Source: an uncultured Thermus sp. (GTDB lineage Bacteria > Deinococcota > Deinococci > Deinococcales > Thermaceae). From it: a stretch of 64,000 bases of DNA. Each line of letters opens with the position of its first letter. Positions within the stretch are counted from its first letter, which is position 1. Below, in pieces: positions 1 through 64,000 of this stretch. Location: assembly GCA_947085095.1 (NCBI GenBank), contig CAMTVD010000013.1, forward strand, positions 61,360 to 125,359. The letters run 5' to 3'. A program made the translations under genes and the position numbers. The notes under the pieces were generated by a model, which was not told where the DNA came from, ran no database searches, and saw nothing but the letters and a program-made list of their open reading frames with translations.

Positions 1-80
1 ACAAGGAGGCTTTGGTGTTTCTCCTCTTGGTGCCCGCCCTCTTTCTCCAAAGCCTCAGGGCCCGTGCGGTGGAGGAGTGA
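1..80 (+). CDS. 3' end of branched-chain amino acid ABC transporter permease (LivH-like), partial
   Basis: Frame from nt 3 reads KEALVFLLLVPALFLQSLRARAVEE*; hydrophobic C-terminus; TGA at 78-80 overlaps the ATG of the next permease. Confidence 0.6.
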   Translation, partial: KEALVFLLLVPALFLQSLRARAVEE

Positions 81-1828
81 TGCGTTACCTCTGGTTTGCC
101 CTCTTGCTCTTGCCCTTGCTCCTGGCCCCTTTTCCCTTTTACCTGACCCTCCTCAACTTCTTCGCCCTTTCCGCCCTGGTGGCCCTTTCCCTTTACGTCC
201 TCACGGGGCTTGGGGGGATGACCAGCTTCGCCCAGGCGGCCTTCATGGGGATGGGGGCCTACGCCACGGCCCTCCTCACGGTGAAGGGGGGGTTTTCCCC
301 GTGGCTGGGGCTTCTCCTGGGGCTGGCCCTCTCCTTCCTCCTGGCCCTGGTCCTGGGGGGGCTCACCGTGCGGCTTAAGGGCCACTTCCTGCCCCTTTCC
401 ACCATCGCCTGGCAGGTGGCCCTCTACATCCTGGCGGGGAACCTGGTGGGGCTTACCGGGGGGCACACCGGCCTCACCGACCTTCCTCCCCTGCTCCTCC
501 TGGGGCTTCCCCTGGACAACACCTTCCGCTATGCCTTTTTGGGGCTTTTCCTCCTGGTCCTCTCCGTCCTCGCCTTGCAGAACCTCCGGGAAAGCCGCCT
601 GGGCCGGGCCCTTCTGGCCCTGAGGGGGGATGCTCTGGCCGCCGCCAGCTTCGGGGTGGACCCGGCGGGCCTGAGGCTGAAGGCCTTCCTCCTCGCCGGA
701 GTCATGGCGGGGCTTGCGGGCTTCCTCTATGCCCACTTCCTCCGCTTTGTGAACCCCACCCCCTTTTCCCTGGAGGCCTCCATCAAGTACCTGGTGATGG
801 CCGTGGCCGGGGGGGTGGGGTCCATCCCTGGGGTCCTCCTGGGGGCGGCCCTCTTCACCGGCTTGGAGGACTGGCTCAAGGACCTCCTCCCCCTCTTCCT
901 GGGGCGGCAGGGGAACTACGAGACCATTGGCTACGGCCTCATCCTGGCGGCCATCCTCATCCTGGCCCCCAGGGGCCTCTGGCCCCTTCTGGCCCGCTAC
1001 CTCCCCCAAAAGGAGGGCCGCCTGCCCCAGGAGGCGCCCCTTTCCCTGAAGCCCCCCTCGGGGGCTAGGGGGGAGGTGGTCCTCGAGGCCCAGGGACTCA
1101 GGAAGGCCTTCGGGGGGCTGTTGGCGGTGAGCGGGGTCTCCTTCGCCCTGAGGCGGGGGGAGATCCTCGCCCTCATCGGCCCCAACGGGGCGGGGAAGAC
1201 CACGGTCTTCAACCTCGTCACCGGGGCCATCCCCCCCGATGGGGGCCAGGTCTTCCTCTTCGGCCGGGAGATCACCGGCCTTCCCCCCCACCGCATCCAC
1301 CCCCTGGGCCTGGGCCGCACCTTCCAGCACCCCCATCTCTTTCCCGAGCTTTCCGTCTTGGAGAACGTGGCCCTGGGGACCTATGCCCGCACCCGGGCGG
1401 GCTTCCCCCAGGTCCTCCTGGGCCTCCACCGGAAGGAGGAGGGAAGGGCCCTAGCCCTCGCCTACCAGGCCCTCAAGCGGGTGGGCCTGGAGAGCCTGGC
1501 CCTGGAGAGGGCCGAGAGGCTTCCCGCGGGGCAGCAGCGCCTCCTGGAGATCGCCCGCGTCCTGGCCTCGGGAGCGGAGGTCCTTCTCCTGGACGAGCCG
1601 GGGGCGGGGCTCAGGGCGGGGGAGAAGCGGGAGCTGGCCCACCTCCTCAGGTCCCTGAGCCGCGAGGGGTACACCATCCTCATCGTGGACCACGACATGG
1701 ACCTGATCATGGGCCTGGCGGACCGGGTGGTGGTGATGAACTACGGGGAGAAGATCGCCGAGGGCACGCCCATGGAGGTGCAGAGGAACCCCCTGGTGCG
1801 GGCCGCTTACCTGGGGGAGGTGGCGTGA
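80..1828 (+). CDS. Branched-chain amino acid ABC transporter, fused permease (LivM-like) + ATP-binding (LivG-like) protein
   Basis: Multi-TM N-half with LTGG-x-TG and G-R-A-x-x-A-x-R permease motifs; C-half Walker A GPNGAGKT, RTFQ, LLLDEP, DHDM. Confidence 0.9.
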   Translation: MRYLWFALLLLPLLLAPFPFYLTLLNFFALSALVALSLYVLTGLGGMTSFAQAAFMGMGAYATALLTVKGGFSPWLGLLLGLALSFLLALVLGGLTVRLKGHFLPLSTIAWQVALYILAGNLVGLTGGHTGLTDLPPLLLLGLPLDNTFRYAFLGLFLLVLSVLALQNLRESRLGRALLALRGDALAAASFGVDPAGLRLKAFLLAGVMAGLAGFLYAHFLRFVNPTPFSLEASIKYLVMAVAGGVGSIPGVLLGAALFTGLEDWLKDLLPLFLGRQGNYETIGYGLILAAILILAPRGLWPLLARYLPQKEGRLPQEAPLSLKPPSGARGEVVLEAQGLRKAFGGLLAVSGVSFALRRGEILALIGPNGAGKTTVFNLVTGAIPPDGGQVFLFGREITGLPPHRIHPLGLGRTFQHPHLFPELSVLENVALGTYARTRAGFPQVLLGLHRKEEGRALALAYQALKRVGLESLALERAERLPAGQQRLLEIARVLASGAEVLLLDEPGAGLRAGEKRELAHLLRSLSREGYTILIVDHDMDLIMGLADRVVVMNYGEKIAEGTPMEVQRNPLVRAAYLGEVA

Positions 1829-2553
1829 TGCTTTTGGTGGAGAACCTTACCGTGCGTTACGGCCCCCTCGAGGCGGTGCGGGGAGTGTCCTTGGCCCTGG
1901 AGGAGGGGGAGGCCCTGGCGGTGATCGGCCCCAACGGGGCGGGGAAGACGAGCCTCCTCCGGGGGCTTCTGGGCCTGGCCTCTTCCGAGGGCCGGGTTGT
2001 TCTGGACGGGGCGGAGCTCCGCTCCCGAAGCCCCGAGGGCCTCCTGGCCCAAGGGATGGTTCTGGTGCCCGAGGGCCGGGCCCTCTTTCCCGGGCTTTCC
2101 GTGGAGGACAACCTGCTCCTTGGGGGGTTTACCCGCTTCCGCAAGGGGGAGGACCTGAGGGCTGATCTGGAGCGGGTCTACGCCCTCTTCCCAAGGCTTC
2201 TGGAGCGGAGGCGGCAGCCCGCGGGGACGCTTTCCGGGGGGGAGCAGCAGATGCTGGCCATGGGCCGGGCCCTCATGGCCAGGCCCAGGCTCCTCCTTCT
2301 GGACGAGCCCTCCCTGGGCCTCGCCCCCCTGATGGTGCGGGAGATCTACCGCATCCTGGGGGAACTCAAAAAGGAAGGGACCACGCTTCTCGTGGTGGAG
2401 CAGAACGCCAAGGTGGCCCTGGAGCTGGCGGACCGGGGGCTGGTCCTCGAGGCGGGGGAGATGGTCCTTTTGGGCCCTGCGGCGGAGCTTAAGGAGAACC
2501 CCCGGGTGGTGGAGGCCTACCTGGGCATGGTCCGGGAGGTGGAAGAGGGATGA
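1828..2553 (+). CDS. livF: Branched-chain amino acid ABC transporter ATP-binding protein
   Basis: GPNGAGKT, VPEGR, LSGGEQQM, LLLDEPSLGLAP, VEQN; GGAGG 7 nt upstream of ATG 1828. Confidence 0.9.
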   Translation: MLLVENLTVRYGPLEAVRGVSLALEEGEALAVIGPNGAGKTSLLRGLLGLASSEGRVVLDGAELRSRSPEGLLAQGMVLVPEGRALFPGLSVEDNLLLGGFTRFRKGEDLRADLERVYALFPRLLERRRQPAGTLSGGEQQMLAMGRALMARPRLLLLDEPSLGLAPLMVREIYRILGELKKEGTTLLVVEQNAKVALELADRGLVLEAGEMVLLGPAAELKENPRVVEAYLGMVREVEEG

Positions 2554-2930
2554 GGGACCCCTTTATGGAGACCCTGGGGCTAAGGGTCCTCTACCTGGCC
2601 CCGGGGGAGGCGGTGGTGGCCGGGGAGGTGGGCGAGGGGCACCTCAACCTTCACGGCACCGCCCACGGGGGCTTCCTCTACGCCCTGGCGGATAGCGCCT
2701 TCGCCCTGGCCTCCAACTCCCGAGGGGCTGCGGTGGCCCTTTCCTGCCGCATGGACTACTTCCGCCCCCTCGCCCCAGGGGCCCGCGTGGAGGCCCGGGC
2801 CAAGGAGGTGAACCTTTCCCGGCGCACGGCCACCTACCAGGTGGAGGTGGTCTCGGAAGGCAAAAGGGTGGCCCTCTTCACGGGCACCGTCTTTCGCTTG
2901 GGAGGTGAGGAGGATGATGTTCCAGCCTGA
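2550..2930 (+). CDS. paaI: Hydroxyphenylacetyl-CoA thioesterase PaaI (hotdog fold)
   Basis: HLNLHGTAHGGFLYALADSAFALASNS motif; paa context. Confidence 0.92.
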   Translation: MRDPFMETLGLRVLYLAPGEAVVAGEVGEGHLNLHGTAHGGFLYALADSAFALASNSRGAAVALSCRMDYFRPLAPGARVEARAKEVNLSRRTATYQVEVVSEGKRVALFTGTVFRLGGEEDDVPA

Positions 2931-4251
2931 GTTGGAAACCCTACCGCGGGAGAGGCTTAGGAAGCTCCAGGAGGAGCGGCTACGCCACATCGTGGCCTAC
3001 GTCTACCAAAGGGTGCCCTTTTACCGCCAGCGCCTGGAGGAGGCGGGGGTGGACCCCAAGGGGGTGCGGGGCCTCGAGGACCTCCCCAGGCTCCCCTTCA
3101 CCAAAAAGGACCACCTGCGGGAGAACTACCCCTTTGGCCTCTTCGCCGTGCCCCGGGAGGAGGTGGCCCGGATCCACGCCTCTAGCGGCACCACGGGCAA
3201 GCCCACGGTGGTGGGCTACACCAAGGGCGACCTCCAGGTCTTCGCCGAGGTGGTGGCCCGGTCCCTGGCGGCGGCGGGGGCCAGACCCGGGATGATGCTC
3301 CACAACGCCTACGGCTACGGCCTCTTCACCGGCGGCCTGGGCCTCCACGGGGGGGCGGAGGCCTTGGGCATGACCGTGGTGCCGGTTTCCGGGGGGATGA
3401 CCGAGCGCCAGATCCTGCTGATCCAGGACTTCCGCCCCCAGGTCATCTCCTGCACCCCCTCCTATGCCCAGACCCTGGCCGAGGAGTTCAAAAAGCGGGG
3501 GGTTCCCCCGGTGGCCCTTTCCCTGGAGTACGCCGTCTTGGGGGCGGAGCCCTGGACCGAGGCCATAAGGAAGCAGGTGGACGAGGGGCTGGGGGTGAGG
3601 AGCACCAACATCTACGGCCTCTCCGAGATCATCGGCCCTGGAGTTTCCAACGAGTGCGTGGAGGAGAGGCAGGGGAGCCACATCTGGGAGGACCACTTCC
3701 TGCCCGAGGTGGTGGACCCGGACACGGGGGAGCCCCTCCCCGAGGGCAGGGTGGGGGTCTTGGTCTTCACCACCCTCACCAAGGAGGCCATGCCCCTCCT
3801 CCGCTACTGGACGGGGGACCTCACCTTCCTCACCCACGAGCCTTGCGCCTGCGGCCGCACCCACGTGCGCATGGGCCCCATCCTGGGCCGCACCGACGAT
3901 ATGCTCATCATCCGGGGGGTGAATGTCTACCCCACCCAGGTGGAGGCGGTGCTCCTGGGCATCCCCGAGGTGGAGCCCCACTACCAGATCGTGGTGCGCC
4001 GGGAGGAAACCTTGGACGAGGCCGAGCTCAAGGTGGAGGTGACCGAGGACTTCTTCCGGGAGATCGGAGAGAAGGCCCTTTCCGACGAGGTCATAGAGGC
4101 GGACCACCGCCTGCACGCCCTCAGGGAGAAGGTGGCCCGCAAGATCAAGGACACCATCGGGGTCAGTATGCGGGTCACCCTCCTGGCCCCGGGGCAGGCC
4201 CCGCGGAGCGAAGGGGGGAAGCTGAGGCGGGTTCTGGATCTGAGGAAGTAG
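2914..4251 (+). CDS. paaK: Phenylacetate-CoA ligase
   Basis: RIHASSGTTGKPT, AYGYGLFTGGLG, YGLSE, GRTDDMLIIRGVNVYP; start placed at ATG 2914 after GGAGG-rich RBS. Confidence 0.95.
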   Translation: MMFQPELETLPRERLRKLQEERLRHIVAYVYQRVPFYRQRLEEAGVDPKGVRGLEDLPRLPFTKKDHLRENYPFGLFAVPREEVARIHASSGTTGKPTVVGYTKGDLQVFAEVVARSLAAAGARPGMMLHNAYGYGLFTGGLGLHGGAEALGMTVVPVSGGMTERQILLIQDFRPQVISCTPSYAQTLAEEFKKRGVPPVALSLEYAVLGAEPWTEAIRKQVDEGLGVRSTNIYGLSEIIGPGVSNECVEERQGSHIWEDHFLPEVVDPDTGEPLPEGRVGVLVFTTLTKEAMPLLRYWTGDLTFLTHEPCACGRTHVRMGPILGRTDDMLIIRGVNVYPTQVEAVLLGIPEVEPHYQIVVRREETLDEAELKVEVTEDFFREIGEKALSDEVIEADHRLHALREKVARKIKDTIGVSMRVTLLAPGQAPRSEGGKLRRVLDLRK

Positions 4252-4254
4252 ACC

Positions 4255-4719
4255 ATGCGCCCTATTCCCATCGGTTACGAGGGGGTCTTTGAGACCGTGG
4301 TCACGGAAGAGATGACCGTGGACTTTGAGGAGCTGGGGCGCGTCCACCCCGTCTACGCCACCTACTGGATGGCCAAGCACATGGAGCTGGCGGGGCGGAA
4401 GATCATCCTCCCCTTCCTGGAGGAGGGGGAGGAGGGGATCGGGAGCTACGTGGAGGTGCGGCACCTGGCCTCGGCCCTGCCCGGGATGCGGGTCCGGGTG
4501 GTGGCCCGGCATGAGCGCACGGAGGGGAACCGGGTCCACGCCAGCGTGGAGGTCTACAACGAGCTGGGGGACCTGATCGGTCGGGGACGGACGGAGCAGG
4601 TGATCCTGCCCAAGGGTAAGGTGGAAGCCCTTTTTGCGGGGCTAAGGGAGCGGTGGGAGGCGTTTCGGGGGAGCGAGGTGGTTAGGGGAGAGATCGGTCA
4701 CGAGCAACATGAATCGTGA
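4255..4719 (+). CDS. Thioesterase, fluoroacetyl-CoA thioesterase (FlK)-like hotdog family
   Basis: VYAT-x5-[16 protein letters not shown] motifs of FlK-type thioesterases; follows paaK. Confidence 0.8.
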
Positions 4720-4764
4720 AATAATACACATATAGCCCACAACCCCCACGCCTCACACATCCCC

Positions 4765-6759
4765 TCACCGGGGCCTCCTCGCCACCAGGGTGAGGATGGT
4801 GTAAGCGGCCACCACCTTCCCGTCCTGGTTCTGCACCTCCACCGCCCACTCCACCACCCCGGTTTTATCGTCCCGGGGGCGTTTGCTCTTCACGGTGAGC
4901 CGGGCCTGGAGGGTGTCCCCGGCGGCCACGGGCTCAATGAAGCGCAGGCCCTCGAGGCCGTAGTTGGCCAGCACCGGCCCCGGGGCGGGGTCCACGAAGA
5001 GCCCGGCGGCGGCGGAGAGGACGAAGTAGCCGTGGGCCACCCGCTTACCGAAAAGGCTTTCCCGCGCTGAGACCTCGTCGGTGTGGGCATAGAAGTGGTC
5101 CCAGGAGAGGGCGGAGAAAAGGGTGATGTCCGCCTCCGTGACCGTGCGGCGGTGGGTGGTGAGGGTTTCCCCGATCTCCAGCTCCTCGTAGAGCTTGCGG
5201 AAGGGGTGGACCTGGGCGGGCTTCTCCGCCCCCTTGGCGTACTCGCCCAAAAGGGCCTGGAGGGTTTCCGGGTCCCCCTGGAGGGCCAGGCGGGCCAGGT
5301 GGGCCTTGACGGAGAGAAGCCCCCCCAGCTCCAGCCCGCCCCCGGCTCGCCCCGGCCCCCCGTGGAGGAGGCGGGGCAGGGGGGAGCCGTGGCCCGTGGA
5401 GGCCTGGGCGTCCCGCCGGTTCAGGAAGTGCACCCGGCCCACCTCGCCCCCGAGGCCCAGGAGGAGGAATCGGGCCTCCTCGGGGTCTGGGGTGGCAAGG
5501 GTGGCGACCAGCATCCCCCCGGCCAGGCGGGTGAGCCTCAGGGCCTCCTCTAGGTCCCGGTAGGGGAAGAAGGTGGCCACGGGGCCGAAGGGCTCAATCC
5601 GGTGCAGGGCCTCGGCCCAGGGGTCTTCCGCCAAAAGGAGGGTGGGGGGGAAGAAGGCCCCGTCCCGCCTCCCGGGGTGGGCCCAGTGGACCCTGGCCCC
5701 CGCTCCTATAAGCCCTTCCACCGCCTGTTCCACCTCCCTTTTCTGGGCCAGGGAGGCCAGGGGCCCCAGGTCCACCCCCTCCTCCCTCGGGTCCCCCAAG
5801 GTAAGCCCCTCCAGGTGCCTCCGGGTGGCCTCTAGAAGGGCCTCCAGGCGCTCTGCGGGCGCCAGGACCCGCCGGATGGCCGTGCACCGCTGCCCCGTCT
5901 TGATGGTGAGCTCGGCGGCGATCTCCTCGGCAAGGCGCTCCAGTTCCTCTTCTCCCGCCTTCTCCCCCAGGATGGCGGCGTTGAGGGAGTCGGTTTCCCC
6001 GTTGAAGTGGGCCCCCCGCTCCAGGAAGGCGGGATGGGTGCGCAAGGCATCGGCGGTGGCCTTGGAGCCGGTGAAGTAGACGCTATCCCGGTGGTCCAGG
6101 GCCTCGAGGGCCTCCCCCAGCCCCCCGGCCACGAACTGGAGGCTCCCTTCCGGGAGAAGCCCCGAGTCCAGCATGAGGCGCGCCAGCCCCTCGGCCACGT
6201 GGGCCGTGGGGGTGGCGGGCTTGACCAGCGTGGGCACCCCCGCTAAGAAGGCGGGGGCCAGCTTCTCCAGCAGCCCCCAGACCGGGAAGTTGAAGGCGTT
6301 GATCTGGAGCGTGATCCCGCCCTTGGGCGCCAGGATGTGCCGCCCCTGGAAGGAGAGGTCCTTGGAGAGGGGGATGAACTCCTCCTCGGGAAGGAGATTC
6401 CCCTCGGGGAGGGCGCGGGCCAGGGAGCTGTAGGCGAAGAGGACCCCGATTCCCCCGTCCACGTCGTACCAGGCATCCCGCCTGGTGCCCCCGGTGGTGG
6501 CGTAGAGGCGGTAAAGCTCCTCCTTTCGCTCCGAGAGGTACTGGGCCAAGGCCCTAAGGCGCTTTCCCCTTTCCTGGAAGCCGAGGGCAAGGAGGGCCTT
6601 GCCCCCCACCTCCCTTCCCCAGGCCACGGCCTCCTTTAGGGGGAGGCCCTCCGAGGTCACCCAGAAAAGCGCCTCCCCGGTGGCGGCGTCCCGGATGACC
6701 GCTCCTTCGCCGGCGCCCTCCCGCCAGGCGCCCATCAGGTAGCTCTGCAGTTTGCGCAT
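4765..6759 (-). CDS. paaZ: Bifunctional aldehyde dehydrogenase / oxepin-CoA hydrolase PaaZ
   Basis: ALDH motifs INAFNFPVWG, FTGS, KTGQRCTAIRR, EPFGP; HGSPLP-x-LLHGGPGRAGGG; C-terminal MaoC domain (WDHFYAH, VAHGY). Confidence 0.95.
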   Translation of the reverse strand: MRKLQSYLMGAWREGAGEGAVIRDAATGEALFWVTSEGLPLKEAVAWGREVGGKALLALGFQERGKRLRALAQYLSERKEELYRLYATTGGTRRDAWYDVDGGIGVLFAYSSLARALPEGNLLPEEEFIPLSKDLSFQGRHILAPKGGITLQINAFNFPVWGLLEKLAPAFLAGVPTLVKPATPTAHVAEGLARLMLDSGLLPEGSLQFVAGGLGEALEALDHRDSVYFTGSKATADALRTHPAFLERGAHFNGETDSLNAAILGEKAGEEELERLAEEIAAELTIKTGQRCTAIRRVLAPAERLEALLEATRRHLEGLTLGDPREEGVDLGPLASLAQKREVEQAVEGLIGAGARVHWAHPGRRDGAFFPPTLLLAEDPWAEALHRIEPFGPVATFFPYRDLEEALRLTRLAGGMLVATLATPDPEEARFLLLGLGGEVGRVHFLNRRDAQASTGHGSPLPRLLHGGPGRAGGGLELGGLLSVKAHLARLALQGDPETLQALLGEYAKGAEKPAQVHPFRKLYEELEIGETLTTHRRTVTEADITLFSALSWDHFYAHTDEVSARESLFGKRVAHGYFVLSAAAGLFVDPAPGPVLANYGLEGLRFIEPVAAGDTLQARLTVKSKRPRDDKTGVVEWAVEVQNQDGKVVAAYTILTLVARRPR

Positions 6760-6774
6760 GCCTTCCTCTTGCCC

Positions 6775-7230
6775 CTAGACCGCCTTAAACGCCTCAAACA
6801 CCTCCCCGCAAGCGCCACACTGGTAGAGCATCTTGCAGAGCGTGGCCCCGAAGGGGTTCCTGAGGACCACCTGGGGGCTTCCGCACCGGGGGCAGGCGGG
6901 GTCCTGGTGGGCCATGGGGAGGGGGAGGGGCGGGGCGATGCCGTAGGCGAGGAGCTTCGCCTTGGCTTCCTCGGTCATGGCCTCGGTGCTCCAGGGGGTC
7001 CTCTCCTCCACCACCTCCACCTCTCCCGCCCCCGCCGCCCTCAGGGCCCTTTGGATCTCCTCCCGGATGAGCCCCAGGGCGGGGCAGCCTGAGAAGGTGG
7101 GGCGGAAGCGGACCCTAATCTTTTCCCCCTCCACCTCCAGGCCCAGGACCATCCCCATCTCCACGATGTTGAGGACGGGGATCTCTGGGTCCTTGACCCC
7201 TTCTAGGGCCTCCCAGTAGCGCTCTACCAC
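6775..7230 (-). CDS. paaD: 1,2-phenylacetyl-CoA epoxidase subunit D (DUF59 + zinc ribbon)
   Basis: [36 protein letters not shown]; start moved to GTG 7230 overlapping paaC stop. Confidence 0.9.
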
Positions 7231-7982
7231 GCCTTGGCCTCCCGGTCCCAGCGGGCCACGGACTGCATCTCGGCGAGGAGGGACCACAGGTATTCCGTGT
7301 GCTCCTTGCGGCTTTTAGGCACGTACCCGCCCTCGGGCACCCTAAGCCCCACCCCCTTGAGGAAGCTTTCCACCTCCTCTAGGTAGGGGCCCTCGAGGGC
7401 CCGCAGATCCGGCAGGATCCCCGCCTCCACCAGGGCCCCTTCCTCCTCCAGGGGGCAGAAGAGCTGGCGGGCGTAGGGGAAGAGGAGGTCCAGGGCCTCC
7501 TGGGCCCTCCGGTGGGACTCCTCCGTCCCCAGGGCGAGCCTCTCCACCCAGAGGGAGGAGTGCTTGAGGTGGAAGCGCTCCTCCTTGAGGATGCGGCCCG
7601 CCACCTCCGCCAGGGGAGGGTAGCCCGACCGGGAAGCCCCCTGGAGCCAGAGGTGCTCGTAGGCGTCAAAGAGGTACTGCCGCACCATGGTGAAGGCCCA
7701 GTCTCCCTTGGGAAGCTCCACCAGGACAGCGTTCTGGTAGTCCAGGGGATCCCGGAGGAAGACCAGCTCGTCGGGGTCGCTGCCGTCCAGCTCCCGCCTC
7801 AGCTCCAGGTAGAGCTTGGCGTGGCCCAGCTCGTCCTGGGCCAGGTTGGCAATGGCGATGTCCTCCTCGAGGATGGGGGCGTGGCCCACCCACTCGGAAA
7901 GCCTTTGGGCCAGGACCACCTCGTCGTCGGCCAGGGCGGTGAGCTTCCGGATCAGGGCCTCCTTCAGGTAGGGGTCAAGCAT
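7224..7982 (-). CDS. paaC: 1,2-phenylacetyl-CoA epoxidase subunit C
   Basis: [32 protein letters not shown]. Confidence 0.93.
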
Positions 7983-8496
7983 CCTCCACCTCCTTGGCGG
8001 TGATGAGGCCGTAGTAGGACTGCAGGCGGTAGGTCTTGTCCTTGGCAGGGGCGAACCAGCTCTCTATGACCTCCGCCTTGGGCTCCGTGCCCAGGATCAC
8101 CCTCTCGGGCACCGCCCAGAAGGCCACCCCCTGGGCCTGGAGCAGGGCCTCCTTCACCGCCTCCCCCGGGCTCTTGGCCAGGAAGCGGCCCACCAGGTCC
8201 CCGTAGACCATGCTGCGGCGGTGGCTCCGCTTGGCGAAGACCCAGTAGGCCTCCGCCTCCCCCTCGGGCATCTCCAGGGCCATGGGGTCTCTAAGCCCCT
8301 CCTGGGTGACGTGGAAGAAGGCCTCCGCCGGGGCCACGAAGAGGGCGTAGGCGGAAGGCCGCCTCACGAAGACGTGCCGGGCGATGAGGAGGGCGTGCTC
8401 GGGGTCGGCGGCGTGCACCGAGCCCACCATCTGGGGCAGGCTCCTTTCCGTGTCCTGCTTGATGACCTCGTACCGGGGCCACTCCGTTCCCCACAT
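7975..8496 (-). CDS. paaB: 1,2-phenylacetyl-CoA epoxidase subunit B (double-length)
   Basis: WP-x-[16 protein letters not shown]2-AR-x-VF-x-RR motif; second degenerate copy in the C-half. Confidence 0.88.
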
Positions 8497-8505
8497 GGCC
8501 TCCTC

Positions 8506-9477
8506 CTAGTCAGCGGCCTGGGCCAGGCTCCGCTTGGCGTGGGCCTCGAGGGCCTCCCGCACCCAGCGCCCCTCCTCGTGGGCCCTCCTGCGGGCCAGGA
8601 GGCGGTGGCGGTTCATGGGGCCCTCGCCGCCAATCACCTTCCAGAACTCCTCCCAGGGGATGGGGCCGTGGAGCCAGTTCCCCGTCTTCTCGTCGTAGCG
8701 AAGCTCGGGGTCAGGGGGGGTGAGCCCCGCCTCCAGGAGCTCGGGGACGTGCTCGTTTAGGAACTCCTGGCGGATCTGGTCGTTGGTCTTGGTCTTGATG
8801 CCCCAGCGGAGGAGGAGGGGGGTGTGGGGGGATTCCGAGTCGTGGGGCCCCGCCATCATCAGGGTGGGCCACCACCAGCGGTTCAGGGCATCCTGGACCA
8901 TCTGCCTTTGCTTCCTGGTCCCCTTGGCGTAGAGGAGGACGGCCTCCTTCCCCTGCTTGTGGTGGAAGGTCTCCTCGGCGCAGATGCGCACCATGGCCCG
9001 GGAGTAGGGGCCGTAGGAGGACTGGGCCAGCATGGTCTGGTTCTTGATGGCCATGCCGTCCACCAGCCAGCCGATGATGCCGATGTCCGCCCAGGTGAGG
9101 GTGGGGTAGTTGAAGATGTTGGAGTACTTGGCCCTCCCCGAAAGGAGGGCTTCCACCATCTCCTCCCGGCTGACCCCCAGGGTCTCGGCGGCGTGGTAGA
9201 GGTACTGGCCGTGGCCCGCCTCGTCCTGGACCTTGGCCAAGAGGATGAGCTTCCGCCTTATGGAGGGGGCCCGGGGGATCCAGGCCCCTTCGGGGAGCAT
9301 GCCCACCCACTCGCTGTGGGCGTGCTGGGAGATCATGCGGACGAGCTGGCGGCGGTACTCGGCCGGCATCCAGTCCCCAGGCTCAATCTTCTCCCCCCGG
9401 GCAATCCTGGCCTCAAACTCCGCAAGCCTCTCCCCGTAGTCGGGGTCCTCCGGGTAGCCGATCCTAAGCCTGACCAT
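8506..9477 (-). CDS. paaA: 1,2-phenylacetyl-CoA epoxidase subunit A (di-iron)
   Basis: [33 protein letters not shown]; start at ATG 9477 with GGAGGTG RBS. Confidence 0.95.
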
Positions 9478-10048
9478 CCTCACCTCCTTCTCCTGCGCCA
9501 AGGACCTTCAGCGCCATCCTGGCGTAGGCTTCCGAAAACTCCTCCAGAGACATTGGCCCCTCGGGCCGGTACCACTGGTAGGTCCAGTTGAGGGCCGAGA
9601 GGAGGAAGAGGGTGGCCAGGCGGGGGTTGTCCACCCGGAAAACCCCCTTTTCCACCCCCTCGGCGATGACCCGCTGCACCCCTTCCTCGTAGCGGTCCCT
9701 TAGGGCCTTGGCCTCCTCCAGGAGGGGAGGGGAGAGGTGCTTCCACTCGTGGAAGAAGACCGTGGCCCGGGGAAGCTCCTCGGCGATGACCCTGAGGTGC
9801 CCCTTGACCAAGGCCACCAGGCGCTCCCTGGGCCCGGCCTCCGGGAGGCCCTCCAGCACCTCCTGGAAGCGGGCCGCCGCCTGGCGCACCACCTCCAGGA
9901 GGAGCTCTTCCTTGGAGGCGATGTGGGCGTAGAGGCTTCCCCCCTGGAGGTTCAGGGCCTGGGCCAGGTCGCGGATGCTGGTGGCGTGGTACCCCCGCTG
10001 GCTGAAGAGGTGTCCGGCCATCTGGAGGATCTGGCTGCGGCGGTCCAT
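9464..10048 (-). CDS. paaR: TetR-family repressor of the paa genes
   Basis: TetR HTH ([11 protein letters not shown]...GSLYAHI-x-SKEELL), first gene of paa operon as in Thermus. Confidence 0.88.
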
Positions 10049-10050
10049 GG

Positions 10051-10095
10051 CTAACGATCGCTTGTTAGGTTAGCACAGCCCGAGTATAGGGACAA
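10051..10095 (-). promoter_or_regulatory. paaR promoter (-35 TTGTCC, 17 bp, -10 TAACCT) with putative PaaR operator CAAGCGATCGTTAG at 10051-10064
   Basis: -35 at 10090-10095 and -10 at 10067-10072 on minus strand; pseudopalindrome one mismatch from the recalled Thermus PaaR consensus CNAACRNNCGTTMG, directly before the ATG. Confidence 0.65.
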
Positions 10096-10102
10096 GTGTC
10101 CC
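10089..10102. promoter_or_regulatory. GGGAC-N4-GTCCC palindromic operator overlapping paaR -35
   Basis: GGGACAAGTGTCCC; same motif family at 54337, 62206/62220, 63728/63742, 63796. Confidence 0.5.
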
Positions 10103-10113
10103 AAGTCACCTTT

Positions 10114-10142
10114 CGCCCCATCCCCACGTGGGTGGGAACTAC
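10114..10142 (-). CRISPR. Solitary degenerate type I-E-like CRISPR repeat (A)
   Basis: Minus strand GTAGTTCCCACCCACGTGGGGATGGGGCG, 25/29 identical to the recalled Thermus I-E repeat GTAGTCCCCACGCACGTGGGGATGGACCG; stem retained; no second copy at ~61 bp period. Confidence 0.7.
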
Positions 10143-10445
10143 GAGACCGCCCAGGCCGCGGTGGCCTTGCCCTTATAAAGGGCTGTTTGACCTCATGATT
10201 GCGGCGACCCCTTGGGCACACAACCGCACCTTGCTCACCGAAAACACCAGGGACTCCGCCGCCGGGTGAGCGAGGAGGGCAGCCCCAGCCGAGGCGGTGC
10301 GCAAAGCGGAAAAGCTAACCAATCAGAGGCAACGCTATCCAAACCACGCCGCCAGTGCTTCCGAAGGGGACCTTGACAATCAAAACCCGCAATAGCTCCT
10401 GATAAGACACACAACAGGGGTCAGCGGGCTTTTTCGCCGTCCTGG

Positions 10446-12416
10446 TCATGCGTAGTCCCCACACGCGCGGGGATAGTTCAACATTTGCTTGGGGGAAGCG
10501 CTTTCCCCGAGGGTTCTTCCCTCACCCGAGGCGATAGGCTCGGGGTCAGCCACGCTCAAGGGAAGGGCGCTGGGATGGTAGAGGCCCCCCGCTACCTTGG
10601 TAAGCCAATAGACCTGGGTCACGGCTTCTTCCAAGCGCAAGTCTCCATGGATCACTTCCACACTCAGGGCCTTGGGCCAGCCGGGGTGACCAGGGTGGGC
10701 GTGAAGGTAGGCCAGCTCCGGGAGGGCCCGGAAGTAGGTGCCCAAGGGTAAGACCTTTTTGGAGAACCGGAGGCGGGTTGACTTGATTCGGATTAAGGGC
10801 GACCGTACCCAGCTGAGCACCTCTTCTAGGGCCTCGTCGCTCCCACGGAAGTGGACCACCAACGGGTAGGGAAGCGTTTTTTGTGGCAGGTTCCAGCCTT
10901 GGTCGGTGAGCTGCCCCTCCGGAGAGAGGAGCCTCCAGAAGAAGCCATCCCGGGTGCGAACGATGCCGAGCACGTGGTGGGTGAGTCCCTCCAGCAAAAA
11001 AGGGATACCGCCCGCCTTGCGGGCCAGGCTGTAGGCCAGCTCGTGCACATGCGGTCGTTCCAGGAGGGTGGAAGGATTAACCCACTTTACGATCCGGGCG
11101 GAAATCTCCAGGGTCGCGTGCAACTGTTGGAGGACTTTCCGGGCCACGTCTTCCGGTGCGAGGAGAAGCGCGATGTCCGCAGGAAGCGGGCCCCCTTCCA
11201 CGGCTTTGCCTGTCTTGGGATCGTAGATCAAAGGGGGAACCTGGAGCTTCAAAGAAGCCCCCATTCTCTCCCAGATCTCTAGGAAGCTTGGCAAAGAAGG
11301 AGTCAAGGCGAGAAGGCGTTTCCCCTCAGAGGACTTTTTAAGTTGGTTTTGATCCACAAAATGGCGAAGGAGGAGCTGCCGAGCGCTCAGAGAGACTTCT
11401 TCCTTTGCGTAGGCAGAACGGCTTTCCCGCCATTCCGGTTCTGCCCGAGGCTTGAATTTGATATGAGGTTGGGTGTGGCCTGCAGGGCGTTTTAGAAAAA
11501 CGGAGATTTCCATGTAGGGAAAGGCGAGGTGGAAGGTAACCTTCCCCGGAGGGCGGAAGAACCCTTTTTGGAGCACCTCCTTTGGCTCGCGGCCCAAACC
11601 TTGGCCCATCCGAAGGGCGCCCTGGCTAACGGAAGCCAGGTGCTCCTGGGGGATGCGCCAAGGCCTAGGGTCCAGTACCCCTTGGAAGATCAGGCGCACC
11701 TTGTCCTCGAGGTCCTTAAACCTGAACTGGCTTTCCCAAAAGGCGTCCTGGGAGAGTTGGCGAAGACCCGAGCCGCTGGCGGGCGGAGCTTCTATGTGCG
11801 AAAGGACTTGGGGATGAAGGAGGAGGTGGGCATCGGGGGGAGCTTTTTCCAGGGGGACGCTCCTCCTCTGGTGGGGGACCAGGGCTTTAAGGGGGTGGCT
11901 TTCCTGCAAGGCCTTGATGTGCTGGAGCACCTCGCTTCCCAGCTCGGCTAGGGTGGCCTTCGTGAGCGCTCGCTTTTCCAAGTCCACCAGGGCGAAGTAG
12001 GCCTCCCCGAGGCGCACCGCCTCCACCCAGTATCCCTGGTGTAGGCGCACCTCCAGGGGAATCTTAGGGCCAAGAGCAAGGTAGCCCATTATCTCCACGT
12101 AGTCCTCGGGGTCAAACCACACCCCGCCGTTGCGGTAGAAGCCCTTCCGGGTGAGAAAGCGGTGGAGGTAGCCGTTGAAGGCCTTCGTCGCTTCCTTTGC
12201 CCCTTTCGGCGTGAGCGTTCCAAGCAAGGGGGCGCGGGCCTGGGGGTCCTCCACCCCGTAGACCCAGACCTCTTGCCCACGGATCTCGGCGAAGAAGCCC
12301 TCCGCCCGCAGGTAGGCCAAAAACTTCTGGGGCGCTCGGTGCCGGTACCGGTAGACCCGGAGGGCATCCGGGCTGACGAGAAGGGGAAAGAGGTTGACCT
12401 CGTACAACGGGCTCAC
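10446..12416 (-). CDS. Divergent prokaryotic Argonaute-like protein (N-L1-reduced PAZ-L2-MID-PIWI), predicted catalytically inactive
   Basis: Colinear motif matches to recalled TtAgo: VNLFPL~LNRFAL; YFALVDLEKRAL~FLLEVDPAYRIL; EPKEVLQKGFFRP~KPADALRVGFYRA; LARKAGG~LLAKAG; GTYF..GWPKALSVE..GDLRLEEAVTQVYWLTK..PSALPLSV~GLYV..GTPRPLKLV..GDTPLEALAHQIFHLTR..PRLPAPL. Start GTG 12416 overlaps upstream TGA (GTGA). Confidence 0.75.
   Translation of the reverse strand: MSPLYEVNLFPLLVSPDALRVYRYRHRAPQKFLAYLRAEGFFAEIRGQEVWVYGVEDPQARAPLLGTLTPKGAKEATKAFNGYLHRFLTRKGFYRNGGVWFDPEDYVEIMGYLALGPKIPLEVRLHQGYWVEAVRLGEAYFALVDLEKRALTKATLAELGSEVLQHIKALQESHPLKALVPHQRRSVPLEKAPPDAHLLLHPQVLSHIEAPPASGSGLRQLSQDAFWESQFRFKDLEDKVRLIFQGVLDPRPWRIPQEHLASVSQGALRMGQGLGREPKEVLQKGFFRPPGKVTFHLAFPYMEISVFLKRPAGHTQPHIKFKPRAEPEWRESRSAYAKEEVSLSARQLLLRHFVDQNQLKKSSEGKRLLALTPSLPSFLEIWERMGASLKLQVPPLIYDPKTGKAVEGGPLPADIALLLAPEDVARKVLQQLHATLEISARIVKWVNPSTLLERPHVHELAYSLARKAGGIPFLLEGLTHHVLGIVRTRDGFFWRLLSPEGQLTDQGWNLPQKTLPYPLVVHFRGSDEALEEVLSWVRSPLIRIKSTRLRFSKKVLPLGTYFRALPELAYLHAHPGHPGWPKALSVEVIHGDLRLEEAVTQVYWLTKVAGGLYHPSALPLSVADPEPIASGEGRTLGESASPKQMLNYPRACGDYA
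10452..10480 (+). CRISPR. Solitary degenerate type I-E-like CRISPR repeat (B), preceded by a leader-like stretch
   Basis: GTAGTCCCCACACGCGCGGGGATAGTTCA; 21/29 identical to repeat A in opposite orientation; upstream 10370-10451 is comparatively AT-rich with TTGACA at 10373. Confidence 0.65.
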
Positions 12417-14404
12417 ACTCCCAGAAATGGACTGGGTTCGCCCCAGTATCCGACCCAAAGCTGTTCCCGGGCGCGGGAAAAGGCCACGTAGAGGAGGTTG
12501 CGGTCCTGTTCCACCAAAGCTTCCCGGTCCCGCTCCGAGGGAGCCTTCCTCAGCAAGGACTCTAGGGGGAAGAGGTTGTGGTTGACTCCATATACGGCCA
12601 CCGCTCGGAACTCCAGGCCCTTAGCGCTGTGGACTGTCCCCACCCGCACCCCTTCCCCTTGCTCCTCTTTATCGGAAAGGAGGGTGGCCTGAATACCTTG
12701 GGCCTCCAAGGTATCCCGGAGGTGTCTGGCCAGGTCCCACACCCTTGCCAGCACCCCAACCTCCTCGGGCGGAACTCCAAAGTCCAGGTGGCTTCTCACC
12801 CAAGCCACCAGATCAGCGGTACAGCTTTCCTGGGTACCGAAGCCTCGGATCGTGGGCTTAGGACCCCGGAGAAGGGAAAGGACCTCCCGCATCTCCTCCT
12901 CCACCTCAGGGGGGAGGACGCCTTCGGCGGCCTGGGCGATCTCCCGGGTGGTGCGGTAGTTCACCTTGAGGCGGATGGAGCGGCCCCGGACCTCGAGGCC
13001 CAAGGCCTGCCAGGAAAGGGGCCCCCGGTAGATCCGCTGGGCGGGGTCCAGGGCGAAGAAGAGGTTGTCCGGACCCTCCTCCACCAGGGCGCGCAGGAAG
13101 AGGAGCTCCGCGGGACCCAGGTCCTGGGCCTCGTCCACCACCGCCGCCCGGAAGCGGGGAAGCTCGCCCGCTTCCCCTTTGGCCCGCAAGCGGTGCAGGA
13201 GCCGGTTGAAGGTGAGAAGCCCCTCAGCCTCCATCCTTTCCCAGACCTTTTGAAAGACATCAAAGAGCCTGCGCCGCTCCCTAGCGGTGAGGGGTACGCC
13301 CCGGCCGCTACGGGGGAAGCTTTTGTATAGGTCCCACTCGTATAAACCAAAGCTATCCACAAAAGCAAACTCCGAGCGCAGGAACTCGGGCTCGTGGCCC
13401 GTGGTTTCCCCGGCCTCCAGGAGCCAGGGTAGGTAGGTCTCCTCCTTGGCGATCCTGGCTGGGCCAAGCTGCTGGCTGTGGAGCCGCACGGCGAGGCTGT
13501 GGAGGTTTTCCACGTGGAGGTTCGGGGGCACCTCACCCAGGAGAAGGCGGAGCCCCGTGCGGAGGCGGGCTACCAGGAAGCGGTTGAAGGAGGTAAGGAG
13601 GAGGGGTGCCTCAGGGTAGTGCCGGGCCAAGGTGGCCGCCCGATGGAGGGCCACCACGGTCTTGCCGGTGCCCGCGGGGCCCGTTACCCGGGCAGGCCCC
13701 TGAAAGTTGCGTTCCACCGCCTCCCGCTGGGCAGGGTGGAGAAAAACCATCCACCGTTCCCATGGGTAGGCTAGGGCCCGCCGGAGCTCCTCCAAATCGC
13801 GGATAAACTGCAAGTGTTGCCGGGTAAGGGGGTGTCGGGCCAGGTCCTCCAGGGTGCTCACCTTGGGGGGCGGCACCACCATCTTGCCCGCATATAGGTC
13901 CAGGAGCCTCTCCTGGACATCCTGGGGCAAGCCGGAAAGAAGCTCCTCCAATTCCTCCTCGGCTTCCACGAGGCGAAGAGGCTTGATGTAGGAGGGGGGC
14001 ACCCCCAGGTCCAGGAGGTAGTCTTCAGGGTAGTTGAGGAGGGGGCGGATTTCCCGGGATACCACCCTCTTCTCTTCCACCACGCGGAAAATCTGAAGGG
14101 TACCCGTCCTGGGGTGGACCTCCACCTGGTGGTTCTCGGCCCAGCGGTAGGCGTCGTCGTGGTGGCCCACGTAGGCCAAAATGAACCCCACTTCTGGGTG
14201 CTCGTAAAGGATGATGCGGAGGTCCATGTTGACGTAGAGGGACCAGAACCCCTTGGTCTTAAGTTTTTCCAGCTTGTGCATTTTTAAGCTGGGATGCCTG
14301 GGATTCTGGAGGAAGAGGAAGACGGTTTCCCGCACCCGGTCCTGCTCTTCCCTGGTGAGCTTTGTAAGGCTTTTATAAAAAGAGTCCGCGATGGCCACAC
14401 TCAT
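12413..14404 (-). CDS. UvrD/SF1 helicase with N-terminal RelE/ParE-like toxin domain
   Basis: N-term F-x-KSL-x-KL...NP-x-HPSL-x2-HKL...WS-x2-V-x2-DLRII...YVGHHD-x-AY; helicase motifs GPAGTGKT, VDEAQD, DPAQRIY, NYRTT, TVHSAKGLEF, LLYVAFSRAR; AAGGGGG RBS before ATG 14404. Confidence 0.85.
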   Translation of the reverse strand: MSVAIADSFYKSLTKLTREEQDRVRETVFLFLQNPRHPSLKMHKLEKLKTKGFWSLYVNMDLRIILYEHPEVGFILAYVGHHDDAYRWAENHQVEVHPRTGTLQIFRVVEEKRVVSREIRPLLNYPEDYLLDLGVPPSYIKPLRLVEAEEELEELLSGLPQDVQERLLDLYAGKMVVPPPKVSTLEDLARHPLTRQHLQFIRDLEELRRALAYPWERWMVFLHPAQREAVERNFQGPARVTGPAGTGKTVVALHRAATLARHYPEAPLLLTSFNRFLVARLRTGLRLLLGEVPPNLHVENLHSLAVRLHSQQLGPARIAKEETYLPWLLEAGETTGHEPEFLRSEFAFVDSFGLYEWDLYKSFPRSGRGVPLTARERRRLFDVFQKVWERMEAEGLLTFNRLLHRLRAKGEAGELPRFRAAVVDEAQDLGPAELLFLRALVEEGPDNLFFALDPAQRIYRGPLSWQALGLEVRGRSIRLKVNYRTTREIAQAAEGVLPPEVEEEMREVLSLLRGPKPTIRGFGTQESCTADLVAWVRSHLDFGVPPEEVGVLARVWDLARHLRDTLEAQGIQATLLSDKEEQGEGVRVGTVHSAKGLEFRAVAVYGVNHNLFPLESLLRKAPSERDREALVEQDRNLLYVAFSRAREQLWVGYWGEPSPFLGV

Positions 14405-14414
14405 GGACACCCCC

Positions 14415-14654
14415 TTACCCCTTCAAGTATTCCGCCACCATCTCCGGGGACGTGTGGGGTTTGACCACGAGGCCGAACCCCTCGAGGCCCTGGGGCACCA
14501 GGCGCTTCGTTCCCCAGCGGGCGATACTCTGCCCCACGACCTTTCCTCCTTGGACCAGATCCTCCCCCACCTCGTCCGGCGGGGGAAGCCCCAGGCGGCG
14601 AAGCCCCTCAAGGAGCGGCCGGTAGGCGGCATCCACGAGTTCCAAGGCCTCCTC
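14415..14654 (-). pseudogene. Detached C-terminal ~80-aa domain of the upstream DEAH helicase (in frame after a TGA)
   Basis: Frame continues ...SRED*EEALELVDAAYRPLL...; homologous to the C-terminal domain of the BrxL-like protein, where the TGA position is Trp. Confidence 0.7.
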
Positions 14655-17600
14655 TCAATCCTCCCGGGACCCAGGCCGAAGAAGCTGGACCAGCTCGGCG
14701 AAGGCCTCGTCCCAGGGTTCCCCGTCCCGGAAGACCACGTAGGGAACGCCGAGAAGGGTGAGGCGCTGGCGGAGTTCCCGGTCCTTTTGGGCCCGTTCGG
14801 GGTCTTCGTGGGAGGGACCGTCCACGTAGACCCCCACCCCCCGGTCGTAGAAGAAGTCCAGGCGGGTGAAGGTTTGGCCCACCTCGAGGGTGTACTGGGC
14901 CCGCTCCGGGAGGGGAACCCCGCGGCGATGGCACTCCAAGAGCCAGCGCCGTTCCAGTTCGCTTTGGCACGCCTCCAGCAGCCTCGCCAGACGGGGGTCC
15001 TCCCCGTCCGGTTGCGTTTCCGTGAACTGGGCCCCCAGGAGCTGGCGGAAGAGGGGCAGGACCAGGTTCCGGTCCAAATGGGGGTGGTCCGCCTGGTTCC
15101 CGTAGTCCATGAGGCAGTCGTAGCAGGCCCGCTCGCACCCCTCCTCGCCTTGGTGCATGAGGCGGAGGGCGGTTTCCACCAGCTCGTGGAAGGGGTGGGG
15201 CTCCTCCAGCGAAGGCCACTCCGCCAGGGCCGCTAGGGCCCCCAGCCCCCCCTCCTGTCCCTCCACCAGGACCACCCGGTAGGGGATGCGGGGCTCTGGG
15301 GTGGGTTGGAGGAAGCCGAAGAGCTCCTCCTCGGAAAGCTCCAAGGTGATGAGGGCGGCCTTGCGGAAGGCGGCCAGAAGGCTCTTGTAAAAGGCCGTGG
15401 TCTGTTGCCTATCCAGCTCCGGGGGGAAGGGCACCTCCAGGGCCACCAGGTCGCTTTCCGCGCGGGCCTCGAGCACCAACCCCCCACGCAGATCCTCCTC
15501 GGTGCCCCCTTGGGGGCAGCGGCCGGACCCGCCCTCCCTCCAGGGATGCTCCTTGAGCTCCTTTTGGGTGAGGAGGAAGCGGCGGCAACGGCGGCAGTAG
15601 ACGAAGCCGGGGCCCACGGGGAGGTCGTCCTCCTCGTCCAAGAACCAGGCCCTGAGGCCCTGGTTGAGGGCCACCACCTCGGCGTTGTGCTCGTAGAGGA
15701 GGCGGACGTCCCGGTAGGCCAGGACCCTGGGGGACCTCCTCCGCCAGTGCCACTCCACCTGGTACCCCAGGCGGACCCGGTCCTCCTCCTCGCTCCCGAT
15801 CCGCCGCCGGGGGAGGCCCAAAAGGACGGGGGGCGGGAGGAGGCGCAAGGAGGGGGGGAGCTCGGCCAGGTTCCTCCCGCACGAGGGGCAGGTGCTGGCC
15901 CCTTCCGCCTCCTCCACGTGGCCGCAGGCGCACCGCTTGGCGGGACGGAAGGAGTCCTCCTTGGGCACGAAGGCCAGGCGCTCCAGGTGGTAGCGGCGGG
16001 CCCCGTAGTAGACGCTGTTCCCGGGGGCCAGCTCCGTGAGGGCGATGAAGATGGGGCGCTCCAGGCGGCGCACCTCGCCCCCGGGGGTGTGAAGCTCGGC
16101 CCAGGTGGTGGCCCGGCCAAAGGCGTAGTTGGGGAGGAAGCCCCGGCTTTCCAAGTAGTCGCGGAAGTCCATCTCCACCAGGTACCGGCGTTCCCGGTCC
16201 GCCCGCTCCACCTCGGCCCTGACCTCGTCCCGGTGGTCGTGCTTGGGCCCCATATACCCGAGGCGCGTGGCGTACTCCGTGTACCGCTTTTGGGCGTCCA
16301 GGTAGGCCTCGCGCCAGGGGGAAAGCTCGGCGTCCATTTCCGCCACGAACCCGTCCACGGTCCCGGCGATGAGGTCCTCGTTGAGCCAGGGAAAGAGGGC
16401 CATCTCCCGGGCGAAGGCCTCCTTCACCGCCTTGAGCGTGGCCTCCCGGTAGCGGGCAAGCCTTTCCTCTAGGTCCTTTCGGAAGCGGGGGAGGAGGGGG
16501 TAGAAGTGGACCTGGTCCTCGTAGTCCACCGCCAGGCCCACCTTCCCGGGTAGGGAGAAGCCATCCTGGGCCAGGACCTCGAGGACCAGCGCCCGGATGT
16601 GGGCCTTGATGAGCCTCGGGTTGTCCAGGAGGAAGCGGGGGGCCTGGATGCTGCCCCGGACCATCTTTTGCGGGAAGCGGTAGAAGTACTGGTCGTGCCC
16701 CTGGGCCCCGGCGAAGGCCTGGATCAGGGCGGGCTGGCCCTTCCGCCCCGCCCGGCCCGAGCGCTGGGCGTAGCTGGCGGGGGAAGGGGGGATGTTGCGC
16801 AGGTAGACGGAGGAAAGGGCCCCGATGTCAATGCCCATCTCCAGGGTGGGGGTGGCCACCAGGACGCTCAAGGGGTCTTGGGGGTTGCGGAAGCGCTCCT
16901 CCAGCCTCCGCCTCTCCTCCCCGGGAACCTGGCCGGAGTGGGAGCGGGCCTCGAGGGCCAGGGGGAAGACCCGCCTCTGGTAAAGCTCCCGGTAGAAGGG
17001 GTGGACCTCCCGCTCCTCCAGGGCCTGGGCGGGGTACTCGGGGGAAAGGCGGAGGGCGTAGAGGTGGCCGGTGTAGGTGCTCCGGGGGCAGAAGAGGAAG
17101 CGCCCCTCGGTCTTCTCCAGGAGAATGGCCGTGGGGCTTATGGCCAGGCCCACCACCTTCTCCCGGCCCCGGGCGGGAAACTCCCAGGGGACGAGGACCC
17201 TTTGCTCCTTCAGGGCCCGGACCAGCCGCTTGAGGAGGGCCTGGGCCTCCTGCCGGGGCAGGAGGAGGGCCCGCATGGTCCAGGCCTCAAAGGGGCTCGG
17301 CCTGCGCTCGCCGTAAAGCCCGAAGGTGTGGCCGAACCGGGGCGCGCGGAGGGCTTTGCTCTCCAGGAGGATGGCCGCCCCCACTGGGTCCACGAAGACC
17401 TCCTGGGGGAAGGCGGCCAGGGGCTCTTCCACCTCGCTGCGGAAGGCGTAGGGGTTGAGGAGGGGGTGGTGGATGGCCCCGCGGCGGCGCATGAGGTCCA
17501 AAAGACCCACCAGGTAGTCCCGGCGCACCTCCAAGGGAGCGCTCACCCCCTGCCAGAGGTCCTCGTCCTTTAGGAGCTCCTCCAGGCGGCGGTAGGTGTA

Positions 17601-19934
17601 GCGCACCAAGCCCGCCGCCTCCAGGTTCTTGAGGTGGGGCTGGGTGTTGCGGGCCGCCTCGAGGACCGCCGCCAGGGAGAGGAGGCGCTCGTAGGCGGCC
17701 CCTTCGGGGGTGTAGGGGTCGTAGAGGTCCCGCACCCCTTGCCGCACCTCCGCCCGGCTCCAGACCTGGTGCACCTGCCTGCCCAGCTCTGAGAGGTAGG
17801 CCGGGCCCTGCTCCAGGACCTCCAGGACCGTCTGGCGGAAGAAAACCTTGCGGAAGAGGTCCTGGAAATGGCCCGCCTGGAACTCGGCGTCCTGGCGGTT
17901 GTCGGTGAAGGCGATGATCTTGCGCTCCCCTTCCGGGAGGGTGCCCAGGGTGCTGAGGAGGAGAAGGTCGGTGGCGGTGGAGCGGCCCACCAGGCCAAAG
18001 GCGGAAAGCTTCCTTATCTCCCCGCCCCGGCGGGAGTGGGCCACCTGGCAGGTGGGGCAGAACTGGAAGGGGTAGGGGAGGACGGCGAAGGGCACCCCCT
18101 TCTCCCCCCTTGCCCCGGTGAAGGGGTCCAGGAGAAGGTTCTGGGGAACCAGGTTCCGCTTGTCCCGCTTCACCTCACCGTCCTCCAGCCAGTCCTCGGG
18201 GAGGGGTTCTCCCTCTGGGTTCCAGAACCCGGGCCGGAGGTAGCGCACCTGCCCGCTGGGGGACTCCATGAGGGAGGGGCCAGGGAGGTGGACCCCGTTT
18301 TCCAGGCGGGCCACCAGGTACTCCTGGCCGCAGTTGCGGCAGAAGACCACGGGGTAGGCGGGCTTGCCCTCCAGGAACCTTTCCCCTTTGAGGGAGAGGG
18401 GCTTCAGGTCCAGGGGGGCGGTGAGGTCGGGGGCCTGGGCGTAGAAGGCGTGGATGCGGGGCACCAGGTAGCCCGTGGCCGCCCCCACCTCGAGGCCCAG
18501 CCGCACCTCCGCCTGGGCCCGGTCCTGGGGGATTCCCTCCTCCTTGGCCAGGGTTTCCGCCAGTTCCCTTAGGGTCCGGGGTTCCTTTAGGGCTTTTTCC
18601 AAGAAAAAGACCACCTTCCTTACCCGCTCCTCTCCTCCAGGCCTTTCCTCCACCCGCTTCTTCAACTCCGGGGGGAGGGTGGAGAGGTCCAGGGGAGGGG
18701 GGTCCTCGAGGGTCTCCCCGATGACCCGGGTAACGGGAACGCCGAAGAGGTTTTCCGCGAAGCGGCGGATGGCCTCCTCCCCCCGGTCCACGGTGGCCGA
18801 GGTGCCGATGGCCTGGAGGCTCTTGGTGGTCCCCGTGTGCTGGCGCAGGCGGCGGATGAGGAGGGCCACGTCGGCTCCCCGGAGGCCCGCGTAGGCGTGC
18901 ACCTCGTCCAGGACCAGGTAGCGCAAGACCCCCCGGTGCTCCGGGGGAAAGAGGTAGCGGTCCTCCCCTCGGGTGAGGAGGAGCTCCAGCTGGACGTAGT
19001 TGGTCATGAGGATGTCCGGGGGGTTTTGCCGGATCTCTTCGCGGCTCAGGACCTCGGCGTCGCTCACACGCCTTTCCAGGGCCAGGCGCTCCCTGAGGAC
19101 CCGCCCCTCCTCCCGGCTCACGGGGGTCTCCCCGGTGTAGAGGGCGATGCGGAGGCCGGAGCCGTGGAGCCTTAGGGCGAAGTCCCGGTACTGGGAGTTG
19201 GCCAGGGCGTTCATGGGGTAGACGATCACCGCCTTGATGCCGGGCCGCCTCTCCCTCAAGGCGTAGGCCAGGATGGGCATGCCGAAGGCCAGGCTCTTGC
19301 CTGAGCCCGTGCCCGTGGCCACCACGAAGCTTTCCCCGTGATGGGCCGCCCTAAGGGCCTGCTCCTGGTGCACATAGGGGTGGAAGGGGGTCAGGTCCTG
19401 GAAGTCCTCGGGGTTGCGCCGGAGGAGGGGGCGGATCTCGGGGGGCAGGAGGCCCTCCCGGATGAGCGCGTCCACGCTTAGGCCCAGGCGGTAGCGGCGC
19501 TTTTGCGCCACGAAGGGCTCCCGCCAGAGGAGGTCCTCCTCCTCCACCCCCCTTCGCAGGAACTCGGCGATCTCGGGGTTGCGGGGGGTGACGAAGCTCT
19601 CGGCGTAGGCGCGGAAGCTATTTTGGATGGCCTCCAACTGACTAAAGGGGTCCCGCAGGCCCGGGGTGGCCTCGAGGGCCACCTCCTCCAGGCCCAGCAG
19701 GGAGGCCGCCCAGGACCGGAGCGCCCTCGGCATGGTGGTAAGCCCCAGGCGGCGGGCGGCCTCCTCCTGGGAGAGCCCCAGGGCCAGAAGGGGCTGGAGG
19801 AGGGGCTTCAGGCTTTCCGGGTCCGCCTCGGAAACCCCGCTCCAGTCCAGGCTTTCCCCCTGGATGAGGCGGGGGAGGACCTGGGCGAACCAATGGTGAG
19901 GTTCCAGGTGGGACGCTTGGAGTTGAAGGGCCAT
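14655..19934 (-). CDS. Large DEAD/DEAH-box SF2 helicase with DUF1998 (MrfA-type Zn) domain and C-terminal DUF559/Vsr-like nuclease
   Basis: HQEQA, TGTGSGKS, YPMNALANSQ, LDEVH, TSAT, FTDNRQDA, HSGQ, ATPTLEMGIDIG, YAQRSGRAGR, several CxxC, CERACYDCL, SELE...LDFFY...YVDGPSH; start set at ATG 19934 (TAAACT -10 seven nt upstream); ORF open to 19982. Confidence 0.88.
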   Translation of the reverse strand: MALQLQASHLEPHHWFAQVLPRLIQGESLDWSGVSEADPESLKPLLQPLLALGLSQEEAARRLGLTTMPRALRSWAASLLGLEEVALEATPGLRDPFSQLEAIQNSFRAYAESFVTPRNPEIAEFLRRGVEEEDLLWREPFVAQKRRYRLGLSVDALIREGLLPPEIRPLLRRNPEDFQDLTPFHPYVHQEQALRAAHHGESFVVATGTGSGKSLAFGMPILAYALRERRPGIKAVIVYPMNALANSQYRDFALRLHGSGLRIALYTGETPVSREEGRVLRERLALERRVSDAEVLSREEIRQNPPDILMTNYVQLELLLTRGEDRYLFPPEHRGVLRYLVLDEVHAYAGLRGADVALLIRRLRQHTGTTKSLQAIGTSATVDRGEEAIRRFAENLFGVPVTRVIGETLEDPPPLDLSTLPPELKKRVEERPGGEERVRKVVFFLEKALKEPRTLRELAETLAKEEGIPQDRAQAEVRLGLEVGAATGYLVPRIHAFYAQAPDLTAPLDLKPLSLKGERFLEGKPAYPVVFCRNCGQEYLVARLENGVHLPGPSLMESPSGQVRYLRPGFWNPEGEPLPEDWLEDGEVKRDKRNLVPQNLLLDPFTGARGEKGVPFAVLPYPFQFCPTCQVAHSRRGGEIRKLSAFGLVGRSTATDLLLLSTLGTLPEGERKIIAFTDNRQDAEFQAGHFQDLFRKVFFRQTVLEVLEQGPAYLSELGRQVHQVWSRAEVRQGVRDLYDPYTPEGAAYERLLSLAAVLEAARNTQPHLKNLEAAGLVRYTYRRLEELLKDEDLWQGVSAPLEVRRDYLVGLLDLMRRRGAIHHPLLNPYAFRSEVEEPLAAFPQEVFVDPVGAAILLESKALRAPRFGHTFGLYGERRPSPFEAWTMRALLLPRQEAQALLKRLVRALKEQRVLVPWEFPARGREKVVGLAISPTAILLEKTEGRFLFCPRSTYTGHLYALRLSPEYPAQALEEREVHPFYRELYQRRVFPLALEARSHSGQVPGEERRRLEERFRNPQDPLSVLVATPTLEMGIDIGALSSVYLRNIPPSPASYAQRSGRAGRKGQPALIQAFAGAQGHDQYFYRFPQKMVRGSIQAPRFLLDNPRLIKAHIRALVLEVLAQDGFSLPGKVGLAVDYEDQVHFYPLLPRFRKDLEERLARYREATLKAVKEAFAREMALFPWLNEDLIAGTVDGFVAEMDAELSPWREAYLDAQKRYTEYATRLGYMGPKHDHRDEVRAEVERADRERRYLVEMDFRDYLESRGFLPNYAFGRATTWAELHTPGGEVRRLERPIFIALTELAPGNSVYYGARRYHLERLAFVPKEDSFRPAKRCACGHVEEAEGASTCPSCGRNLAELPPSLRLLPPPVLLGLPRRRIGSEEEDRVRLGYQVEWHWRRRSPRVLAYRDVRLLYEHNAEVVALNQGLRAWFLDEEDDLPVGPGFVYCRRCRRFLLTQKELKEHPWREGGSGRCPQGGTEEDLRGGLVLEARAESDLVALEVPFPPELDRQQTTAFYKSLLAAFRKAALITLELSEEELFGFLQPTPEPRIPYRVVLVEGQEGGLGALAALAEWPSLEEPHPFHELVETALRLMHQGEEGCERACYDCLMDYGNQADHPHLDRNLVLPLFRQLLGAQFTETQPDGEDPRLARLLEACQSELERRWLLECHRRGVPLPERAQYTLEVGQTFTRLDFFYDRGVGVYVDGPSHEDPERAQKDRELRQRLTLLGVPYVVFRDGEPWDEAFAELVQLLRPGSRED

Positions 19935-20020
19935 CACCCATAGTTTATGGGCGGCTTCTGGGTTGCGGTGGTCATGCATCACACGAGGGGGGAGGCGCGT
20001 ATTGCCATACTGGACAAGCT

Positions 20021-22012
20021 ATGAGCACGAGGGAGCATCTGTACCGGACCTTAAGGGATCGGTTTGGCCTAGAGAAGTTCCGCCCTGGGCAGCTGGAGGC
20101 CATAGAGGCGGCCCTTTCGGGGAAGCGGCTTTTGTTGATCCAACCCACGGGTTGGGGAAAGAGCCTGGTCTACCAGATGGTGGCCGCTGAAAGGGGTTTG
20201 ACCTTGGTTTTCAGTCCGCTTAGGGCCCTCATGCGGGACCAGGTGCGGGAGGCCGAAAAGTATGGGCTGAAAGCTCGGGTTCTTAACTCGGACATGGAGT
20301 TGGCAGAACAAGAAGCCATCCTCAAGGAAGTGAGCGAAGGGGGAGTGGATCTCCTGTACATTGCCCCAGAGCGGCGCAACAATGGTCTGTGGAGGGAATG
20401 GGTGGGCCTTCTTCCTATCCGGGCCTTGGTGGTGGACGAGGCCCATTGTATTTCCCAGTGGGGCCATGATTTTCGCCCCGATTACCGACGGATCATAGAG
20501 GTCGTGCGGTTATTGCCCCCGCAAACGCCGGTGATCGCGGTCACCGCAACAGCCACACAGCGGGTTCAGCAAGATATTGAAGCTCAGCTGGGAGGATCGT
20601 TGCACGTCATCCGCGGCAACTTGACCCGCCCCAATCTCAGCCTTCATGTCGTCCGTGTGGGAGACGAGGCAGAAAAGTTCGCAGAAGTGTACCGCTGGGT
20701 GAGCTTCTTAGAGGGGACTGGGATTGTTTATACCGCCACCAAAGCCTCCGCAGAAGCAATCGCCGCTTTCCTCCAGGAGAATGGCGTGGACGCCCGCTAT
20801 TACCACGCAGATTTGCCTTCAGAAGAGCGAAAAGCCATAGAAGAGGCTCTCCTCAACAATGAGGTGAAGGCGGTTGTTTCCACAAATGCCCTAGGAATGG
20901 GGATTAACAAGCCCGATCTCCGCTTTATCGTGCACGCCGAGTTCCCGGGGTCGCTTCTGGCCTATTACCAAGAGATCGGCCGAGCTGGTCGCGATGGTCT
21001 GCCTGCTTACGCTGTGCTGGTTTATGATCCAGAGGACAGATCCATTCAAGAGCACTTCATAAAAAACAGCAAACCTTCTGAGGAAGCCTACCAGCGCGTT
21101 CACCAGATTTTGCAAACGGAGGTTCTATCCATACGGGATCTTTCGCTAAAAACTGGCCTTTCGCAAACGGCCTTGAGGAATATCCTGGCTGACCTCGAGG
21201 ACCAGGGTATCGTGGCGAAAGTCGCTACAGACTACCGGGCCATTTCCTCAGAAATGCCTGATCTTTCCCATTACGAGCCCATTCGGGAACAGAAGAGGCG
21301 AGACCTGGAGGAGATGGTCCGCTATGTGGAAACCAGCTTGTGCAGGATGGAGCATATCTGCCGTTATCTGGGGGACTTAACTACTTCCCCCTGCGGGGTG
21401 TGCGATAACTGCGCGCCGCGGCACTGGCCGCCACTGAGTGAGGATGTTTTGGCTTCTGCCAGGGCTTTTGTCAGCCATCCTAGGATTCACCTTAAATCCA
21501 AGCTGAATGGGACTAAGGTTTACCAGGATGCTCGGGCCTTGAGCTACTACAATGGGACGCGCGTAGGGGAAACCATTTCCCGCTGCAAGTACGAGACCCA
21601 CCAACCCTTCCCCGAGTGGTTGGTTGACGAAGCGGCTCAGGTCGTCAAGAAGTACTGGGGCGGCGTTGTGTTTACCGGCGTGGTGGCCGTACCTTCCACA
21701 AAGAGTGGGGATTTGGTGAGGAATCTAGCGGAAAGATTGGCCAGCAAGCTGGGACTTAGCTTCGTGGATGTGCTGGTCAAGACCAGGCACACGCGTCCGC
21801 AGAAAGACTTTACAAACCGCGCTCAGAAACGGCAGAACCTGCAGGGGGCGTTCGCTGTTGGGACCCCTTTAAGGGGTACGCTATTGGTTGTGGACGACGT
21901 GGCGGACTCAGGTGTCACCTTTGAGGAAGTGGGAAAGGCGCTAAGGCGGGCGGGAGCGGGGCACTTGTACGCCTTAGCTCTTGCCAAAACACGGCACTCA
22001 GACGACCTATGA
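20021..22012 (+). CDS. RecQ-family helicase with C-terminal phosphoribosyltransferase (ComF-like) domain, RqlH-like
   Basis: FRPGQ, PTGWGKS, VDEAHCISQWGHDFRPDY, TATAT, YYQEIGRAGRDG, CRM...CGVCDNC; C-term RPQK...LVVDDVADSGVT PRPP-binding loop. Confidence 0.9.
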   Translation: MSTREHLYRTLRDRFGLEKFRPGQLEAIEAALSGKRLLLIQPTGWGKSLVYQMVAAERGLTLVFSPLRALMRDQVREAEKYGLKARVLNSDMELAEQEAILKEVSEGGVDLLYIAPERRNNGLWREWVGLLPIRALVVDEAHCISQWGHDFRPDYRRIIEVVRLLPPQTPVIAVTATATQRVQQDIEAQLGGSLHVIRGNLTRPNLSLHVVRVGDEAEKFAEVYRWVSFLEGTGIVYTATKASAEAIAAFLQENGVDARYYHADLPSEERKAIEEALLNNEVKAVVSTNALGMGINKPDLRFIVHAEFPGSLLAYYQEIGRAGRDGLPAYAVLVYDPEDRSIQEHFIKNSKPSEEAYQRVHQILQTEVLSIRDLSLKTGLSQTALRNILADLEDQGIVAKVATDYRAISSEMPDLSHYEPIREQKRRDLEEMVRYVETSLCRMEHICRYLGDLTTSPCGVCDNCAPRHWPPLSEDVLASARAFVSHPRIHLKSKLNGTKVYQDARALSYYNGTRVGETISRCKYETHQPFPEWLVDEAAQVVKKYWGGVVFTGVVAVPSTKSGDLVRNLAERLASKLGLSFVDVLVKTRHTRPQKDFTNRAQKRQNLQGAFAVGTPLRGTLLVVDDVADSGVTFEEVGKALRRAGAGHLYALALAKTRHSDDL

Positions 22013-23034
22013 ACCCGCTTTACTGGATGCTTCTTGCTCATAGCGAGCTCAAGCCTGGGGAGCGCTTAGAGGTCATTAAGCATGCCAAGAAGACATCTGG
22101 CTCCCTAGAAGCTTTTATTGAGCAGGACCTTCCCAATCTGGAGGGGGAACTTGCGCGTAAGCTGCGGGATGCCTTGGCAAAAGCTTCCACCACAGCGCTA
22201 TTGCTAGAGGAGCTGCGGAGCCAGGGTATCAAGGTTCTGGCTGTGACCGACCCTTCTTATCCTCGCTCCCTCAAAGAGGGCCTCAAAAGCAAAACGCCCT
22301 TGGTTCTGTACGTTCTCGGGGAGCCAAGGCTTCTTAGCTTGGCCTCCGGCCTAACCTTAGCGATCATTGGGTCTCGCGAAGCCTCCGAGGAGGCTCTCAG
22401 ATGGGCACGAAAGGCTGGCGCTCACTTTGGACTTGAGGGCTACACCGTGGTGACGGGGATGGCTAGGGGCATAGACCTCGAGGCGGCGGAGGGTGCTTTG
22501 GAAGCGGGGGGTCGTGTAGTGGGGGTGCTTCCCTATGGCTTGCTCGTGGGTAGGGAAGTCCACCGTTTGGTTAAGAGGTACCAGGAGCACATCGTTGGTG
22601 GTAGGCTGGCTCTCGTTTCCGACCTTTTTCCTAAAGCGCCGTGGAAGGCCACTTGGGCCATGGCAAGAAACCGCATCGTGGTAGGGCTGGCCCATGGCAT
22701 CTTGGTAGTGGAAAGCGGCCTTAAGGAAACTGAAGGCAAAGAGGGGAAAAAGCGGCTGAGCGGCACCTGGAACGCGGTGGAGAGAGCCAAAGAGCTGGAT
22801 AAGCCCGTGTTTGTTTTGGAGCTTCCCGCGCCTGGTAATCGGGGCCTTGTTGAGGAAAGGCTAGGTCTGGCTGTGCCCTTGAAGGAGCCTTGGGAGACTT
22901 TCGCTTTTGTAGAGGATGAGCTTTATGCCCGGACCCGGGGAAGTCACGCGGCGGAAGTCCCTGGAAGCAGTGTTGAAGGCGGTAAGGGAGAGGGTCACAA
23001 AGGATCCGCAGTGCAACCAAAGCTATTTGATTAA
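22009..23034 (+). CDS. DprA/SMF-family DNA-processing protein, RqlI-like
   Basis: YP-x2-L, P-x-VLY-x2-G, AIIGSR, VVTGMARGID, AMARNRIVVGLA, VVES, SGTW; ATGA overlap with RecQ-PRTase. Confidence 0.88.
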   Translation: MNPLYWMLLAHSELKPGERLEVIKHAKKTSGSLEAFIEQDLPNLEGELARKLRDALAKASTTALLLEELRSQGIKVLAVTDPSYPRSLKEGLKSKTPLVLYVLGEPRLLSLASGLTLAIIGSREASEEALRWARKAGAHFGLEGYTVVTGMARGIDLEAAEGALEAGGRVVGVLPYGLLVGREVHRLVKRYQEHIVGGRLALVSDLFPKAPWKATWAMARNRIVVGLAHGILVVESGLKETEGKEGKKRLSGTWNAVERAKELDKPVFVLELPAPGNRGLVEERLGLAVPLKEPWETFAFVEDELYARTRGSHAAEVPGSSVEGGKGEGHKGSAVQPKLFD

Positions 23035-23073
23035 TCCCTAGTTCTGGCCCCTTAGAAGGCAGAGGAGGAGGGC

Positions 23074-25401
23074 ATGGGGGAGATGGTCCTCAAAGAAGAA
23101 GAAAAGGTCCTCTTGGCCCGGGAGCGTTATCTGTCGGCCTTTCCCGAGGAGCAGCGGGGGATAGCGGGAGAGCTTTTGTTCGCTGCCTATAGACAGCTGA
23201 CTAAGGAGCGAGGACCGCAGATCAAAGTCATTCCCCCTGACAGCCTTCTGGTGAGGGCCAGGCAGCTGGCCCAGGAGGGCTTAGAGGACCCATACCGCGA
23301 ACAGGTTTTTAAGGAGGCGGCTCAGCACTTCCTGGAGCTGCCCCGGGAGGTGCTGGACGCGGGGCTGGCCTGGGTCTTCGCCTGGGTGCACCTGTCCCAG
23401 GAGACCCGCAATCGCTTGCGGCGGCGCGCAAGAGAGAAAGAGGGAGGCCCGGGCAAGCGGAGCCCGGATAAAGTGGAAGAAGCCCGCTTTGAGAACATCC
23501 TCCAGGCGGCTTACCAGGAGTTGGCCTCTGGGGTTAGCGAGCCCAAGAGCGTTGAGAACCTCTTGAGGCAGGCCAAGCTGGTCGCAGCCAAACGAGGCGA
23601 CACCCAGTTCATCCTGGCGGCTGAGAACCCTGACGCTCTCATTCCCTTGGCGGAGCGGGTTTTGGCCCAGAACCGGAGGGCGAGGCTGGCTTCGGTCTCG
23701 GCCCCACCAACCAAAGCGGAGGCCACGGAGGTGAAGCCCACCCCTGAGCAAGGGGAAGCCGTTAAGCGCTACCTCGAGGGCCAGGACTTGAAGCTGGTGG
23801 CCGTGGCGGGAAGCGGGAAGACCACCACTTTGCGCTTTATGGCCGAGGCCGAGCCCAAAAAGAAGGTGCTTTACCTGGCCTTCAACCGCGCGATCAAAGA
23901 GGAGGGCGAAAGGGTATTCCCTGAGAACGCCGCGGTGCGGACCCTCCACGGCTTTGCCCACAGCCAGGTGGTCAACTGGGACTACCAGAAAAAGCTGGAC
24001 AAGGGCAAGGATAACCTGCCCCCTAGGGCCATTGCCGAGGTCTTGGAGTTGCCCCGGGAAAGGTATCTCTTGGCCTATGTGATCCGCGACACCTTGAATG
24101 CCTTTTTGACTTCCGCGGCGGACGCGCCCACGCTGGCCCACCTCCCCGCAAGCTACCGCCTTCTCCGGGAACAGAAGAAGGGCTGGGACCTCGAGGCCGA
24201 GTACGTCCTCAAAAGCGTCCGGCTCCTCTGGAAGTTGATGCAGGACCCCCGCGATCCTTTTCCCTTGACCCACGACGGTTACGTGAAGATGTGGTCCCAA
24301 GGGAACCCCGTCATTCGCGGGTACGACGCCGTCCTGGTAGATGAGGCCCAGGACCTATCCCCGGTTTTTCTCAATGTCCTCGAGGCCCATCAGGGCAAGC
24401 TTCAACGGGTCTACGTGGGCGACCCGAGGCAGCAGATTTACGCTTGGCGCGGCGCGGTGAACGCCATGGGCCGCCTGGAAGCTCCCGAGGCCCGGCTTAC
24501 CTGGAGCTTTCGCTTTGGTGTGGAGCTGGCCGAGGCGGTGCGGGCTTACTTTGACTACCTTGGAGATCCTCTACCCGTGACGGGTAAGGCGCCCTGGTCC
24601 ACACAGATCTCCATGGAGGCTCCGGAAGAACCCTTCACGGTGCTGGCCAGAACCAACGCTGGAGTGGTGGAGGCCGTGGCCCAGCTGGCCTTGGGGCGCT
24701 CTGATAAGCCCAAGGTTCACGTGGTGGGCGGAGTGGAGGAGCTGGCACGCCTTCTCCTGGACGCAGACGATCTGAAGCACGGGCGGCCCCGTTCCTTTCC
24801 CCATCCCGAGCTTTCCATGGTCTGGACCTGGGAAGAGCTGGAGATGCTGGCCCAGGAGCTCCACCACCCCACGGCCAAGACGCTCCTCCGCCTCGCTCAG
24901 CGGTACGATCTGGCAAAACTGGCCCCCGCGCTTCGTGGGGTGCATGTAGACGAAGAAGGCGCCGCTACCTATGTCCTTTCCACCGCCCACAAGGCCAAGG
25001 GGCGGGAGTGGGATAAGGTCTTCCTCTGGGATGATTACCTGGAGGTTTGGGAGCCCAAGGTGCGCCAGACTTACCAGGAGAAGGGGGATGAGGAGGAGCT
25101 GAGGGAGGCGGAGAACCTCCTTTACGTGGCCATGACCAGGGCCCGGAAGTACCTGCGGGTGATGCCTCCGCTTCTCAAGGTGCTCCGCCGGGAGCTTCCC
25201 CCTCTACGGGAGACCCAAGCCCCTGAGGGCGGCAAAGGAGGGGAGAAGGTCATTGAGGCAAGGGTTGTTCAAGAAGGGCCCATGACCCCAGAGCCTCAGG
25301 GCCGGGGAGTTCTGGGCTTGGCCGCTTTCCTGGCCAAGATTGCCTCGGACCCTAGGATTCCGGAGGAGATCCGCCTCGAGGCCGCCTCCTGGTTGAAGTG
25401 A
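23074..25401 (+). CDS. UvrD-like SF1 DNA helicase with uncharacterised helical N-terminal region
   Basis: AVAGSGKTT, YLAFN, TLHGFA, LVDEAQD, VGDPRQQIYAWRGA, SFRFG, TAHKAKGREW, LLYVAMTRAR; GAGGAGG RBS. Confidence 0.88.
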   Translation: MGEMVLKEEEKVLLARERYLSAFPEEQRGIAGELLFAAYRQLTKERGPQIKVIPPDSLLVRARQLAQEGLEDPYREQVFKEAAQHFLELPREVLDAGLAWVFAWVHLSQETRNRLRRRAREKEGGPGKRSPDKVEEARFENILQAAYQELASGVSEPKSVENLLRQAKLVAAKRGDTQFILAAENPDALIPLAERVLAQNRRARLASVSAPPTKAEATEVKPTPEQGEAVKRYLEGQDLKLVAVAGSGKTTTLRFMAEAEPKKKVLYLAFNRAIKEEGERVFPENAAVRTLHGFAHSQVVNWDYQKKLDKGKDNLPPRAIAEVLELPRERYLLAYVIRDTLNAFLTSAADAPTLAHLPASYRLLREQKKGWDLEAEYVLKSVRLLWKLMQDPRDPFPLTHDGYVKMWSQGNPVIRGYDAVLVDEAQDLSPVFLNVLEAHQGKLQRVYVGDPRQQIYAWRGAVNAMGRLEAPEARLTWSFRFGVELAEAVRAYFDYLGDPLPVTGKAPWSTQISMEAPEEPFTVLARTNAGVVEAVAQLALGRSDKPKVHVVGGVEELARLLLDADDLKHGRPRSFPHPELSMVWTWEELEMLAQELHHPTAKTLLRLAQRYDLAKLAPALRGVHVDEEGAATYVLSTAHKAKGREWDKVFLWDDYLEVWEPKVRQTYQEKGDEEELREAENLLYVAMTRARKYLRVMPPLLKVLRRELPPLRETQAPEGGKGGEKVIEARVVQEGPMTPEPQGRGVLGLAAFLAKIASDPRIPEEIRLEAASWLK

Positions 25402-25404
25402 AGC

Positions 25405-28400
25405 CTAGTTCCCCGCTCCGAGCCGCGCCCACGCTTCCAGCACCAGCCTCCTGGTGCGGTACTCCCCGAAGCGCTTCATCTCCTTGTCCTTGAGCACCCG
25501 GAAGGTCTCGCCGGGGAAGGTGCTCTTTTCCACCCTCTTGCGGTAGGCCTTCTCGTCCAGGGGGTCTTCCACCTCCTCCTTGTCCGAGAGAATGTCCTCT
25601 AGCTCCTTAGGCGTGAGGTCTTTGGGGTCCAGGATGTAGCGGAGCTGCTTGCGGTTCAGGCCGTAGAGCCGGGCGTAGTAGGCGTCCAGCTCGGCCCGGA
25701 GGAGGGCCCTTCGCTCCTCGTCCCAGACGAAGGGGGGGAAGGGATAGGGCCCCTCCACCCACTCCGGGGGCGCGTCCGGGTGGAGCCTGGCCCCCGCCAA
25801 AAAGGCCCGGATGGCCTCCCTTAGCCCCTCGTCCGTTTCCTGCCACACGTCCTGGGCCAGGGGGGCCAGGTCCCAGGCGGTGTAGGTGAGCTCCAGGACC
25901 CGGGGGACGATGAAGCGGAGGTCCTCCGGGCTGTAGGCCGAGGGGGGGAGGACGGGGAACTGTTTGAGGTAGTGGAAGGTTAAACTTGTTCCACCCACTT
26001 TTTGTCTCGCGGCGTAATCCAAAGCTAAGCTAATTAGATTTCCAAACAAACAAACCGTTAGCGAGGGGAGTGTGTGAGGGAAAAGGAGGGGTGCCTTATG
26101 CCCTACTCCAGTTCTAGGCAAAAATGAAACCACTACTGTGCGCTCATTTGTTGCATTAGTAACATCTCTAAATCCTAAGAACCATCTGTGTTGGTACATC
26201 CTTTTCTGAAGACGCTCCTCAACCTCTTCCCTTCGCACCCAGTACCGGGGCAGGGGCAGGGCGGCGGGGTCGGCCTTCCTCTCGGGGGAAAGCTCCTCGG
26301 TTCGCTCTTCCCCTACTCCAGGGAACCCGGCGAAGCGGTGGTCGTAGTGCCAGAACATCTTGGCCTCGTAGAGGGGCAGGTAGACCTCCTCCCCCCTCAC
26401 GAAGCGGTTCCCCACCAGCCGGAAGCCCTGGCCCTCGAGGTCCTTCCGGGTGCGGAAGAGGTGGGAGTCCGAGGTCATGTTGAAAAGCCCCTGTCTGAAC
26501 TGCACCCCCCAGGGGTTCTCTTCTTTGGGGACCCCTTCCCCCAAATGAACCGCCGGCCCCTCCCGCCAGAGGACGGGCACCCGGCGGTAGATGGCCTTGG
26601 TGAGCTCGGCGTCCTGCCGGGTAGAAAAGATGGGGCATGTTCCGGTGTTGGGGTTGACCAGCCATATATCCTCAGCTGATAGGCTAAATACTTTGTCGGG
26701 GTTGCCCAACTCTACATCGCGTGACAGTCCTGATCCAAACCTGATGGCTTCAACAGGATGATTTGAGAGGCAAAAGACCGCAAAGAGCTTTTGGTTTAAC
26801 CCAACATCTTTGAAGTAGACGGCGTTGTTAAAGAGGTAAAGCGCCGAAAGTTGCCTTTCCTGAACGGCGCTTTGGAAAAACTGCTTTGTTGAATCATCGG
26901 TGGCAATGCCCGAAGGTACAACCATCCCCATCCGCCCCCTGGGGCTTAGGTAGTTCCTCCCTAGCTCGGCAAAATAGCGGTAGGTGTTGGCATCTCCTTT
27001 GGCGGTAAGGGAATACCGCCCAGAGAGGCGCATAAAGTTGACCGTAGCCGCGATGCTCCCAGCATGATCTAGCCACTCGGCGTATAACCCTGGATTAACC
27101 TTTTCCAGCTCCTTGATTTTCTCCTTGCGTTTGTTTCCAGACAGATTGGCAATATTTGGGTCCTTTTCCCTGAAAAACTCCTCTTCCTTGGGCTCAAACA
27201 CTTCCCAGGGCGGGTTCCCCAGGACCACGTCAAACCCACCCTTCTCCATCACCTCCGGGAACTCCAGCCACCAGTGGAAGAAGCGGTGCCTGGCCTTGGC
27301 CTCGTGGATGGCCCCCAGGGTGGCTGGGGGCAGGTAGGTGGAGCTGTGTAGCTGATCCAGGGAAGCCCGCCCCGCCTGCTGGGCCAGCCAGTTCAGGCCC
27401 TCGGCGTCGGGCAGGCGCACCCCAGGCCCGGGGCGCAGGAAGAAGGCGGCGGTCCAGTAGTCGGCCAGAAGCTCCCACTTCCGCACTGCCTCGCTTTCCC
27501 GCCAGCCCCGGTAGGCCTCCCGCTTTTTTTCCACGTCCCGCACGTCCCTTTCCTCGTAGTCCAAAACTGGGGGCGGGGGAGGGGCGTCCAGACCCAGGGG
27601 GGGCCTGCCCGCCCTCTTGGTGAAGCGGAGGGCCTTCGCCGCCTCCGGGGGCACGCCCTCCCGCTTGTAGGCCTCCTTGGGGACGCCCCTTTCCAGGAAG
27701 TCCCTGGGAGCCCCCACCAGGGAGTTGCCGCACTTCAGGTGGTGGTCCAGGAAGGAGAGGGGGCGGCCCTTGGCGGCGGCGGCGATCCAGACGGAAAGCT
27801 TGGCCAGCTCCACGGCCATGGGGTTCAGGTCCACCCCGTAGAGGCACCGGGCGGCCACCTCGTGCCGGGCGGCGTAGAGGGCCTCCTGGGCATCGGGGTC
27901 TTCCTTCCCCACCCCCCGCACCTCCAGAAGCCTTTCCGCCAGGTACTCCAGGGCCGAGATGAGGAAGGCCCCCGAGCCCATGGCCGGGTCCAGCACCCTT
28001 AGGGAGAGGAGGGCCTCCTCCCGCTTCCTGGGGTCCTCCCCTGCCTCCTTCAGGCGGGCCTCCACCGCGGGCACCAGGGTTTCGCGGATGACCAGCTGGA
28101 CCAGCTCCCTGGGGGTGTAGTAGCTCCCCGAGGCCTTGCGCTCCAATAGCTGGCTTTGCAGGCGGTAGCGGCCCTCCACCAGGCGGGGGGAGAGGGCCAG
28201 GATGCCCTCGTAGACGTGGCCGATCTCCTCCACCTCGAGGTCCCGGTAGTTGATGCGCTCCAGGGCCCCCTCCCGCTCCACGTGGGTCAGGTGGCGGACG
28301 GCCCGGAGCAGGGCCTCGTTGCTGGGGCGGGGGAGGTGGGGGTTCTCCAAACGCTCCCTTGGGTCCAGAAGGCCCCCGGTGAGGATGGGGAGGGCCTCGG

Positions 28401-29442
28401 GGGCGAAGAGCTCCCCGTTCAGGGCGGGCACCCCCAGGCGCTCGTCCCCCCGGTAGACGAGCTGAAAGGTGAGGAGGAGCTTTTCCCAGAGGTCATGCCG
28501 CCTCTCGTCCCCGTAGGTGGGGCCTTGGGCGGCCCGGTCCCGCAGGCGGGAAACGCTGTACTCCTTTTCGTAGACCCAGGAAAGCTCCCCCCCATGGGGG
28601 ATGAGGTTGCGGCTTTCCGCGTAGAGGAGGAAGAGGAGGCGGTAGACGAGCCTCAGGAGCTCCCCGTGGTAGGCCTTCAGGCGCTCCTCGTCCTTTAGCT
28701 CCTCCCGGAGGCTTTCCGTGAGGAAGGCGTTCCCCAAGGCCTCGAGGGCCTCCACCACCCCTTTCCTGAGGGCGTCCCGGGCGCGGATGCCCGTCTCCCG
28801 GGCGGCCTCGTAGTAGCGGTCCAGGGGCGTTTTGCCCTCCTTGCCCTTCTGGAAGCGGGAAGGGGAGAGGAGCAGGAGGAGGACCTGGAACTCCTTCAAG
28901 GCCGCGTCCCGGGGAGCCTCAAAGAGCTCCACCAGGTTGAAGGCCACGTACCCGGGCAGGGAAACGTGGTAGTACTTCCGGAGAAGCCGCACCTCCCACG
29001 GGCAGGCCAGGATGCCCCAGTCCTGCTCCGGGTGCAGGTTCAGGTAGGCCTGCAAGAGGGCCTGGGGGCTCTTTTCCCGCCGCCCTGGCCTTTGGTCCAG
29101 GTCCAGGGCCACCAGGTGCAGGGGCGGCCCCTCCTCCCCCTCAAACCCCCGGTGGCTGATGGGGAAGCCCTGGTCCGCCACCTGGAGGTGGCCCCGGTTG
29201 TAGGCGGGCCAGAAGCCCAGGGCCCGGAAGAAGGGGAGGAGCCAGGCCTCCCGGGCCCGGGAGGTGTCGGTGAGGGCGAAGAGGGGCTTGTGGCGCTCGT
29301 AGAGGCTGAGGAGGGCGTAGAAGCGCTCCTCCAGCTCCTGGCGGCTTAGGCTGAGCTCCTTGAGCCTCTCGGGCTGGCCCAGGCTTTCCAAAAACTCCTC
29401 GGTGAGGATGCCGCCGGAAACGCGGATGGCGTAGAAGCTCAT
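25405..29442 (-). CDS. Large N6-adenine DNA methyltransferase (Eco57I/type IIG/DrmMI-like)
   Basis: RKASGSYYTP, VLDPAMGSGAFL (motif I), LYGVDLNPMAVELAK, FHWWLEFPEV, FDVVLGNPPW (motif IV), LYEAKM, FRDVT-x-ATNERT; start ATG 29442 with TAAGGT -10 seven nt upstream. Confidence 0.9.
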   Translation of the reverse strand: MSFYAIRVSGGILTEEFLESLGQPERLKELSLSRQELEERFYALLSLYERHKPLFALTDTSRAREAWLLPFFRALGFWPAYNRGHLQVADQGFPISHRGFEGEEGPPLHLVALDLDQRPGRREKSPQALLQAYLNLHPEQDWGILACPWEVRLLRKYYHVSLPGYVAFNLVELFEAPRDAALKEFQVLLLLLSPSRFQKGKEGKTPLDRYYEAARETGIRARDALRKGVVEALEALGNAFLTESLREELKDEERLKAYHGELLRLVYRLLFLLYAESRNLIPHGGELSWVYEKEYSVSRLRDRAAQGPTYGDERRHDLWEKLLLTFQLVYRGDERLGVPALNGELFAPEALPILTGGLLDPRERLENPHLPRPSNEALLRAVRHLTHVEREGALERINYRDLEVEEIGHVYEGILALSPRLVEGRYRLQSQLLERKASGSYYTPRELVQLVIRETLVPAVEARLKEAGEDPRKREEALLSLRVLDPAMGSGAFLISALEYLAERLLEVRGVGKEDPDAQEALYAARHEVAARCLYGVDLNPMAVELAKLSVWIAAAAKGRPLSFLDHHLKCGNSLVGAPRDFLERGVPKEAYKREGVPPEAAKALRFTKRAGRPPLGLDAPPPPPVLDYEERDVRDVEKKREAYRGWRESEAVRKWELLADYWTAAFFLRPGPGVRLPDAEGLNWLAQQAGRASLDQLHSSTYLPPATLGAIHEAKARHRFFHWWLEFPEVMEKGGFDVVLGNPPWEVFEPKEEEFFREKDPNIANLSGNKRKEKIKELEKVNPGLYAEWLDHAGSIAATVNFMRLSGRYSLTAKGDANTYRYFAELGRNYLSPRGRMGMVVPSGIATDDSTKQFFQSAVQERQLSALYLFNNAVYFKDVGLNQKLFAVFCLSNHPVEAIRFGSGLSRDVELGNPDKVFSLSAEDIWLVNPNTGTCPIFSTRQDAELTKAIYRRVPVLWREGPAVHLGEGVPKEENPWGVQFRQGLFNMTSDSHLFRTRKDLEGQGFRLVGNRFVRGEEVYLPLYEAKMFWHYDHRFAGFPGVGEERTEELSPERKADPAALPLPRYWVRREEVEERLQKRMYQHRWFLGFRDVTNATNERTVVVSFLPRTGVGHKAPLLFPHTLPSLTVCLFGNLISLALDYAARQKVGGTSLTFHYLKQFPVLPPSAYSPEDLRFIVPRVLELTYTAWDLAPLAQDVWQETDEGLREAIRAFLAGARLHPDAPPEWVEGPYPFPPFVWDEERRALLRAELDAYYARLYGLNRKQLRYILDPKDLTPKELEDILSDKEEVEDPLDEKAYRKRVEKSTFPGETFRVLKDKEMKRFGEYRTRRLVLEAWARLGAGN

Positions 29443-29575
29443 AGGGCTCACCTTATAGGGATGGGCATGAGAACCCCCAGACCAAAGCCCCTGGGGCGGG
29501 TATTCTCGGATGAAGGGGAATGCGCGCGGCCAGGGGCGGTATCTGGAGCCAACATGGCTTAACCACCTGCCCTCG

Positions 29576-32332
<2,757 letters not shown>

Positions 32333-32339
32333 GGTGAAA

Positions 32340-33941
32340 TCATAAGCCCAGGTAGCGCCGCACCGCGTCCAAGGGGGTGGAAGGGTCCACCTCCAGGCCC
32401 TCCCCTCCGCTTCCTTTGGGGAAGAGGCGCTTCCCACCCCAGCGGGCCAGGCTCTGGATCATGGTGCCGTCCCCAAGCTCCACGTCCTCGGGGCCCTCGG
32501 TGGGCGGGGGTACCCCGGCTTCCCTCAGGGCCTGGAAGAGAGGGTGGTAGGCCTCGTCTAAAAGGGGAAAGAGTTCCTCCCAGGGGATTCCCAGGCTTGT
32601 GGCCCCCTTCCCCAGGGTGAGCGTACGGGGCGGGAACTCCTCGCTGTTGTAGTGGCTCATCTCCTGGTAGACCCGCTCCCGGAGCTCGAGGGCCAGCTGG
32701 GCTAGCTCCTGAGCCCGTCCCTCGGGCCAGTCCCGGTGGGGAAAGAGAAGTTTGAGGAGGGCAGACACCCACTTGCGCACCGCCCGCACGTCCCGTTGCG
32801 TGAGGCCCTTGGGGAGGTCCAGGGCAGGATCAAAGCCCAGGGGCCTCAGCCTGCGGAAGGCGGCGCTCAGGTAGTCCACCACTAAGCCCGGCCCCTCGTA
32901 GAGGAGATCGGGGGTGATCTTGGGGAACTCGTGTCCGGGAAGAATGCCGTGGATACGGTCCAGAAAAGCCGTGTCCCCCCGGAGGCCTTGGGGCAGGACC
33001 CGGGTCACCGGAACCTCTGGGCGGTCGGTGTTTCCCAGAAAGACCAAGGAGGCCTCCGAGGTAAGGTTCCGCCCTCCACGGCTGAACTGGCCGGACTCCA
33101 TGTAGTCCTTGAGGATGGAGAGGATGGAGGGATCTTCCCAGGCGGTGTGGGCCACCTCGTCAAAGACGAGCACCTGGTAGGTGGGGATGAGACCAGGCTT
33201 GCGGGTGAGCTGGTTGTAAAAGAGCACCGCGGGGGTCACCTTTCCCCCCGAGATCACAAAGGCCTCGGGGGAGAGGTTTCTGAGGAGGTAGGTCTTCCCC
33301 GTCTGCCTGGGCCCCAGCTCCATCACGTGCAGATTGGGCTCCACCAAAGGGGCCAGGCGGGCCAGGTAGAGGAGTTGTTGCCTCGGGCTGAGGGCCTGGG
33401 GATTGAAGCCCACGGAAGCGAGAAGGAAGTGGGTCCACTCTTCCTCGGTGAAGAGGCTTCGCCCCTTGAGGTACGGGTCCAAGGTGGTGAGGCTCGCTTG
33501 GAAAGGGATGAACTGCTTTACCCGGACCCGCCCCCGCCCCCCTTCGTAAGCGAGCTCCAGGGTTCCCCACAGGCCGTAAAGTACCCCCGGGTGCTGCTCG
33601 GGGAGGTGGTAGTCCACCTCAGCCGGGTACTCCCCCAGGCTGGGAAGGTGGGCGCGGTGGGCTCCGGTGTCCAGGTCCACCCGGACCTCGAGGCGGTCAA
33701 TAATGACCACGCGGCCCTGGCGAAGCAGCCGGTCCTTCAGCCACTCCTGGTGGCCTGGGCCAATGTAGCGTTCCTCCAAGAGGCGGCGCACTTTGTCCAC
33801 CGCCTCGGGGGTTCCGCCGGCCTTGGCCAGAAGGTACTCCACCACAAACCGGGGAACTCGGTGGAACGAGGTCTCCTGAAGCAGGCGCTTTTCCACCACC
33901 TGACCCGGGAAAGCTTGAAATATCTTTTCCTTGAAGCTCAC
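32340..33941 (-). CDS. brxL: BrxL-type (MCM-like AAA+) ATPase lacking the Lon protease domain
   Basis: VP-x-FVVEYLL, ELGPRQTGKTY, ISGG-x-VT-x-A-x-LF, FDEV, LKDYMESG-x-FSRG, DTAFLDRIHG-x-LPG, RD-x2-AV, LLKLLFP, ALE-x-R-x-RV; no Lon GxSAG motif. Confidence 0.82.
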   Translation of the reverse strand: MSFKEKIFQAFPGQVVEKRLLQETSFHRVPRFVVEYLLAKAGGTPEAVDKVRRLLEERYIGPGHQEWLKDRLLRQGRVVIIDRLEVRVDLDTGAHRAHLPSLGEYPAEVDYHLPEQHPGVLYGLWGTLELAYEGGRGRVRVKQFIPFQASLTTLDPYLKGRSLFTEEEWTHFLLASVGFNPQALSPRQQLLYLARLAPLVEPNLHVMELGPRQTGKTYLLRNLSPEAFVISGGKVTPAVLFYNQLTRKPGLIPTYQVLVFDEVAHTAWEDPSILSILKDYMESGQFSRGGRNLTSEASLVFLGNTDRPEVPVTRVLPQGLRGDTAFLDRIHGILPGHEFPKITPDLLYEGPGLVVDYLSAAFRRLRPLGFDPALDLPKGLTQRDVRAVRKWVSALLKLLFPHRDWPEGRAQELAQLALELRERVYQEMSHYNSEEFPPRTLTLGKGATSLGIPWEELFPLLDEAYHPLFQALREAGVPPPTEGPEDVELGDGTMIQSLARWGGKRLFPKGSGGEGLEVDPSTPLDAVRRYLGL

Positions 33942-33951
33942 ATTCCCTCCT

Positions 33952-36027
33952 TCAGGCTAGCAACTCGTCCAACAGGGGGTTGTCGCGACGGATCCCGGGC
34001 TCGGAACCCGGGCCCGGGGGCGGTAGGGGAGAGGTGGGAGGGGGTCCCTCCGAGGTGCGAGCTTCATGGAGGGAGGGGGCAAAATCCGCCAGAAGGTGCT
34101 CGGGATAGAGAGGGTAGACCATGCGCATAAGAACGCTCTCTCCGGGAAACCAAGGCTCGGCCTCGTAGGACTCACCCCATCGGCGGCCCGAGGTGGGGCC
34201 CAACACGTAGGCGAACTGGTGGTGCTCCGGCCAGTTCCTCACCAGGACCCTAGGGGCTGCCGCTGCTACCAGGGTGGACCAGAGCTCTTCTGGGATCTCC
34301 CTCAGGGGCCTTGGTCCAAGCCTCTCCGCCAGACGCTCGGCCGTCTCGCGAAGGGTTTCCTTAACCTCGCCCACATCCCCATCCCAAAAAGCCTCCAATA
34401 CCCCTTCCTGAACCAGCTCAAAGGCTGCGGCCCGGACCTGGGGATGATCCGAGGGCAGGTCCTGGGACACGCGCAGCACGAGGGGGTTCTCCTCCCGGGA
34501 TGCGGAGGGAGGGGTGAAGGACTCTAGCTGGCTGAGGGCCTGCTGCGCCCGGTTCCGCTCCCGTTTGAGGGCTTCAAGGTGCTCTTGGACGAGGCTCAAC
34601 TCCTTGAGGAGGAGGAGAAAGTGGACCTGGCGCTCGGTAAGCTCTTGCTCCGCCTCTTGGGCTTCCTGGAGAAGGTGCCAAGCCTTATCGCAAAGCCGTT
34701 TACGCAGATGGACGGTTTCCTCGGAAAGGGATAGGGGCTTTCTCCAGAAAAGGCGCCGCCACCAGGGAAGGGGCGGTTCCTTGTGAGGCAGGTTCTCGTT
34801 CCACCGCCCATGGTTTTCTTTGAACTCCTCCTCCAAGGAGCGAAGCCTTTGGGTGGCCTCTTTGGCCTTGGGGTCCCTTTCCAAGAAGAACTGCGTATCA
34901 CCGTCTTCCAGGGCTTTTCGCACCTCCTCCAGCTCGGACTCTAGCTTCTGGATCTCCCCTTCAAGGCTCGCTCCCGTCAAGCCCCTGCGTTCACGCCGGG
35001 CCTTTAGTCTGCGCAATCGGGCCCATTTGTCTGCGGTCCCAGCGGTTTGGTTCAAGATCTCGAGAATCTCGTTTTTTCGGGCGCTGGTCTTGCTCAAAGC
35101 CTTATCCAGCTCCTCCAAGGTGGCGACGAGATTGGGGACACCGCCCAGGAGGGCTTTGCGCCCCAGGTCAAAGGGGGTCTGGGCCTCGAGGGGAAGAAGA
35201 AGGCTTTCCACAGCCTCGGCAGCGGCATCTTGCAGCTTCTCCCGGTGAGCCTGCCAGGCCTCCCCTAGCCACGGAGGGTGAGCTTCGCAGCTCTTTCTCT
35301 CGGGCAAAGGGGGCGGCTGGCTCGCATGGGGGGCTAGGGCGGCCCGGAGAGCCTCAGCGCTGGGGGTAGGGACCCGGGGCGATGGCCCTAACCGGACCCC
35401 CTGGATGGCCTCCCAGATTTTGGGCACGAGGATAGCGGGGTCTGGCTGCTCCAGCTCCAGCCGGGCGATGCCAAGCCCCATCCAGTCCCTACCCCTGGAG
35501 GGCTGTAAGGGGGCTTGGGTTAGGACCAGGGCCTCTACGAAGTGCTGGATCCAGGTCTTTAAGTGCTCCTCCTTGGGAAGGCGCAGGCCGTTCCGGGACC
35601 AGAGCGAAAGGGGCCAGACCCGGGTGGGGATAGGGTGGCCCGGATCTGGGGGAAGGGCCTCGAGGGCTTGCAAGCTCTCTGGGCCCCGCACAAACAGAAC
35701 CAGGTGAATCCGGACCTCCATTCCTGCCCAAGGGTCCTCCTTTAAGACGGCTTCCGCTCCCTTGAGGTGCGGGAATAGCTGATCCGGGTCGGCGGGAGCC
35801 AAGACCACTAGCGTGAGGGCGGGGTCCAGGTCCAATCCGGCCCGCTTGAGTTCCAGTAGGCGGGATTGGTCCAAAAGCGCCTGTAGAGAAGATACCAGCG
35901 CCTCGGGGTGGGTGACCTCTAAGGCCAGGATCTTCTTACCCAGACGGGTTCGCCAAAGCGGCTCCACCTCCCCCACTAGGCTTTGGGCGAGCCCGGGAAA
36001 GGCGACCACCAGCGTGGGGTGCACCAT
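33952..36027 (-). CDS. Coiled-coil protein, probable degenerate paralogue of the adjacent tubulin-like protein
   Basis: Long heptad-rich centre; flanking segments match the neighbour in order (PTRVWPLSLWSRNG~FDMVFLVNRQNRAG; WMGLGIARLELE~YASFGAAELRFE; LVAAAAPRV~LDAISAPAW); no GGGTGSG motif. Confidence 0.6.
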   Translation of the reverse strand: MVHPTLVVAFPGLAQSLVGEVEPLWRTRLGKKILALEVTHPEALVSSLQALLDQSRLLELKRAGLDLDPALTLVVLAPADPDQLFPHLKGAEAVLKEDPWAGMEVRIHLVLFVRGPESLQALEALPPDPGHPIPTRVWPLSLWSRNGLRLPKEEHLKTWIQHFVEALVLTQAPLQPSRGRDWMGLGIARLELEQPDPAILVPKIWEAIQGVRLGPSPRVPTPSAEALRAALAPHASQPPPLPERKSCEAHPPWLGEAWQAHREKLQDAAAEAVESLLLPLEAQTPFDLGRKALLGGVPNLVATLEELDKALSKTSARKNEILEILNQTAGTADKWARLRRLKARRERRGLTGASLEGEIQKLESELEEVRKALEDGDTQFFLERDPKAKEATQRLRSLEEEFKENHGRWNENLPHKEPPLPWWRRLFWRKPLSLSEETVHLRKRLCDKAWHLLQEAQEAEQELTERQVHFLLLLKELSLVQEHLEALKRERNRAQQALSQLESFTPPSASREENPLVLRVSQDLPSDHPQVRAAAFELVQEGVLEAFWDGDVGEVKETLRETAERLAERLGPRPLREIPEELWSTLVAAAAPRVLVRNWPEHHQFAYVLGPTSGRRWGESYEAEPWFPGESVLMRMVYPLYPEHLLADFAPSLHEARTSEGPPPTSPLPPPGPGSEPGIRRDNPLLDELLA

Positions 36028-36030
36028 GGC

Positions 36031-38781
36031 CTAAAGGGTGGGGAAGTGGTCCTCGCCCGCATCTGGGCGCAGGGTCTGGACCTCTTTTAGCCACGCCTCC
36101 AGGACCTCCAGCTCCCTCCGGAAGACGTTCTTATCCTCCTCGTTGAAAGCGGGGTCCTCCAGGAGCCCTTTTCGCTTAGCAATGACCTCTGGCAATCCTG
36201 CCTTGAGCTCCTCCAGCTTGGCCTTGTTGCGGCGGCGTTCCGCTTCGGCCTTCTTTACCTGACTCTCTAGCTCTTTGAAGGAGAAGAAATCCTTCCGCAA
36301 CACCTCAAAGGCGCTAGCCGCCAAGTTCCCCAGAATGTGCCTCCTGGGCGTGCCCATCCGCCTGTCCAAGAAACCGTAGCCGTCTTCCTCCTTGGTGAGA
36401 AGGCCTAGAGCCCGGGCTTTGGTCCAGACGTGGGCCACTTCCTGCTCGGAGGGCTCGGGAAAGAGGTCCCCCATCCCGTTTTCCCACTCCCGGTGGATGT
36501 GGAAGCTGCGGTCTTGGCTTAGGGTCTCGTACTTTTCCCGGTAGATGTGAATCCCCCGCAGGACGAAAGCGGGAATGGAAGCCTCAATCTTGTAAAAGAG
36601 CACCCGTTTTCCGTCCCCGGTGGACACCCTTTGCAGGCGCATGCGGTCGTGGAGGTTGGAAGCGAAGAGGTTGATCACTTCCTCGCTGTCCACCAGGGGA
36701 TCGCTCCGGTCCGTGGCATCCTTTAGCCCTAGAATGTGCACCTGCTCCCTGTACCCAAGGCCGGGGTTGGAAACCCAGGCGTCCTCGTAGTCCCAAGCCG
36801 GGGCAGATATGGCGTCCAGCTCCCGGAAAGTGCGCTCCACCGCTTCCCAGAGATCCGGGTCCCTTTCCTTTTGTGCCAGCGCCCACCCCAACCATTCGGC
36901 CAGGGTGAACGTGGGCTCCTTGGGCAGGGCTTCCCTTATGGCCTGCTCCGGGTCCTTGAGAAGGGCCTCGAGGTCCCAGGCCACGGCATGGGGTGCGGCC
37001 CCAAGGACGCGATCCTCTTGGTCTACATAGGACGGAGGAAGGGTCAGGGTGAAGGGCTGGGCGTCCCTGCTTCCCATCTGGGGTTCCGCCTCTTGGCGAG
37101 CCAGCAAGTCGTGCAGGCGTTGCTTGAGGGAGTTGATGTCCCGGAGAAGGCCCTCAATCGCGGCAACCCAGTTCCCTGCGGCTTCAGCGCGCCCTATCTG
37201 GGTGCCCGTGGTTATAGCATTTTCAAAAAGACTTGACACCGTCTTCCTGGTCAGCACTTCGCGTTGAGATGACCGGTTAATAAGCATCGGTAAACCAGGG
37301 CGGTCATTAACTTCTCTTCTCAACCTGTCCCGCTGCTGATCCAATTTGCGTTCCAGCTCCTGGGCCCCCTCAACAAGCTTTTTCTGAAGTTCTCTTGCCT
37401 GTTGCAGAAGGTCCTCGAGGGCCCTCGTTACCCCTGCCAGACCCGTCTGCCGCATGCGAATGGCCTGGGCAACCTCCTCCTTCAATAGAGAAGTCACTTC
37501 TGATAGAGGGACCGCCCGGAGAACCCCTTCCTTGGCTTCCCCGAGAAGGCGTTCGGCATCGTTAAGGACTCCCGGGAGGAGCGCTCTGTCTTCTGCCGGC
37601 GAGCTTGAAACTGGAGGAGTACCGGGTTCTACCCCAGGGTCAAACGCTTCAAGTTCTTTCAGCTTGGCTAGGGCGTTGCTAGCGCGCCAGTCATAGTCCA
37701 AGTCCAGCAAATTCTTTACGTAGTCTTCCCTTGCCCTTTTCAAATACGTTCCCACAAGACGCCCCGGTTCAAAGCGGAGCTCTGCCGCACCAAAGCTGGC
37801 ATAGTGGGCGGTCTTCCCGTAGTACTTCCCCTTCTGCTCGTTCAGCTGGTGGACGATGTTGTCAAAGGTGTCCGCCTGCTCCTTTCCCAAGGGGCCGCCC
37901 AAGAGGTAGAGGCCGAGTCCCAGGAGCTCCATGAGATCGTCCACCTCGTTGAAAGTTTTGCCTGCCCGGTTTTGCCTGTTTACCAGGAAAACCATATCAA
38001 AGGGCTTCTTGCGGATTTCAATGTCTTTGCCCCCAAAGCGGTAGCGGTGCGTTCCCTGGAGGCTCATGAAGTGATCCAGCTCCTTGAGGGCAGCGTAAGC
38101 GTTGGCCTCCACGTTCTGGGTACCCGGACGGTTGACGTAGATATCGGGAAGGAGAAAGTAGCCAAATAGCTGGTCTTCATCCTTCATGAGATGGCGGAGA
38201 ACGAAGGCCACGTCCAAAAAGATGCCCGAACCCGTACCCCCGGCCAAGGACCCCACCAGGGCCACTGTGAGGTGGGGAGAAAAGGGCTCGTAGACATTGG
38301 CCAGGTCCGGTCGTGGCCGCTCGTCGCGGAAGTCCCTAGCCAAGGCTAGCAGGTCCCTGAGGTTTTCGTAAACGGTGGTGGCGTTGGCAAAAAGGGCCAA
38401 CCGCCCCAAGGCCCGGATCTGACCTGCGCCCGAGAGGATGTTGGCCTTGAGGTCGGCCTTGGGTGGGAACCACTCGCGGATCTCGTCGTGGACCTGGGGA
38501 AGGAGACTGGCGCCCCTGGCCTCAATCTGGAGGATTTCGTCGGCCCTCAAGCGGACGGGTTTGCTACCCTGGGGGGTCTTGGCCTCCAGGTGGTCGGTGT
38601 TAGCGCTGGTGGTATCAATAAGCAGATACTTGACCAGAGGGGGCTCCTCCCCAAAGGTTTCCAGGAAGCGCTTTTTGGCGTGAAGCAAGGCCTTTTTGCC
38701 CGTGCCTCCGAGGCCGATCAGCACGGTGCGCTTAAGCTTGCGGATGGCCGGCCCAGTGCGCTTCGGAGCGTTTTCGTTCAT
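36031..38781 (-). CDS. Tubulin/FtsZ-like GTPase (FtsZl1 / Tubulin_2 family) with long coiled-coil C-terminus
   Basis: LIGLGGTG, IDT, GAGQIRALGR, tubulin signature GSLAGGTGSG, NAYAALKEL; GGAGG RBS. Confidence 0.88.
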   Translation of the reverse strand: MNENAPKRTGPAIRKLKRTVLIGLGGTGKKALLHAKKRFLETFGEEPPLVKYLLIDTTSANTDHLEAKTPQGSKPVRLRADEILQIEARGASLLPQVHDEIREWFPPKADLKANILSGAGQIRALGRLALFANATTVYENLRDLLALARDFRDERPRPDLANVYEPFSPHLTVALVGSLAGGTGSGIFLDVAFVLRHLMKDEDQLFGYFLLPDIYVNRPGTQNVEANAYAALKELDHFMSLQGTHRYRFGGKDIEIRKKPFDMVFLVNRQNRAGKTFNEVDDLMELLGLGLYLLGGPLGKEQADTFDNIVHQLNEQKGKYYGKTAHYASFGAAELRFEPGRLVGTYLKRAREDYVKNLLDLDYDWRASNALAKLKELEAFDPGVEPGTPPVSSSPAEDRALLPGVLNDAERLLGEAKEGVLRAVPLSEVTSLLKEEVAQAIRMRQTGLAGVTRALEDLLQQARELQKKLVEGAQELERKLDQQRDRLRREVNDRPGLPMLINRSSQREVLTRKTVSSLFENAITTGTQIGRAEAAGNWVAAIEGLLRDINSLKQRLHDLLARQEAEPQMGSRDAQPFTLTLPPSYVDQEDRVLGAAPHAVAWDLEALLKDPEQAIREALPKEPTFTLAEWLGWALAQKERDPDLWEAVERTFRELDAISAPAWDYEDAWVSNPGLGYREQVHILGLKDATDRSDPLVDSEEVINLFASNLHDRMRLQRVSTGDGKRVLFYKIEASIPAFVLRGIHIYREKYETLSQDRSFHIHREWENGMGDLFPEPSEQEVAHVWTKARALGLLTKEEDGYGFLDRRMGTPRRHILGNLAASAFEVLRKDFFSFKELESQVKKAEAERRRNKAKLEELKAGLPEVIAKRKGLLEDPAFNEEDKNVFRRELEVLEAWLKEVQTLRPDAGEDHFPTL

Positions 38782-38785
38782 TTCC

Positions 38786-40492
38786 TTACCTCCTGTTTAG
38801 GCTCAAGGAGCCCAACTCCTTCTTGCCGAAGGCATCTTTGAAAGTATAGGTTGTTTTCCAATCCAGAGGCTCACCCCTGGAATCCTCGAGGTTAACCGGG
38901 ATTCTTCCTTCTTCGTAAACCGAAACATGGGGTGGCAGTTTCAAGAGGTAGGGTCTTCCGTTCTTTTGGCCTATCTCCACCCCCTGCAAGGTCTCTTCAC
39001 GAAAAACTTGGCCAACGTCTACCCGGCCCCGAAGGCTTGCTTTCTGTTCCTGGCATCCCTTTTCCGGTGAGCTCACGAACGTGGCCGTAGCCCATGGCTG
39101 TTGCGAGCGCCATAGCCACCAAAGAAGCCCGAGAAGCAAGAGCAAAAGGAGGAGCGCTAGCCACCAGAACCTATTTAGCCAGTCCCATAGGGTCATGGGC
39201 TGGCTTACGGGGGGCAGGGTTTCTGGTGCCTGGACGACGCTACCCTGAGGGGCTACCACCTCTAGCCTTGGCGCTTGCGTTACCCCAGCGCCCAGCCCGG
39301 TGTTTTTAAGCGCTATGGTTAGCTCTTCTCCGGCCTGCACCTGTGCGGGCCCTGGTTGGCCGTTGAGGGTGGCCTCGAGGCCCTTCGGAGTCTTCACGTT
39401 GACTGTGACAGCTTCCTTCGCCCAAGCGTTGCCCTGGACTCTGTAGCTCAGGGTAGCCGATTCCCCTGGGGAAAGTTCCAGCTTTTCCGGAACAGCCACA
39501 GGAACAAGGGTGTATTCCCCAGGAGGATGAAAGGCGAACCGGACCGGAATCACCTGTGGTCGCACCACGGTGTTGCTGGGGGCGTTCACGCAAAGCCATC
39601 CTTCGTACGTTCCCGGTGCCAAGCTTTCCCCGTTTCTAAGACGGAAGGATAGGGTAACGCTGTCCCTTGCGGGGAGAGCTTGAGGAGATATCTGCAAGAA
39701 GGCCCCAGCTTGCTCTAGCGCCGGGATTTCCGTAGCTAAGGAAAGGTTGCTCGCAGCCCCCTTGGTTTCTATCTGGATATCACGCTCAGCCTGCCCTTTA
39801 CCCCAGAGATTGCCCAGATCTAAGCGGGCGGGTCTGAGGACCACCTCGCTTAGCGTTGGGACTTCGTTTGGCGGAGCCTCGAGGACCCGGGCATTTGGCA
39901 CCGCAGCGAGGGAGCCCAGCACCTCTTTCGGGGCCGATATGCCGAGGCTAATGTAGAACAACCAGTCATAGGGGCCCCGCCTCAGCTGATAGCGCTTGGT
40001 GACGTCGTGGATGGTGTAGGGACCAGGATCGTTATCTCTTCCGTCAGTGAAGACGTACACGCTGTAGGCTTCGTTGGGGCGCCGGAGCTTTTCTAGGCGA
40101 TCGAGGACGCTAAGAAGTGTCCTGTAAAGGTACGTTTGAGAACCCGTGGCCTTTAGAGACTCCAGATACTGCAGGAAGGCCTCTTTTTCCTCAGGAACAG
40201 AGAAGGTGCGGCTGACTCCTGGGCCTGCATCAAAAGGCTGAACCGTGATCCGGCTTCCGGGAGGAATCTGTTCAGCAAACCGTTTGAGTTCCCTTTTGAC
40301 GTGGGGGAAGATAACCCGGCCTTTCCCATCACCCAAACCCATCATGGAAGCCGAGGTGTCCAGGATGAACACGTAATGGAAACGCTCTGGGACCACTGCT
40401 GGCTGAGGTGAGGCGGGCCCTTTAGGAGGGCAGGGTGCAGCGAGGCCCGCCAAGCTTAGGCCGACAACCATAGCCATGAGAACTGGCTTCAT
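38786..40492 (-). CDS. Membrane-anchored von Willebrand factor A (vWA) domain protein
   Basis: Signal peptide MKPVLMAMVVGLSLAGLA; MIDAS DTSAS...T...VFTDG; beta-rich Ig-like middle; TM WWLALLLLLLLLGLLWWLW; ~100-aa cytoplasmic tail; GGAGG RBS. Confidence 0.85.
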   Translation of the reverse strand: MKPVLMAMVVGLSLAGLAAPCPPKGPASPQPAVVPERFHYVFILDTSASMMGLGDGKGRVIFPHVKRELKRFAEQIPPGSRITVQPFDAGPGVSRTFSVPEEKEAFLQYLESLKATGSQTYLYRTLLSVLDRLEKLRRPNEAYSVYVFTDGRDNDPGPYTIHDVTKRYQLRRGPYDWLFYISLGISAPKEVLGSLAAVPNARVLEAPPNEVPTLSEVVLRPARLDLGNLWGKGQAERDIQIETKGAASNLSLATEIPALEQAGAFLQISPQALPARDSVTLSFRLRNGESLAPGTYEGWLCVNAPSNTVVRPQVIPVRFAFHPPGEYTLVPVAVPEKLELSPGESATLSYRVQGNAWAKEAVTVNVKTPKGLEATLNGQPGPAQVQAGEELTIALKNTGLGAGVTQAPRLEVVAPQGSVVQAPETLPPVSQPMTLWDWLNRFWWLALLLLLLLLGLLWWLWRSQQPWATATFVSSPEKGCQEQKASLRGRVDVGQVFREETLQGVEIGQKNGRPYLLKLPPHVSVYEEGRIPVNLEDSRGEPLDWKTTYTFKDAFGKKELGSLSLNRR

Positions 40493-40605
40493 AAGCCTCC
40501 AACCTCCCCTAGTCTAGTTTAGGGAGCTGGCCTTGGCCCCTGGTGACATTTGACCATGGGCTACTCCCTAGATGCCCTCCTTTCTGGCCGGTTGTGCGAA
40601 GGTAT

Positions 40606-40917
40606 TCACCCCCACCCTAGCACCCGTTTGGCCCTTTCGGAAAGGCGGGCGGGCGTCCAGGGCGGGTCAAAGGTGAGCTCTACCCGGACCTCCTCCACCC
40701 CGGGGATGCGGGAGAGGGCCTGGCGGACGGCATCCCCCATGCTGTCGTGGAGGGGGCAGCCCGGGGTGGTAAGGGTCATGCGCACGTGGGCCCGGGGCGG
40801 ATCCACCTTGACCTCGTAGATCAGCCCCAGGTTCACCACATCTAGTCCCAGCTCGGGGTCATAGACGTTTTCCAGTAGAGCCCAGGCTTGCGCTTCCAAG
40901 GGGTTTATCTCGTTCAT
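40606..40917 (-). CDS. DUF59 / SufT-like Fe-S cluster assembly factor
   Basis: [35 protein letters not shown]; start ATG 40917 overlaps upstream TGA (ORF-track N-extension spurious). Confidence 0.9.
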
Positions 40918-42065
40918 CGCCGCATCACCTCCAAAAGAGCGTAAAGGTGGGGCAGGGTACCCAGCAGGTAAAGCCAGGCGGCACCAGGCAGAAAGGGGGT
41001 CAGGAGGGCTCCCAGGACGAAGAGTCCGCCGGCCAGGTAGGCGGCTCCTTCGGGAAGCATCTCCTTGAGGAGGGGGACGCGCTCCTTCCCGGCCCGTGGG
41101 GCGTAGCGGTGGGTCCAGACCAGGAAGGGAAGGATCTTGTAGAGCATCCCCGTGACCACCAGGCCCACGAAGCCCAGAGCGAACCAGTAAGCGGCCGCCA
41201 GGGAGCGGAAGGGGAGGGCCAGCAGGGCCAGGCCCAGAAAAGCCAGACCCACCAGGTAATGCTGGACGCCCAGGTCCAGGGGGCGCTTCATGCGGTTTTT
41301 CAGGATGCGATGGGTGTCGTAAAGGGCGAGGAGGTAGGTCGCGAAGAGGAGGAGGTAGCCCAGCCACTCGCCGAGGAGGAGGCCCAGTAGCCCCAGGTTG
41401 GCGGTCCAAAGGAGGAGGCCGAGGGCACCCTCGTCTACCCCATGGGTAAGGGTAAACATGGACACCAGCTTGTACCCCACGCCCAGGATGGAGAGGAGGA
41501 AAATCCCCACGAAGCCCAAAAGGACGTGCCATAGAAAGCGGTCGGGATCGTAGGAGCCGTAGCGCTGGGTGAGGCTCTGAAAGAGGCCCAGGACGGGAGT
41601 CAAGACCAGGTAGAGAACCACCCAGGCCAAGGCGGTGGCCACGCGGTTCCAGCGGGGGGCCATGCGAAAGGTGCGGAGCATATGGTAGGCGAAGAAGCTA
41701 AGCCCCAAAAGAGCAAGACCTCCCCCCCAAGGGACCAGGGCCGGGTTCCAGGCGAAGCCGGTGGCCAGGAGGACGGTGCCCAAACCCCAGAGGAGCATGA
41801 CCGGGTAGCCCCAGATGTGGCGGTAAAGGGGAGCCTCGAGGACCACGGGCACAAGCTGGTGCATGGCTCCCAGCAGAACCCCCACCCCGAAGCCCAGGAG
41901 GAGGAGGTGGGCCATGGCTAAGCCCAGAGGATGCCGGGGGATGGTGAGGGCCTCGGGGTGGAGGGTGAAGAGCAGGGCGAAGGCCAGGAGAAACGCCTCC
42001 CCCAGGAAGAAGAAACCCACGGGGATGGACAGGGGAATGGTGCGGTTCTTGGCGGTGACGATCAC
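40914..42065 (-). CDS. Polytopic membrane protein with conserved His/Trp motifs (NnrS / heme-copper oxidase subunit-I-like family)
   Basis: ~12 TM segments, AHLLLLGF...[30 protein letters not shown]. Confidence 0.6.
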
Positions 42066-42099
42066 GTCTTCAGCGTGCAGGCCACCCCGGGCCTAGGCC

Positions 42100-42113
42100 A
42101 TGACCTGGGTCAT
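42100..42113 (-). promoter_or_regulatory. FNR/DNR-like box ATGACCCAGGTCAT centred near -41.5 of a leaderless promoter
   Basis: 22 nt to -10 CACGCT (42072-42077), then 6 nt to GTG 42065. Confidence 0.7.
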
Positions 42114-42114
42114 C

Positions 42115-42951
42115 TCAGCGCCCGGGGGGAAGGAGGGTGAGGCGGTCCCCCTCCTTGACCGGGGTGGCAAGGCCCCCCAGGTAGTTCACGTCACGCCCAT
42201 TCAGCAAAAGGGCCCAGCGGGGGCGCAAGCGCCAGAGGACCTTGGCCTCCGTCCAAAGCCCCACCTCCTCTTCACTCGGGATCCCCTCCAGGGCCACGTC
42301 CCGCAGGGTGGGGTTCACGGTCAGGACCTTGGCCAAGGCCTCGCCCGCCGTGGCCGCCCTTAGGTCTAAGGGCTCGGGCTGGGCCGGGTGGGCCAGGCCC
42401 AGGGCCTGGAACTGGACCCCATGGGCCCCTTCTTTGAGGGCGAGGGCGGCGTCGTACCCCTTGCGCATCACCTCCTCTTGGCCCGAGAGGTAGACGAGCC
42501 AGGGGCGCACGTCCCGTACCCTTTCCGCCACGTAGCGGGCCACCAGGGCGAAGGAGAGGCCCACGTACTCCGGGGGGATGTGGGCCCGCTTGGGGCCCAG
42601 GCCCCCGTGCCAGAGCCCCGCCCGGTACACCTCCCGGGCGAACTCCGTGGAGGTGTCCACCCCGATGGTGCGGGCCAGCCAGGCGCTGAAGAAGGCCCGC
42701 CGCAGGTAAAGCTCTCCCTCGGGCACCCGGCCCTCCCAGCCCAGGGCCTTGGCGGTGCCCGGGTGGCGGCTCAGGTGGTCGTACACCCCGGCCACGAAGG
42801 CGGCGGCCCCTTCCAGAAGCCGCTCGGCCTCGAGGCGCATGGCCCGCTGGGTTTCCGTGTCCAGGCCGCCGAAGGCCAGGAGGTCGGCGAAGGTTTCCTC
42901 CGGAAGGGGTGGCAGCTCCAAGAGGGCTTCCTCCATCCTGGTTTCGGTCAT
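42115..42951 (-). CDS. Protoglobin/globin-sensor domain fused to MoaD/ThiS-like domain
   Basis: Globin-sensor pattern FV-x2-VYDHL, W-L-x-R, AGLWH, HIPPEYV; C-term LLLNGRDV-x-YL-x-GL-x-TPVKEGD-x-L-x-LLPP. Confidence 0.75.
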   Translation of the reverse strand: MTETRMEEALLELPPLPEETFADLLAFGGLDTETQRAMRLEAERLLEGAAAFVAGVYDHLSRHPGTAKALGWEGRVPEGELYLRRAFFSAWLARTIGVDTSTEFAREVYRAGLWHGGLGPKRAHIPPEYVGLSFALVARYVAERVRDVRPWLVYLSGQEEVMRKGYDAALALKEGAHGVQFQALGLAHPAQPEPLDLRAATAGEALAKVLTVNPTLRDVALEGIPSEEEVGLWTEAKVLWRLRPRWALLLNGRDVNYLGGLATPVKEGDRLTLLPPGR

Positions 42952-43385
42952 CTCCCCCTCCTTTCCCGCGTTTCGCGCATTTTCCTCAGCATATCCGCGG
43001 TCACCACCCGCTTGGTCAGGGCGTAGGCAAAGACCAGGGTGGCCAGGAATTGCAGGGCACCCGAGAGGCCGAGCCAGGGCCTAAGTCCCATCTGTCCGCC
43101 CAGATAGAGGGGCTCCAGAAGGAGCCTGAGGAGAAGGCCGGCGTTGAGGAGGATGAAGGTGAGGCCCTCGAGGCCCTCCTGCCTAAGCCCCCCGGGCCTC
43201 GGCATCATCCAGTAGGCCACGCCCATGACCATCTGCAGGAAGAAGCCCACCAGGCCGGCGTGGACGTGGCTTGGGCGAAAGGGGCCTACCAGGCCAGGGG
43301 AGAGGTAGAAGAGGGTTCCCAAAAAAGCGGCGTAGACCAGGTAGAAGAGGGCGGCCCGGACGAAGAGAAAGTGCCAGAAGCCCAT
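42948..43385 (-). CDS. Small membrane protein (4 TM, HVHAGLVGF motif)
   Basis: H-x-H-x2-LVGF-x2-QM-x-MGVAYWM-x-PR; translationally coupled to neighbours. Confidence 0.65.
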   Translation of the reverse strand: MGFWHFLFVRAALFYLVYAAFLGTLFYLSPGLVGPFRPSHVHAGLVGFFLQMVMGVAYWMMPRPGGLRQEGLEGLTFILLNAGLLLRLLLEPLYLGGQMGLRPWLGLSGALQFLATLVFAYALTKRVVTADMLRKMRETRERRGR

Positions 43386-44212
43386 CAGCCCCCTTTCCGA
43401 ATCAAGAGCTTCACCTGCCCGGGGCCGAGGTCCCTGAGGGTGTAGGCGTGCCCTTCCTCCTCCAGGCGGGCCAGGAGGTGGATGGGGCGGCGCACGTGGT
43501 GGACGAGAAGCTTTTCCCCGGGCTTCAGGGTTGCCAGGGCCTCGAGGACCCGCATCATGGGCAGAGGGGGCTCCAAGTTCTCCTCAATGAAGACCTCGGC
43601 CTGGGTGTCCTCCCAGTCGGCCTCGGTGAGGGCGGCCGCGGGGCGCCCTTCGCCCTTTTTCCCGCCCCCCACCTCCCGGCGGTAGAAGTGGGCCCGGTAG
43701 TGCCCTTCCCCCACCCGCTCGCACCAGGGGAGAAAGCCCTGCTTGGCCAGGACCTGGTAGAGGGGAATGGGCTCAAAGAGCACCTCCAGGACAAGCCTCT
43801 CCCCAGGTTTCACCTCCTTGGCGGCGGCCATGATGCGCTGGAAGGGCTCCCCGCCCGCCTCGAGGACGGGCCGCACGTCCAGGTGGAACCCCACGGGGGC
43901 GGAGAGCCAGGCGGGGGGCGGGGTCCCGAGGAGGCTCTCCGCTCCTCCCCCGCCCCCCTGGGGGGCAGCCTCCACCCCCAGGGCCCGGTTGAGGCGCGCC
44001 ACCAGCTCTTCCGGCTCCAGGCCCCCGATCCTCGCCGCCTGGGCCACGGTCACCAGGCGGGGCATGGTGCGGCGGAGGAGGGGGTTCTTGAGCCTCTGGA
44101 AGGCGGGGCTCGCCTCCAGAAAGACCTGGAGAAGGTGGGGCCAGCGCCTCAGGACCTCCGCCACCCTCATCTCGGGGTGGACTATTCCTTCTTGGCGATC
44201 CTGACCCGCCAT
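43385..44212 (-). CDS. drpB: DUF1858 + two DUF2249 domain protein, probable DrpB
   Basis: M-x-VAEVL-x2-WP-x-L-x2-VF (DUF1858); LDVRP-x-L-x2-GGEPF, FEPIPLY; LEPPLPM, HH-x-RRP-x-HL; second gene downstream of narT; start uncertain. Confidence 0.6.
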   Translation of the reverse strand: MAGQDRQEGIVHPEMRVAEVLRRWPHLLQVFLEASPAFQRLKNPLLRRTMPRLVTVAQAARIGGLEPEELVARLNRALGVEAAPQGGGGGAESLLGTPPPAWLSAPVGFHLDVRPVLEAGGEPFQRIMAAAKEVKPGERLVLEVLFEPIPLYQVLAKQGFLPWCERVGEGHYRAHFYRREVGGGKKGEGRPAAALTEADWEDTQAEVFIEENLEPPLPMMRVLEALATLKPGEKLLVHHVRRPIHLLARLEEEGHAYTLRDLGPGQVKLLIRKGG

Positions 44213-44403
44213 ACCTCCGGACCCTCCTCCAGGTAGCTCCAGTCCACCTGGCCGGGGCGCTCGGCCTGGAACTGGTAGTAGAGGGGCTTCGGGTCGTGGT
44301 CGTTGACGAGGACGAAGCCTTCGCCGGGCATCAGCCTGTCAAAGAGGGCGAAGATCCTGGGGTGCCTCTCGCGGGGTGGGATCTGACGGACGTCCAGCTC
44401 CAT
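44182..44403 (-). CDS. drpA: DUF2249 domain protein, probable DrpA
   Basis: MELDVRQIPPRERHPRIF...LVNDHDPKPLYYQF...LEEGPEVWRVRI; first gene after nar operon; start ATG 44403. Confidence 0.65.
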   Translation of the reverse strand: MELDVRQIPPRERHPRIFALFDRLMPGEGFVLVNDHDPKPLYYQFQAERPGQVDWSYLEEGPEVWRVRIAKKE

Positions 44404-44440
44404 ACCTCCTTCAGCCTGGCGTTCCCGGCTTCCGGGGTCC

Positions 44441-44454
44441 ATGACCTGCGTCAA
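44441..44454 (-). promoter_or_regulatory. FNR/DNR-like box TTGACGCAGGTCAT upstream of drpA
   Basis: 22 nt to -10 CAGGCT (44413-44418). Confidence 0.7.
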
Positions 44455-44477
44455 AAAGGGGGGCGCACGCCCCCCTT
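44453..44477 (-). terminator. Rho-independent terminator of the nar operon
   Basis: AAGGGGGGCG-TG-CGCCCCCCTT hairpin ending in TTTTT on minus strand just after narT stop. Confidence 0.8.
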
Positions 44478-44495
44478 CCGAGCCCAGATGCCCAT

Positions 44496-45827
44496 TTAGC
44501 AGGGCTTCTCCGCTCCCTTGCGGGCGTAGTAGTACCAGTTCAGGAAGAGGTTGAAGGCGTAGAAAACCATGAGGCCGTAGAAGAAGGCCGTGAAGTCCCC
44601 GGTGGCCCGCTGGGTGTAGGCGGCCAGGGTGGAGAAGATAAAGGGGCCATAGGCACCCACGGCCGCCGTCCAGCCGATGACGCCTCCCGCCTGGCGGGGC
44701 GGGAAGATCATGGGCATCTGCTTGAAGGTGCTGGCATTCCCTACCCCGCTGAAGAAAAAGATCAGGAGCATGGACAGGAGAAAGAAGGGGAACTGCTCCA
44801 GAGAAGTGGGGCGGGTGAAAAGGGTGACGAGGAGGGCGGAAAGGAAGATGCCAATGGCGGCAACCTGGGTCATGAGGGCTCCGCCAAAGCGGTCGGTCAA
44901 GGGCCCTGCGATGATCCGGGACACGGAGCCCACCAAGGGCCCTAAGAAGGCGTACCTCAGGGGGTCCGGGGCCCCTTCAAACTGACCGTAGACCTCGCGG
45001 ATGAGGAGGGGGAAGATGGCGGAGAAGCCAGAGAAGGAGCCGAAGGTCATGATGTAGAGGCTGGTCATGACCCAGGTGTGCTTGTCCCGGAAGATGTCAA
45101 ACTGCTCGCGGAAGTTGGCCCGGATGGGCACGCTCCGCAGGTGGACCCAGGCCAAAAGGGCCGCCACCAGCACAAAGGGCACCCAGATGAAGGTGGCGTT
45201 TTGCAGCCAGATGGGCTGCTCCGCCCCCGGCCTCGGGGTGAAGGTCTGCGGGCCCCCTAAGAGGGAGCCAAAGAGGGCGAAGCCGATGATCCAGGGGGTG
45301 ACGAACTGGACCACGGAGACCCCGAAGTTGCCGATCCCCGCCTGGAGGGCCAGGGCGGTGCCCTGGAGCCGCTTGGGGAAGAAGTAGCTGGTGGAGGGCA
45401 TGAAGCCCGAGAAGTTCCCCCCGCCGATCCCCGCCAGGAAGGCCAGGAGGAGGAGGACCCAGTAGGGGGTGGCCGTGTTTTGCACGGCGAAGCCCCAACC
45501 CAGGAGGGGGATGAGGAGGAGGAGGGTGGAGAAGGCCACCAGCCGCCTCGTGCCCAGGATCGGGGGCAGGAAGGTCCAGACGATGCGCAGGGTCCCCCCG
45601 GCCAGGCCCGGCATGGCGGTGAGCCAGAAGAGCTGGGTGGTGGTAAGCTCAAACCCCACCTTGGGCAGGCGCACCACCAGGGCGCTCACCACAAACCAGG
45701 TTATGAAGGCCAGGATGAGGTTAAAGGTGGTGATCCAGAGGGTGCGCCAGGCCAAGGCTCTATCCCAACGCTGGGGGTCTTCCGGATTCCATTCCTTGAG
45801 CCACTCGTTTCCGGCGATCCGCATCAT
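44496..45827 (-). CDS. narT: Nitrate/nitrite MFS transporter (NarK2-type)
   Basis: WNPED-x3-W, GIGGGNF, FFPK-x2-QG-x-ALA, GSFSGFS, G-x-GNASTFKQ. Confidence 0.9.
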   Translation of the reverse strand: MMRIAGNEWLKEWNPEDPQRWDRALAWRTLWITTFNLILAFITWFVVSALVVRLPKVGFELTTTQLFWLTAMPGLAGGTLRIVWTFLPPILGTRRLVAFSTLLLLIPLLGWGFAVQNTATPYWVLLLLAFLAGIGGGNFSGFMPSTSYFFPKRLQGTALALQAGIGNFGVSVVQFVTPWIIGFALFGSLLGGPQTFTPRPGAEQPIWLQNATFIWVPFVLVAALLAWVHLRSVPIRANFREQFDIFRDKHTWVMTSLYIMTFGSFSGFSAIFPLLIREVYGQFEGAPDPLRYAFLGPLVGSVSRIIAGPLTDRFGGALMTQVAAIGIFLSALLVTLFTRPTSLEQFPFFLLSMLLIFFFSGVGNASTFKQMPMIFPPRQAGGVIGWTAAVGAYGPFIFSTLAAYTQRATGDFTAFFYGLMVFYAFNLFLNWYYYARKGAEKPC

Positions 45828-47149
45828 GAGCGGCCTCCCTTGAGTTCAAAGTCATCCTTGAGGTGCCGGGCCTCCTGCTGCAGGAGCTGGACCACGGTGA
45901 GGTGCATCCACACGAAGGCGATGGCGGTCAAGACGAAAAGGACGAAGAAGGTCATCTGAGGGAGGCCTGTCCAGGCCTGGGTGTAGGCGAAGAGGGGCGG
46001 GAGGAAGAAGCCGCCCAAGGCCCCCAGCATCCCCACCAGTCCTCCCACCGCCCCCACGTCCTTAGGGAAGTAGGTGGGGATGTGCTTGTAGACGGCGGCT
46101 TTGCCGATGCCCTGGCCAACCCCGATGAGGAAGACCAGGGCTGTGAAGAGCCAGACGTTCATGGTGAACTGCATGACCTCCCTGGTCTCCCCCTTGGTGT
46201 AGAGGACGATGTGTCCTTCGGGCATCATGAGGACCGCAGCGGGTAGGCCGATGAGGGCGAAGGTCCAGTACATGACCCTTCGCGCCCCGAAGCGGTCGGA
46301 GAGGTACCCCCCCAAAGGCCTCAGGAGGCTTGCCGGGAAGATGAAGAGGGCGGTGAGCAGGGCGGCCTCGTGCAGGGGTAGGCCGAAGACGTCCACGTAG
46401 TACTTGGGGAGCCAGGCGGAGAGGGCCACGTAGGCTCCGAAGACCACCACGTAGTAGAGGCTGAAGCGCCAGACCCGGACGTGCCGCAGGGGCCTCAGCA
46501 TATCCAGGAAGGGCCGGCCCTGGCCAGGGCGCTTGTCCTGGGGGGCGCCAAACCACATGACAAGGCCCATGAGGACGAGGAGCACCGCATACAGGAAGGG
46601 GATGAAGCGCCAGCCGCCAGGGATGAGGCCCCCCAGGTAGCCCGCGGCGGGGACGCTGGCGATGAGGGCGGGTCCGATGAACTTGGTGACGCTGGCCCCC
46701 ACGTTCCCCGCGCCGAAGAGGCCTAGGGCGAAGCCCTGCTGGTCCTTGGGGAACCAGGCGGAGTTCCAAGCGATGCCCACGCTGAAGCTGTTGCCGGCGA
46801 AGCCCACCAGGAAGGCGTAGAGGAGAAGCTCCTCGTAGCTTCCGGCCCGGGAGACCAGGTAGGCGGGGATGGCGGTGAAGAAGAGCATCAGGGTGAAGAC
46901 CCGCTTTCCCCCATAGCGGTCGGCGAGGATGCCGGTGACTAGGCGCCACAAAGAGCCGTTCAGGATGGCCGCCGCCGAAAGCCAAGAGAGCTGCACGTCC
47001 GTGAGGCCGAACTCCTTGCGGATGGGCACCCCCAGGACCCCGAACATCAGCCAGGTGGCGAACATGAAGGTGAAGCCGATGGTGGAGAGCCAGAGAACCC
47101 GCAGGCGTTCAGGCCTTTCCGCATCCAGCTGTTTGGGATCGTTCACCAT
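45824..47149 (-). CDS. narK: Nitrate/proton symporter (NarK1-type)
   Basis: GFAGNSF-x-VG, WFP-x3-QG-x-ALG-x-FGAGNVG, YYVVVFGAYVAL, GIGKAAVYK. Confidence 0.9.
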   Translation of the reverse strand: MVNDPKQLDAERPERLRVLWLSTIGFTFMFATWLMFGVLGVPIRKEFGLTDVQLSWLSAAAILNGSLWRLVTGILADRYGGKRVFTLMLFFTAIPAYLVSRAGSYEELLLYAFLVGFAGNSFSVGIAWNSAWFPKDQQGFALGLFGAGNVGASVTKFIGPALIASVPAAGYLGGLIPGGWRFIPFLYAVLLVLMGLVMWFGAPQDKRPGQGRPFLDMLRPLRHVRVWRFSLYYVVVFGAYVALSAWLPKYYVDVFGLPLHEAALLTALFIFPASLLRPLGGYLSDRFGARRVMYWTFALIGLPAAVLMMPEGHIVLYTKGETREVMQFTMNVWLFTALVFLIGVGQGIGKAAVYKHIPTYFPKDVGAVGGLVGMLGALGGFFLPPLFAYTQAWTGLPQMTFFVLFVLTAIAFVWMHLTVVQLLQQEARHLKDDFELKGGRS

Positions 47150-47152
47150 GGT

Positions 47153-47830
47153 TCACCTCGCCAGCTTACGCACCCAGACCACGATCTGCCAGGGCCGGAG
47201 TACGTAGCCCAAGGGCACGGTGATGATGTGGACCAGGCGGCTGAAGGGGAAGACGGCCAAAAGGAGCCAGAAGTTGAAGACGTGGAGCTGGATCCAGAAG
47301 GGCAATCCCAGGAGGAGTTCCGGCCTGGGCTGGAGGGTGAAGACCGACCAGAGATAGGGGGTCATGACCGCGGGGAACCAGAAGCTCCCGTAGCGGTAGA
47401 GCAGGGCAGTGAGAAGCCCCGACAGGATGGAGACGAGGAGGAGCACCAGGACCAGGTAGTCCATGGGGGTGGAGGCCGCTCTGACCCGGGCTGCGGAGAT
47501 GCGCCGGGCCAGGAGGAGGTAGGTGCCGAAAAGGGCCCAGATCCCCAAGGCCAGCCCGGTGATCTCCAGGAGGTAGAGCCGCACGGGCACGGCGTTCCAG
47601 AGGAGAAGGCCCTTGGGGAGGAGGAGGGCCACCAGGTGGCCCAGGAGGACGAGGACCAGCCCCCAGTGCATGGCCACGGAGCCAAAGAAGAGGTGCCTTT
47701 GCTCCAGGAGCTGGCTGGACTGGGCCGAGACCGAGAAGGGCCTATAGACCATCCGGTAGGCGGTGACCGCCACCGCCAGGGTGAGGGCGATGTAGGGGAA
47801 GACACCGAAGAGCAGGGTGTTCCAGTTCAT
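47153..47830 (-). CDS. narI: Respiratory nitrate reductase gamma subunit (cytochrome b)
   Basis: FPY, SSQLLE, HWG-x6-GH, LH, FPFSRLVH. Confidence 0.95.
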   Translation of the reverse strand: MNWNTLLFGVFPYIALTLAVAVTAYRMVYRPFSVSAQSSQLLEQRHLFFGSVAMHWGLVLVLLGHLVALLLPKGLLLWNAVPVRLYLLEITGLALGIWALFGTYLLLARRISAARVRAASTPMDYLVLVLLLVSILSGLLTALLYRYGSFWFPAVMTPYLWSVFTLQPRPELLLGLPFWIQLHVFNFWLLLAVFPFSRLVHIITVPLGYVLRPWQIVVWVRKLAR

Positions 47831-47833
47831 CCT

Positions 47834-48337
47834 TCACCTCCTGACAAGCCCCCCCACCGCCTCCGAGGTGGCCTCGAGGAGGAGGAGGTAGGGGCTCTTA
47901 GCATCCAGGGTCTTCAGGGTCTTGTGCATGGCGGAGAGGGCTTGGGGCAGGATCTCCACAAGCTCAGGGAGAGGGTTCTGGGCCCGGGCCAGATAGCGGA
48001 GGACGTTGGCCAGATGGTCGGGGAGCTCGCTTCCCGGGTCCACCCCCTCCTCCCGGAAGGCCCGGGCAAGGGCGGCCAGAAACTCGCCCCTCTGGTAGCT
48101 TTCCCCGTAGACGGCGAAGCCCACGTAAGGAGCGGTGGTGGGAGTGAGGTCCAGGGTGCGGGTGTAGAGCTCCTCCCACTCCGCCAGGGAGAGGTCCTCC
48201 ACCTGGCGCAGGAAGCGCTCCAGCTTCTGCTTGGGCCCGCCCCGGGGGCACTCGATCCAGAGGCGCCAAAGGGTTTCCAGGCGTCCCGGAAGGGGGTAGT
48301 CCAGGGCCAGGGCCAGGGCTTCCAAGAGCTTGTCCAT
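47834..48337 (-). CDS. narJ: Nitrate reductase molybdenum cofactor assembly chaperone
   Basis: LDYP, YTRTLD, YGES-x2-RG, ELPDHL. Confidence 0.93.
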   Translation of the reverse strand: MDKLLEALALALDYPLPGRLETLWRLWIECPRGGPKQKLERFLRQVEDLSLAEWEELYTRTLDLTPTTAPYVGFAVYGESYQRGEFLAALARAFREEGVDPGSELPDHLANVLRYLARAQNPLPELVEILPQALSAMHKTLKTLDAKSPYLLLLEATSEAVGGLVRR

Positions 48338-48346
48338 ACTCACCTC

Positions 48347-49882
48347 CTACTCCCCCCTGTGGGCTGGCTGGATGTAGCCGAAGCCCACCTCGCCCTTGTG
48401 GGCCAGGGGGTCGTTCCACACCTCGGCGGCCATCTCCCGGTGGTAGGGGGGCAGGACGAAGCGCTCCTCCACCGTGGGCAGCGTGGTGAGGCGGTAGATG
48501 GCTTCGGCTTCTTCCACGGTAAGACCCGCCTCCTTGAGGACCTTCAAGGCCCTCTCCGTCACCCGCCCCTCGAGGCTCTCCTGCCGCTTCAGGATCCGCA
48601 CCGCCAGCATCTTTTTGAGGACGGGAATGATGAGGCCCTCGTTGCCGGCGGCAAAGAGGTTGGCCAGGTAGCGGATGGGCATCCGGGCCTTCTCCAGGTC
48701 GGCGAAGACCTCAAAGTCCAGGTCGGTCTCGGGCAGGTCCAGCCGGACCAAACCCCCATCGGAACGGGGGGACCTCAGGGCCTTCTCCAGGGTGGCCACC
48801 ACCGGGGAGAGGGGCGGGACGTAGAACATCATGGCCAGGGTGCGGTACTCGGGGTGGAGGGGGAGGGCCAGGCGCCAGACCTTGACGAACTTGTAGATGG
48901 GAGAGTTCTGGGCGGCCTGGATCCAGCCCTCGTCCAGCCCCTCGGCCTGGGCGGCGGCGATGACCTCGGGGTCAAAGGGGTCCAGGATGGCTTGCAGCTG
49001 GGACTCCACCAGGCGCTCGTCCGGCACCATGGCCGCCTCGGGGATGCGGTCGGCATCGTAGAGGAGGACCCCCATGTAACGGATCCGGCCCACGCAGGAG
49101 TGGGCGCAGGCCGGGGCCTGGCCGGTCTCCAGGCGGGGGAAGCAGAGGATGCACTTTTCGCTCTTGCCCGTGGCCCAGTTGTAGTAGACCTTCTTGTAGG
49201 GGCAGGCAGCCACGCACATCCGCCAGGCCTTGCACTTGTTCTCGTTGACCAGGACCACCCCGTCCTCGGCCCGCTTGTAAAGGGCCCCAGAGGGGCAGGC
49301 GGCCACGCAGGAGGGGTTGAGGCAGTGGTTGCAGATCCGGGGCAGGTACTGGAAGACCACCCCCAGGGTTTCCTCCAGCTGGGCCCTGATCTCCGGGTCA
49401 AGTCCCTGCAGGTTGGGGTCGTTCCTGGCGTAGAGGGGGCTTCCCGAGAGGTCGTCGTCCCAGCTGGGCCCGGCCTCTGGGGTCATGGGCTCCCCGGTGA
49501 TCATGGAAACGGGGACGGCCGTGGGCTGGTCCTCCCCCTCCGGGGCGGTGAAGAGGTCGCTGTAGCGGAAGGTGAAGGGCTCGTAGTAGTCGTCCAGGGA
49601 GGGGAGGGCGGGGTTGAAGAAGAGGCGCAAAAGGCCCTGGGTGCGGGAGTGGAGGCGGAGGTCCAGGTGGCCGTCCCGGTACGCCCAGCCGCCCTGGAAG
49701 CGGGTCTGGTCCTCCCAGCCCGTGGGGTAGCCCGCCCCGGGCCGGGTCTCCACGTTGTTCCACCACATGTACTCCGCGCCCTTGCGGTCGGTCCAGAGGT
49801 TCTTGCAGGCGATGGAGCAGGTGTGGCAGCCGATGCACTTGTCCAGGTGGAAGAGCATGGACATGTGGGCTCTAACCTTCAT
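48347..49882 (-). CDS. narH: Respiratory nitrate reductase beta subunit
   Basis: LDKCIGCHTCSIACKN, YLPRICNHCLNPSCVAACPSG, CKAWRMCVAACPYKK, KCILCFPR, PLHPEYRT. Confidence 0.97.
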   Translation of the reverse strand: MKVRAHMSMLFHLDKCIGCHTCSIACKNLWTDRKGAEYMWWNNVETRPGAGYPTGWEDQTRFQGGWAYRDGHLDLRLHSRTQGLLRLFFNPALPSLDDYYEPFTFRYSDLFTAPEGEDQPTAVPVSMITGEPMTPEAGPSWDDDLSGSPLYARNDPNLQGLDPEIRAQLEETLGVVFQYLPRICNHCLNPSCVAACPSGALYKRAEDGVVLVNENKCKAWRMCVAACPYKKVYYNWATGKSEKCILCFPRLETGQAPACAHSCVGRIRYMGVLLYDADRIPEAAMVPDERLVESQLQAILDPFDPEVIAAAQAEGLDEGWIQAAQNSPIYKFVKVWRLALPLHPEYRTLAMMFYVPPLSPVVATLEKALRSPRSDGGLVRLDLPETDLDFEVFADLEKARMPIRYLANLFAAGNEGLIIPVLKKMLAVRILKRQESLEGRVTERALKVLKEAGLTVEEAEAIYRLTTLPTVEERFVLPPYHREMAAEVWNDPLAHKGEVGFGYIQPAHRGE

Positions 49883-49893
49883 GGGTTACCTCC

Positions 49894-53484
<3,591 letters not shown>

Positions 53485-53486
53485 GC

Positions 53487-54281
53487 CTACCTCCTAAGCT
53501 GGGTGCGTATCCGTTCCGCCAGGCTCTTGGGCCGCATCTGCCAGAGGATGAGCTGGTAAAAGAGAAGGAGGGCAAAGAGTACCAGCCCCGCCACCAGGAA
53601 GCGGCCCAGGTACAGGGAAGGGGGCCGCGGCGCCTCCTTTGAAACCTGCACCAGGAAGGCAGCCAGGGCCGCGGCCTCGGCCTCGGTGAGGGGTTTGTCC
53701 TTGTAAGCCTCCCGCATCACGGGCCAGGCGGTGGGGTTTTTGAGGATGGCGCTGAGCCCCCCCTCGCCCCCCAGCCGCTTGGCGGCCTCCGTCAGGTCCT
53801 TGCCCAGGGACCCTCCGCCCAGGAAGCCCACCCCGGCCACGGTGTGGCAGGCCTGGCAGGGAGCCCCCCCGTTCTGCAGGGGCTTCTGGCCCAGATAGAG
53901 GGCCCGGCCTAAGGCGGGGTCCCCTTGCGTCCGGGGCGTTGCTGGGGCCTCCTGGCCGCTTCCAGACAGGCCCTTCAGGTAGGCGGCGATGGCCCTGGCC
54001 TCGGCCTCCGAGACCTGGGGCATCGGGGGCATGACGCCCGTGTAGGTGACCCCCCCCACCTCCAAGGGCCCGGAAATCCCTTCCCGGGTTACCCTGATCA
54101 CGTAAGCCTCGTCCTGGATCCGAGGGTTCCCGACCAGGGGGGGGATAGCCCCGGGGATGCCCTGGCCCTCTGGCCCGTGGCAGGCGGCGCAGTACTGCCC
54201 GTAAAGGACCTTCCCCTCCTGGGCGACGCCTGGGCCCAGGAAGAGGGCCAGGGCTAGAGGTATGAGCTTTGCTCCCTTCAT
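53487..54281 (-). CDS. narC: Membrane-anchored di-heme cytochrome c subunit of Thermus Nar
   Basis: Signal peptide, CAACH and CQACH, C-terminal TM; first gene of nar operon. Confidence 0.93.
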
Positions 54282-54334
54282 CCTCACCTCCGCCTCTGAG
54301 TTTGGGGGACATCCCTAGCGGACACTGGCGGCCC

Positions 54335-54352
54335 TTGGGACATCTGTCCTAA
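54335..54352. promoter_or_regulatory. TTGGGAC-N4-GTCCTAA palindrome in the divergent narC/dnrS promoter
   Basis: TTGGGACATCTGTCCTAA; core ends 13 nt before TAGGCT (54364-54369) upstream of dnrS. Confidence 0.6.
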
Positions 54353-54376
54353 CAGATGCCCCCTAGGCTGGAGGCA

Positions 54377-56179
54377 ATGGAACCTTTGGCCCGGATCCGC
54401 CTGGGGGAGAACGGCATGGTGCGGGAGGTCAGGTCCCACTCCTCCTTGGGGTTGGAAGGGACAGACCTCCCCTGCGCCCAGCTGGTCCAGGGCCAGGACC
54501 CCTTTGGCCGCCCCCTGTGCGCCCGGTGCCCGGTCCAGCGGGAGCTCAGGCGCGGGGCCTACCGGGCCAGCACCATCCTTCTCCTCAAGGGCCGCCGTCT
54601 CCGCTGCCAGGGGTACCGGGAGGACGGCGGGTATCTGGTGGAGCTACTTCCCGAGAGGGCCGAATCCCCGGACCTCCTCCTGGAACTTTCCCGCCTGACC
54701 CAACACCTCCTCCGCCACCCCGAAGGCCTCGCTCAAGGGCTTCAGGACTTCTTGAGAGCCCTAAGGGAGGCCCTGGACATGGAAGCGGCGGAGCTCTTCC
54801 TCGCTGACCCCGAGGGACACCACCTGATCCTCACCGCCTACGAGGGCCTTCACCGCGAGGCCTTTTTGGAGAGGCCCTGGTTTCACCTGGGGGAAGGGTA
54901 CCCCGGCATCGTGGCCCTCAAGCGGGAGCCCCTATTCACCCACACCCTTCAGGAGGATCCCCGTTACCTGCGGCAGAAGGTCAAGCAACTGGGGTACCAG
55001 ACCTATGTCTGCTTCCCCTTGGAGCTTCCCCATGGCCTGATCGGGGTCCTCAACCTGGCCTCCCGGGACCCTGGGGTGGACCATGAGGGCATCCTTCAGG
55101 CCCTTGGCCTCATCGCCCCGCTGTTCGCCAGCACGCTCTTCACCCTGCTTACCCGGCTGGGGGAGAGGGGCCTCGAGGCCGTAGGCCGCCATCTCCACCG
55201 GGGTGAGGTGTCCCAGGCCCTTCACACCCTCCTGAAGGAGGTCCGGGCCTTCACAGGAGCCACGGGCGTGCGCCTGGTGGAGCGGGGAGGGCGCACCCTG
55301 GAAGTGGGCTGGACGCCGCCTTGCGCCCTGAGGGACTGCCCCGCATGGCGGGGGGAGGTGGTGGGTTTCAAGAACGGCCTTCCCGACTGTCCTGAGGCGG
55401 AAGGGCGCCCTCGGACCTGCCTCCCCCTCTGGGCCCACGGCCAGGTGGTGGCGGTGGAGACCCTCTTCCACGCCCGCCCCCCCAAGCCTCCCACGGCCCC
55501 GGCAGCTCCCGCCCTTTGGCTGGAGCGCCTGGCCGCCCCCCTCCTCTTCCCTCATAGGGAGGAAAAGGAAGCCCCGGAGCTGGAGGTCTACGCCCTAGGG
55601 GAGTTCCGGGTGCGGTATGAGGGCAGGGAGCTTGGTCCCAGGGACTTTGGGCGGGCGGGGGCTTACCGGCTCCTTAAGCTCCTCCTGGTCCACAAGGACC
55701 GGGCCCTCTACGTGGACGACCTGGCGGAGACCTTCTTTCCCGAGGAGCCCCCAGACAAGGCCAGGCAGGAGGTCTACGCCCTGGTCTACCACCTGCGCAA
55801 AGCCCTGCCGGGGATCGTAGAGCGGGAAGGGGAGTACTACCGCCTACGCCTTCCCCAAAAGCGGTTCCTGGACTTTGAGCGCTTTGAGGAGCTCATGCGC
55901 CGAGCCGACCTGGAGGAAGGTCTTTCCGCCTTCAAGACCCTGCGCCAGGCCTTGGAGCTCTACAAGGGCCCCCTCTTTGGGGACGATCCCTATGGGGAGT
56001 GGGCCGAGGCGGAGCGGGCCTACTTCCAAGAGAGGGCGCTTTCCGGCCTCCTGCGCCTGGGGGAGCTGGCCGAGGCCTTGGGGTACAAGGAGGTGGCCAA
56101 GGAGGCTTACGCCCGGGCCTTAAGGCTGGAACCCCTTTTGGAGGAAGCCCGGGCACGGCTCGAGGGCCTTAAGGGGTAA
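54377..56179 (+). CDS. dnrS: Oxygen-responsive regulator DnrS (Cys-rich N-terminus, GAF, BTAD)
   Basis: C...C-x2-CP N-terminus, GAF (GEGYPG-x-VA, DPRY, LIGVLNLAS), SARP/BTAD (ALGEF, DFERF, LYKGPL); divergent from narC; ORF open from 54356. Confidence 0.88.
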   Translation: MEPLARIRLGENGMVREVRSHSSLGLEGTDLPCAQLVQGQDPFGRPLCARCPVQRELRRGAYRASTILLLKGRRLRCQGYREDGGYLVELLPERAESPDLLLELSRLTQHLLRHPEGLAQGLQDFLRALREALDMEAAELFLADPEGHHLILTAYEGLHREAFLERPWFHLGEGYPGIVALKREPLFTHTLQEDPRYLRQKVKQLGYQTYVCFPLELPHGLIGVLNLASRDPGVDHEGILQALGLIAPLFASTLFTLLTRLGERGLEAVGRHLHRGEVSQALHTLLKEVRAFTGATGVRLVERGGRTLEVGWTPPCALRDCPAWRGEVVGFKNGLPDCPEAEGRPRTCLPLWAHGQVVAVETLFHARPPKPPTAPAAPALWLERLAAPLLFPHREEKEAPELEVYALGEFRVRYEGRELGPRDFGRAGAYRLLKLLLVHKDRALYVDDLAETFFPEEPPDKARQEVYALVYHLRKALPGIVEREGEYYRLRLPQKRFLDFERFEELMRRADLEEGLSAFKTLRQALELYKGPLFGDDPYGEWAEAERAYFQERALSGLLRLGELAEALGYKEVAKEAYARALRLEPLLEEARARLEGLKG

Positions 56180-56181
56180 GC

Positions 56182-56835
56182 ATGGACCTGGCCCAGGTCC
56201 CCCTGTTCCACGAGCTTTCCCCGGAGGACCTCGAGGCCCTCCGCAGGGAAGCCAGGCCCTTGCGGCTGGGTAGGGGGGAGGTGCTTTTCCTCGAGGGGGA
56301 GCCTGTGCAGGCCCTTTACGTGGTCCAGCGGGGGCTCATCAAGGTCTACAAGCTGGACCCCGAGGGCAGGAAGCAGGTGATCCTCCACACGGAGGGACCG
56401 GGCCGGGTTCTTGCCGAGGTGGCCCTTTTCCTGGACCGGCCCACCTACCCCGCCAGCGCCGAGGCCCTGGAGGAAAGCGAGCTGCTGGCCATCCCCAAGG
56501 GGCGATTCTTCCAGCTGGTGGAGGCGAGGCCTCCTTTGGCCCGGGCTCTCCTCCGCTACCTGGCCCGGCGGCAGGGGCAGCTCCTCCACCTCCTGGACCG
56601 CCTGGTTTTCCACGAGGTGCGGGAGAGGCTGGCGGAGTTTCTCCTGGAGCGCCTCCAGGCCGAGGGCCAGGGGTTTCGCCTGCCCACCAACCCGGAGCTG
56701 GCCGCCCTCTTGGGTACCGTCCCCGAGGCCGTCTCCCGCAACCTGGGGGAGCTCTACCGCCGAGGGCTCATCCGCCTCGTTGGGCGGCGCGTTGAGGTCC
56801 CGAATCCGGAAGCCCTCAGGGCCCTGGTGCGTTAG
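56182..56835 (+). CDS. dnrT: Crp/Fnr-family transcriptional regulator DnrT
   Basis: cNMP-binding fold (LF-x-EGE, G-x-IKVYK, YPASAEALE) and HTH ELAALLGTVPEAVSR; follows dnrS. Confidence 0.9.
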   Translation: MDLAQVPLFHELSPEDLEALRREARPLRLGRGEVLFLEGEPVQALYVVQRGLIKVYKLDPEGRKQVILHTEGPGRVLAEVALFLDRPTYPASAEALEESELLAIPKGRFFQLVEARPPLARALLRYLARRQGQLLHLLDRLVFHEVRERLAEFLLERLQAEGQGFRLPTNPELAALLGTVPEAVSRNLGELYRRGLIRLVGRRVEVPNPEALRALVR

Positions 56836-57104
56836 GCCTGACCTTCCTGCAGGACGTGGACGTTGGGCAGAGTCCTGGCCCACTCCCGGTTCTTACCTAT
56901 ATAGGCCCTCCACTCCTCTGGGACGTCCTCCTCGGGAAAGATGGCGTTCACTGGACAAGCCGGAACGCAGGCTCCGCAGTCAATGCACTCGTCGGGGTGG
57001 ATATAAAGCTGCTCCCCGGCGTCGTAGATGCACTCCACCGGGCAGACCTCCTGGCAGGAGCGGTCCTTCACGCCGATGCAGGGCTCGCAGATCACGTGGG
57101 GCAT
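56832..57104 (-). CDS. 7Fe/dicluster ferredoxin
   Basis: CEPCIGVKDRSCQEVCPVECI and CIDCGACVPACPV. Confidence 0.92.
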   Translation of the reverse strand: MPHVICEPCIGVKDRSCQEVCPVECIYDAGEQLYIHPDECIDCGACVPACPVNAIFPEEDVPEEWRAYIGKNREWARTLPNVHVLQEGQA

Positions 57105-57150
57105 CCCTCACCTCCGCCTCCCAGGGTGGCGGCGGCGCGGTAGGCCGTCC

Positions 57151-57164
57151 ATGACCGGGGTCAA
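57151..57164 (-). promoter_or_regulatory. FNR/DNR-like box TTGACCCCGGTCAT upstream of ferredoxin
   Basis: 22 nt to -10 CACCCT (57123-57128); overlaps vapC stop codon. Confidence 0.7.
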
Positions 57165-57577
57165 GGGAAAAGGCGAAGGATCTCCAGCCCGGGAAAGCGT
57201 AGAAAGTCCTGGTCAAAGGTCACCAAGCGGTGGCCCCCAGCCAGGGCGAAGGCCGCCAGGTAGGCGTCCGTCCAGAGCCGGGGAGAAAGCCCTCCGCGGA
57301 CCAGGTCGGCCAGGGCCTCGTCCAGGCCCTCGGGCTCTTCCAAAAGAGGAACCCCCGAGCTCAACCGCAGCTCCCAATAAACCTTCCAGGCTTCCCTCAC
57401 CTCCAAGGGCTTGCCGTCCATGGCCTTGGCGTTCGTCAGGAGGCGGAGGAGGCCCAAGGCCGTGACCCGGACCAGGAAGGGATCGGAAGCCTCCTCCCAG
57501 TAAGCGCGGGCCCGGGGGTGGAAGGGGTGCTCGGGCACCAGGAGGGCGAACCAGACGTTAAGGTCCAGCAGGTCCAC
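57161..57577 (-). CDS. vapC: PIN-domain toxin VapC
   Basis: LLDLNVW, H-x-FH, LRLLT, WTDAYLAA, LVTFD-x-DF-x-RFPGL. Confidence 0.9.
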   Translation of the reverse strand: MDLLDLNVWFALLVPEHPFHPRARAYWEEASDPFLVRVTALGLLRLLTNAKAMDGKPLEVREAWKVYWELRLSSGVPLLEEPEGLDEALADLVRGGLSPRLWTDAYLAAFALAGGHRLVTFDQDFLRFPGLEILRLFP

Positions 57578-57800
57578 CTTCCTCCTCCAGAAGGGCCCAA
57601 AGCTCCTCGTGGGTACAAACGGGGATGCGCCGCCCGGCCTCGGGGACCCGCGGCAGGGACCGAGGCCCAGGAGACCCCCCCCGCCTCAGTCCCTCCTCCA
57701 GGTAGCGGATCACCAGCTCCCGGAGGGTCTTGCCCTCCCTGGCGGCCTGGAGCTTCAGCCGCCGGTACAGAGGGTCCGGCAGGTCCAGGGTGGTGCGCAT
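57558..57800 (-). CDS. vapB: RHH antitoxin VapB
   Basis: MRTTLDLPD-x-L-x3-LK-x2-AA-x-EG-x-TL; overlaps vapC; TAATAT -10 six nt before ATG (leaderless). Confidence 0.88.
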   Translation of the reverse strand: MRTTLDLPDPLYRRLKLQAAREGKTLRELVIRYLEEGLRRGGSPGPRSLPRVPEAGRRIPVCTHEELWALLEEEGGPAGP

Positions 57801-57895
57801 ACAGCCATATTAGCATCTCCTGAGTTGGGTTCCGCAAGGTGGGGAAGGTAAGGCTGCCCGTTGACGCCGGGGCGGCAAGCGGCCTAGGGTAAGGC

Positions 57896-58291
57896 GTGGT
57901 CCGCCTGCGCAAGCCCCTTCCTCCGTGCACCCTCAAGACCCCGGAAGGGGGCAAGGTCTACCTCCCGGACCTCAAGGGGAGGGCCCTCGTCCTCCTCAAG
58001 GACGAGGCCCTGGCCCGGGCTCTTTCGGCGAGGGCCGCAGAGCTCAAGGCCCTCGAGGCCCAGGCCTACCTCCTGGCCCAGGCCCCAAGGCCCAGCCTCC
58101 TCCCCCTCCTCCTGGACTTGGAAGGAGCCCTCCTCTCCGCCATCCCCGAGGAAGGCGCCCTGGTGGCCGATGCCTTTTTGGAGGTCTACCACCTGGGCCC
58201 CGTGAGCGGCGAGGAGGAGATCCTGGACTGGCTCCGCTTCGTGGAGGCCCAGTGCCCGGAGTGCGTTCTGCCTGAGAGGGAGTGGCTTTAG
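57896..58291 (+). CDS. Peroxiredoxin/thioredoxin-fold-like protein with C-terminal CPEC
   Basis: LPPCTLKTPEGGKVYL-x-DLKGR AhpC-like start, LLLD, VADAFLEV, QCPEC; promoter TTGACG-18-TAGGGT upstream. Confidence 0.6.
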   Translation: MVRLRKPLPPCTLKTPEGGKVYLPDLKGRALVLLKDEALARALSARAAELKALEAQAYLLAQAPRPSLLPLLLDLEGALLSAIPEEGALVADAFLEVYHLGPVSGEEEILDWLRFVEAQCPECVLPEREWL

Positions 58292-58651
58292 CTGGTTGGG
58301 CGGCGCTGGTCCTGCTGGCTGGCGCGGCTCCTGGAGGAGCCGGACCCTCTGGACCGGAGGCGCAAGTGCCTAGCCCTCACCCCCAAGGGGGAGGAAAAGA
58401 CCAAGGCCCTCCTTGTCCACCGGAGACCCTTGGAGGGGGCGCTAAGGGAGGTACCCGACCTCGAGGCCCTCTGGGAGGGCCTCCTCCACCTGGCCCGGGG
58501 GCTCATCGCCCAGGGGGTCATGGCGGACACGGGCCTCTGCCTCACCTGCCGGCACCTGCGGCGCGAAGAGGGGTACTTCTGCGCTCTCTTGGGCCTTCCC
58601 CTGGCCCCGGGGGAGCTACGCCTGGCCTGCCCGGACCATCTTCCCCTTTGA
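58292..58651 (+). pseudogene. 5'-truncated MarR-type regulator with Cys-rich C-terminus (Thermus NsrR-like)
   Basis: In frame directly after the previous TAG: ...EEPDPLDRRRKCLALTPKG (MarR wing) then CLTCRH...FCALL...LACPDH; no start codon or HTH helices upstream of the wing. Confidence 0.7.
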
Positions 58652-58661
58652 TCCCGGTCAT
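58648..58661 (+). promoter_or_regulatory. FNR/DNR-like box TTGATCCCGGTCAT upstream of hemerythrin gene
   Basis: 23 nt to -10 TAGCCT (58685-58690). Confidence 0.65.
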
Positions 58662-58705
58662 GGAGCACGGGGCGCTAGCCCAGGTAGCCTACGAGAGGGG
58701 AGGCC

Positions 58706-59260
58706 ATGAAGGTGCTTTTTCACGGGAAAACCTTGGTGCGCCCAGGTGGGCAGGCCCGGGTCTGGGATCTTGCGGGAGAGGAGGCCGTAAAGGTGGAGTC
58801 CAGCGAGGCGGCCCTCCTGGCCTGCCTCAAGGGGCATCTGGAGCTGGTTCGTTGGCAAAAGGAGGTGCCCCTCGAGGCCGGGGAGGTGGTGCGGCTCAAG
58901 CCAGGGGCCTACCGGATCCGGGGGGAGGGGCGGGCCATGCTGGTGCTCTTTGGCCTTTCCCGGGAAGCCCTGGAGAGGGAGCACGAGGCCTTCTTTGCCC
59001 TGCTTGAGGCTTTGCCAGCCCGGGAGGCGGCCGAAGCCCTGGCCCGGCTCTTTGAGGCCCATGCCGCCAAGGAGGAGACCCTCTACTACCCCACCCTCTC
59101 CCCGGGGGCCAGGCGGGAACGGGTGCTGGAGCACCGCCTGCTTCGGGAGCTGATCGGAGAGCTTCTGAAGGCCTTGCGGGAGGGACGGGGAACCGAGGGA
59201 ATCATAGATCGGCTGCGTACGGCCCTCGAGGCCCACGCGGAAAAGGAGCTAGCGGACTGA
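58706..59260 (+). CDS. Cupin-like + hemerythrin (HHE) domain protein
   Basis: LEREH, H-x3-EE-x2-YYP, EH, H-x3-E motifs; N-terminal beta-rich segment LEAGEVVRL-x-PG; GGAGG RBS. Confidence 0.7.
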   Translation: MKVLFHGKTLVRPGGQARVWDLAGEEAVKVESSEAALLACLKGHLELVRWQKEVPLEAGEVVRLKPGAYRIRGEGRAMLVLFGLSREALEREHEAFFALLEALPAREAAEALARLFEAHAAKEETLYYPTLSPGARRERVLEHRLLRELIGELLKALREGRGTEGIIDRLRTALEAHAEKELAD

Positions 59261-59388
59261 GGCCTTCAGGCAAGGGCCTGTGCGGAAACTCCACAGCCTT
59301 CCCAACATGAAGGGCTCGATCCAGCGCACGGCCAAATCCCCGCCGGGGCTTCTGCCTCGGCGGGGCGCTTGGCCTTCCTTGACCCAGC

Positions 59389-59817
59389 TCAGCGCCTGGG
59401 CCTGGCCTTCAAGACCTCTTGGGGGGCCAGCTTCTTGGCCCGCGCCGCCTTTACCTCCTCGGCCGTGAAGGCCTTGGGGTTTTTGTTGCCGAAGCTTTGG
59501 CCAAGGTGGTTGAGGAGGGCGGCCACCTCCTCGTCCTTGAGCTGGGCGAAGCCGGGCATTATGCCGTTATAGGTGGCCGTCCCCACCTTAAGGGGCCCTT
59601 GCAGGCCGTAGACCGTTACCCAAATCAGGTACGAGCGCCCCTCGGGACTCTTGAAGAAGGTCTCCAGGCCCGTAAGGGGCGGGAAGGCCCCCGGCACCCC
59701 CTGGCCTGAGGGTTGGTGGCAGCCCTGACAGAACTGGCCGTAGAGCCTGGCCCCGTCTTGGGCCAGCCCTGCGCCCAAGAGCCCTAGCGCCGCAAGGAAA
59801 ACCATGGCTTTTCTCAT
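59389..59817 (-). CDS. nirM: Periplasmic cytochrome c552-type electron donor
   Basis: Signal peptide, CQGCH, GVPGAFPPL, YNG-x-MP; third gene of nirSJM; start ATG 59817. Confidence 0.82.
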   Translation of the reverse strand: MRKAMVFLAALGLLGAGLAQDGARLYGQFCQGCHQPSGQGVPGAFPPLTGLETFFKSPEGRSYLIWVTVYGLQGPLKVGTATYNGIMPGFAQLKDEEVAALLNHLGQSFGNKNPKAFTAEEVKAARAKKLAPQEVLKARPRR

Positions 59818-59828
59818 GCTTACCTCCC

Positions 59829-60947
59829 TTAGGAAGCTTTCCCCACGCGCTCCAGCCAGGCGGGAGGGACGTAGGCGCAGCGGGGTTCGCTGGCCAGGTA
59901 ATCCCCCGTTTCCGCAAAGGCCCGGGCGCGGCTTCCCCCACAGACAAAGCGGTACTCGCAGACCCCGCACTTGCCCTTTAGGCGCCCCTTATCCCTAAGC
60001 TCTTGGAAAAGGGAGCTCTCGCGGTAGATCTGCAAGAGGGGCTTGTCCCGGACGTTGCCCGCATAAAGGGGCAAGAAGCCCGAGGGGGCCACCTCCCCGG
60101 TGGCGGAGACGAAGACGAAGCCGTTGCCGTCCGTGACCCCCAGGCGGGAGTGTTCCATGCTATCTTGGAAATATTCATGATAAAGACTTTCGCCTGCGGC
60201 CAGGGCCCGGTCCCCCGGGCCCTCCTCGGCCCGCCTTTGCAGGGCCACCCGCCGGAAGTGGTGGGCCTCGGTGGTCTTCACGTGGAAAGGGTAGGTGCGG
60301 GAGACCCCATAGAGCCAGTGGAGAACCTCCTCAAACTCCCGGGCAGATAGTTGCTTGAGGAGAGCCCCTCGACCCACGGGGACCAGAAAGAAGAGGCTCC
60401 AGAGGACCACCCCCTTTTCCGCCAGGAGGTCGGGGAGGGCCTGGATTTCTGGCCAGGTGTCCCGGGTCACCGTGGTGTTCACCTGGGTGGGAAGGCCCGC
60501 CTCCTGGGCCCAGGTGAGGGCCTCGAGGGTCCTCGCGAAGGTTCCCCTCTCTCCCCGGAAGGCGTCGTGGGTCTCGGGCCGGGCCCCGTCTAGGGAGAGG
60601 GCGAGCCGGGTGACCCCGGCCTCTTTGAGGCGGAAGACCCTCTCCCGGGTGAGGAGGGGGGTGGCCGCCGGGGTCAGGCCCACCTTCAGGCCCAGCTCCC
60701 GGGCCCTCTGGAGGAGGAGGAAGAGGTCCTTCCTGGCCAGGGGGTCGCCCCCGGTGAGGAGGAGAAGGGGTTTGGGCCGGTAGGTGGCCACCTCCTCCAC
60801 GAGCCTCAGCCCTTCCTCGGTGGAGAGCTCCCCGGGAAGGGGGTGGGGCTCGGCCGAAGCCCGGCAGTGGCGGCAGGCCAAAAGGCAGGCGTGGGTCACC
60901 TCCCAGGCCACCAGGTAGGGGTATTGGGCGAAGTCCGGGCGTTCCAT
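59829..60947 (-). CDS. nirJ: Radical SAM/SPASM heme (d1) biosynthesis protein
   Basis: WEVT-x-ACLLACRHCRA, TGGDPL, SLDG, KGKCGVCEY-x2-VCGGSRARA; start ATG 60947. Confidence 0.85.
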   Translation of the reverse strand: MERPDFAQYPYLVAWEVTHACLLACRHCRASAEPHPLPGELSTEEGLRLVEEVATYRPKPLLLLTGGDPLARKDLFLLLQRARELGLKVGLTPAATPLLTRERVFRLKEAGVTRLALSLDGARPETHDAFRGERGTFARTLEALTWAQEAGLPTQVNTTVTRDTWPEIQALPDLLAEKGVVLWSLFFLVPVGRGALLKQLSAREFEEVLHWLYGVSRTYPFHVKTTEAHHFRRVALQRRAEEGPGDRALAAGESLYHEYFQDSMEHSRLGVTDGNGFVFVSATGEVAPSGFLPLYAGNVRDKPLLQIYRESSLFQELRDKGRLKGKCGVCEYRFVCGGSRARAFAETGDYLASEPRCAYVPPAWLERVGKAS

Positions 60948-60981
60948 GAGGACATCCTCCAGGTAAGGGGGATCTTGGGCC

Positions 60982-60995
60982 ATGACCTGGGTCAT
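60982..60995 (-). promoter_or_regulatory. FNR/DNR-like box ATGACCCAGGTCAT upstream of nirJ
   Basis: Identical to 42100-42113; 22 nt to GAGGAT, then 6 nt to ATG 60947. Confidence 0.65.
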
Positions 60996-61034
60996 GGGGG
61001 AGGTGGGGGTAGGTCCCACCTCCCGCCTAAGCCC

Positions 61035-62200
61035 CTAGTAGATGTCGAAGGCAGTGTTGTACACGTTGAACTTGCCGGTGGGCGTCCGCACCCAGTCCCC
61101 GGTGATCCGGGCCTTCTCCCCCAGAGTGAGGGCATCGTAGACCACGATGAAGGTGGGGGTGTCCTTGCTGCCCCAGGCGGAGACCCAGATCTCCGTCCCG
61201 CCCTTGTTGAACTCAGGGTGGACCATCCGGGACCTAAGCTCCCGGGCCCCAGGCACCTCCCAGCACTTGGTGACCTCCAGCTTGCGCCTGTCTATGGCGC
61301 AGAGGCTGGCCGCCGCCTGGGGGCTTGGGCTCATGGGGAAGTCCACCCGGGGCTGAAGTGGCTGGCCACAATGGCCGCCACCCGGGCCTCCTGCACGAAC
61401 TCCCCTGCCCCCTTGGCGTAGGACATGGTGGAGACCATCTTGATGGGCTCGAGGGTCAGCCCGTCCAAGACCACCATGGTGGGCGGCCAGTAGCACCCCA
61501 CCACGGCGTACCTGTCCTCGAAGCCCTTGAACTTGCTGGACTCAATGGAGCGGGCGTCGATGCAGGGTTTGGACTCGGCCACCACCTGGGGCGGGTTCAT
61601 CCAGAGGTCAATGAGGCTGGCCTTCCCGTCCCGGCCAATGGCCAGGAAGTAGCGGCCCGTGGCGATAGACCGGAGGATGTGGGTGGCGAAGCCCGTGGGG
61701 ACGATGCTCACCAGTTCCTTTTTGTCCCCGTCAATGATGGCCACCTGGCCGAGGTCCCTCAGGACCTGGCCGAAGAAGTTCTGCCAGTTGCGGTTATGTT
61801 GGGGCCTAGTGGGGCGCTGGTCCACAGGGACGTGCACCTTCCAGGTCTTCAGGATCTCGTCAAAGGAGGGGATAGGGGGCGTAGGGGGTTCCTCCAGGAG
61901 GAAGCGGGCGCTGATCTCCACTTCTTTTTCGTTCAGGATGCCCTGCCGTCCCCAGTCGGGCATGCCCCTGGGGAGCCCGCCGAAGATCACGGCCTTGAGG
62001 TACTCGAGGTCCCTCTCGGCCATCTTCTTGGGTTCCAGGGATGGTCCGGTGGCCCCCTTGCGCAGGACCCCGTGGCAGCCGGCGCAGCGGTCAAAGTAGA
62101 TCTGCGCTGCCTGGGCCCGCTCTTCCGGGGTGAGGGTCGGGGGGCTTTGGGCCAGGGACCAGCTCAGCACCGCCAGGAAACCGAAAACCCAGTAACCACT
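61035..62200 (-). pseudogene. nirS: Cytochrome cd1 nitrite reductase pseudogene (no start, signal-peptide frameshift, internal deletion)
   Basis: YFDRCAGCHGVLRKGATG, RVAAIVASH in 61331-62170; C-terminus HPEFN...W...TPTGKFNVYNT in a different frame (61035-61347); extra T at GGTTTTCGG ~62184-62188; no ATG/RBS before codons W-L-L-G. Confidence 0.88.
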
Positions 62201-62203
62201 CCG

Positions 62204-62238
62204 CTAGGACAGATGTCCTAAGACAAACGTCCCTAGCA
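62204..62238. repeat. 35-bp tandem-operator element, copy 1 (upstream of nirS)
   Basis: CTAGGACAGATGTCCTAAGACAAACGTCCCTAGCA; 31/35 identical to 63726-63760. Confidence 0.8.
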
Positions 62239-62244
62239 ACGCTG

Positions 62245-62279
62245 AAACAACCCCCCTTGGGCTTTGAGTCCAAGGGGGG
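62245..62279 (-). terminator. Rho-independent terminator after nirK
   Basis: CCCCCCTTGGACT-CAA-AGCCCAAGGGGGG hairpin followed by TTGTTT on minus strand. Confidence 0.75.
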
Positions 62280-62318
62280 CGCCCTATTTTCCTAGCGGTG
62301 ATGCGATCCGGCGGCGGC

Positions 62319-63662
62319 TTACTTCGAGGGAGCGTATACGCGGATTATGCCCCGCATGTACGGGTGGATGCTGCAAATGTAAGTGTATTCCCCGGGCTGG
62401 GTGAAGGTCACCTGCCAGCGTTCCCCGTGGCCCAGCTTGGGGGAGACGAAGGGCTCGGGCCCCTTTACGTCCACCACCACGGCATCATGGCGTCCGGTCC
62501 GCTCCCCGTCCAGCAGGTCAAACACGTCTTCGTTGACAAACTCCACCGTGGTTCCCACCGGGACTTCCAGGACCTTGGGGTAGAAGGAGTTGCCCACCAT
62601 CTGAATCCTGACGGGCAGGGGCTCGAGGGTGTGATGCCCCGTGGACATTGCTTGGTGGAGTGCAGGATCAGGCGCTACCCGCACGGTGTGTTCGTGGTGG
62701 GGCGTGCCCAGGCCGTAGGGGTCCAGGACCCGCTTGGCCCCCTTGGGAACCTCCCGCAGGGCTTTGGGCCCTTCAGCCCTCACCACCCGCACCCGAGGAG
62801 CATCCTTCTTGGCACGCAGGATGCCCAAAGCGCCCTTTATGGCGGTGCCGAAGACGTGGGTAACCAAGGCGTAATCCCCTTCCACGGGCGGCACCCGCCA
62901 CTCAATAACCCAGGAATCCGAAGGTCCAGCCAATGCGGTTTGGCTTCCCTTAACGAGGTTGTCGGGGTGTCCCTGGTAGTACATGTACTCCCACACCCCG
63001 CCTACCACATGGAAGGTGCTGGTGAGGTTAGGCCCGGAGTTTAGGAAGTAGATGCGAACGTAGTCTCCCGGCCGGACGGGGATGGGCTCATGGACGTAGC
63101 GGAAGTTTTTACCGTTGAAGACCACGTAAGTGGGGCGGCCATCGAAGAAGTCGCGTCCGGAAGCGTACCACTCGCTTTGGACCAGGTAGAGCTTGAGATC
63201 GGGGGCCCGGCCCAGCTCCTTCTCCAAGCGGTACTTCTTCTTCTTAGGTTCCACCACGATCATCCCGTGCTGGCCGCCCATGGTGTGGGCCATGATGCCG
63301 TGGCCCCCGGGAGCGCAGTGGTACATGAAGACTCCCGGGAAGTCGGCGGTAAAGCGGAAAACCCGCTCCTCGCCGGGCTGGACGTTGCCCAGGAACTTGG
63401 AGGTCTGGGTGTTGGCCGCGTGGATGGAAAGGCCATGGGCCACGGAGTCTTTGTTGCGCAGAACGATTTCAACGGTGTCGCCCTCCTCCACGACTAGTAG
63501 GGGTCCTGGGCTCATCTCGTTAAAGGAAAAGCCCTTCACGTAGACCCCCTTGTCAACTGGGAAGACGTTGGAGTGGGTTGTGAGGACAAACCGCTTTACC
63601 CCGCCCGCCGAAGCCGAGAGGCTGAGGCTGAGCAACCCAATGGCCAGCAAGTGTTTCCACAT
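62319..63662 (-). CDS. nirK: Three-domain copper nitrite reductase with C-terminal cupredoxin
   Basis: Signal peptide; HGLSIHA, YHCAPGG...HTMGGQ, STFHVVG, YALVTH; C-terminal FYPKVLEV-x2-GTTV...H...YICSIHPYM. Confidence 0.92.
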   Translation of the reverse strand: MWKHLLAIGLLSLSLSASAGGVKRFVLTTHSNVFPVDKGVYVKGFSFNEMSPGPLLVVEEGDTVEIVLRNKDSVAHGLSIHAANTQTSKFLGNVQPGEERVFRFTADFPGVFMYHCAPGGHGIMAHTMGGQHGMIVVEPKKKKYRLEKELGRAPDLKLYLVQSEWYASGRDFFDGRPTYVVFNGKNFRYVHEPIPVRPGDYVRIYFLNSGPNLTSTFHVVGGVWEYMYYQGHPDNLVKGSQTALAGPSDSWVIEWRVPPVEGDYALVTHVFGTAIKGALGILRAKKDAPRVRVVRAEGPKALREVPKGAKRVLDPYGLGTPHHEHTVRVAPDPALHQAMSTGHHTLEPLPVRIQMVGNSFYPKVLEVPVGTTVEFVNEDVFDLLDGERTGRHDAVVVDVKGPEPFVSPKLGHGERWQVTFTQPGEYTYICSIHPYMRGIIRVYAPSK

Positions 63663-63725
63663 ACTTCCTCACCTCCTGGGAAGTCAATCTAGGACTTTCC
63701 CGTCCGTAAATATAGAGCAAGGCAC

Positions 63726-63760
63726 CAAGGACATGTGTCCTAAGACAAAAGTCCCTAGCA
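63726..63760. repeat. 35-bp tandem-operator element, copy 2 (upstream of nirK)
   Basis: CAAGGACATGTGTCCTAAGACAAAAGTCCCTAGCA; proximal box 13 nt from TATATT -10 (63709-63714, minus). Confidence 0.8.
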
Positions 63761-63860
63761 GTGCCGGCTAAAGCATCTCCAGTTGCATGTTCTACGAGAC
63801 ATCTGCCCTAGGCAAGGGGAGAAGAGCGCGGCTATGATCCTGTCTGATGCGCTGGCTGAC

Positions 63861-64000
63861 GGTCGTGTCAAGAGTTATGTGTAAGAGTCTGTGTACGGGG
63901 GGCATACCGCTCCTGAAGCATCTTCTCCAGCACCTCCTTCACCTCCGAGAACCCCTTTAGTTTCCGTTCTGCCCACCTCCCTTCCTGCCTCTCCGACTCC
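63861..64000 (-). mobile_element. End of IS256-family insertion sequence with transposase C-terminus (partial)
   Basis: Terminal TTACACATAACTCTTGACACGACC (minus strand) typical of IS256 IR; frame 63999-63868 reads ESERQEGRWAERKLKGFSEVKEVLEKMLQERYAPRTQTLTHNS* with the stop inside the IR. Confidence 0.8.

Follow-up and report, generated by a model that had tools for sequence, protein, structure and literature searches.

Does the 30-kb gene island at positions 10446 to 40492 of the window (the whole 64,000-nt stretch of Thermus DNA analysed here) encode one multi-layer defence machine or a stack of separate systems? A sequence-only reading had offered both options and had found that the combination matched no system it could name. 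The large open reading frames (ORFs) and one cut-off domain are given below in ORF-list coordinates, from right to left.

38786-40492, minus strand: vWA membrane protein, 568 aa, first cassette gene (Pfam VWA_2, PF13519; VWA, PF00092)
36031-38781, minus strand: FtsZl1-type tubulin-like GTPase, 916 aa (Tubulin_2, PF13809, E 7.7e-63)
33952-36027, minus strand: 691-aa protein, always between tubulin and BrxL
32340-33941, minus strand: short BrxL, 533 aa (BrxL_N, PF20442; BrxL_ATPase, PF13337; TIGR02688, 395 bits, above cut-off)
29576-32437, minus strand: ArmA-like Swi2/Snf2 helicase, DrmD/BrxHII/RapA-like (PADLOC DrmD E 3e-116, BrxHII E 1.4e-77)
25405-29637, minus strand: ArmB-like N6-adenine DNA methyltransferase, up to 1410 aa (Eco57I, N6_Mtase, MmeI_Mtase; PADLOC DrmMI E 2.9e-105)
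23074-25401, plus strand: second UvrD-type helicase, 775 aa (Pfam UvrD families; PADLOC GajB E 4e-19)
22009-23034, plus strand: PsyrA, DprA-like, 4-nt overlap with PsyrT (PADLOC E 9.8e-61)
20021-22012, plus strand: PsyrT, RecQ-like helicase with phosphoribosyltransferase (PADLOC E 6.1e-239 over full length)
14655-19982, minus strand: ArmC-like YprA/DruE-type helicase, 1775 aa (DEAD and Helicase_C; DruE1 E 9e-97)
14413-14654, minus strand: cut-off tail domain, 79 codons, in frame behind the ArmC TGA (49% identical to BrxL residues 455-531)
12413-14410, minus strand: ArmD-like helicase, 665 aa, with RelE/YoeB-fold domain, helical linker and GajB-like UvrD core (UvrD Pfam families; GajB E 7.9e-24)
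10446-12416, minus strand (ORF 10446-12458): divergent long Argonaute-like protein, about 656 aa from GTG at 12416 (fold model)

The interval contained 12 large ORFs, nine on the minus and three on the plus strand. The nine same-strand genes reported earlier were recovered as the minus-strand ORFs; the PsyrTA pair and the UvrD-type helicase on the plus strand had not been listed. Likewise, the number of five helicase-type motors stands, for a gene set other than the one behind the original count: the SF1/SF2 helicases are SNF2, the DUF1998 helicase, two UvrD-type proteins and the RecQ-like PsyrT. The BrxL AAA+ ATPase and the tubulin GTPase are further motors. Profile searches and structure modelling upheld the calls of vWA, Tubulin_2, Lon-less BrxL, SNF2, adenine methylase, DUF1998 helicase and RelE-UvrD. 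The spacing reported from vWA to SNF2 (3-10 nt) was reproduced, with gaps of 4, 3 and 10 nt and one of about 7 nt if SNF2 starts at ATG 32332. No integrase, Cas, PglZ, BrxC or PLD model of Pfam, PADLOC or NCBIfam matched the 12 large-ORF proteins, in agreement with the earlier reading.

PaaA and a TetR-type regulator lie to the left of the island, and narK, narK, narI, narH and narG to its right. Its GC content varies in blocks between 0.56 and 0.70 (left flank, 0.68-0.70). The genome of the window (G000; relatives are numbered likewise) appears to be metagenome-derived. On its contig, the paa genes are chromosome-like and the nar genes to which they are joined are plasmid-like, so the outer context possibly reflects misassembly; the inner gene order is supported by relatives.

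ARMADA genes and their neighbours

The ArmA-like helicase (RapA E 3.7e-54; DEAH at residue 261) probably starts at ATG 32332, where relatives begin aligning. ArmB carries DPAMGSG at residue 550 and NPPW at 808; its start is uncertain, with alignments of relatives beginning at residues 47-68. ArmC contains a DEVH box, Cys pairs and MZB/DUF1998 (PF09369, E 1.2e-6) at about residues 1537-1624 (15111-15374), and its middle and C-terminal parts were matched by DruE models only. The motif pattern of the C-terminal region (14658-15110) suggests a Vsr-like domain. The Vsr nuclease expected there had no Pfam match in the window protein; two of eight relatives weakly matched PF18741 (Pfam, E 0.04). The N-terminal ~92 residues of ArmD (14135-14410) modelled as a RelE/YoeB/YafQ fold (pLDDT 76) with R65, H83, H84, D85 and Y88 invariant. 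Foldseek top matches of this domain were all from the RelE superfamily (best 2khe, E 2e-4, TMt 0.69).

Residues 5-665 of ArmD are 31% identical to the last gene of an ARMADA II-type locus on an E. coli IncY plasmid, where the run consists of a helicase, a methylase, a 2113-aa helicase and this 704-aa helicase. On plasmid NZ_AP025610.1 of T. thermophilus, the ArmD orthologue (80.8% identical) lies directly downstream of the ArmC orthologue WP_275974862.1, which is named 'ARMADA Type I helicase' in a table of Bell et al. 2025 (bioRxiv 10.1101/2025.09.15.676423, PMC12458937). ARMADA is introduced in the accessible text of that paper as a DISARM-related anti-phage system, tested in E. coli; armABCD is also known from EHEC OI-172 (accessible text of mBio 2026, PMC13463889). 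The four defining architectures are all present in the window in the published order A-B-C-D. By sequence comparison, the SNF2, methylase, DUF1998 helicase and RelE-UvrD genes are assigned to ARMADA. For six of the 12 genes (four ARMADA, two PsyrTA), the view that no nameable system fits the combination is therefore outdated.

The earlier comparison with class 1 DISARM (DrmD, DrmMI, DrmA, DrmB, DrmC) pointed to the correct kind of system, ARMADA being DISARM-related by definition: the SNF2 protein is DrmD-like, the methylase DrmMI-like, and helicase plus DUF1998 are equivalent to DrmA plus DrmB. Class 1 membership was not confirmed. Here helicase and DUF1998 form one DruE-like protein in place of separate DrmA and DrmB, there is no PLD DrmC, and the SNF2 protein scored below the NCBIfam DrmD cut-off (424.7 against 610 bits).

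The locus also deviates from published ARMADA. Thermus and Meiothermus helicases are Type I in the accessible text of Bell et al. (PMC12458937), whereas A-B-C-D order with ArmD is given as the Type II hallmark; the window pairs a Type I-clade helicase with this Type II-like order, so its type assignment is mixed. In addition, armB and armC are split by 5.4 kb of opposite-strand cargo, ArmC lacks its last domain owing to a stop codon, a four-gene vWA/tubulin/BrxL cassette lies directly upstream, and an Argonaute gene follows downstream. By analogy, the gene products would mark the DNA of the host by methylation and act directly against unmodified DNA entering the cell, without cell killing; the methylation-based self/non-self discrimination proposed earlier would be carried over from published ARMADA.

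The plus-strand pair matched PADLOC PDLC03928 and PDLC03927, the models of the PsyrTA (RqlHI) pair. Full-length model matches, the overlapping genes and the order of RecQ-like helicase with phosphoribosyltransferase followed by a DprA-like protein identify it, at sequence level, as this toxin-antitoxin-type defence pair. This copy differs in its setting: it is inserted, on the opposite strand, into the operon of another system and is followed by an additional UvrD-type helicase. The N-terminal 225 residues of that helicase had no domain assignment in Pfam or PADLOC. Its gene converges on the methylase gene (3 nt between gene ends) and occurs in 16 of 68 Thermaceae genomes, mostly at other sites. 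PsyrTA is found at this position in G002 and G052 too, the latter with the same methylase-end, UvrD and PsyrA arrangement, and a remnant was found in G044. Between armB and armC, one genome has 52 nt and seven have about 1.0-5.4 kb with differing cargo. PsyrTA and the UvrD-type helicase would form a unit inserted in a variable slot.

The GTG start of the Argonaute-like gene overlaps the armD stop as GTGA, and the two would be translationally coupled. The earlier Argonaute call holds for the fold: the model (pLDDT 74) gave 248 Foldseek matches at E<=0.001, including MpAgo (5i4a, E 3.2e-24) and TtAgo (4n76, E 9.2e-18). At the sequence level it was not reproduced in Pfam or the PDB sequence search (no match), and PADLOC pAgo models reached only E 1e-4. 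Only 11 homologues were found. The model indicates a genuine long-Argonaute fold of very divergent sequence. The C-terminal motif aligns with TtAgo up to D660; catalytic motifs look lost, and the protein is probably catalytically dead. Long prokaryotic Argonautes that are inactive and have helicase or nuclease partners are known, e.g. DdmDE of Vibrio cholerae. The modelled fold, the apparent loss of catalytic residues and the adjacent large helicase/nuclease genes resemble these, but the partners here are ARMADA genes and the sequence is too divergent for a match in Pfam or in the PDB sequence search. Each of the seven substantial copies adjoins ArmC or ArmD, with two positions represented. 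Judged by its fold, the protein may act in the guide-based targeting proposed earlier.

The vWA/tubulin/BrxL cassette

The vWA protein has a MIDAS motif (DTSAS, residue 45); an N-terminal signal-like hydrophobic segment, beta-rich repeats, one hydrophobic helix at about residues 437-461 and a C-terminal part of ~105 residues were read from the sequence. Its orthologues adjoin the tubulin gene in every locus reaching that far. The tubulin carries GLGGTG at residue 23, GGTGSG at residue 181 and a long, coiled-coil-rich C-terminal part common to 24 clusters. Of 68 Thermaceae genomes, 15 have it (13 as orthologues), and a second family has four full-length orthologues of 45-47% identity. The 691-aa protein matched no family in Pfam, PADLOC or NCBIfam. 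Its residues 390-528 aligned with residues 468-589 in an hhalign comparison with the tubulin alignment (probability 73%, E 3.1e-5), and its nearest named clusters in the ESM Atlas bear PF13809 (scores 0.89 and 0.87). The protein is probably a tubulin-like paralogue that has degenerated and lacks nucleotide motifs.

The short BrxL combines the DNA-binding region at its N-terminus with an MCM-like AAA+ ATPase whose Walker motifs are intact (A at residue 210, B at 257). It is protease-less, as had been noted: the Lon domain is replaced by a 79-residue tail (residues 455-531). According to the available part of Rakesh and Krishnan 2025, type 1 BrxL has a Lon or HKD domain and type 4 lacks a C-terminal extension. 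The window protein is Lon-less like type 4 but carries a tail shared with ArmC, and its partners are tubulin and vWA proteins. BrxA, BrxB, BrxC, PglX and PglZ are missing from the island. The vWA, FtsZl1 tubulin, 691-aa and short BrxL genes form one cassette; BrxL was thus wrongly placed with BREX, and FtsZl1 plus vWA is not a module separate from it.

The trio before BrxL has been seen before. Tubulin_2/FtsZl1 beside a vWA protein with intact MIDAS and membrane segments resembles the FtsZl1/vWA operons of Makarova and Koonin 2010 (PMC2875224), and the M. silvanus vWA, FtsZl1 and 681-aa trio appears in their Additional file 5. In the window, the trio continues into BrxL and nuclease or helicase genes, whereas the 2010 listing ends before BrxL; the accessible text proposes membrane remodelling, not defence. 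Named cassette copies sit on megaplasmids, one of them adjoining a RepA gene, and plasmid segregation is carried out by tubulin relatives such as TubZ. Accordingly, the cassette could be a megaplasmid membrane-remodelling or DNA-partition device that lies in the same variable region by chance. We regard this as very improbable. BREX-type defence is the only other setting known for BrxL, and the cassette is followed by ARMADA, a RelE-UvrD helicase, an Mrr-type nuclease (G069) or a DEAD helicase with WYL (G113). It is patchily distributed (among Thermaceae, 13 of 68 genomes, and three Deinococcus-like genomes; besides G000, two of 31 other genomes of the same genus), and IS elements and WYL regulators flank it.

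Joining and separation of the units

The cassette runs directly into ARMADA in six genomes of three genera (G000, G001, G002, G010, G015, G052) and on plasmid pMESIL01 (gaps of 5-10 nt). In G013, G014, G023 and G066 only an ArmD-like RelE-UvrD gene follows. All four plasmid records with the 691-aa protein also have an ArmD homologue at a distance of 2-3 kb. ARMADA genes lacking the cassette were found in G054, G044 and G062, and as a distant trio in G066.

The tail domain is rare (15 matches among 1.84 billion representatives). In the window, ArmC ends at an in-frame TGA (14655-14657); in relatives this codon is TGG and the tail is fused to ArmC. TGA was seen in contigs of two runs of one study, TGG in relatives from two other studies. 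The codons indicate that ArmC of this strain lost its last 79-residue domain through a nonsense codon. A tail-bearing gene adjoins ArmD in 12 resolved loci, and the tail is absent from six loci without ArmD (G006, G069, G073, G113, G044, G062); the exception is G054, with a tail-bearing ArmC and no ArmD in the genome. Tight same-strand junctions and a common tail domain are compatible with a single integrated system too.

In such a system, cassette, ARMADA and Argonaute would be subunits, and envelope sensing and methylation discrimination would feed one RelE-UvrD effector recruited via the BrxL/ArmC tail. The co-directional genes with gaps of 3-10 nt (vWA to ArmD in pMESIL01, vWA to SNF2 here), the identical BrxL-ArmA junction in 6-7 genomes of three genera, the persistence of ArmD behind the cassette in the four genomes without ArmABC, the plasmid records and the pairing of tail and ArmD speak for it. 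We nevertheless consider it unlikely. Every unit also occurs alone, ARMADA II is active in E. coli without any cassette (accessible texts of Bell et al., PMC12458937, and mBio 2026, PMC13463889), G054 breaks the pairing, and the opposite-strand insertion splits the gene train here. Moreover, the related genomes are kin, so repeated synteny reflects few independent events.

The island is best explained, with a probability of about 0.7, as four separable units co-inherited in Thermaceae. This agrees with the second option of the sequence-only reading, a stable stack of co-mobilised systems: other Thermaceae, beyond this strain, also carry the sub-modules together, and each is found alone as well. 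Functional coupling between units is possible. Several gene copies are decayed: ArmC carries the TGA here, ArmC and ArmD of G057 contain stops, and the Argonaute gene is broken in G052, G010 and G055. The stack is therefore possibly partly non-functional. The recurrent joining of cassette and ARMADA is undescribed so far, and the tubulin-plus-BrxL cassette is itself little-known; the accessible main text and supplements of Bell et al. 2025 mention neither the cassette upstream nor Argonaute downstream.

Within this stack of units, the cassette upstream of ARMADA and in the same direction would be a defence-related module, in which a membrane-anchored, GTP-dependent scaffold positions or triggers the BrxL DNA motor. 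In Thermaceae, the cassette would work with an ArmD-type RelE-UvrD effector. The stack may persist because its units complement one another, rather than as one obligatory machine.

Composition of the island

Twelve large ORFs lie in the island (window 10446-40492): nine - strand genes and, at 20021-25401, three + strand genes. The nine same-strand genes of the sequence-only reading are present; the three + strand ORFs had not been listed there. From right to left, the features are:

38786-40492, - strand: vWA protein (Pfam VWA and VWA_2; MIDAS motif DTSAS)
36031-38781, - strand: tubulin (PF13809, E 7.7e-63; GGTGSG signature intact)
33952-36027, - strand: 691-aa protein without family match
32340-33941, - strand: BrxL (BrxL_N and BrxL_ATPase, no Lon; TIGR02688 above cut-off; Walker motifs intact)
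29576-32437, - strand: ArmA-like SNF2 protein (DrmD-, BrxHII- and RapA-like)
25405-29637, - strand: ArmB-like methylase (DrmMI-like; NPPW)
23074-25401, + strand: UvrD775, a 775-aa UvrD-type helicase
+ strand: PsyrA (PADLOC PDLC03927, E 9.8e-61; DNA_processg_A; 4-nt overlap with PsyrT)
+ strand: PsyrT (PADLOC PDLC03928, E 6.1e-239, residues 4-661 of 663)
14655-19982, - strand: ArmC-like helicase, 1775 aa (DEAD, Helicase_C and MZB/DUF1998; DruE-like over its whole length)
12413-14410, - strand: ArmD-like UvrD helicase, 665 aa (GajB-like, PADLOC E 7.9e-24)
10446-12458, - strand: Argonaute-like 670-aa ORF (no Pfam match; PADLOC pAgo matches only at E 1e-4)

The genome of the window (G000; other G numbers denote Thermaceae or Deinococcus-like relatives, L numbers fetched loci) comprises 2.08 Mb in 41 contigs. 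The flanks were as previously described, with a PaaA-type gene and a TetR-type regulator on the left and a nitrate-respiration cluster on the right (two MFS transporters, NarI, NarH, a 1196-aa NarG and Crp/GAF regulators). Island GC varies in blocks from 0.56 to 0.70, and no tRNA, Rfam family or boundary repeats of note were found. The paaR-paaA pair is kept in 30 of the 31 other genomes of the genus, the opposite side being without synteny, and the right flank was missing from the four closest genomes tried. A clean empty site, sought by the proposed comparison with close genomes, was not found, since the window end is the contig end. For the right flank (PaaD/SufT-like gene, protoglobin, DUF2249 and nar genes; window 40606-49533), G051 has an 80-85% match on a plasmid-like contig of 143 kb, and relatives carry the paa genes of the left flank on the chromosome. 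Chromosome-like and plasmid-like DNA are thus joined on this contig, either by integration or by an assembly join in an apparently metagenome-derived genome.

The sequence-only reading had found no nameable system for the combination. Four of its members, the SNF2 protein, the methylase, the DUF1998 helicase and the RelE-UvrD protein, correspond to ARMADA feature by feature and in the same order. According to Bell et al. 2025 (PMC12458937), ArmA is a BrxHII/RapA-like Swi2/Snf2 helicase, ArmB a PglX-like methylase and ArmC a YprA-family helicase nearest Druantia DruE with a C-terminal Vsr nuclease, and protection, shown for E. coli systems only, is non-abortive. All four EHEC arm genes were required in mBio 2026 (PMC13463889). 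Published ARMADA work describes direct action against unmodified phage DNA, with all four genes needed in E. coli.

The SNF2 protein carries SNF2-rel_dom and Helicase_C domains and a DEAH box, and matches DrmD (PADLOC, E 3e-116), BrxHII (E 1.4e-77) and RapA (E 3.7e-54). For the PglX/DrmMI-like methylase, Eco57I and N6_Mtase domains, DrmMI (E 2.9e-105), weak PglX matches, and motifs I and IV, NPPW, were found. The best PADLOC matches of the ArmC-like helicase were all DruE models, and its orthologue WP_275974862.1 stands in Table S1 of Bell et al. (PMC12458937) as "ARMADA Type I helicase". The gene of this orthologue lies on T. thermophilus plasmid NZ_AP025610.1, upstream of an ArmD orthologue 80.8% identical to that of the window. 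By eye, the ArmC C-terminal pattern ...TRFDFFY...VYVDGPPH... looks Vsr/DUF559-like; Pfam matched nothing there in the window protein and PF18741 in two of eight relatives (E 0.04).

The RelE-UvrD description of ArmD held. Its first ~92 residues, modelled from 8 sequences (pLDDT 76), are predicted to adopt a RelE-superfamily fold, and the top Foldseek matches were all RelE, YoeB or YafQ toxins (best: T. thermophilus RelE, 2khe, E 2e-4, TMt 0.69). Residues R65, H83, H84, D85 and Y88 are invariant; the ESM Atlas returned only unnamed clusters for this N-terminus. The ARMADA II-type locus of an E. coli IncY plasmid encodes a helicase, a methylase and two further helicases of 2113 and 704 aa, and the fourth product (704 aa) is 31% identical to the window's ArmD (residues 5-665). 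This plasmid and NZ_AP025610.1 each link the island genes directly to ARMADA. The A-B-C-D order (Type II) is kept, with contiguous genes in G001, G010, G015 and plasmid pMESIL01; in the window it is broken by 5.4 kb on the other strand. Among the matches listed in the covered part of the Bell et al. table (PMC12458937), all 26 from Thermus and 9 of 21 from Meiothermus fall in ARMADA Type I rows, the other 12 listed Meiothermus matches belonging to rows typed as DISARM-like, Druantia Type I-like or MrfAB-like. With this typing, the Thermaceae systems mix a Type I-clade helicase with a Type II-like order and ArmD.

Other named systems fit less well. Class 1 DISARM has separate DrmA and DrmB genes, whereas one 1775-aa protein is present here; DrmA models match only ArmC residues 1021-1103, and no DrmA or DrmB model matches its middle or C-terminal parts. 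The DISARM nuclease DrmC is of the PLD type, and no PLD match was obtained among the 12 island proteins. Of BREX, in which BrxL accompanies BrxA/B/C, PglX and PglZ, only BrxL models match, and neither PglZ nor BrxC was found among the 12 island proteins. Druantia combines DruE with partners (DruA-D, DruM/F/G or DruH); DruE models match here, and no other Dru model does on any island protein.

PsyrTA is a helicase-toxin/antitoxin defence pair. The PsyrT of the island combines a RecQ-like helicase with a phosphoribosyltransferase (DEAD, Helicase_C, RecQ_Zn_bind and Pribosyltran), and its DprA-like partner PsyrA lies immediately downstream. The same arrangement of methylase end, UvrD775 and PsyrA was found in G052 at 86-96% DNA identity. 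The armB-armC distance was compared in 8 genomes. It measures 52 nt in G001, 1.4 kb in G062 and 5.4 kb in G000. In G015 and G010 it is ~1.0-1.2 kb and filled by a homologous 306/311-aa ORF that belongs to no known family. The 2.1 kb of G054 contain the Argonaute, the 3.6 kb of G044 the Argonaute together with what remains of PsyrA, and the 5.1 kb of G002 PsyrTA and HTH genes. These loci show a slot for cargo in ARMADA, which has captured other defence genes again and again (PsyrTA, an Argonaute and unknown ORFs).

Several side observations were made at these loci. The 306/311-aa slot ORFs (L024:11219-12139 in G015 and L026:12826-13761 in G010, both Meiothermus-type genomes) are 58% identical, of low GC3 and without Pfam family. 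The UvrD775 core (residues 213-696) is conserved in 16 of 68 Thermaceae genomes, but only G052 has a match to the N-terminal 210 residues; N-terminal domains seem to be exchangeable in this family. The C-terminal third of the methylase lies in DNA of GC ~0.60, compared with 0.67-0.69 for the N-terminal part and SNF2 (window 25000-27000 and 27000-32000, respectively), and could be a swapped target-recognition region; in E. coli, armB varies more than the other genes according to mBio 2026 (PMC13463889). A TROVE (Ro60-like) protein of ~500 aa is encoded just upstream of the ARMADA genes in two genomes of the genus, G054 (L104:8691-10181) and G057 (L105:212-1714); insertion at a common site could explain this, or an association with a gene of RNA quality control. 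On NZ_AP025610.1 (L123), an NYN-domain gene lies between armA and armB (locus 8473-9186), and a type III-A CRISPR-Cas locus after an IS630 follows ARMADA (23441-32502); its annotation listing has no tubulin or vWA gene and places a transposase at that end. Contig C38 of G066 (L118, ~5987-17417) carries a second, distant trio (SNF2 37%, methylase 41%, YprA-helicase 32-45% identity), in a genome that also carries the cassette and an ArmD-like gene.

The tubulin cassette and its combinations

The vWA, tubulin, 691-aa protein and BrxL genes form a cassette. As in FtsZl1/vWA operons, a signature-bearing Tubulin_2 protein (PF13809, GGTGSG) adjoins a MIDAS vWA (DTSAS). By sequence reading, the vWA protein has a signal-like N-terminal segment and a single hydrophobic helix near residue 450. 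Residues 390-528 of the 691-aa protein align to tubulin residues 468-589 (hhalign, prob 73%), and its nearest named ESM Atlas clusters carry PF13809 (0.89 and 0.87). This similarity is C-terminal; the GTPase domain of tubulin was unmatched by hhalign and in the Atlas, and a reading of the 691-aa protein as a degenerate tubulin copy has partial support.

Tubulin matches were obtained in 15 of 68 Thermaceae genomes, G000 included (13 orthologues), and BrxL matches in 22 of the 68, G000 included (15 at >=60% identity). Both genes lie on the same contigs with the same spacing. Cassette order was determined by tblastn of the island proteins on the fetched loci. The order vWA, tubulin, 691-aa protein, BrxL was found in eight genomes (G001, G002, G006, G013, G014, G023, G034 and G066) and, as far as contigs extend, in G010, G015 and G052. 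A second family has the cassette in three genomes (G069, G073 and G113), with a BrxL of 444-469 aa that lacks the 79-residue C-terminal domain (tail) of the window's BrxL; G184 has the first three cassette genes only. For M. silvanus, Makarova and Koonin 2010 (PMC2875224) listed the trio of vWA, FtsZl1 and a 681-aa protein, and not BrxL. Outside the phylum, BrxL relatives were found at 13 loci (37-46% identity), none near another island protein (two peptide patterns searched). A full-length tubulin homologue (P0030), 51% identical in its C-terminal part, bears the source label Fervidobacterium sp.; either exchange of genes among thermophiles or misbinning could account for this.

The genes downstream of BrxL vary. 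In G069 they encode an Mrr-type nuclease and a second vWA protein. G113 has genes of no known kind there, along with those of a DEAD helicase and of a WYL regulator, and G013, G014, G023 and G066 have an ArmD-like RelE-UvrD gene; the remaining loci continue with ARMADA. The cassette might be a neighbour unrelated to defence; with nuclease, ArmD-like or ARMADA genes at the same place elsewhere, we regard this as very improbable.

The cassette runs directly into ArmA in G000, G001, G010, G015 and G052, and in G002 ArmD sits between BrxL and ArmA. On pMESIL01 the train reads WYL, IS, vWA, tubulin-like, 686-aa protein, IS, BrxL, helicase-related, methylase, 1838-aa helicase and 673-aa "3'-5' exonuclease", with gaps of 5-10 nt in the ARMADA part. 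In G057, a genome without tubulin, one contig carries BrxL (from residue 46) along with ArmA and ArmB, and another carries ArmC and ArmD. ARMADA genes without cassette were found in G054, G044, G062 and as the distant trio of G066. ArmD-like genes (identity at least 54%) are present in 14 of 68 genomes, 12 of which also hold tubulin, and each of the four plasmid records that contain the 691-aa protein has an ArmD homologue 2-3 kb away.

The sequence-only reading had asked whether its sub-modules co-occur outside this strain. The composite does recur in relatives, and the units are also found alone; each unit can therefore stand alone, and the composite is passed on as a block. One integrated machine would account for the block, and the units found alone make it unlikely. 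The analysis establishes directly what the genes are, their order, that the units are separable, that nucleotide and methylase motifs are intact and that ArmC is truncated. We favour a co-inherited stack of separable systems, at a probability of roughly 70%.

The Argonaute-like protein and the shared tail

The Argonaute-like protein has only 11 homologues among 5.8 billion clusters and was unmatched in the plasmid collection and by PDB sequence search; a profile search gave only E 0.5, to the CpAgo C-terminus. Its model (pLDDT 74, from 10 sequences) gave 248 Foldseek matches at E<=0.001, among them MpAgo (E 3.2e-24) and TtAgo (E 9.2e-18). Matches to MpAgo, TtAgo, AaAgo and PIWI proteins cover the full length (TM ~0.4-0.5), as expected of the four-domain fold (N, PAZ, MID and PIWI), so the name given by the sequence-only reading stands by fold. 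In hhalign against Thermus TtAgo orthologues only the C-terminal motif aligned (D638 to D660, prob 8.7%). Alignment columns D478, E512, D546 and D660, which we take to be the TtAgo catalytic tetrad, are invariant in these orthologues. In the homologue alignment, read by eye, HF[R/M/L]G stands at the RDG position and an invariant Ala-Pro where the first Asp is expected. With these positions apparently lost and only the C-terminus aligning, the protein is probably catalytically inactive.

The likely GTG start of its gene at 12416 overlaps the ArmD stop as GTGA. Such genes match in 8 of 68 Thermaceae genomes. Five of the seven substantial copies lie beside ArmD (G000, G010, G052, G055 and G059) and two between ArmB and ArmC (G044 and G054); the eighth match, in G040, is a remnant of 46 residues. 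Stops or frame breaks interrupt the copies of G052, G010 and G055. A canonical TtAgo-type match is absent from G000 and present in 10 of 31 other genomes of the genus. That the gene recurs with ARMADA, and at two positions, speaks against mere chance, though it does not make the pair an obligatory one.

BrxL residues 455-531 are 49% identical to 79 codons that follow the ArmC TGA in frame. In relatives this tail is fused to ArmC in open frames of 1838-1851 aa. The ArmC stop (window 14655-14657, - strand) is in frame and replaces a Trp codon (TGG) of four relatives (REGWEEAL, EESWEEAL, GLSWEEAL and PDLWAEAL), with loss of the last 79-residue domain. TGA was found in contigs of two runs of one study, the first of them possibly the source run, and TGG in relatives from one DNA run and one RNA run of two other studies. 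Occurrence in two runs indicates a real strain-level nonsense change and not a one-off error. One metatranscriptome run has contigs of a 90-95% alike relative that span the end of ArmC and its tail; neither transcription nor strand can be read from contigs.

The tail is rare: among 1.84 billion representatives there are 15 matches, which resemble ArmC or BrxL or are small proteins. In one distant protein the tail is preceded by DUF559. Two other readings of the tail were rejected: a widespread known domain (no Pfam match, only 15 representatives) and a duplicated, inactivated copy of the Vsr-like region of ArmC (hhalign prob 1.7%, unsupported).

The tail-bearing gene adjoins ArmD in 12 resolved loci, and in 6 loci without ArmD the tail is missing too. 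The exception is G054, with tail, without ArmD and with a transposase next door. This co-occurrence suggests that the tail serves ArmD; the genomes are kin and the counts carry no statistical claim. A complex prediction for the N-terminal 225 residues of ArmD with the tail, run without controls, scored 0.00 and is uninformative either way.

Possible mechanism and meaning

ARMADA, PsyrTA, FtsZl1/vWA operons and short BrxL are already known individually. No description of a tubulin/vWA/BrxL defence system was found in the literature. Nor did the literature searched, including the ARMADA and BREX papers with their supplements as far as covered, describe a tubulin/BrxL cassette fused repeatedly to ARMADA, an ArmD-type gene used by the cassette alone, the tail common to BrxL and ArmC, or the ARMADA-embedded Argonaute clade; supplementary tables may list these neighbours.

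A joint action of the units can be outlined. The domain of the vWA protein would face outwards from the membrane. On the inner side, a scaffold could be built by the cytoplasmic end of this protein together with the tubulin GTPase and its degenerate partner, and BrxL, as an MCM-like ring, would act on DNA there. The effector would be ArmD, with other nucleases in other lineages. In DdmDE, an Argonaute recruits a helicase to guide-matched DNA, and the probably dead Argonaute may recruit helicases in a similar way. In a bolder reading, the cassette would be an anti-phage/anti-plasmid front end, a membrane-anchored, GTP-driven scaffold loading the BrxL ring on entering DNA, with the ArmD effector shared with ARMADA, BrxL and ArmC docking or licensing ArmD via the tail, and the dead Argonaute as a third, guide-based input. 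We consider this bolder reading unlikely. If true, it would give the first immunity function for a prokaryotic tubulin family and show separate sensors converging on a common effector.

The analysis uncovers an Argonaute clade that sequence models miss. Since 2010, to our knowledge, the FtsZl1 tubulins have stayed without an assigned function. One FtsZl1 branch is now tied, across two Deinococcota families, to a BREX-type ATPase and interchangeable nuclease/helicase genes, and in Thermaceae to the ARMADA effector gene. With these ties to BrxL, nucleases and ArmD, a role in defence is directly testable in Thermus, a harmless thermophile that is genetically tractable.
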